Of a stretch of DNA of 32,857 nucleotides, positions 1-32,857 are shown one piece after another. The notes under the pieces were generated by a model. The model was given only the letters and a program-made list of their open reading frames with translations. It was not told the origin of the DNA and did no database searches. Position 1 is the first letter of the stretch; every line of letters begins with the position of its first letter. The position numbers and the translations under genes were made by a program. Source of the stretch: Seison nebaliae (Eukaryota); contig JALJEE010000809.1 in assembly GCA_023231475.1 (NCBI GenBank), positions 1-32,857 of the forward strand, read 5' to 3'.

Positions 1-1441
1 TTACCAAGAATCGGGACGGCAAGATTAGAAACGAATCACGGAAAGACAATCAATGTCCACGTAATAAACGACCATGTGTTGCCATTGATGGGAAGGCAAG
101 ACCTGGAAAAATTTGGAGTGCGACTAACATTCGAAGAAAACGAGAAAATCGAAGAGGATTGTACGGAAATATTTTCGAAAGATGATTTTGATTTGGGGCG
201 GATGAAAGATGTTGAGCACAAAATAACATTTCACACTGATTACCAACCTTTTAAAATAAGGAGAAGGAACTTCCCACCATGGAAAGAAGAAGAAATAGAG
301 AGACAAGTCGAAATGATGTTGGATAGGGGAATCATAGAACGATCGGAGTCGGAGTGGAGCAGTGAAGTAGTTTTAGCGAAGAAAGATGGAGGTAAATATC
401 GAGTGTGTGTGGATTATAGGGAGTTAAACAAGCTAACCAAAAAGGATGCTTTTCCGATGCCACGCATATCTGACTTAATAAATCAACTAGGAAGATTTAG
501 ATATTTTTCCGTATTAGATCTATCGAAAGGATGGACGAAAGAAGCAGAAAAGGAGTTCGAGCAAATAAAGAAAGAATTATTGAAGGATATCGAACATGGA
601 TTTCCACAGGAAGATAAAACATTCGATGTATTTAGCGATGCGTCGCAGACGGCAATTGGAGCAGTATTGGAACAAGAGGGCAAGATGATATCATGTTTTT
701 CGAGAAAACTGAGTACGGCCGAAAGGAATTACGCAACGATTGAGAGAGAAACTTTGGCAATGACGGAGGCGGTAAAAAAATCGCATGAATTTTTAGTGAC
801 GAAGAAGTTTAACATATGGACGGATCACAAGCCGTTAACATACATTCGGAAATTTAAACATGGAAATAGCAAAAGGTTGGAAAAATATGCAATGTTCCTT
901 GATGAATACGACTTTAATATTTTCTATCGTCCGGGAAAGAACCACGAAAATGCAGACGCTCTATCAAGAATAGCGTATATTGAAGGTAAATCGGAAGTCG
1001 AGAAGTGGCAAGATGAAAATGAGTGGTGCAGGAGATTGACCGACGAACTAAGAGGAGAAGAAGAGATAATAAGAAATGGGCAATCATGGAGACACAATGA
1101 TGGAGTGATAGAATATTTGATATTGGAGAAATGGTTCACTAATATTCCGGAGGAATATAGCGGAAGTATCAGAACAAATACATGACGAAGACAATGGACA
1201 TCCGTGCACGGAGGAAGAGAACCTGGAAATGAAATTTCTATTAGACGAATTGGAAACGGGCGAAGATGAAGAGGTAATGCTTAATCGGAACGGCAGCAGA
1301 GAGCGAGTAAGGGAGGTAGACGGGGATCGAAACAGAAAGGAGCGAGATAGAGGACAGGTGCGTCTAATTTATAGACGGAAATATGAAAGAATAAAGGATA
1401 TCGAAAATGATCAGCTAGAGGATGGAAACCCGAAGAAGAAA

Positions 1442-1591
1442 TGGTGTTGGTGCCACACAAGTCAAGGAAGGAAGATGATGGTCGAGTGTGAGAATCAAGA
1501 GTGCAACGTAAAATGGTTCCACATTAGTTGTGTCCGGGTGACAAAAAAGGACTTGGCGGGGGACATTAAATGGTTTTGTTCCCCGGAATGC
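1442..1591 (+). other. ING-like PHD finger (C4HC3) coding segment
   Basis: WCWCHTSQGRKMMVECENQECNVKWFHISCVRVTKKDLAGDIKWFCSPEC matches the ING PHD pattern YCxC...MIxCDNxxCxxEWFHxxCV...KWYCPxC. Confidence 0.9.
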
Positions 1592-1706
1592 GATCACTAT
1601 GGGCAATTAAAAATAATGGGGGAGAGGTGGAGCGGTGGTGGCTTAGAAGAGCTAAAGAAGAAGATGAGGAAAGAGAAAGCGAGAGATCAAGAGAAGGGCC
1701 TATGTC

Positions 1707-1718
1707 AAAAAGGAGAGA
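1707..1718 (+). other. Polypurine tract (plus-strand primer) of the retrotransposon
   Basis: AAAAAGGAGAGA, 12 purines, ending 3 nt before the TG that starts the candidate LTR. Confidence 0.7.
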
Positions 1719-1721
1719 TCG

Positions 1722-1830
1722 TGTAAAGAAAGTGACGAAGGACTACTATAAAAGAAAAGATCAATTTTATATCTATATATTCATATTTTGTTTTAAGAAT
1801 AAAGAGAGAAATCAAGTGATACTCGTTACA
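1722..1830 (+). repeat. Candidate 3' LTR (109 bp)
   Basis: Starts TGTAA and ends TTACA (5-bp terminal inverted repeat, TG...CA), immediately after the PPT. Contains TATATA (~1774) and AATAAA (1798). The 5' LTR is outside the window, so the direct repeat cannot be confirmed. Confidence 0.62.
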
Positions 1831-2255
1831 CTATCAATAAAATGTGATTATTAATATTGAGAAGAATCGATTCCAAATCATTATATGATAGTTGAACAAC
1901 CTTAATTTCCCTAATTTGATATAATTTGAAATCAGTAATATATAATAATAGAATTATATATTATATAGGGTTGATGGACTTGATTAATTTCGAATTAACT
2001 TCATTAGAACATTTCTATAGTTCCTGTAGTTTCCATAATCTATTTTCTTGAAAGTTTTTCAATCGAATTCGTAGAATGTTTGGCGTACACTTATAATATT
2101 CTTTCATTTATTTTAATTATTTATTTGGTAAAATTTATAAAGAACTTTTTATCATCGAATTATTGTTATTTTTAGTGAAAGATTAAGTGAAATTTGAAAG
2201 TTGAGAAGAAGATTCGAAGGAATAATAATAAAGTAAATTTGGTGGTAGAATCAGA

Positions 2256-2963
2256 ATGTCTGATCTCATTTCTCAAATTCAGGAGAAAGTGAATACTTTG
2301 GGAGCGATTATGACAAATGCAACGGGTATCATGAAAGAAACGATGCCTATTGGAAGTATGGATAAAGTGATGAATGATTTAATGAAAAGAAGAGGAAAAG
2401 CGAAAGCTCTTCGAGAAATGGGCAATCTCTCAAAAAAACATTCAGAAGGGAAGAAGGATGAAGAAATAGAAGACGAAGAAGAACTTGCGAAAAAAATCAT
2501 CAAACAAAAAATGAAAACGACAATTGATGAAAGAATTAATTCGAATTCAATAATTCAACTTCTTGATCGTGAATTTGGTGATCCTACATATATCGGATTA
2601 ACGAAAGAACAAGAAGAGAAGATTGAGAAGAACGTTGTCGATTTTTCCGTTCATTTCGGAGTGACTTTCTGTGAGATTGCCGATTTAATTGATCATCTTC
2701 CAATCGATAGTGATCTGTCATCGAAAGTGTATTGGGAGAAGTTAAAGGAACATATCGATCAGGACACAGATGCAAATGATGAAATTTTCCAGAAATTATT
2801 GAACGATGTGAATAGGGCGAGAAGATTTCTTCTCCTTCTTCAACAACAAGACAATTTGATGACTCATAAAATTCTCGATCTTCAGAAATATATGAATGCA
2901 AATTTTATGGATGGTGCTCTACATAAATTCGTATATCATTGTCAGAATGTTAAGAAGAAATAA
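2256..2963 (+). CDS. MED21: Mediator subunit 21 (MED21/SRB7)-like, with a long charged insertion
   Basis: The N-terminus MSDLISQIQEKVNTLGAIMTNATGIM resembles MED21 MxDRLTQLQDxVNxLAxxFCNAIGVL. The later FSVHFGVTFCEIADLIDHLP resembles FAxLIxxTAKDIDxLIDSLP and is followed by a coiled coil. A possible terminal intron 2949-3000 would extend the C-terminus to 3054 (uncertain). Confidence 0.65.
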   Translation: MSDLISQIQEKVNTLGAIMTNATGIMKETMPIGSMDKVMNDLMKRRGKAKALREMGNLSKKHSEGKKDEEIEDEEELAKKIIKQKMKTTIDERINSNSIIQLLDREFGDPTYIGLTKEQEEKIEKNVVDFSVHFGVTFCEIADLIDHLPIDSDLSSKVYWEKLKEHIDQDTDANDEIFQKLLNDVNRARRFLLLLQQQDNLMTHKILDLQKYMNANFMDGALHKFVYHCQNVKKK

Positions 2964-3184
2964 AAGAAATTATAAAAAGAAATATTATATTTCGAAAAAG
3001 TTTCTAAAAACATATTTGATAGAAGAATGGGAAAAGAGAATGAGGAAGTTTTAACGGGATATACGATCGTTCTAAAAGAAAGAAAAAGGTGAAGTTAAAA
3101 TCATTTTCAATTTCATTTCCTTTTTCTCAATTAGACAAGAATTTCCTTTTAAAAATTAATTAATCACTATTTATCTGTTTGAAC

Positions 3185-4373
3185 ATGTTCCAAGTGAATA
3201 CCGTCATCTCTACCATCGCCATTCCGAAGGATATGACACAAGAATTGAAGAAGTCCCTAAATATTATTGAAATTCAACATTTGTCGGAAGAGGAGAAATA
3301 TGAAGAAATTGTGAAACATAAAAGTTGCTCTTGAAATTTTTTGGTTGTTTGTTTATTTCATTCCGTTTTCAACATGAGAAGATTCATGTTTAGGCATTCT
3401 ATGTAGTGTTAATTTCAAAGTAACTAAAGAATTGCTTGGGAAACTTGACCAATTGAAAGTTTCTCTTTGTTTACCTTTGATTTTTTTTCGACAGTATCTT
3501 TCTTTCAGGTCGTATCAACGGCGTCTGTAGGAATCGATCACATCGATATTGGAGAATGTCAGAAATTGAATATTGCTGTTGGAAATACTCCAGGTATTTT
3601 GGATGATGCTACAGCTAATTTGACGATAGCGCTTCTCTTGGCAGTTTTAAGGTTTTAAGTTCAATTATCAATTGAAATAATGAGGAAATTGAAATGTAGG
3701 AGAATACCAGAAGGAATAAATGCGGTAAAAAGTGAAAATGGATGGAAAGCGGCACCTGATATGTTTTGGTTGACGGGCGGAAGTATTACTGGTCGAACAA
3801 TTGGTATATTAGGAATGGGAAGAATAGGAAAAGCAATTTGTCAACGACTCGTAGGCTTCGCACCGAAGAAGATAATTTACACGAGATCTAATTCTAAACA
3901 TGTCGTTCAATCGATGTATGATTTGAAGTCGAATTATTTTAATAGTCTCGCTATTCCAATCGAACAATTAGGATCGAATAATGATTTATTTAAATATTCG
4001 GATATTCTAATCATTTCTTGTCCTCTCACTGATGAGACGAGGAAATTGGTCAATAAGTTTCTCATTTCTCATCTTCATTTTATTCCTCATTTGAGTTTAA
4101 AGGAAGAGTTTAGCAATGATGAAATCGACATCTGTTCTTATAAATATTTCGAGAGGTGGAGTCATCGATCAGGAAGCATTAATCGAAGCACTTAAGATGC
4201 GAAGGATCGCTGCAGTCGGTTTAGACGTCTGTTCACCAGAACCGATATCACCATCACATGAATTGGTGAAATTAGATAATTGTGTAATGCTACCACATAT
4301 CGGATCGGCAGAGGTGGAATGTCGACGAGCGATGATTCGGAAAGCATTAGATACCATCATTCAATACGTTTAA
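3185..4373 (+). CDS. GRHPR: Glyoxylate reductase/hydroxypyruvate reductase-like D-2-hydroxyacid dehydrogenase, 5 exons
   Basis: Introns 3324-3381 (or 3378), 3459-3508, 3652-3699 and 4057-4102 give one frame. Motifs: LKVVSTASVGIDHID, VGNTPGILDDATA, GILGMGRIG (Rossmann), INISRGGVIDQEAL, GLDVCSPEP, LPHIGSA. Confidence 0.9.
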
Positions 4374-4542
4374 AAAGGTAAGCTTTCTTCATCCATGAGA
4401 ATGATTTGGTTATAAGAGAATAAAAATTAAAAATAATTAAATTTTTGATTTAAATTATCGAAAGAAAAATTGGAGGGTCGATTAATTGAAGAATTAAAAG
4501 AGAAATAAATCGTTTTCCATATTTTTCGTTTTCCGTAAATTG

Positions 4543-6528
4543 ATGAGTGGGAGAGATATGAAACGACGAAAGAGAAATGAGAAGAAATTGAAATTTCTCA
4601 ATGAGAGATATGGAATTCATTTTTCTGATTCTCTTACTAATTATCTGGTGATTGGGAATATGGGAATGCTTTTCTCTCATTCACGTCAACATGTCTCCGA
4701 AGAGATTATTTCAATTTTGAATTCATCACAATTATTAAATGATAACCGTTCAACAACAACAACAACAAGAGAAGAAGAAGAAGAAGATGATAATAATAAT
4801 AATAAGATAATGATGAAGAAGAAGAATTTGAGAATGGAAGAAATTCAAATAATTATGCCGTTTAATTCACCATATATTCTCATTAAATTTCCAACGGTTG
4901 AATTAACCGAATTATTCTTAAATTTCTTAATTCATTCTCGTTACGGATCATTCGTTCATGAAGATGTATGGTTGAATGAAATGAAAGAAAAGAAAAGAAA
5001 AAAAGAGAATGTGAGAGAGATAGAGGGATTGAATTTGTTGAGAGAGGTGTTAAAAGATGAGAGAGAAATCGAATGTCTCTGGTCTCTTTTCCTCTTGTCA
5101 CGAGAGAAACATGTTCAATTGAATAATCGAACTGTCTTACATTTTGGTAAGCGTTTCAATTATTCTGATAATTCTGCCACTACAATCAATGAAGCAATTC
5201 CTCAAATTCTCTTAAATCTCATTCGACCTTATTCATCTCAATTGCCTAATCAATGTACGATTAATGCTTATCGATATGGTGATCAAATACCACCACATGT
5301 CGATGATGTGAATCATTATGATGGAACGATATTCTCCTTCAGTTTAGGCGAATCAATTTCCATAAACTTCCAATCTATTGAAGATAATTCGAAAAAATTT
5401 TCATTAATTCTTCCTAACAATTCCCTTCTGATCATGAGAGGTGATAGTCGATACAAATGGAAACATTCCATCAAAATGGATTATCCACAAAACGTCTTTT
5501 CACTTACTCAATATCATGACGAACAATTCAAAAGATTATCATTCACCTTCCGTCGATTTTCTCCAAATATTCCGAATGTTGATTCCGATCTCATTCTTTC
5601 TGATCGATTGGCGAGTGTCGTTGAAGAGCGATATGTTCGTGAAGTTTATGAACAAATCGCTTCTCATTTCAGTGATACTCGACATTCGTGGTGGGGAGTA
5701 GTTCAACGATTCCTTCAGCGATATCTCAAATATCCTTTTGTCACTCTCATCGATGTGGGTTGTGGAAATGGAAAATATATGAGATGGAAATTGAATGAAT
5801 TCAATCCCAATTCATTTTATCATCATATCGGAATTGATTTCTCTCGTCAATTATTGAATGAAGCTAAACGAGAAATGTTTGAAGAAAGTGATGATAAATT
5901 CACTTGTCATTCATTTGATTTAATTCAAGGTAATTCACTAAATATGTCACTCGTTTCCGGTTGTGGCGATGTGATTATATCAATTGCTGTTCTTCATCAC
6001 ATTTCTACCACACCTCGTCGCATCCAATTTCTTAACGAATTAATGAGATTATTATCGACGGATGGTAAAGCTCTAATTACCGTTTGGTCGAACAATCAAC
6101 AACATTCGACATATGCGACATGTCACGAATCGAATGAAACGAAACGTCATCAAACAACATCATGTCATGACGATAATGCATCAATGACGGTAAATGAGAA
6201 GGCTGAAACGGTTAGAATAATATCGGATGACGGTGCGAAAGAGAGTGAAATATTATTGCCAATTCAAAAAGAGAAGAAATCATTTAATTTCGATGATAAT
6301 CTCGTACCATGGAAACGGAAAATTACCGAATCATCTTATCAGACATTCCTACGCTATTATCATGTTTTCGAAATGGAAGAGATTTATAATTTAATTAAAT
6401 TACACAACGAGCAACATCCCAACCGACATATCCACATTAATGATTTATTTTGGGAGGAAGGTAACTGGTGTTTTATTCTCTCTCATTCTAATAAATCCAT
6501 TTTAATTGGAGGACAAAGATCATTATGA
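4543..6528 (+). CDS. ALKBH8: ALKBH8/Trm9 tRNA wobble-uridine modifying enzyme (RRM-like + AlkB dioxygenase + SAM methyltransferase), apparently intronless
   Basis: AlkB motifs QCTINAY...IPPHVD...WKHSI...RLSFTFRR. Trm9 domain: EERYVREVYEQIASHFSDTRHSWW, DVGCGNGKY, ISIAVLHHIST..RR, LVPW, RYYHVF, EEGNWC. Confidence 0.93.
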   Translation: MSGRDMKRRKRNEKKLKFLNERYGIHFSDSLTNYLVIGNMGMLFSHSRQHVSEEIISILNSSQLLNDNRSTTTTTREEEEEDDNNNNKIMMKKKNLRMEEIQIIMPFNSPYILIKFPTVELTELFLNFLIHSRYGSFVHEDVWLNEMKEKKRKKENVREIEGLNLLREVLKDEREIECLWSLFLLSREKHVQLNNRTVLHFGKRFNYSDNSATTINEAIPQILLNLIRPYSSQLPNQCTINAYRYGDQIPPHVDDVNHYDGTIFSFSLGESISINFQSIEDNSKKFSLILPNNSLLIMRGDSRYKWKHSIKMDYPQNVFSLTQYHDEQFKRLSFTFRRFSPNIPNVDSDLILSDRLASVVEERYVREVYEQIASHFSDTRHSWWGVVQRFLQRYLKYPFVTLIDVGCGNGKYMRWKLNEFNPNSFYHHIGIDFSRQLLNEAKREMFEESDDKFTCHSFDLIQGNSLNMSLVSGCGDVIISIAVLHHISTTPRRIQFLNELMRLLSTDGKALITVWSNNQQHSTYATCHESNETKRHQTTSCHDDNASMTVNEKAETVRIISDDGAKESEILLPIQKEKKSFNFDDNLVPWKRKITESSYQTFLRYYHVFEMEEIYNLIKLHNEQHPNRHIHINDLFWEEGNWCFILSHSNKSILIGGQRSL

Positions 6529-7160
6529 AGAATTTTCTATTGATCGTCATTTGGAAGAATTATTTCATTCTAATGAATTCTTATAAATTATTCATAATTC
6601 AATCTCCGTTGGAGGAGGAGAAGATATATAATCGAAATAATGAAAATTAATGGTAGAAGATAATTGTGTTATTTATAGCAAAAAGGAAATGACGAAGAGA
6701 ATAATAGAATTTATATAGAGTCTATATGATAAATGATAGGTGAATATTTATTATGAAGATTGAAGGACATTAACCGTTTCAATTATTGTTGATTTCATAA
6801 TCGATAATTTAACATGCCACAACTCTCACTATTATATATGTCATTATTCTTTTTTAAGAGGAATTGAAAGATGTTTTATTCGTCAAATTATTTATAAATC
6901 ATTTTTCATATATAATCCTCGTTATTCCCTCCCTCCATTCGTTCGTTCGTTCATTTGTCAATGAGAGTGGTGAGAGACAGTTATATTGAAAAAGTGATGA
7001 TTATAAACGATGATGCTATTATGATAATTTTATGATTTTATTATTTTCATTTCTTCCCATTAAATCTTTCATTTATTACATCTACAATAACGTATCATTC
7101 AATCATTCATTCTTTATTGGACAGAAGTTTATTATATTTCTTCAAATCAACATTTTAGCA

Positions 7161-7184
7161 TATATATATATATATATATATATA
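7161..7184. repeat. (TA)12 microsatellite upstream of ALAS
   Basis: Direct read: tatatatatatatatatatatata. Confidence 0.9.
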
Positions 7185-7251
7185 AATATATACATCTTCC
7201 AAATAACATTACCATCACCTCCATCATCACCATCGTAATCATCAATAGGAG

Positions 7252-8978
7252 ATGAATTGTCCGTTTATTTCACGAATTCCCATTGGCATCGTGCGGAGTT
7301 ATGCACCATTCATCATGAAATTTGCTGTGAAATGTCCATTCATTCGTCGTATGTCATCTGCTGTTATTCCACCATCAGAACCGACGAACAAATCATTAAA
7401 TTGTGTCGATTGTAAATGTAGAGACGCGGGTGGCGAATTCAATAATTTCACTGAACTGAATTGTCCATATCTGAGGAAATCGATAGATCAATCAGATTGT
7501 GAGGAATTAGACGCGGCACAATGTCCATATCTCAATTCAGTATCCGTTCGACAAAAACAAATAAAAGGGAAAGAAGAAATCATTGAAGTGAAGACGATTC
7601 CGCGACAACGAGAAGAATCGCCGAACAAATTGATGAGAATGGATCGTCAACTGTCATTCGATTACAAAAATTTATTTGAGAAGAAAATTAATGAGAAGAA
7701 AAACGACGATTCTTATCGTGTTTTCCGTCAGATCGATAAGAGAACCGATTCATTTCCATCAGTTTCTCATCACTCCACAAACAAAAACAATAATCAAGTT
7801 GTTGTTTGGTGCAGTAACGATTATTTAGGATTGGGTACACATCCATTTGTTCGAGAGAAATCGATTAAAGCCATCGAAGATATTGGAACGAGTTCAGGTG
7901 GAACGAGAAATATTTCCGGGACGTTACCTTTACATGTTGAATTAGAGAGATCATTAGCGAATTTGCATGAGAAAGAATCGGCATTACTCTTCACTTCCTG
8001 CTACGTCGCTAATGACACGACACTTTACACTTTAGGGAAATTATTACCGAATTGTCAAATTTATTCTGATTCAGGAAATCATGCATCTATGATTCAAGGT
8101 ATACGGACAAGTGGTACAGAAAAATTCATTTTCCGTCATAACGACCCCCAACATCTCGACGAGTTATTGAAAAAAGTTTAATTTTCTCATATAATTATTT
8201 CCTAATTAATTTTAATTTTCTCTTTTTATAAAAGAATGGAAAAGATGGTCGACCGAAAATTGTCGCTTTCGAATCGGTCCATTCAATGGATGGATCTATT
8301 TGTCCCATCGAACAAATGTGCGATGTAGCTCATCGTCATGGAGCGATAACGTTCGTAGATGAAGTTCATGCTGTCGGTTTATATGGAAAGAGTGGTGGAG
8401 GCATCTCTCAATTATACGATATTCAACAACATTGTGATATTATCACAGGTACGATGGGAAAAGCTTTTGGAAATGTTGGTGGATATATTACTGGTAATTC
8501 ACTTTTAATCGATGTAATTCGATCTTATGCTTCTGGATTCATTTTCACTACATCATTACCACCATCTGTATTAGCTGGTGGTATTGCTGCTATTAAGATT
8601 AGTGGAGGAGCAGAAGGCAGATTATTAAGAGAGAGACATCAGAAAAATGTTGCTTATCTTAAACAACGTTTATGTGTGGATTATGGATTGCCTGTAATTC
8701 CTTCAATTTCTCATATTATTCCAGTACATGTTGGTCATCCGAAAATTTGTACTGACATCTGTAATCGATTATATCATAAACATCAGATTTATGTCCAACC
8801 TATAAATTATCCAACAGTTGCTAAAGGTGAAGAACGATTACGCCTTGTACCAACACCACTTCATTCGAAGGAGATGATGAATGATTTGTGTGACGCTTTA
8901 TCAGAATGTTGGTCAAATGTTACAAGTGAAAAGAAAGAGATATCTCAATTCAAACAAAGTGTAATAATGACAAATTAA
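7252..8978 (+). CDS. ALAS: Mitochondrial 5-aminolevulinate synthase, 2 exons
   Basis: N-terminal CPF/CPY heme-regulatory motifs; catalytic motifs VWCSNDYLG, GGTRNISG, NHASMIQGI, VDEVHAVGLYG, GTMGKAFG (PLP lysine), QPINYPTV. Intron 8176-8234 restores ...LLKK|NGKDGRPKIVAFESVHSMDG. Confidence 0.97.
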
Positions 8979-9416
8979 CTAATTTCTCCAAATGATTGAC
9001 GGAATTAGTCATTGGTTTCCCTTTTTTTCTACATTTTCTTTTTTACTCTTTCGAAAAATACATCGTAAAATTTATTTAAGAAAAAAAACCCGTTTTCTCA
9101 ATTTTTCTCTAACAATCCTTTCTGTGTGACATCTCGATTTAATACGGTATCGTTCTTCATTTTTTTTTTTCGTTTAAAAAATAATTTTTTATTTATTTTT
9201 CTAAAAAACAATATCGGAATTGTTTCTTCTTCAATTAAATCGAATGAACTGAATCAGGAAATAAATAAAGAAAAGGAGGGCAAATATTTCATCAACAATT
9301 ATCTAAATTCTGATTAGTTGGAGGAGTTGGAGGAGATGTGTTTTGGGGAAAAATAAGAATTGTGAAAAAATGTTGAATGATAATAATGATATCAATCCAT
9401 CTGTTGGGAATATATT

Positions 9417-12400
9417 TCAATTAACTAATTTGACGAATTTGTGGAATTTATCGAAAACTGCTGGAAATTTAGCACCGCGACTCTCTTCGATTGCCGCTGA
9501 TAACATTTGAACTGCATCATCTTCCGATTTATCGAGAGCAAACTTATCCATCACTCTCTTGACAGCGACATGTGGTTCACTTTTAATATCGTGAATATTC
9601 GCATCTAACATTAAGGATAAAGCATTGGCGAAATAATTACTATGACTTCGAAGATGGATAAAAGCGGTACAACATAATCGTTTAAATCTCTTAAAATTCT
9701 CACTTGATTCACCACCCATCGCATTCACCATATCATTCGTTAAACGCATTGGTGATGGGAAGATTTTTGGATCATGACCCAAAATATATCCATAATCAAT
9801 ATGGAATAAACATCCATCTTTTGTTATGAGTATATTATCTAGATTTCGATCTCCCACCAATAATAGATAAGTGACAAGACCATAACCAGCACAACTGCTA
9901 ATGTAATTGTTCATCACATTCGAATTGTTATCATGAAGGGAATTTATGTAATTGACTAATGTTCCATCAGGAAATTCAGCTAATGCTTTCGAACTAATAA
10001 ATTCGACAAATCCTTCTTCTCGATCTGTTGAAATACAACGATAAACTGTCAATTTCAAATCTAATCCTTGATCCAATAATAATCGATCAACGAGACCGAT
10101 AATTTGGAGAACTAATTGATCTTGTCTCATATCGTCACCAGATTTGTAGAGGACGTTAAATTGTTCGGAATTATTTAAGATGAATGGTAATTTGAATGGA
10201 ATATTCGCACTATTTATCACTTCCACTTCATCAATTTTTATTCCAACCGCAATCAATTTAGGATCGATAGGGAGATAAACAGGTCGTTGGAATTTCTCCA
10301 ATTCCTGCTCCTCTTGCAATCGCTTCAATAAGGCGAATCGATCTTGTCGTCCTTTGCGAATATTCTCATTTTTGAGAACATATCGAAAAGATCGTAATTT
10401 CTTTATGAATAATTTCTGTTCGTGTAATCGACGACATATACGCCGACCATTCTCACTCGTATGTAAACGTAGAATTAATCGAGTAATGATGACAGCGAAG
10501 AGAATGTGCATCTCATCTTCATCATTCAATTTCAATCGTTGAAAAATATTCAATAATTTACCATCACCACTTATCGCTTCTAATGATATTGGTGGTGTAT
10601 TTGTCTCACTTTTCAATAGATTTTCATTCTCATTATTATCATCATCATCATCATCATTATCATTAGGATTTGTATTGGATTGATTGGATGACATACTTCC
10701 ATCTTGTTTTAATAGATTGACGAAAATATTCATATTTCCATTAAGTAGAATATCCTCTTCATATGAAGCACCACTCTCAACATGTAAATACCAAAATAAA
10801 TAATGTGCAATCGATTCATTGACGAATGCTCGTTCGATTAAAAGTGAAGCAAGATCGCTATAATCATTCATATCTCGTTCTTCATATAATTGTTTAATAA
10901 AATCATAATTTTCTTTCTTCCCCTCATAATATCGTTGCCAAATCGAACATTCTTTCAAATAAGTTCCTAATAAATCTTTTTTTGTTTCATATCGAATTGC
11001 TTGAACTAATTGAAGAAGAAACATTGACAATTCCTCATTCTTCGCTTCACGTAAACGACGAACAGCATATGACCGTGCTTCTTTCGCCGTTTGCATATCA
11101 CTCCCCAACAATTCCAGAACATCCACCACATCAGGTGCCTTCCATCCTTCCACCAATTCCATTGCACTTGACGCCTCTTCCTCATTCGACCAGATAACGG
11201 CACGTAAAAATTTCACAACAGCTCGACCGTCATTAGTGAGATGATGAGCATATTGCCAAATCAACGCTTTATCAGATGTAGTCAATGGAATGAAACAGGA
11301 TTGAGCAATCAATTTCGTCAATCGTTGTTTCACTGGTGGTGTAACGATCAATGCACGTTGTTGTTTCGAACGATTTAATAAGAGGAATTTCTTCTCAGCA
11401 TGTGCTGACGCTTCAAGCGTGGGATCTGGTACGAATTCTCTTGTTAAACGAATTGCAGGAAATATGGATGATATTTTATTTTCATTCATCTCATTCGATT
11501 TATCTAATCCATCAACTTTCTCATTGAGCGAATTAACAATTTTCGTCACTTTCCTAATATTGGTAATGAGAGATAAGGGATCGCATTTCTTCGAATATGT
11601 TGAATGAAATAAATTGTTGACTTGAAGACGTGTAATTCGCTCACTATTATCATCATTCCACGAACTTCCATTAATCGTCATTCCATCCACATCCTCCTTA
11701 TGTCGTTGATGAGCATTTTGAGTTAATCGATTATAATTATAATTATCATTCTTATTACGTTTTATTGATCGACTATTATTATTCGTATTATACGTCGTCA
11801 TTATATTCTCTTTATCGTTTGAATTGAACAAATTTTTCGAATTCGAATTCATCGATCGATAATATGATTTGACGAATTTCTTCGAATTTTTATCTCGACT
11901 ATCATAATCATTCGTTGCATGAAGAGATGATGCTGCAAATTGATCAGCGTACATCACATCTAACAATTTGAATCGACCACTAATATTCTTATCAAAAATT
12001 TGACAATTTATCGATTTTTCTGATGGAAGGAAGAAATGTGGAAAATGTAACAACATTGTCCATTTATAATCATTAATATTATTATTCTTATTATCATTTA
12101 TTGAATGATTCTTATTTAATCGAATGGAATCGGAATTGATTTTATCGCCAATTCTTGAAATCGTTCCTGATTCTTTATGATTTGTTGGTAATTCTTTGAA
12201 TAATTCACATTTCATGAGATGAGCATGTTTCGATATACTCTTTCCTAATAAAGCATCATACCAAGCTCTTTTCAAATTATTTGATTCATATAAATAATTA
12301 TCATCAAAACTGGATCTGATACTCGTATCATATGAATGATGACGATGAGATTGACGAGCTGCATGATTCCATGTTCGACGACATAAATTTATTTGGATAT

Positions 12401-13076
12401 CCTCATTCAATTTGAAATCGAATTCATCCGTTTCTTTCATGTTACTCGTTCGTTTCTCATTCGAATTCTTCACACACATCTCAACATCGCCTTGAATGAG
12501 TTGATGTCTCTCATTAAATACGTCCACCAACAAAGTCCCGAATGATAATCTATCTTCATTATTATCATCGATCAATCTCGTTAAATTAGAAGAGAAGAAT
12601 TGAATGAAAATTTTCGCATCCAACGGCAAATCCATATAAGTTAATGGGAAAATTATGTTTTCGTTAAATTCGGCGGATGATTTCAACGTTGTCAACAACG
12701 GTTTATACGTCGTGATAATTGGAAGACATAATCGATGATATTCCTTCTCCTCTACTCTCACCAGTTCATTCAATCCCATCATTTCATTCGATAATAATTC
12801 TGCTTTCGCATAAACTTCGATTTGGTCATTCTTTTTATTACTCATTCCCATATCGCCAACTCGAATGTTATAGAATGCCTCTCCACTACTCTCATTGGAA
12901 TTGGCGATGGTTTGAAGGAGAAGATTCGATTCACATTTCCATGAATATAACGTCGATAAACGGAAACGTACATTCAATGGAATATCACACGAACATAAGA
13001 ATCGATGTTGGGACGATATTGACAATTTCTCTTTGATTGCCTCGACAAATCGATCAGATATATTCTCATCTTTCAT
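9417..13076 (-). CDS. PIK3C3: Class III phosphatidylinositol 3-kinase (VPS34), divergent, with Asn/Asp-rich insertions; apparently intronless
   Basis: C2-region FPLTYMDLPLDA; helical domain KFLRAVIW, RSYAVRRL, LLQLVQAIRYE, YLFWYLHVE; kinase domain KSGDDMRQDQLVLQII, SCAGYGLVTYLLLVGDRNLDN, FHIDYGYILGHDPK. The first in-frame ATG is at 13076; the ORF track starts at a GTG. Confidence 0.92.
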   Translation of the reverse strand: MKDENISDRFVEAIKEKLSISSQHRFLCSCDIPLNVRFRLSTLYSWKCESNLLLQTIANSNESSGEAFYNIRVGDMGMSNKKNDQIEVYAKAELLSNEMMGLNELVRVEEKEYHRLCLPIITTYKPLLTTLKSSAEFNENIIFPLTYMDLPLDAKIFIQFFSSNLTRLIDDNNEDRLSFGTLLVDVFNERHQLIQGDVEMCVKNSNEKRTSNMKETDEFDFKLNEDIQINLCRRTWNHAARQSHRHHSYDTSIRSSFDDNYLYESNNLKRAWYDALLGKSISKHAHLMKCELFKELPTNHKESGTISRIGDKINSDSIRLNKNHSINDNKNNNINDYKWTMLLHFPHFFLPSEKSINCQIFDKNISGRFKLLDVMYADQFAASSLHATNDYDSRDKNSKKFVKSYYRSMNSNSKNLFNSNDKENIMTTYNTNNNSRSIKRNKNDNYNYNRLTQNAHQRHKEDVDGMTINGSSWNDDNSERITRLQVNNLFHSTYSKKCDPLSLITNIRKVTKIVNSLNEKVDGLDKSNEMNENKISSIFPAIRLTREFVPDPTLEASAHAEKKFLLLNRSKQQRALIVTPPVKQRLTKLIAQSCFIPLTTSDKALIWQYAHHLTNDGRAVVKFLRAVIWSNEEEASSAMELVEGWKAPDVVDVLELLGSDMQTAKEARSYAVRRLREAKNEELSMFLLQLVQAIRYETKKDLLGTYLKECSIWQRYYEGKKENYDFIKQLYEERDMNDYSDLASLLIERAFVNESIAHYLFWYLHVESGASYEEDILLNGNMNIFVNLLKQDGSMSSNQSNTNPNDNDDDDDDNNENENLLKSETNTPPISLEAISGDGKLLNIFQRLKLNDEDEMHILFAVIITRLILRLHTSENGRRICRRLHEQKLFIKKLRSFRYVLKNENIRKGRQDRFALLKRLQEEQELEKFQRPVYLPIDPKLIAVGIKIDEVEVINSANIPFKLPFILNNSEQFNVLYKSGDDMRQDQLVLQIIGLVDRLLLDQGLDLKLTVYRCISTDREEGFVEFISSKALAEFPDGTLVNYINSLHDNNSNVMNNYISSCAGYGLVTYLLLVGDRNLDNILITKDGCLFHIDYGYILGHDPKIFPSPMRLTNDMVNAMGGESSENFKRFKRLCCTAFIHLRSHSNYFANALSLMLDANIHDIKSEPHVAVKRVMDKFALDKSEDDAVQMLSAAIEESRGAKFPAVFDKFHKFVKLVN

Positions 13077-13753
13077 AGTCGTCCTTCTCACTCACATTAA
13101 AAACAATCACTAAAATTTGGAGAAATGAAACATGAAAAAATAAAAACAAAAGAAAAATTCATTCCTCGACTCTTTTTTCTAGAACCTAGATGTTTCGAAG
13201 GAAACAAATCAGATTTTTTCAAAAAACTTTTTTATTTCTTTAAATATTTTGATGAATTCAATTCATTTAATTTCTCATTTAAATCATTCAGACAGAGGAG
13301 AAATGATGATAGTTAATGAAATTAAATTCGTCTTTTCTCATTAAAACTCACCAAAAGGAAATTGAACCAAATGACTTATTTTTATCACCTCTACAATTAA
13401 ATCTCTTTTGAGCATGTGCACAGATGTGGAAGAAGTAGAGAAGTAACTGTAATTATTACCATCCGTTCTCTCAATAAACATTCTTTTATTACCTCCCGTT
13501 CTTCTATTGACAAATTTTCCTTGGGAACTCATTTCAAACAATTCTTTCATATATTTCTTTTTATCTTGTAGCTAATATTTTGAATTTCTTTTATCTTCTC
13601 AATTATACTCATTTCTCTTCATTGTTAATTTTCCTTTCATTCTATTCATCACCTTAACAACCATCTGAAGCAGTTAGTGAACACTATCATTTTATTTCTA
13701 AAGTATTAACAGTTAATGAAGTTTGTCAAGTTATTCAATTCGATTTAATCTAA

Positions 13754-16700
13754 ATGGAGATATCCGAAATTACCGATAAAATGACATTACCATCGGAGAA
13801 TGAAGAAAGTGAAGTTGATATCTTCAACGATGATCGGTTTCGTGAATATCAACGTCGAACTGATGATAGTCATTTGTTATCGAATCAATTGTTTCTTCTT
13901 TACTTCTCCCCCTATGAAAGAAGTAATTTCTTATTCTTCTTCAATCAGATGTGAGAAAGCTGTTAATAATCGTAAAATTATTCGGGAACGCGTCGCAAAT
14001 AATCCGATTGTCGATCCGCCCAAATTCCCCAAAGAAGTTACTCAAATCTCTTTCTTATTTCACGTAATTTGAATGTCTAGACGATGTCTGAAGGAAGATA
14101 TGTCCGAGTTACTAAATATTTTGTCATTCGTCATTATTGAAATGTTCTTAAGGAAAATTTTATAATTTTGGCAGAAAGTATTCGTTCGTCACCACCCAAT
14201 CTAATGCAAACAGAAGTGAAGGAAAGTATTTGGAGACGAACAGCATTAGCTAGTCATGGCTTCCGTCCTGATCACGAAAAAGCACAAGAATTATTTGAAG
14301 AAGTCGAAGCCGTTTATATTGAAACGATTAAACATGCTGATAGTTTGCCAATTTTCGTTGGTGAGTCTCTCTTACTAATTAATTAATAGTTTCTCATGTA
14401 CTTCGACCCGTTGAACTGGTGAAAAAACCGAAAAAAAAATCGTTAATTAATTTTTTAATGTTCTCCCTCATTCAATGACAATTGAACTTTCTTAATTTTC
14501 TCAGTAAAACGAAACCGTTCTTGAAACGGGAACGACATAATGATGATAACGATTTCTCCAGTCCATGGCATGCTGAATTTATTCAAGCGAGAACATTTAT
14601 TTATAAATCGCTCAATTTACTCCATCCGCCAATGGTGAGAACGTTGGAGATGTATCATCGAGATCTGAAAGATATTTATCTCATCGATTTCCCCTCATTA
14701 AAGTTCCTCCTTTACATCTCATGACATTATTGTTTCAATTTCTCTCTCCAGTGCTAATAGTCCGATGGATTTGGTAAGATTCCCCAATTTTGTCGGTTTG
14801 CAAATTGAGCAATCCGCTGACAAATTGATGGAAGGGTTTTATCGACAAGTTGCCGATTTCGTTGAAACTTATATTGTCAAAATACATGACGATGCTAAAC
14901 CCAAATTTCTCATTTCATTCGATACGTTGATGAAGAATTTGGTTTGCATTTCTCATCATTCTTTTTAGTTTCATTTTTCTCGCCAGTTAATGGATATGAT
15001 GAGGAGGACAGTGATGCAATTGGTAGCAATTTTTGAAACAGACGATTGGACAACATTACCGACATTCACTATTGATTTCGCTTGTGATGAAAATGATATT
15101 ATATTCGATCCGGATGAAGAAGGAATGAAAAAGTTACTACATGGAGTCGTCGAGAAATGTGCGTACTCTCTGAAAGATGTTACGAATTATCATTTCTTAT
15201 TATTTCCTAACATTTATTCCAGTTGAATCACATCGCCGCTTATTTGAGAGGATCGAGTGAATCGAGTAATTTATGTTTAGCGAAAGATTATATTCAAGAA
15301 GCGTTCGATCGTTTGGATAAAGCCACCGAGAAATATTTCAGTAGTGCTAATTCATTCTTAAGAACATTAAGTCTCTTCTTTTTTCTCACTTTACAACAAA
15401 CTAATTGTATTCGATAGAATTCCGATATAACTATCTCAATAACGGTACGGAGGAAGCGAAAGTTCTGAAATATATCAGTAATCCTAAACATGACTTTGAA
15501 GATTTCTCAAGAGTTTCCTTCTTCTTCTTCTTCACTTTTCTTTTTATTATTTCCATTTTCTTTCAGTACATTCTCCACTTTCGCAATTTACAAAAGGAAT
15601 TACAATTACTTCCATTCTCTCATAAATTGCCGTTGTTGAATATTCACTGTAGTCGATTTAAGAAAGGAATGATTCAGCATGTCGATACTCATATCAACAC
15701 ATTGATTTCGAAGATACATAAGAATCATCAAATCGAATGTAAAACGTTAGAATTACTTTTCAACTCATAGTTCATAGGAAGAGATTCATTCAAAATTCAT
15801 AAAAATTCCATAGAATTATTAAAGAATTCGAATTGATAAGACGGAAAGCGTTGACACCACCAGAAACAACAGAGGAATTGAATAACGCTACGAAATTTAT
15901 CGATAAAATTAAAACGAGCACTTTAGGCCAACTCCAACAACGAATTCGAGTTAACAAGTCATTTTTCTTTTCCCTTGCACCATTTCCCCCATTTAGGATG
16001 CACAACGTATTATGGTGTTTTTATTGGAACAAAAAATTATTTCAAAAGAAGATGTGGAATTGAATGCTCATCTGATTTCGTGGTTGACAAAAATTATCGA
16101 TATATTTGATCGAAATGATGAAGTTTGATAAAATTTTTTCTTCGAATGAAAATCTTTATGAAAATTGTTTAGTTGTTCCGCAACGTGAAGAATGCTTACG
16201 AGACGATGTTATTGGAAACGAGAGAGAAATTTGGGAATGATCTCGAGAAAATATTTAGGCGAGTAGAAGAATTTGCACAAAATAGCGAAATGGAAATGAT
16301 GAGACAATATAATGAGGACGCGATTAATTTAAGTAAACGAATTGATGAAGCTCAAGAAACGGTCAATTGGGTGAACCAGGTCACGACTTATTTTGTAGAT
16401 ATTTTTTTATTTTTAACCGACAAAACATTTCAGGAAGAAGAACAATTTAATATGCAAAAGACAGAATATCCATTACTTAATACGATTCGTGTAATGTTGG
16501 AACCGTATCTTCGATTATTCAATACCATTCTTCGATGGCAACGAGATGAAAAGAAGTTTTTCCTTTAATTTTATTCGAATAATTTGATGGGATATATCAG
16601 ATGGTATGATGGTGCGTTCCTAGAATTAAATTCGGAACGTGTCGAAAATGAAGTGGACGATTATTATCATGAAATTTATAAAGTGAACAATATCTTCAAG

Positions 16701-19700
16701 AATCAAGTGAAGAAGAGAAAATTAGAATTGGAAGCGAAATTGATGGAATTACAAAAGCAGAAAAGTTTCTATCTTTTTCTTTTCTTCTTTTTCATTGTTT
16801 GTCGAATGATTTCATCTAAACAACTAATAATTCAATATTAATTATTCTTCTGTGATGATTTTCAAGAGGAAATTCCTCCAGAATTGCGAAGTAAAAAATT
16901 TACGGAGACTGTTGGTGAAATGACGGGAAGTGTGTTATCTAATTTAGAGAAATTTAAGGTGAGATCTTGAATGAATGCTTTATTTTCCATATATTCTTCT
17001 TGTAATAATTGTGTCGTCACCGAATTGTCTGTTTCCTTCACATTTCTTAAAATTTATTGTCCAATTTCACGTTTGTGGATAGATTTCATATTTTCTTTTT
17101 TTTCTAGCACTCAGCTCTCACGAAAGAGAGGAAAGAGAACAATTTATTGATGAATATGGCACTGGCGTTTTCGAATTCTCAGCGAGAATTACGAAAGATA
17201 TTAAAAGCTTTAAAGTTTAGTAGAAACTCGAAAAAACACGAATTTCTTAGCACATTCCTTAGAATATGTCTGTATCAATTTTTGTTTTGCGATTTAATTT
17301 TATTGTTAACTAATCATTTAGCAATTAGTTGAAGTGCCGTCGAATATTAAGTGATTGATGATTCGTTTCGTTTAGGAAAATATTCCAGTTATCCAAATTC
17401 TTTGTAATCCCGGAATCCGGGATCGTCATTGGGCTGTCATGTCAGAGATAGCGGGAAGAGATTTGAAACCAGATACTGGAACATCATTAAGGAAAGTTCT
17501 CCGAATGGATTTGGATAAACATATGAAGGAATTCGAAGTTGTGAGCGGAAGTGCAACGAAGGAACATAGTTTGGAATGTGCGTTGAAGAAGATGAAAAGT
17601 GAATGGGAAGATATGAAATTTAATATTACAACATATCGTGATACGGATTTATATATTTTATCGTCAGTTGACGATATTCAACAAATGTTAGATGACCATA
17701 TAGTGAAGACACAGACGATGAAAGGATCACCATTCATTAAAGCGTTTGACAAAGAAATCAAAGAATGGGAACAACAATTATTGCTCGTTCAACAAATCAT
17801 AGACAGTATGTTGAATATGCAGCAACAATGGCTGTATTTGGAACCGATCTTCTCATCGGAAGATATTAATAATCAGATGCCAGCTGAAGGTAAATTATTC
17901 CGTATCGTCGACGCCTCCTTCAAAGATATCATGAGCATTTTAGTAGAGAATGATGACGTGTTGAATACGGCACATGTGCCCGGTTTATTCGAACGATTGG
18001 AAGAAGGTAATGAAAATTTGGCAACGATAAATAAAGGATTGAATAGTCATTTGGAGAAGAAGAGACTTTACTTTCCACGATTCTTCTTCCTCTCCAATGA
18101 TGAAATGTTAGAGATTTTATCAGAAACGAAAGATCCGATGAGAGTGCAACCCCATTTGAAGAAGTTGTTCGAAGGAGTAGGAACATTAAAATTTGATGAT
18201 GATGAAAAGATTCTTGCATTCAATTCACCCGAAGGGGAAATGGTGAAATCCTGTGAAATTATCGATACGAAGAAAGCGAAAGGAGCAGTGGAGAAATGGT
18301 TGATCGATGTTGAGCGTGTAATGATTGCTTCATTGAAGGCCATCTTCATTCAAGTTCATGAATCACATATGCATCTGCCATTAGAGGAATGGGTGTCCAC
18401 TTGGCCCGGTCAATCCATTCTATGTATCTCTCAAATTTATTGGACGTTAGAAGTTGTTGAATCGATGATGGATCCCGCCAATTCATTAGAGTTATTTATT
18501 TACTATTTTTTTGGAGTTTATTCAATTTTCTATTTTCGTTTTCTAAAGAAAATATTATCGGAAATTATCAGAACAATTGAACGATATTGTCAATTTGGTA
18601 CGAGGAAAAGTGCCGAAACAAGTCCGAATCACATTGAGTGCTCTCATTGTTATTGAAGTGCACAATCGAGATGTTGTGAGTGATATGCATGTGAAGAAAG
18701 TGTCATCTGCCAACGACTTCAATTGGCTAGCACAATTAAGATATTATTGGATTGATCAAATCGTCAGTGTTCGAATAACGAACGCCACTGTAAAATATTG
18801 TTACGAATATTTAGGAAATACGGGAAGGTTGGATTTGTTCACGTTACACTATATTTTCCTATATATTCATTTCAGATTAGTTATCACACCATTAACCGAT
18901 CGTTGTTATCGGACGTTAATTGGAGCATTTCATTTAAATTTAAATGGTGCACCCGAAGGTCCAGCTGGTACGGGAAAAACTGAAACGACGAAAGATTTAG
19001 CGAAGGCGTTAGCTGTCCAATGTGTCGTATTTAATTGTTCGGATGGTTTGGATTATATAGCGATGGGTAAGTTTTTCAAAGGCTTAGCATCATGCGGTGC
19101 TTGGGCATGTTTCGACGAGTTTAATCGTATCGATCTGGAAGTGTTGTCAGTAGTCGCTCAACAAATTCTTTCGATTATTCGAGCCGTTCGAGCTAAAGTG
19201 ACAAAATTCGTCTTCGAAGGAACGGAAATATCGTTAAACCCAAATTGTTATGTTTGTATCACGATGAATCCAGGTTATGCAGGTCGATCCGAGTTACCTG
19301 ACAATCTAAAAGTTCTATTCAGACCAGTCGCTATGATGGTACCAGATTATGCATTAATTGCAGAAATATCGTTGTATTCTTATGGATTTTTGGAAGCGAG
19401 AAGTTTAGCCGTTAAAATTGTGACCGTTTACAAATTATGTTCCGAACAATTATCATCACAATTCCATTATGATTATGGTATGAGAGCCGTAAAATCTGTC
19501 TTGTCGGCGTGTGGAAACTTGAAATTGAAGCAACCGTTAATGGATGAGAATTTGTTAATTCTACGTAGTATAATCGATGTGAATCTCCCTAAATTTCTCT
19601 CACAGGACGTTCCATTATTTGATGGTATTATCTCCGATTTATTTCCAGGAGTGGAGTTGGAACCGGCCGATTACGAAACGTTTACCCAATATATTCAACA

Positions 19701-22700
19701 AAGTTGTACGGATCGAAAATGGCAAATGAATAAATTCTTTAAAGAGAAAGTTATCCAGACTTATGAAATGATGGTCGTCCGTCATGGTTTCATGTTGGTA
19801 GGCGAACCGTTCAGTGGGAAGACATGTGTGTTGGATATACTTGCTCTGGCATTAAGCCTAGCGAATGAGAATAAAACGGCCGATTTCCAAGAGGACAATG
19901 TGAATTATATTGGAATTAATCCCAAATCATTGACAATGGGTCAACTTTATGGTGAATTTGATGCCGTATCTCATGAATGGCGTGATGGCGTTTTAGCAAA
20001 TAAATTTCGATCTTACGCATCAAATCCATCAGCAGATCGAAAATGGATAGTGTTCGACGGACCAGTGGATGCCGTTTGGATTGAGAATATGAATACCGTT
20101 CTTGATGATAATAAGAAACTTTGTTTGATGAGTGGAGAAATTATTCAGATGTCAGCTCCGATGAGTATGATCTTTGAAGTGATGGATCTGTCACAAGCAT
20201 CACCAGCTACTGTTTCACGTTGTGGTATGATTTATTTGGAAGCGAGTGCACTCGGATACGAAGTTTTGTTACAAAGTTGGGTTCAGAACGAAATGCCAGA
20301 ATGGATGGAACCGAGTAAACAATTATTTGTGGATTTATGTGATTGGTTAATTCCAGCCGGTGTTCGATTTCTGACAATGATACATGAATGGATATCAGTT
20401 AATCCAAGTCATAAAGTAGCATCAATGTTAAGATGGTTAAATTGTGTTGTTCGTATGGCAGAGGAGGCAGTTGGCACCTTCCAACCGTCCCATGTGCCAA
20501 TTTATTGTGCTGCATTATTTCTATTTAGTTTCGCTCAATCATTCGGAATGTGTGGAGGTATCGATAATCAAATGAAATTCGATACATTCTTTAGGGAGAA
20601 AGTAGCAAGTGAAGTTGGTCGACCAGTGGAGAAAGTTGATCCTATGTTTCCTGAAGGGAAACTTGTCCAAGATTTCTATTATGCATGTAAAGGTCGTGGA
20701 GCATGGCATCATTGGACGGATCTGATAAAAGGACAAGAAGTTCCATTTGAAAACATTCAAACGATGATCGTTCCCACTATGGATACAGGACGTTGTGAAT
20801 TTCTGGTGGAATTGGCGATAAAAAATCAACTTCCTCTACTTTTCGTTGGGCCGACTGGCACCGGTAAAAGTACTTATGTGAAAGGCTATCTGATGAATAA
20901 ATTAAATAGTGAACGAAAGGAGGATGAGCAAGAATTAATCGCTTATTTCCTCAATTTCTCTGCACAAACTACTGCCAACCAAGTTCAAGATATTATCATG
21001 TCGAAAATGGATAAACGTCGGAAAGGCGTTTATGGCCCGTCAATGATGAGAAAATCTTTCTTTTTCGTTGATGATTTAAATATGCCACAACCAGAGGTGT
21101 ATGGCGCTCAACCTCCCATTGAACTAATTCGTCAATTCATTGATCATGGTTACTGGTATGATTTGAAAGATACGACTGATTTATATGTTAAAGATCTTCA
21201 TTTTTTGGCTGCCATGGGTATACCTGGCGGTGGTCGGAATTTCGTCACATCTCGGTTGTTGAGACATTTCAATGTGATAAATTGTGATGCATTTAATGAC
21301 GAGACCTTAACAAGAATCTTCCAAACAATGATGACGAAATTCCTTCGACATTATGATTTTTCTTCTGAATACCATCAAGTCGGTCAACATATTATTCAAG
21401 CCACATTGAACATATATCGAGAGGCTATCAATAATTTATTGCCCACTCCATCGAAATCTCATTACATTTTCAATCTCCGAGATTTCTCCCGCGTTATTTT
21501 GGGAATTTGTCTTATTCGAAAAACGGAAGTTGATCATCGTCGAGTTTTCATTCGTCTCTGGGTACATGAAGTTCTTCGTGTCTTCTATGATCGTTTAACG
21601 GATCAAGTCGACAAATCTTGGTTGACATCGGAAATTAATACGAATTTGAGGAAAGTATTCAATGAGAATCTGGATAGTTTATTTGAGTCATTGACAAAAG
21701 GAGAATCGTTACAAGAGGAACATTATGATTCTTTAATGTTTGGTGATTATTTGAAACAGGATGTCGAACCGGATGAACGAGTATATGAAGAAGTTCGAAG
21801 TTTGGAGAAATTGTCAGAAATCGCCGAACTCTGTCTTATCGAATATAATAATATGCACAAAGCGAAAATGGATCTCGTCATTTTCCAATATGTTCTCCAA
21901 CATCTATCAAGAATTTGTCGAATTCTAAGAAATCCTGGTGGCAATGCATTATTGGTTGGAGTTGGAGGTAGTGGTAGACAATCTCTCACCAAATTAGCAA
22001 CATTTATGGCTGGACATAAATTGATGCAATTGGAGATCAGTCAAAATTATGGATTAAACGAATGGCGAGAAGATATTAAGAAAATTTTAATGGAAGCCGG
22101 TGCTAAGAATACGGTGACGGTCTTCCTTCTCAGTGACATGCAAATCAAAGAAGAAATATTTTTAGAAGATATCGATTCGTTGTTGAATATTGGAGAAGTG
22201 CCGAATATATTCAATGCAGAAGAACGAGGTGAAATTTTAGAAGGAGTAGCGTCAGCTGCTCAAGAAGGTCAAAAGAACCGTGAATTAACACCATTAGAAT
22301 TATTCGCTTATTTCGTAAAAAGATGTAAAAAGAATCTTCATATATTTCTGGCCTTTTCACCCATCGGTTCTAATTTCCGTTCACGAATTCGTCGATTTCC
22401 TTCCATGATCAATTGTTGCACCATCGACTGGTTTCAAGCATGGCCGGAAGATGCCCTACAAAAAGTGGCAGAACGAAGTGTCGAGAAGTTGAATATGAAG
22501 GAACAGGAGAAGATTGAAGTGGTGAAAATATGTAAAACATTTCATTTAGATGCACAAAAATTGACGAAACGATTCTTGGACGAACAAGGAAGATACGCTT
22601 ATGTAACACCGACATCATACCTGGAATTAATTGGTTTATTCTCCAAATTATTAATGTCTAAACAGAATGAATTGATGCTGGGAAAGACGAGATATGTGAA

Positions 22701-25700
22701 TGGTTTGGACAAATTGGCATTTGCAGCCGAACAAATTTCAGAAATGAGAAAGATTGCTCAAGATCTCCAACCGCAATTGGAGAAATCAGCAGAAGAGACG
22801 AAAGTGACGTTATTGAATGTACAAGTCGAATCGAAAGCAGCAGAAGAAGTGAAGGAGGTTGTTCTGAAAGAGGAGGCGATAGCGAATGAACAAGCAGCAG
22901 AATCACAAGCATTGAAAGAAGCATGCGAATCAGAATTGGCATATGCAATGCCTGCAATGGAAGAAGCCAGTAGAGCACTAAAAGCGTTACGACCCAATGA
23001 AGTTGTCATCGTCAAATCGATGACTGCGCCACCTGAACCCGTTAAAGATGTTATGGCTGCCGTTTGTATTTTATTAGGAACACCACCATTAATGATACCG
23101 GATCCTGATCGACCAGGTGTAAAACGTGCTGATTATTGGAATCCAGCCAAAAAATTAATGGGCCAATTGGGCGCACAAGGATTTCTTGCCAAATTGACTG
23201 AAATGCAAGCGACGGATATCAGTCCAGCAGCCATTGCTAAAGTAAGAAAAGAATATATATCGAAACCGAGTTTCGTTCATGAGAAGATTACAGCGGCATC
23301 AACAGCGGCAGCTGAAATTTGTAAGTGGGTGAAAGCGATGGACTTAGCGGAAACGGTTAATCGTGAAGTTGCTCCAAAGAAAGCGAAATTGGAGGAAGCT
23401 GAAACGAAATATCAAACGACAATGGAACAATTGAAGGAGAAACAGAAACAATTGAGTGATGTTCAAGAGAAATTGGAGAACTTTCGAGTCCGATTAGAAT
23501 TGCAGGAAACGGAGAAAGATAATTTAGAACGACAAGTAACCGATTGCAAGAAGAAGTTAGTGAGAGCTGAACAATTGATTGGTGGATTAGGTGGTGAGAA
23601 AGATCGTTGGATTACTCAGGCTGATCGATTGCAATTTCAATATGAGAATTTATTGGGAGATATTTTAGTATCAGCTGGAATCATTGCTTATCTGGGAATA
23701 TATACACCAGGCTTTCGAGAGAAATGTATTGCCAGATGGTTAATTATGTGTCAAGAAAAGAAATTACCTTGTATACCACAACATTTCTCATTGAACAGTG
23801 TACTGGGAGATGCGGTACAAATACAGTCGTGGAATATCGCTTTCTTACCAAAAGATTCATTTTCCATCGATAATGCCATCATCGCTTTCAAAGCACGAAA
23901 ATGGCCATTAATGATCGATCCACAATCACAAGCCAATCGATGGATAAAACGATACGAACGAGAGAATCAATTACATATCGTCAAATTTACCGATTCTGAT
24001 TTTAATCGTCATCTCGAAAATTCAATCACTTTCGGCCATCCGTTATTATTGGAAAATATTGGCGAGACGGTTGAACCGTCATTGGAACCGATTCTTCTCA
24101 AACAAACCTTCATTCAAGGTGGAACTCAAATGATCAAACTGGGAGAAGATGTTCTCGTTTATTCACCAGATTTCCGTCTTTATATGACGACTAAATTGAG
24201 AAATCCACATTATCTTCCTGAGATTTCAGTGAAAGTGACATTAATAAATTTTATGATTACACCCGATGGATTAGAAGATCAACTTTTAGGAATAGTAGTA
24301 GCAAAAGAAGATCCTCATCTCGAACAACAACGTCAAGAGAATATCATCGTTACGGCGAATAATAAACGACAATTGAAGACGACAGAAGATGAGATTCTCT
24401 CCATTCTCTCGTCACCCGAAGGAAACATATTAGAAGACGAAACTTCAATTAACGTACTAAAAGAGGCGAAAACCATTTCGGATGACATAAATCGTAAACA
24501 AACGATTGCTGATGAAACGGCTAAAAAGATCGATACTGCTCGTCAAGAATATCGACCAATCGCTAAATATTCGTCAACGTTATTCTTCTGTTTAACCGAC
24601 TTGCCCAATATCGATCCGATGTATCAGTATTCGTTAAATTGGTTTGTCGGTTTGTATGAGAATTCCATTTCGAATTGTCGACGAGGCAGAGTAATGACGA
24701 GACATTTGAGAAACTTACAAGAACATTTCACCGCTTCTATCTATACGAATGTTTGTCGTTCCTTATTCGAGAAACACAAACTAATCTTCTCATTTATCAT
24801 GTGCTCAAATATTCTGATGGCTGAGAACGAGATTGATAAAGATGAATTTCGATTTTTATTGACTGGTGGTGTTGGTGTCACTTCAACCGAACCGAATCCC
24901 TGTGAATCCTGGTTATCTAATCGATCATGGAGAGAGATTTGTCGTTTAGAGGAATTGAGTAGATTTAAAAATTTCAAGTTATTTCGTCAAATTTATCATT
25001 TTTTTCCATCAATTAATGATATTTTAGGAAAAGTTTTAAAAACACACTTAATGATTGGAGAGATATCTATGAGAACGTTGAACCACATTTGACACGATTC
25101 CCAGGCGAATGGGATACATTGACATATTTTCAGAAAATGATTATTATGAGATGTATTCGACTAGATAAAGTTATTCGCATTTTTTATTCTCTTTATTAAT
25201 CATCCAATTAATTAGGTCATCAATATGATCCAGGAGTATATTACGAAAAAATTAGGTGCAAAATTCATCCAACCACCGAACTTTAATTTAGCTCAATCAT
25301 ATTCCGATTCGACCGCACAAATTCCTCTATTATTCGTATTGTCACCTGGTGCAGATCCGATGTCACAATTACTCAAATTCGCGAAAGATAGTAATGTGGA
25401 AGGTGATCGATTTCATGCCATATCTCTTGGTCAAGGACAAGTTATTTTGATCCATCCAAATAATTTCCATCATCTATTGATGTGATAATGATATTCCAGG
25501 GACCGATTGCTGCGAAGATGATAAAAATGGGATTGAGAGAAGGTTATTGGATTTGTCTCCAAAATTGTCATCTGGCTGTATCATGGATGAGTGCATTAGA
25601 AAAAATTTGTGAGGATATTTCAACGAATAGTGACATTAACAGTAACTTCCGTTTATGGCTTACCAGTTACCCATCTCCGAAGTTTCCAGTTACCGTCCTA

Positions 25701-27592
25701 CAAAACAGTGTGAAAATGACGAATGAATCACCAACTGGTATACGACTGAACATGCAACAATCTTATTCGAATGATCCAATATCTGATGGAGATTTTTTCG
25801 AAAGTTCTGATGAATCAAAGATAAATGTTCATTTCATTCGATTCTTATTTCGAACATTAAATTTTTTTTAGGTTTGGTGTCGACTATTGTATGGTTTGTG
25901 TTTCTTCCATGCACTCATATTGGAAAGGAGGAAATTCGGTCCTCTTGGCTTCAATATTCCTTATGGATTCAACGAATCCGATCTCCAAATTTCAGTACGA
26001 CAATTAAAAGTCAGTTTTATTCCATTCCATTTTCATCATATCGTTTCAGATGTTTATTGACGAATATGAGGACGTACCATATGATGCAGCGAAATATATG
26101 ACGGGAGAATGTAATTATGGTGGTCGTGTCACGGATGATAACGATCGACGATGTTTATTAACCATACTAAATGATTTCATTTCGATGCATGTGGCGAAAA
26201 CAGAAAATTTCCCATTATCTCCAAGTAAAAACTATTTAGTTCCCACCGTTGTAACATATTCGGAATTTATGGAATATATTCAAGTTATATCCTTATGATT
26301 ATTTTGTACTTCCAACTTAATAATAGGAATTACCCGCGGAAGATAATCCTGAAGTTTTTGGAATGCATGACAATGTCGATATCTCGAAAGATATGGCCGC
26401 CACAACCAGTTTATTCGATAACGTCATTCTTGCGATGACTTCGGCCATTAGCGCATCTGACAAAAAATCCCCAACAGAAGAAGAAGATGAGGCTGATAGT
26501 AGTAAGAATAAGTTGGAAGAAATAGCGTCTGATATTCTAACGAAAGTACCGCGAGAATTCGATATCGAACAAGCGACTAGTAAATATCCGGTGACATATG
26601 GTGAAAGTATGAATACAGTTCTAGTACAAGAAATGGCAAGATTTAATCGGTTTCCATTTTCACAAACACAATAATTTCTCATTTCAATAATTTTGAAGTT
26701 TAATTGCAATCATTTATTCCAGTCTCATCAACGTCGGAAAAGCGTCGAAAGGTCTGATAGTAATGAACGCCGAACTAGAAGAACTCGCCCAAACATTAGT
26801 GATTGGTTGAATTAAGAATAAAATTGTTTTGTTTCAACTATATTTTTCTAGGAAAAATACCTAATATGTGGGCTCAACGTTCTTATCCATCACTGAAACC
26901 GTTGGGCAGTTACGTACTAGATTTAGTCGCACGCTTAAACTTCTTCCAAGTTACTTCTCCAATTCCATAATGAAAATTGTTAACTTCTCACAGAAATGGT
27001 TTGAGAATGAACCACCGGTCACCTATTGGATTTCCGGTTTTTATTTTACCCAGGCCTTTCTTACTGGTGTTCGGCAGAATTACGCACGAAGTGAAAAGAT
27101 ACCAATCGATCGTTTGACATTCCAATTCCAAGTTAACATGCTTATATCTTCCAATTAAACGTTTCCCATTTCCATCATAATAGACGCTTAAATCATTTAC
27201 AATGAGTGACAAACCGAAATATGGAGCATATGTCAACGGTCTCTTTTTAGATGGGGCCAGATGGGATGTTGACCAGTTCACTTTTTCTATTAATTCATCC
27301 TAAACGATTATTTGATATGTTTAGCAATATTTTGGCAGAACAAAAACCGAAAATTTTGAATGAAGCAGTTCCTGTCATTTGGTTGAAACCGACGGAAATC
27401 GATTCGAGAGATAAAGTTATCATCGGAAACTCATACGATTGTCCTCTCTATAAGACGAGTGAACGTCGAGGCACACTTTCCACAACTGGTCATTCCACTA
27501 ATTTCGTTTTAATGGTCAGTCTAAAAACGAAGTTGCCCAGTAGTCATTGGGTGAAACGGGGAACGGCTCTCTTATGTCAATTGGATTCTTAA
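13754..27592 (+). CDS. DNAH12: Axonemal inner-arm dynein heavy chain, DNAH12-like (DNAH3/7/12 group), about 31 exons per isoform
   Basis: P-loops [43 protein letters not shown]...[11 protein letters not shown] (DNAH12-like, from recall); C-terminal [16 protein letters not shown]...[14 protein letters not shown]. Frame-restoring introns: 13891-13948, 14037-14080, 14108-14152, 14343-14389, 14442-14504, 14703-14751, 14942-14986, 15179-15222, 15371-15417, 15513-15566, 15746-15813, 15950-15996, 16123-16172, 16380-16433, 16556-16600, 16765-16866, 16959-17375 (or via the alternative exon), 18491-18548, 18828-18875, 24978-25027, 25170-25215, 25441-25499, 25827-25871, 26010-26049, 26284-26326, 26650-26698, 26806-26851, 26950-26993, 27132-27183, 27276-27324. 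Confidence 0.93.
16867..16958 (+). other. Dynein alternative exon A (candidate mutually exclusive)
   Basis: Acceptor ttcaag, phase 1 in; encodes [30 protein letters not shown]; donor AAG|GTGAGA, phase 0. Confidence 0.75.
17108..17214 (+). other. Dynein alternative exon B (candidate mutually exclusive)
   Basis: Strong pyrimidine tract ending tttttctag, phase 1 in; encodes [35 protein letters not shown]; donor AAA|GTTTAG, phase 0. Confidence 0.72.
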
Positions 27593-27784
27593 TCCCAACA
27601 AATTTCAACGACGAAACATTGAGAATTTTTCAATTTTAAGCTGACGACATAATTTTCGAAAATAAAATCATTATCTCTGTTAATCCAATTAGTGACATTT
27701 CTGATTTAAAAAAATTTCAAAATTTTCAATTTCGAAAAAAAACGAAAATTTCTCATTTCACTTTATTCTTTTGATTCGTGAGAT

Positions 27785-28554
27785 ATGTGGATCTTCGCCT
27801 CCTCCATCATTGTTGGGATCGTCACAATGGTTCTGTGCGAGTACCTCCACAATTATATGGGGAGAGAACCGTTTCTCTTCACCACCGACGAATTATCTTT
27901 ATGTGATGGAAAGAAATCAGATTGTCTCCAATTGGCATTCTTAGGAACGGTATATGATTTGAATACAGAGAAAGGTCGACAACATTATGGTCCGGATGGA
28001 CATTATAACATGTTTACAGGACGTGACTCCACTTTGGCATTTGTAACGGGAGATTTCGATAAGGATTTAACCGATGACATTTCGAAATTGAAAAGAGCCG
28101 AATATCCGATTATTGTGAATTGGGTAAATTTTTACGAGAAACATTATCGAAGTGTTGGAAGAGTGATCGGAAGATTTTATGATGAGGATGGTAAGAAAAG
28201 TGAAATTTTGAAAGATATGGAAAAATATCAGAAAAATTTGGAGACGAGTTCCGATGAGATGGACGATGTGAATCCGAACGATTATATGCAATGTGAAATT
28301 AGTCGAGAGAAGAAACATGTAATTTATTCTTGTGCCAAGTTCACTTTTCTCATTAAAGCTTTTCATTTTATTTCTTTTTCTAAATAATTTCCTTCAACAG
28401 GGAATCGAATAATCATGTTCCTCGGATTCTGATGGTGAGAGATAAGGAGCATTGTATTTGTTTGAAGAAGGGCGAAAAAATGAAGGAAAATATGAAGATG
28501 ATGAAAGACTGTACAAAAATTGATAGTTCCATATGTTATGTTCATTTATCTTAA
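27785..28554 (+). CDS. CYB5D2: Neuferricin (cytochrome b5-like heme/steroid-binding MAPR family protein), 2 exons
   Basis: N-terminal hydrophobic anchor; LFTTDELS..DG, LAFLGTVYD..KGRQHYGPDGHY..FTGRDST.AFVTGDF, VGRVIGRFYDEDG. Intron 28339-28400 adds the Cys-rich tail (VPR...HCIC...C); stop TAA at 28552-28554. Confidence 0.88.
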
Positions 28555-31500
28555 TTGGTGATGGACGAATGTCGTAAATGAGTGAGAAGTGAATTACATT
28601 TCTGCCATTTCCATCGCAATCTCTTCACATCATTTGACAACTTCCAATATATTTCTTTTAATAATTTCTCCAATTTCTCTTTATCATTTCCTTCCGTCGC
28701 GTCAATTTTCTTGATGAATAAAAGTTTATCAAAATTCTCCTTGAAAAAATGAAAATTAATTAATAAAAATAAATTAAAGTAAAAATTGAACTTTGACAAA
28801 TAATTTGAGAATGATGAGAGATACATCATAATCATTTTCATTCCATAATTGAAGAAGAAAGAGTTTCAAGAACGATTGAATTGGAAGGAACATTTCCGAA
28901 TGAATCTTCTCGTCACAATCGATGGGAAGTGAAAGATTTTCAACGATCGATATGATTTGTGTGAGAGGTAATCGACATAATTGATGGAATAATTCATTGA
29001 AATTTTTCTTTAATTTCTCTAAATCATTTTTATTTGACATACAACTCAACAATTTCTTTATCCAATCATTACCATGAAATAGATGAAGATAATTCTCTGA
29101 TAACGATTCATTTATTTCTGATGAATCAATCATCATCTCCTCCTTAATATTATCATTCGTTGTTGTTGTTGTTGTGGTTGTTTGATAGAGGAAGAAAGGA
29201 GGTTTTTCCATTCGAAAAATTTGTGATGGATGAGCTTTATTCCTCTCTATCATTTCATCCCAATAGAGTAAACGAGAGAAATAATGAAAAGGATAATTAG
29301 AAATATGAAAATAATTATTCTTCGATTGATTTAATTCATTTTTTCTTATAATATTTATTAATTTTAATTCATTCTTTTCTTCTTTATTCTTCATCATCAT
29401 CCTCTCATCAATTTTTAATTTCCAAATATTTATGTAATTACAATTAACATGTATACTCGCAATCATCGAATAAATGGAAGTGGACGATGAGAAATTATCG
29501 ATATTACCACTCTCCATCGATTCATGTGAATGTGGTTTAGTTTCCTTATAACCACTAATCAATGATGGTGGTAATGATATAGAAGTAATTGGATCATCCA
29601 ATTTCTGTTTGATGAGACGAATATTATCATAAACATTAAATATTTCCACATCTCCATTATTCATCGATATGAAGAGGAGAAGATGATTTGGAGACGATGA
29701 AATGGTTTTTCCTTCCGTTTTAACGATATTGAAATTAGGTAGAAATTTCATGGTGAACGGAATAGATGATATTGATGATACGGGAAATGTTCGAATGATT
29801 TCCATTGAATCGATATCGACAATTTTTATCATCGTCTTCTCATCATCCGAATGACAAATGGAAATATAATCGAATTTCTTACAAATATCGAACGAATAAA
29901 TAATCATAATTCTTTCTAATCGAAATTGTCTTATCAATTTCTTCTTTTTCATAGTATTATCAAAGAGAAGAATGAGACCATTTGTCGTTATCACAACAAA
30001 TCGACATGATGTGGAATCGAATGAAATAAATTGAATTTTTTCATTCTTTAATTTGGGTTTTATTCGAAACGAATCTCTTCCTGATTGGAGATTAAATGAA
30101 CAAATATCATTCTCTTCATTCGCTAATAAAACATAACTGCCACAAACACTGATATCGAAATCGACAATTTTCAATTGACATTTTTTGTCAGTCGAGAAGA
30201 GATTTGATCCTCGACATTTCCTAAATATATTCCACGAACTTAACATTGTGGAAGATTGATGAAGAGAAATGCAATCATCCCACAGACTATATCGTCTCAA
30301 ACAACATTTCGTTTTTGTGATAACGGGTGATAAGATGTCCTGATGGTGATAAAGATGATTTCTGAATTTCTCTGAATTTTCATTTTCTGCCGATTTTCCT
30401 TCATTGACTCGTTGATAAATATCTGATAAATAATTCTTCTTATTTTCTTTTTTCTTCAGTCTCAATGTCTCATCGTCGAATTGTTTCTGAATTGAATGAC
30501 CAAAATTGAAATTGAAAATCGATCGATTCATATGGAAATATTTCATCATTCCATCATTCGATGTTGTTACGAGTGTATCATCCGAATGGAATGATAACGA
30601 TGTTAATGGAGCACAATGTCCACAACGTTCAATATTGAGATCGAATAATTTCAAATGATTTTCCCCTTCCTCTAAATCATAATCACTCGAATAATATTTC
30701 CATAATTTTATGGAATTATCATTAGAATTGGTAATGAATCCCGTTCCATCAAACAATGGTGAAATGGAAAGAACTGGCGAACCAGTATTATGAACTTGTT
30801 TCTCAAAAATTATTATTGAACGTTCACAATCTACAACGATTATTTTTCCTGATGATAATCCCAAATAAATTTGATTCTCATCAAATTTATGAAATGCGGA
30901 AATTATCCGTCGATTTTCCAACACTTTAAATTGAAATAACATTTTATTCGTTCTCAAATTCAGGATGGTGACGACATGATGTTGAAGAACTAAAATACAA
31001 TCGATTTGATTGATCATCATCAGAGAACTAATACAACCGAATTCCTTCAACATATCAAATTCAAATAAAAATTTATTCTTTTTCAAATTCCCCAATATGA
31101 TATGACCATTATTCAAACTAATTACCAATTTATTGACATATGTAGGTGGTTGTATAATCGAAGTGATTCTTAATGAATTTCTTTTATTCTTTTTAATTTC
31201 TCCATCAGAATTGTCATCAGAATCATATTTTATTCCAATTTCTCCCAATATACATTCATTCACGAATGATAATGTGTGAAGTATATCATTCATTCGAAAA
31301 TCGAAAAGATAAATTTCACCTTCTTTACCAACCAGAATAATCGTGTCAATTCCATATGGATAAATATCGTTGATAGATATGGGAAGGAGTGAGATATATC
31401 GCAAATATTGATTACTCACCATCGTCAATAATAATTGATCGATTAATATGAATTGATGTGCACCATTCCAAATGATTTTCTTTGCTCGACTCTCAACACC

Positions 31501-31695
31501 ATTGAGATGATGAGGGAAGTGAGCGAAGAGGATGTCCAATGGCAATTGATTCGATTGACATCGAATTACCAATTTATCTGACTCATAAATATCGAACGAA
31601 TTCAAATGTGTCAATGGAATAAAATAACGGCGTCCTCTCACTTCACCACCATCCAACAACGATATTGATCCGACTGTCTTTACTTTATTTAGCAT
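28551..31695 (-). CDS. WDR36: WD40-repeat U3 snoRNP/SSU processome protein WDR36/UTP21, divergent, 2 exons
   Basis: Motifs ITSIIQPPTYVNKLVI (cf. HPxTYLNK), DNSIKLW, GHCAPLT, WDDCISLHQ, DISVCGSYV..FNLQSG and IERNK...KPPFFL (Utp21 C-terminal motif). Intron 28791-28740 (GTTCAA...CAAG) joins the final exon ending at 28551. Confidence 0.85.
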
Positions 31696-32155
31696 CACGT
31701 TTTTTTTCTTAATCTTGCTTCATATGCTAAAAATTTGAATTTTTTAAATTATTCTCATTTAAACTGAAATCGATTAATCAAACATATTCTCCTATTTTTT
31801 ACATTACTTAGTTTCAACTACTTTTTTTCTACCACTAGAAAAAGTGGAAGAAAATAAGATTCTTAAAGTTTCTACCTATTTTTATTGTGAACAATTCCTG
31901 GAAAATGAATCAACTATGAGACACTGTGAGAATTGTGCTCGAGAATAATTTAACTTTTCTTTATAAACGTTTCGCCACAACTGTCGTTGTTTGTGAAATA
32001 TTTTAATTCTAATTAGTAGTTGTTAAATGTTCCGGTTTTTTCTCTCGCTCAAATATCAGAAGTGAGTTGAAGTTGAAATGATGAGTTTAAATTTTTTAGA
32101 TGAGAGGACGTGGGATAATCATGGAAATTTTGTTGGTGCCCAAAAAATCAGATAA

Positions 32156-32857
32156 TTATGAAATGAAACTATTTCTCTCAATTGAACATAACATATTTTC
32201 CAACTCTGAACATTCATATCGTAAGGAGATGGGATAGTTGGCGATAGTGTCTGATCCCATAAATGATATCCATTGATATGAATCGAAATTGGATGGCGGT
32301 TGATCACATTTGATACGCATTTCGTTACGAAAAGCAGAGAATGCATTATCAGGAAATACATATCGTCCTTTCCCATCCATCAATAATCGATGACCGATTT
32401 GTCGACTAATATATTTGTTGTGGATGTTCAAATCATAATAAGAATTAGATCGATGTAAATTGAGTTTGAGTCGTGAAATGATTTCAAGAAAATCGTTTGG
32501 ACAATTCTTTAAGTAATCTCCTTTAAGATAATCGTCCCAAGATACGTTTTGGAAGAAATTCGATTTTCGTATATCATCGAAACTATTTGAGATAAAAATG
32601 AGGGAAATGATTAAGACAGATTTGCTAACCATTTAATACGGTAAACGGGATTGAAGAAGATTAATTGTGAAATTAATTGATAAAGATCTCGTTCAACCTT
32701 CACCGTCGTTTGGCGACCCATTGAAGAATTGAATAAGAATTCATATCGTTCATCCCATGGTGCTAACGGAATTGGGAAGTAATCCGGTTTCTCATAGAAC
32801 AAACAATTTACCATAAGAATTCCTGCGTCATAATAGTCTTTACCGTTCTTCCGCCAA
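32156..32857 (-). CDS. 3' part of a divergent AGC-like Ser/Thr protein kinase-domain gene (5' end outside window)
   Basis: Spliced over intron 32629-32583 it reads ...KDYYDAGILMVNCLFYEKP...DLYQLISQLIFFNPVYRIKCFDDIRKSNFFQNVSWDDY. This resembles kinase subdomains IX-XI (DWWxxGIL...DLIxxLLxxNPxxRL...DIKxHxFFxxVxWD). Confidence 0.6.

Follow-up and report, generated by a model that had tools for sequence, protein, structure and literature searches.

Near-universal GTT intron starts in a contig of Seison nebaliae and a possible change in donor reading

To our knowledge, animal introns near-universally start with GTA or GTG. In the window analysed here, the whole 32,857-nucleotide contig JALJEE010000809.1 of the tiny marine rotifer Seison nebaliae, nearly all introns start with GTT. 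This raises the question of whether these donors are real and, if so, which part of the spliceosome reads them.

GTT donors in short introns

We reconstructed 39 donors from the DNA of both strands: 35 start with GTT, three with GTC, one with GTG and none with GTA. The last exonic base (-1) is A in 26 and G in eight, and +5 is G in eight. The original prediction had given the same counts, and the GTT-start pattern is confirmed at the level of DNA sequence. The set comprises NCBI-model introns (30 in the dynein gene DNAH12, one in ALAS, four in the 2-hydroxyacid dehydrogenase gene) and the donors 16959, 28339, 28791(-) and 32629(-). The last two are our own reconstructions, with neither homology nor an NCBI model behind them, and each has rival frame-keeping donors: GTC at 28797 and GTA at 28824 for the former, GTA at 32639 and GTC at 32617 for the latter. 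Searches with the minus-strand gene at 32156-32857 gave neither family nor structure. NCBI models add two donors to those originally listed, 16930 (GTG) and 28460 (GTT), and the resulting 41 comprise 36 GTT, three GTC, two GTG and no GTA.

The introns measure 40-68 nt in 36 of 39 cases (median 49 nt). They have GT-AG ends and the donor profile (M)A(A/G)^GTT(A/T)(C/G), where ^ marks the junction, with a pyrimidine at +3 in 38/39 and A or T at +4 in 31/39. We counted 27 different donor hexamers, and GTTTGT is not among them (0/39). The 3' ends are T-rich, the -3 base being C in 15, T in 18 and A in six, while TRAY-like branch-point words are absent from 15/39 introns and lie at no fixed distance in the others. 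U12-type donors carry the motif RTATCCTT; none of the 39 starts with GTATCC. Rfam gave no match within the window.

The junctions are known from DNA, NCBI models and homology, so that the pattern might stem from errors in the gene models or the assembly. We find this hardly credible. DNAH12, with about 2.5 introns per kb (30 in 11.9 kb of coding sequence), was compared with 22 orthologues chosen from 119 non-Seison matches, using neighbouring model exons as anchors. Removal of GT...AG restored the conserved protein at 30/30 introns, and orthologue-only scoring selected the model donor at all 30 and placed the model donor/acceptor pair first at 29, with thin margins (<6 points) over other donors at 13891, 14108, 14442 and 16765. 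A frame-keeping GTA or GTG option did not exist at 15 introns and scored lower at the other 15. Moreover, when the NCBI models for genes of the window are placed on its sequence, the introns have GT-AG ends, and genomic contigs agree with the window's letters, with zero differences over 12900-31984. In a Seison transcript-mapping table (PMC8351084 supplement 2, in the part available), many gaps of 40-60 nt occur among the rows listed; none of 18 length signatures of the window genes was fully matched among the 19,906 rows listed.

The only GTG donors in the window, 16959 and 16930, belong to alternative splicing of DNAH12 and to longer introns (417 and 178 nt). Full inclusion of both alternative exons, A and B, would break the frame. 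A rotifer DNAH12 query found no viral locus.

Table 1. Genes, exons and introns of the window (^ marks the exon-intron junction)
Feature	Position	Strand	Donor or content	Basis
2-hydroxyacid dehydrogenase gene (SNEBB_002650)	3185..4373	+		NCBI model P0241, Pfam
SNEBB_002650 introns	3324-3381, 3459-3508, 3652-3699, 4057-4102	+	all GTT...AG	
5-aminolevulinate synthase (ALAS, SNEBB_002652), sole intron	8176..8234	+	aaa^GTTTAA, 59 nt	model P0001
Axonemal dynein heavy chain DNAH12 (SNEBB_002654)	13754..27592	+	30 introns, 27 GTT + 3 GTC	3981-aa model
DNAH12 donors, first half	13891, 14037, 14108, 14343, 14442, 14703, 14942, 15179, 15371, 15513, 15746, 15950, 16123, 16380, 16556	+		
DNAH12 donors, second half	16765, 17215, 18491, 18828, 24978, 25170, 25441, 25827, 26010, 26284, 26650, 26806, 26950, 27132, 27276	+		
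DNAH12 GTC intron	15371..15417	+	taa^GTCTCT	model and orthologue test
DNAH12 GTC intron	16380..16433	+	cag^GTCACG	model and orthologue test
DNAH12 GTC intron	26010..26049	+	aaa^GTCAGT, 40 nt, shortest of 39	model and orthologue test
DNAH12 exon with its GTT donor	16434..16558	+	donor 16556	alignment to low-depth diverged contig
DNAH12 alternative exon A	16867..16958	+	donors 16959 aag^GTGAGA, 16930 gaa^GTGTGT	isoforms P0483, P0482
DNAH12 alternative exon B	17108..17214	+		model mapping and frame test
Cytochrome-b5/neuferricin-like gene (SNEBB_002655), intron 1	28339..28400	+	caa^GTTCAC	NCBI model alone
SNEBB_002655, intron 2	28460..28497	+	ttt^GTTTGA, 38 nt, purine-rich, doubtful	NCBI model
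WDR36/Utp21, inferred intron	28740..28791	-	aaa^GTTCAA	no homology support
Minus-strand gene, inferred intron	32583..32629	-	atg^GTTAGC	no homology support

Selection at the donor and age of the introns

Such donors could also arise if selection beyond GT had lapsed and T-rich mutation pressure had put T at +3. Intron interiors are indeed 50% T. However, in neutral sequence only 48-50% of GT are followed by T (28/56 in intron interiors, 109/227 in intergenic sequence), against 35/39 at the donors (p 2e-7 and 5e-8, respectively; p<1e-6 in both), while +6 to +9 are at background composition. A purine at +3 was seen once in 39 donors where 10-15 were expected. One low-depth diverged contig (n=1, ends inferred) aligns from the acceptor AG through the GTT of the DNAH12 exon at 16434..16558 and stops there; it has five third-codon differences and keeps the GTT. 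Lapsed selection is thus already largely refuted, and we regard it as improbable. We also considered avoidance of GTT in exons and rejected it: the signal seen with shuffled codons as reference (z -4.6 sense, -0.2 antisense) was gone after control for the junction dinucleotide (G^TT, odds 1.43), as lapsed selection would have it.

The donors carry further, weaker signals. The original prediction of no consensus at +4 to +6 was overstated, as A is enriched at +4 (17 seen, 7.4 expected, p 3e-4) and T is avoided at +5 (7 seen, 19.5 expected, p 7e-5), where C occurs 14 times and G eight. On the exonic side, -2 is A in 24/35 where 12 were expected. G at -1 and G at +5 co-occur (4/8 versus 4/31, p 0.04), with no compensation between them. 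It had also been proposed that exonic A's were selected for pairing with U5. This is weakened by the phase-0 introns, where A is the last base of 11/12 K/E/Q codons, compared with 0.77 in the background (p 0.21), a match to codon bias that lapsed selection also predicts. Codon bias after loss of -1G accounts for most of the -1A.

Among the 22 orthologues, K, E or Q precedes 14/16 phase-0 junctions (background 0.20, p 2e-8). At two phase-2 introns Seison lacks a conserved Arg and with it -1G: Arg in 22/22 orthologues is Asn in Seison at 14703, and Arg in 20/22 is Lys at 24978. From these flanking residues we infer that the introns probably occupy old positions and were rewritten in place. The same ancestral-type residues argue against a recent spread of transposon copies (Introner type) that carried GTT in. 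The narrow intron lengths around 49 nt would suit such copies, but the best intron-intron local score (34) lies within that of shuffles (mean 30.7, maximum 44), terminal inverted repeats are absent (7.5 versus 7.6), and the junctions slide by 0-3 nt, mostly 0-1, so that there are no target duplications. This origin is very improbable.

Candidate readers of the GTT donors

The original prediction of a divergent reading of the 5' splice site is supported, since complementarity to canonical U1 hardly tells the donors apart from GT decoys in their vicinity (AUC 0.61, and 0.48 with the intron part alone) and 35/39 donors fall outside both known classes, AG^GU and NN^GURAG. In 26/39 cases a neighbouring GT outscores the real donor. 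An ideal site with T at +3 raises the AUC from 0.61 to 0.81, a circular gain as it was fitted to the same donors.

It is tempting to propose a U-to-A change at the U1 base opposite +3, and we favour this tentatively, at a little under an even chance. U would then be preferred at +3 and A purged, and the old introns would have been rewritten in place. Selection on -1G and +5G may largely have lapsed, short intron length (intron definition) making a weak donor sufficient. An A partner would account for the order at +3 (T 35, C 3, G 1, A 0), which is far from the neutral context, and the leftover -2A and +4A match neighbouring U1 bases that would be unchanged, in what we take to be their pairing register. 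A co-evolved U1 has a precedent in Entamoeba, whose U1 reads ACAAAC, according to the available part of 10.1101/2022.06.08.495308.

Two U1-like loci, new in the present analysis, were found among DNA sequencing runs that contain the Seison genome; both were read downstream of nt 28, beyond the 5' pairing end. One lies at the single-copy depth of the window in three genomic runs (8.39, 16 and 15.4 against about 8.2, 15.8 and 16.2). It is divergent (40/50 identity to the bait), with AGAGCAC instead of AUUGCAC in loop II, which binds U1A. This putative U1 would be the likely reader of the GTT donors, but it could also be a pseudogene. Against a U1 change, A at nt 6 is absent from 112 distinct metagenome U1 starts, for which the search pattern permitted A. 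Furthermore, should read alignment depend on an exact seed of about 11 letters, an intact 5' end of the single-copy contig is favoured about 3:1, as only 3/10 similarly divergent U1s contain such a run after nt 6. The loss of +5G and the excess of C at +5 go beyond one U1 substitution, and two modelled GTG donors are present. Donor shifts with no U1 change have been described in Saccharomycotina (PMC10581693) and in Micromonas and Thecamonas (10.1101/2022.06.08.495308), in the available parts of these sources. A U1 pattern gave 25 matches in viral contigs, which are due to chance.

Alternatively, the U1 5' end could be ordinary (ACUUACCUG) with a minor role, +3 being read at the hand-off by U6 or by altered proteins and intron length mostly defining the intron. 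We hold this quite possible, if improbable on balance. Candidate readers would be a wobble of U6 G44 with +3U, a changed ACAGAGA box or its methylation, U1-C, Luc7, SNRNP27 and Prp8. The pyrimidine at +3 and A or T at +4 suit such readers, the seed argument favours an intact U1, and the lost -1G is in line with relaxed pairing to U1. In the parts available, Roy and Bowser point out that positions 2-6 of GUUUGU are open to pairing with U6 ACAGA (10.1101/2022.06.08.495308), the odd donors of Fritillaria are proposed to be read through snRNA m6A changes (PMC13326754), and the U5/U6 hand-off is described as the deciding step (PMC11732430). However, +5G, the main U6 contact, is present in just 8/39, and C at +3 is rarer relative to T than background suggests. 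In other animals an ordinary U6 tolerates +3A, so that the absence of GTA is unexplained under U6 or protein reading without an additional change.

An unlikely elaboration of the U1 change would have two U1 snRNPs. A divergent one, with changed 5' end and U1A loop, would read the A^GUU donors common in short introns; a more ordinary one would serve donors of the rare kinds, G^GU..G and GTG, among them the donors of the alternative DNAH12 exon. If so, an intron-rich animal would have recoded its donors genome-wide in place.

Comparison with known systems

Rewriting of GTA/GTG at apparently old positions, with high intron density and alternative splicing kept, would make Seison a natural experiment. 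It could show whether donor specificity lies with U1 or with the U5/U6 hand-off, and how thousands of sites follow a spliceosome change. Annotation programs trained on other animals would be affected when applied to Seison.

The closest known system is Entamoeba, with GUUUGU(U) donors and its altered U1. In both, nearly all introns have +3U in place of +3A, and GT-AG ends are kept. However, Entamoeba is intron-poor and has a strict motif (88-89% GUUUGU) with +5G kept, as far as the available part of 10.1101/2022.06.08.495308 describes it, whereas Seison is an intron-rich animal with varied hexamers, none of them GTTTGT, and little +5G. With ordinary U2-type donors, as set out in the available part of PMC11732430, Seison shares GT-AG, the exonic -2A and a weak +4A; it differs in that most of its donors fit neither class and that -1G and +5G co-occur rather than compensate. 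In Fritillaria borealis, likewise an animal, the reading of 5' splice sites also changed across the genome, but 95% of its introns escape GT-AG (PMC13326754, part available), whereas the termini in Seison are canonical and carry no transposon signature. The +4A/+4U switch of Saccharomycotina resembles Seison as a lineage-wide change at one donor position. It affects +4 instead of +3, leaves U1 and U6 unchanged and has been linked to METTL16 and SNRNP27K in the available account (PMC10581693).

Donor set and homology support

The reconstructed introns of Seison nebaliae reveal that an animal lineage has genuinely changed its splice donor. Our 39 donors (5' splice sites; +1 is the first intron base, -1 the last exonic base) comprise 35 introns of NCBI models (30 in DNAH12, one in the 5-aminolevulinate synthase gene ALAS, four in the 2-hydroxyacid dehydrogenase), donor 16959, the first neuferricin intron and a pair of introns inferred on the minus strand. 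The models were placed by exact spliced mapping, with one GT-AG solution per intron. ALAS is SNEBB_002652, and DNAH12, the dehydrogenase and the cytochrome-b5-like gene bear adjoining SNEBB numbers. GTT begins 35 of the introns, GTC three, GTG one and GTA none; A stands at -1 in 26, G at -1 in eight and G at +5 in eight. These counts are identical to those of the original prediction. Two further modelled donors, 16930 (GTG) and 28460 (GTT), bring them to GTT 36, GTC 3, GTG 2 and GTA 0 (n=41). Median intron length among the 39 is 49 nt (40-68 nt in 36/39). Genomic contigs of three sequencing runs match 12900-31984 without any difference.

Every nearby frame-keeping GT/GC-AG pair was scored for each DNAH12 intron against non-Seison orthologues (22 of the 119 matches). 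The model donor scored highest at all 30 introns and the model donor-acceptor pair at 29, with thin margins at four N-terminal junctions. A GTA or GTG option was absent at 15 introns and scored lower at the other 15, by at least 5 in 14 of them. Both minus-strand introns have alternative donors, GTA among them, and a search for homology support for these two found none. The listed rows of the Seison transcript-mapping table (PMC8351084 supplement) contain no match to the window's genes.

The DNAH12 frame is kept with alternative exon A or exon B alone and broken with both full exons; in one of the three NCBI isoforms exon B follows directly on a shortened exon A. The intron-free stretches of the window adjoin intron clusters with one intron per 100-200 nt. 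Over the whole window CpG is in excess (observed/expected 1.3) and TA is depleted (0.61).

Positions of exons, open reading frames and other features in the window
Feature	Positions	Remarks
Retrotransposon-like remnant	1-1726	RT RNase H match (Pfam)
Overlapping ORF after the remnant		Cys/His finger-like motif; no Pfam match
ORF	2256-2963	Weak Med21 match (E 3e-5, under cut-off); long C-terminal extension
ALKBH8-like ORF	4498-6528	Intron-free
PI3-kinase (Vps34-like) ORF	9417-13091	Intron-free
Alternative DNAH12 exon A	16867-16958	Ends in FK
Alternative DNAH12 exon B	17108-17214	Ends in FK
6.1-kb DNAH12 exon	18876-24977	Intron-free
Duplicated or collapsed region	31806-32857	Depth x2, variant contigs; contains minus-strand gene

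Donor profile and intron history

In neutral context GT is followed by T in 28/56 cases within intron interiors and in 109/227 in intergenic DNA, against which +3T in 35/39 donors departs from chance (p 2e-7 and 5e-8, respectively). A single purine occurs at +3, where 10-15 would be expected among 39 donors. Relative to a first-order background, A is enriched at +4 (17 vs 7.4 expected), T is avoided at +5 (7 vs 19.5) and C (14 vs 5.7) and G (8 vs 2.7) are favoured there, while +6 is indistinguishable from background. The earlier claim that +4 to +6 lack a consensus is overstated. With +4A, +5C and +5G in excess besides +3T, the donors follow (M)A(A/G)|GTT(A/T)(C/G), a weak profile that still carries some signal.

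One contig of low depth, which differs at five third-codon positions, can be aligned from 16432 to 16558 (ends deduced from distance-to-end values); the alignment takes in an acceptor AG, the exon and GTT and stops there. Pooled Seison DNA includes a second, rarer lineage, according to PMC8351084; if the contig comes from that lineage, GTT has been kept at that single donor.

At phase-0 junctions K, E or Q precedes 14/16 in the orthologues (background 0.20), which is the mark of an old MAG| exon end. The corresponding Seison codons end in A in 11/12, equal to ordinary codon bias (0.77). An Arg conserved in 22/22 orthologues at one phase-2 intron and in 20/22 at another is replaced in Seison by Asn or Lys. 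We infer that the Seison introns are probably old, that their -1G constraint has lapsed and that their +3 has been rewritten. No transposon signs were seen among the window's introns (mutual resemblance, inverted ends or target duplications). A GGT motif is reported at the donor of bdelloid tubulin introns (PMC3464624), which hints that relatives of Seison still have -1G.

U1 complementarity and U1-like loci

Complementarity to canonical U1 is a poor guide to the 39 donors among 138 nearby GT decoys, with an AUC of 0.61 (0.48 on the intron side), and a better-matching GT neighbour exists for 26/39 donors. Placing T at +3 of the ideal site gives 0.81 and adding A at -1 gives 0.84, both descriptive only, being fitted to these very donors.

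At least 126 metagenome stretches with U1 genes were collected, and genomic runs were aligned to one of them as bait (L086:2017-2134). Each of three Seison-containing runs held two U1-like contigs. The first, at the window's single-copy depth (8.39, 16 and 15.4), aligns over U1 nt -1 to 49 (40/50 identical; chance expectation ~0.001); its upstream end is AT-rich and the register continues beyond nt 49 (15/24, hand alignment). For this contig an indirect argument from alignment seeding favours an intact 5' end about threefold under an assumed seed length. The alignment of the second (depth 5.4, 12.6 and 15.2) extends as far as nt 116, and its 3' motifs recur in one metagenome locus, L148. This contig could be either another U1 of Seison or DNA of foreign origin, for example the host's. 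Base differences, readable in both from nt 29 onward (at least 31 letters inside the alignment ends), include a G-to-U change at position 34 of the second, which lies within loop I, the U1-70K loop, with loop II kept; loop II of the first reads AGAGCAC, not AUUGCAC, the U1A site.

Tight snRNA gene clusters occur on metagenome contigs L026 (1-2834), L089 and L037; U1, U2, U5 and U6 lie within 3 kb in L026 and L037, and L026 also carries U4 and 5S.

Possible causes and known systems

GTA is wholly absent although the introns are 26% A, which calls for a factor acting against A at +3. The simplest such factor would be a switch of U1 nt 6 from U to A, and we rate it a little short of an even chance. 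Among the matches listed, none of 112 distinct metagenome U1 starts has A at nt 6; A at nt 5 and U at nt 9 are found in one each (L082/L123, L111). It is also possible, at a lower probability, that U1 is ordinary and that the donor is chosen at U6 or by altered proteins. The +5C excess is explained by neither mechanism, and under either one the introns are likely defined in large part by being short. GTG is limited to the alternative DNAH12 exon (introns of 178 and 417 nt), and -1G tends to occur together with +5G (p 0.04, one among many tests made), so Seison may also have another class of donors closer to the ordinary kind.

Literature searches over openly available article text, PMC8351084 included, and with term look-ups in PMC10125929, PMC11347168, PMC10639083 and 10.1101/2024.08.01.605096, listed nothing on the splice donors of Seison; in PMC10639083 the name Seison serves solely to label a species in the supplement. 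Entamoeba provides a precedent for a U1 change at the base facing +3.
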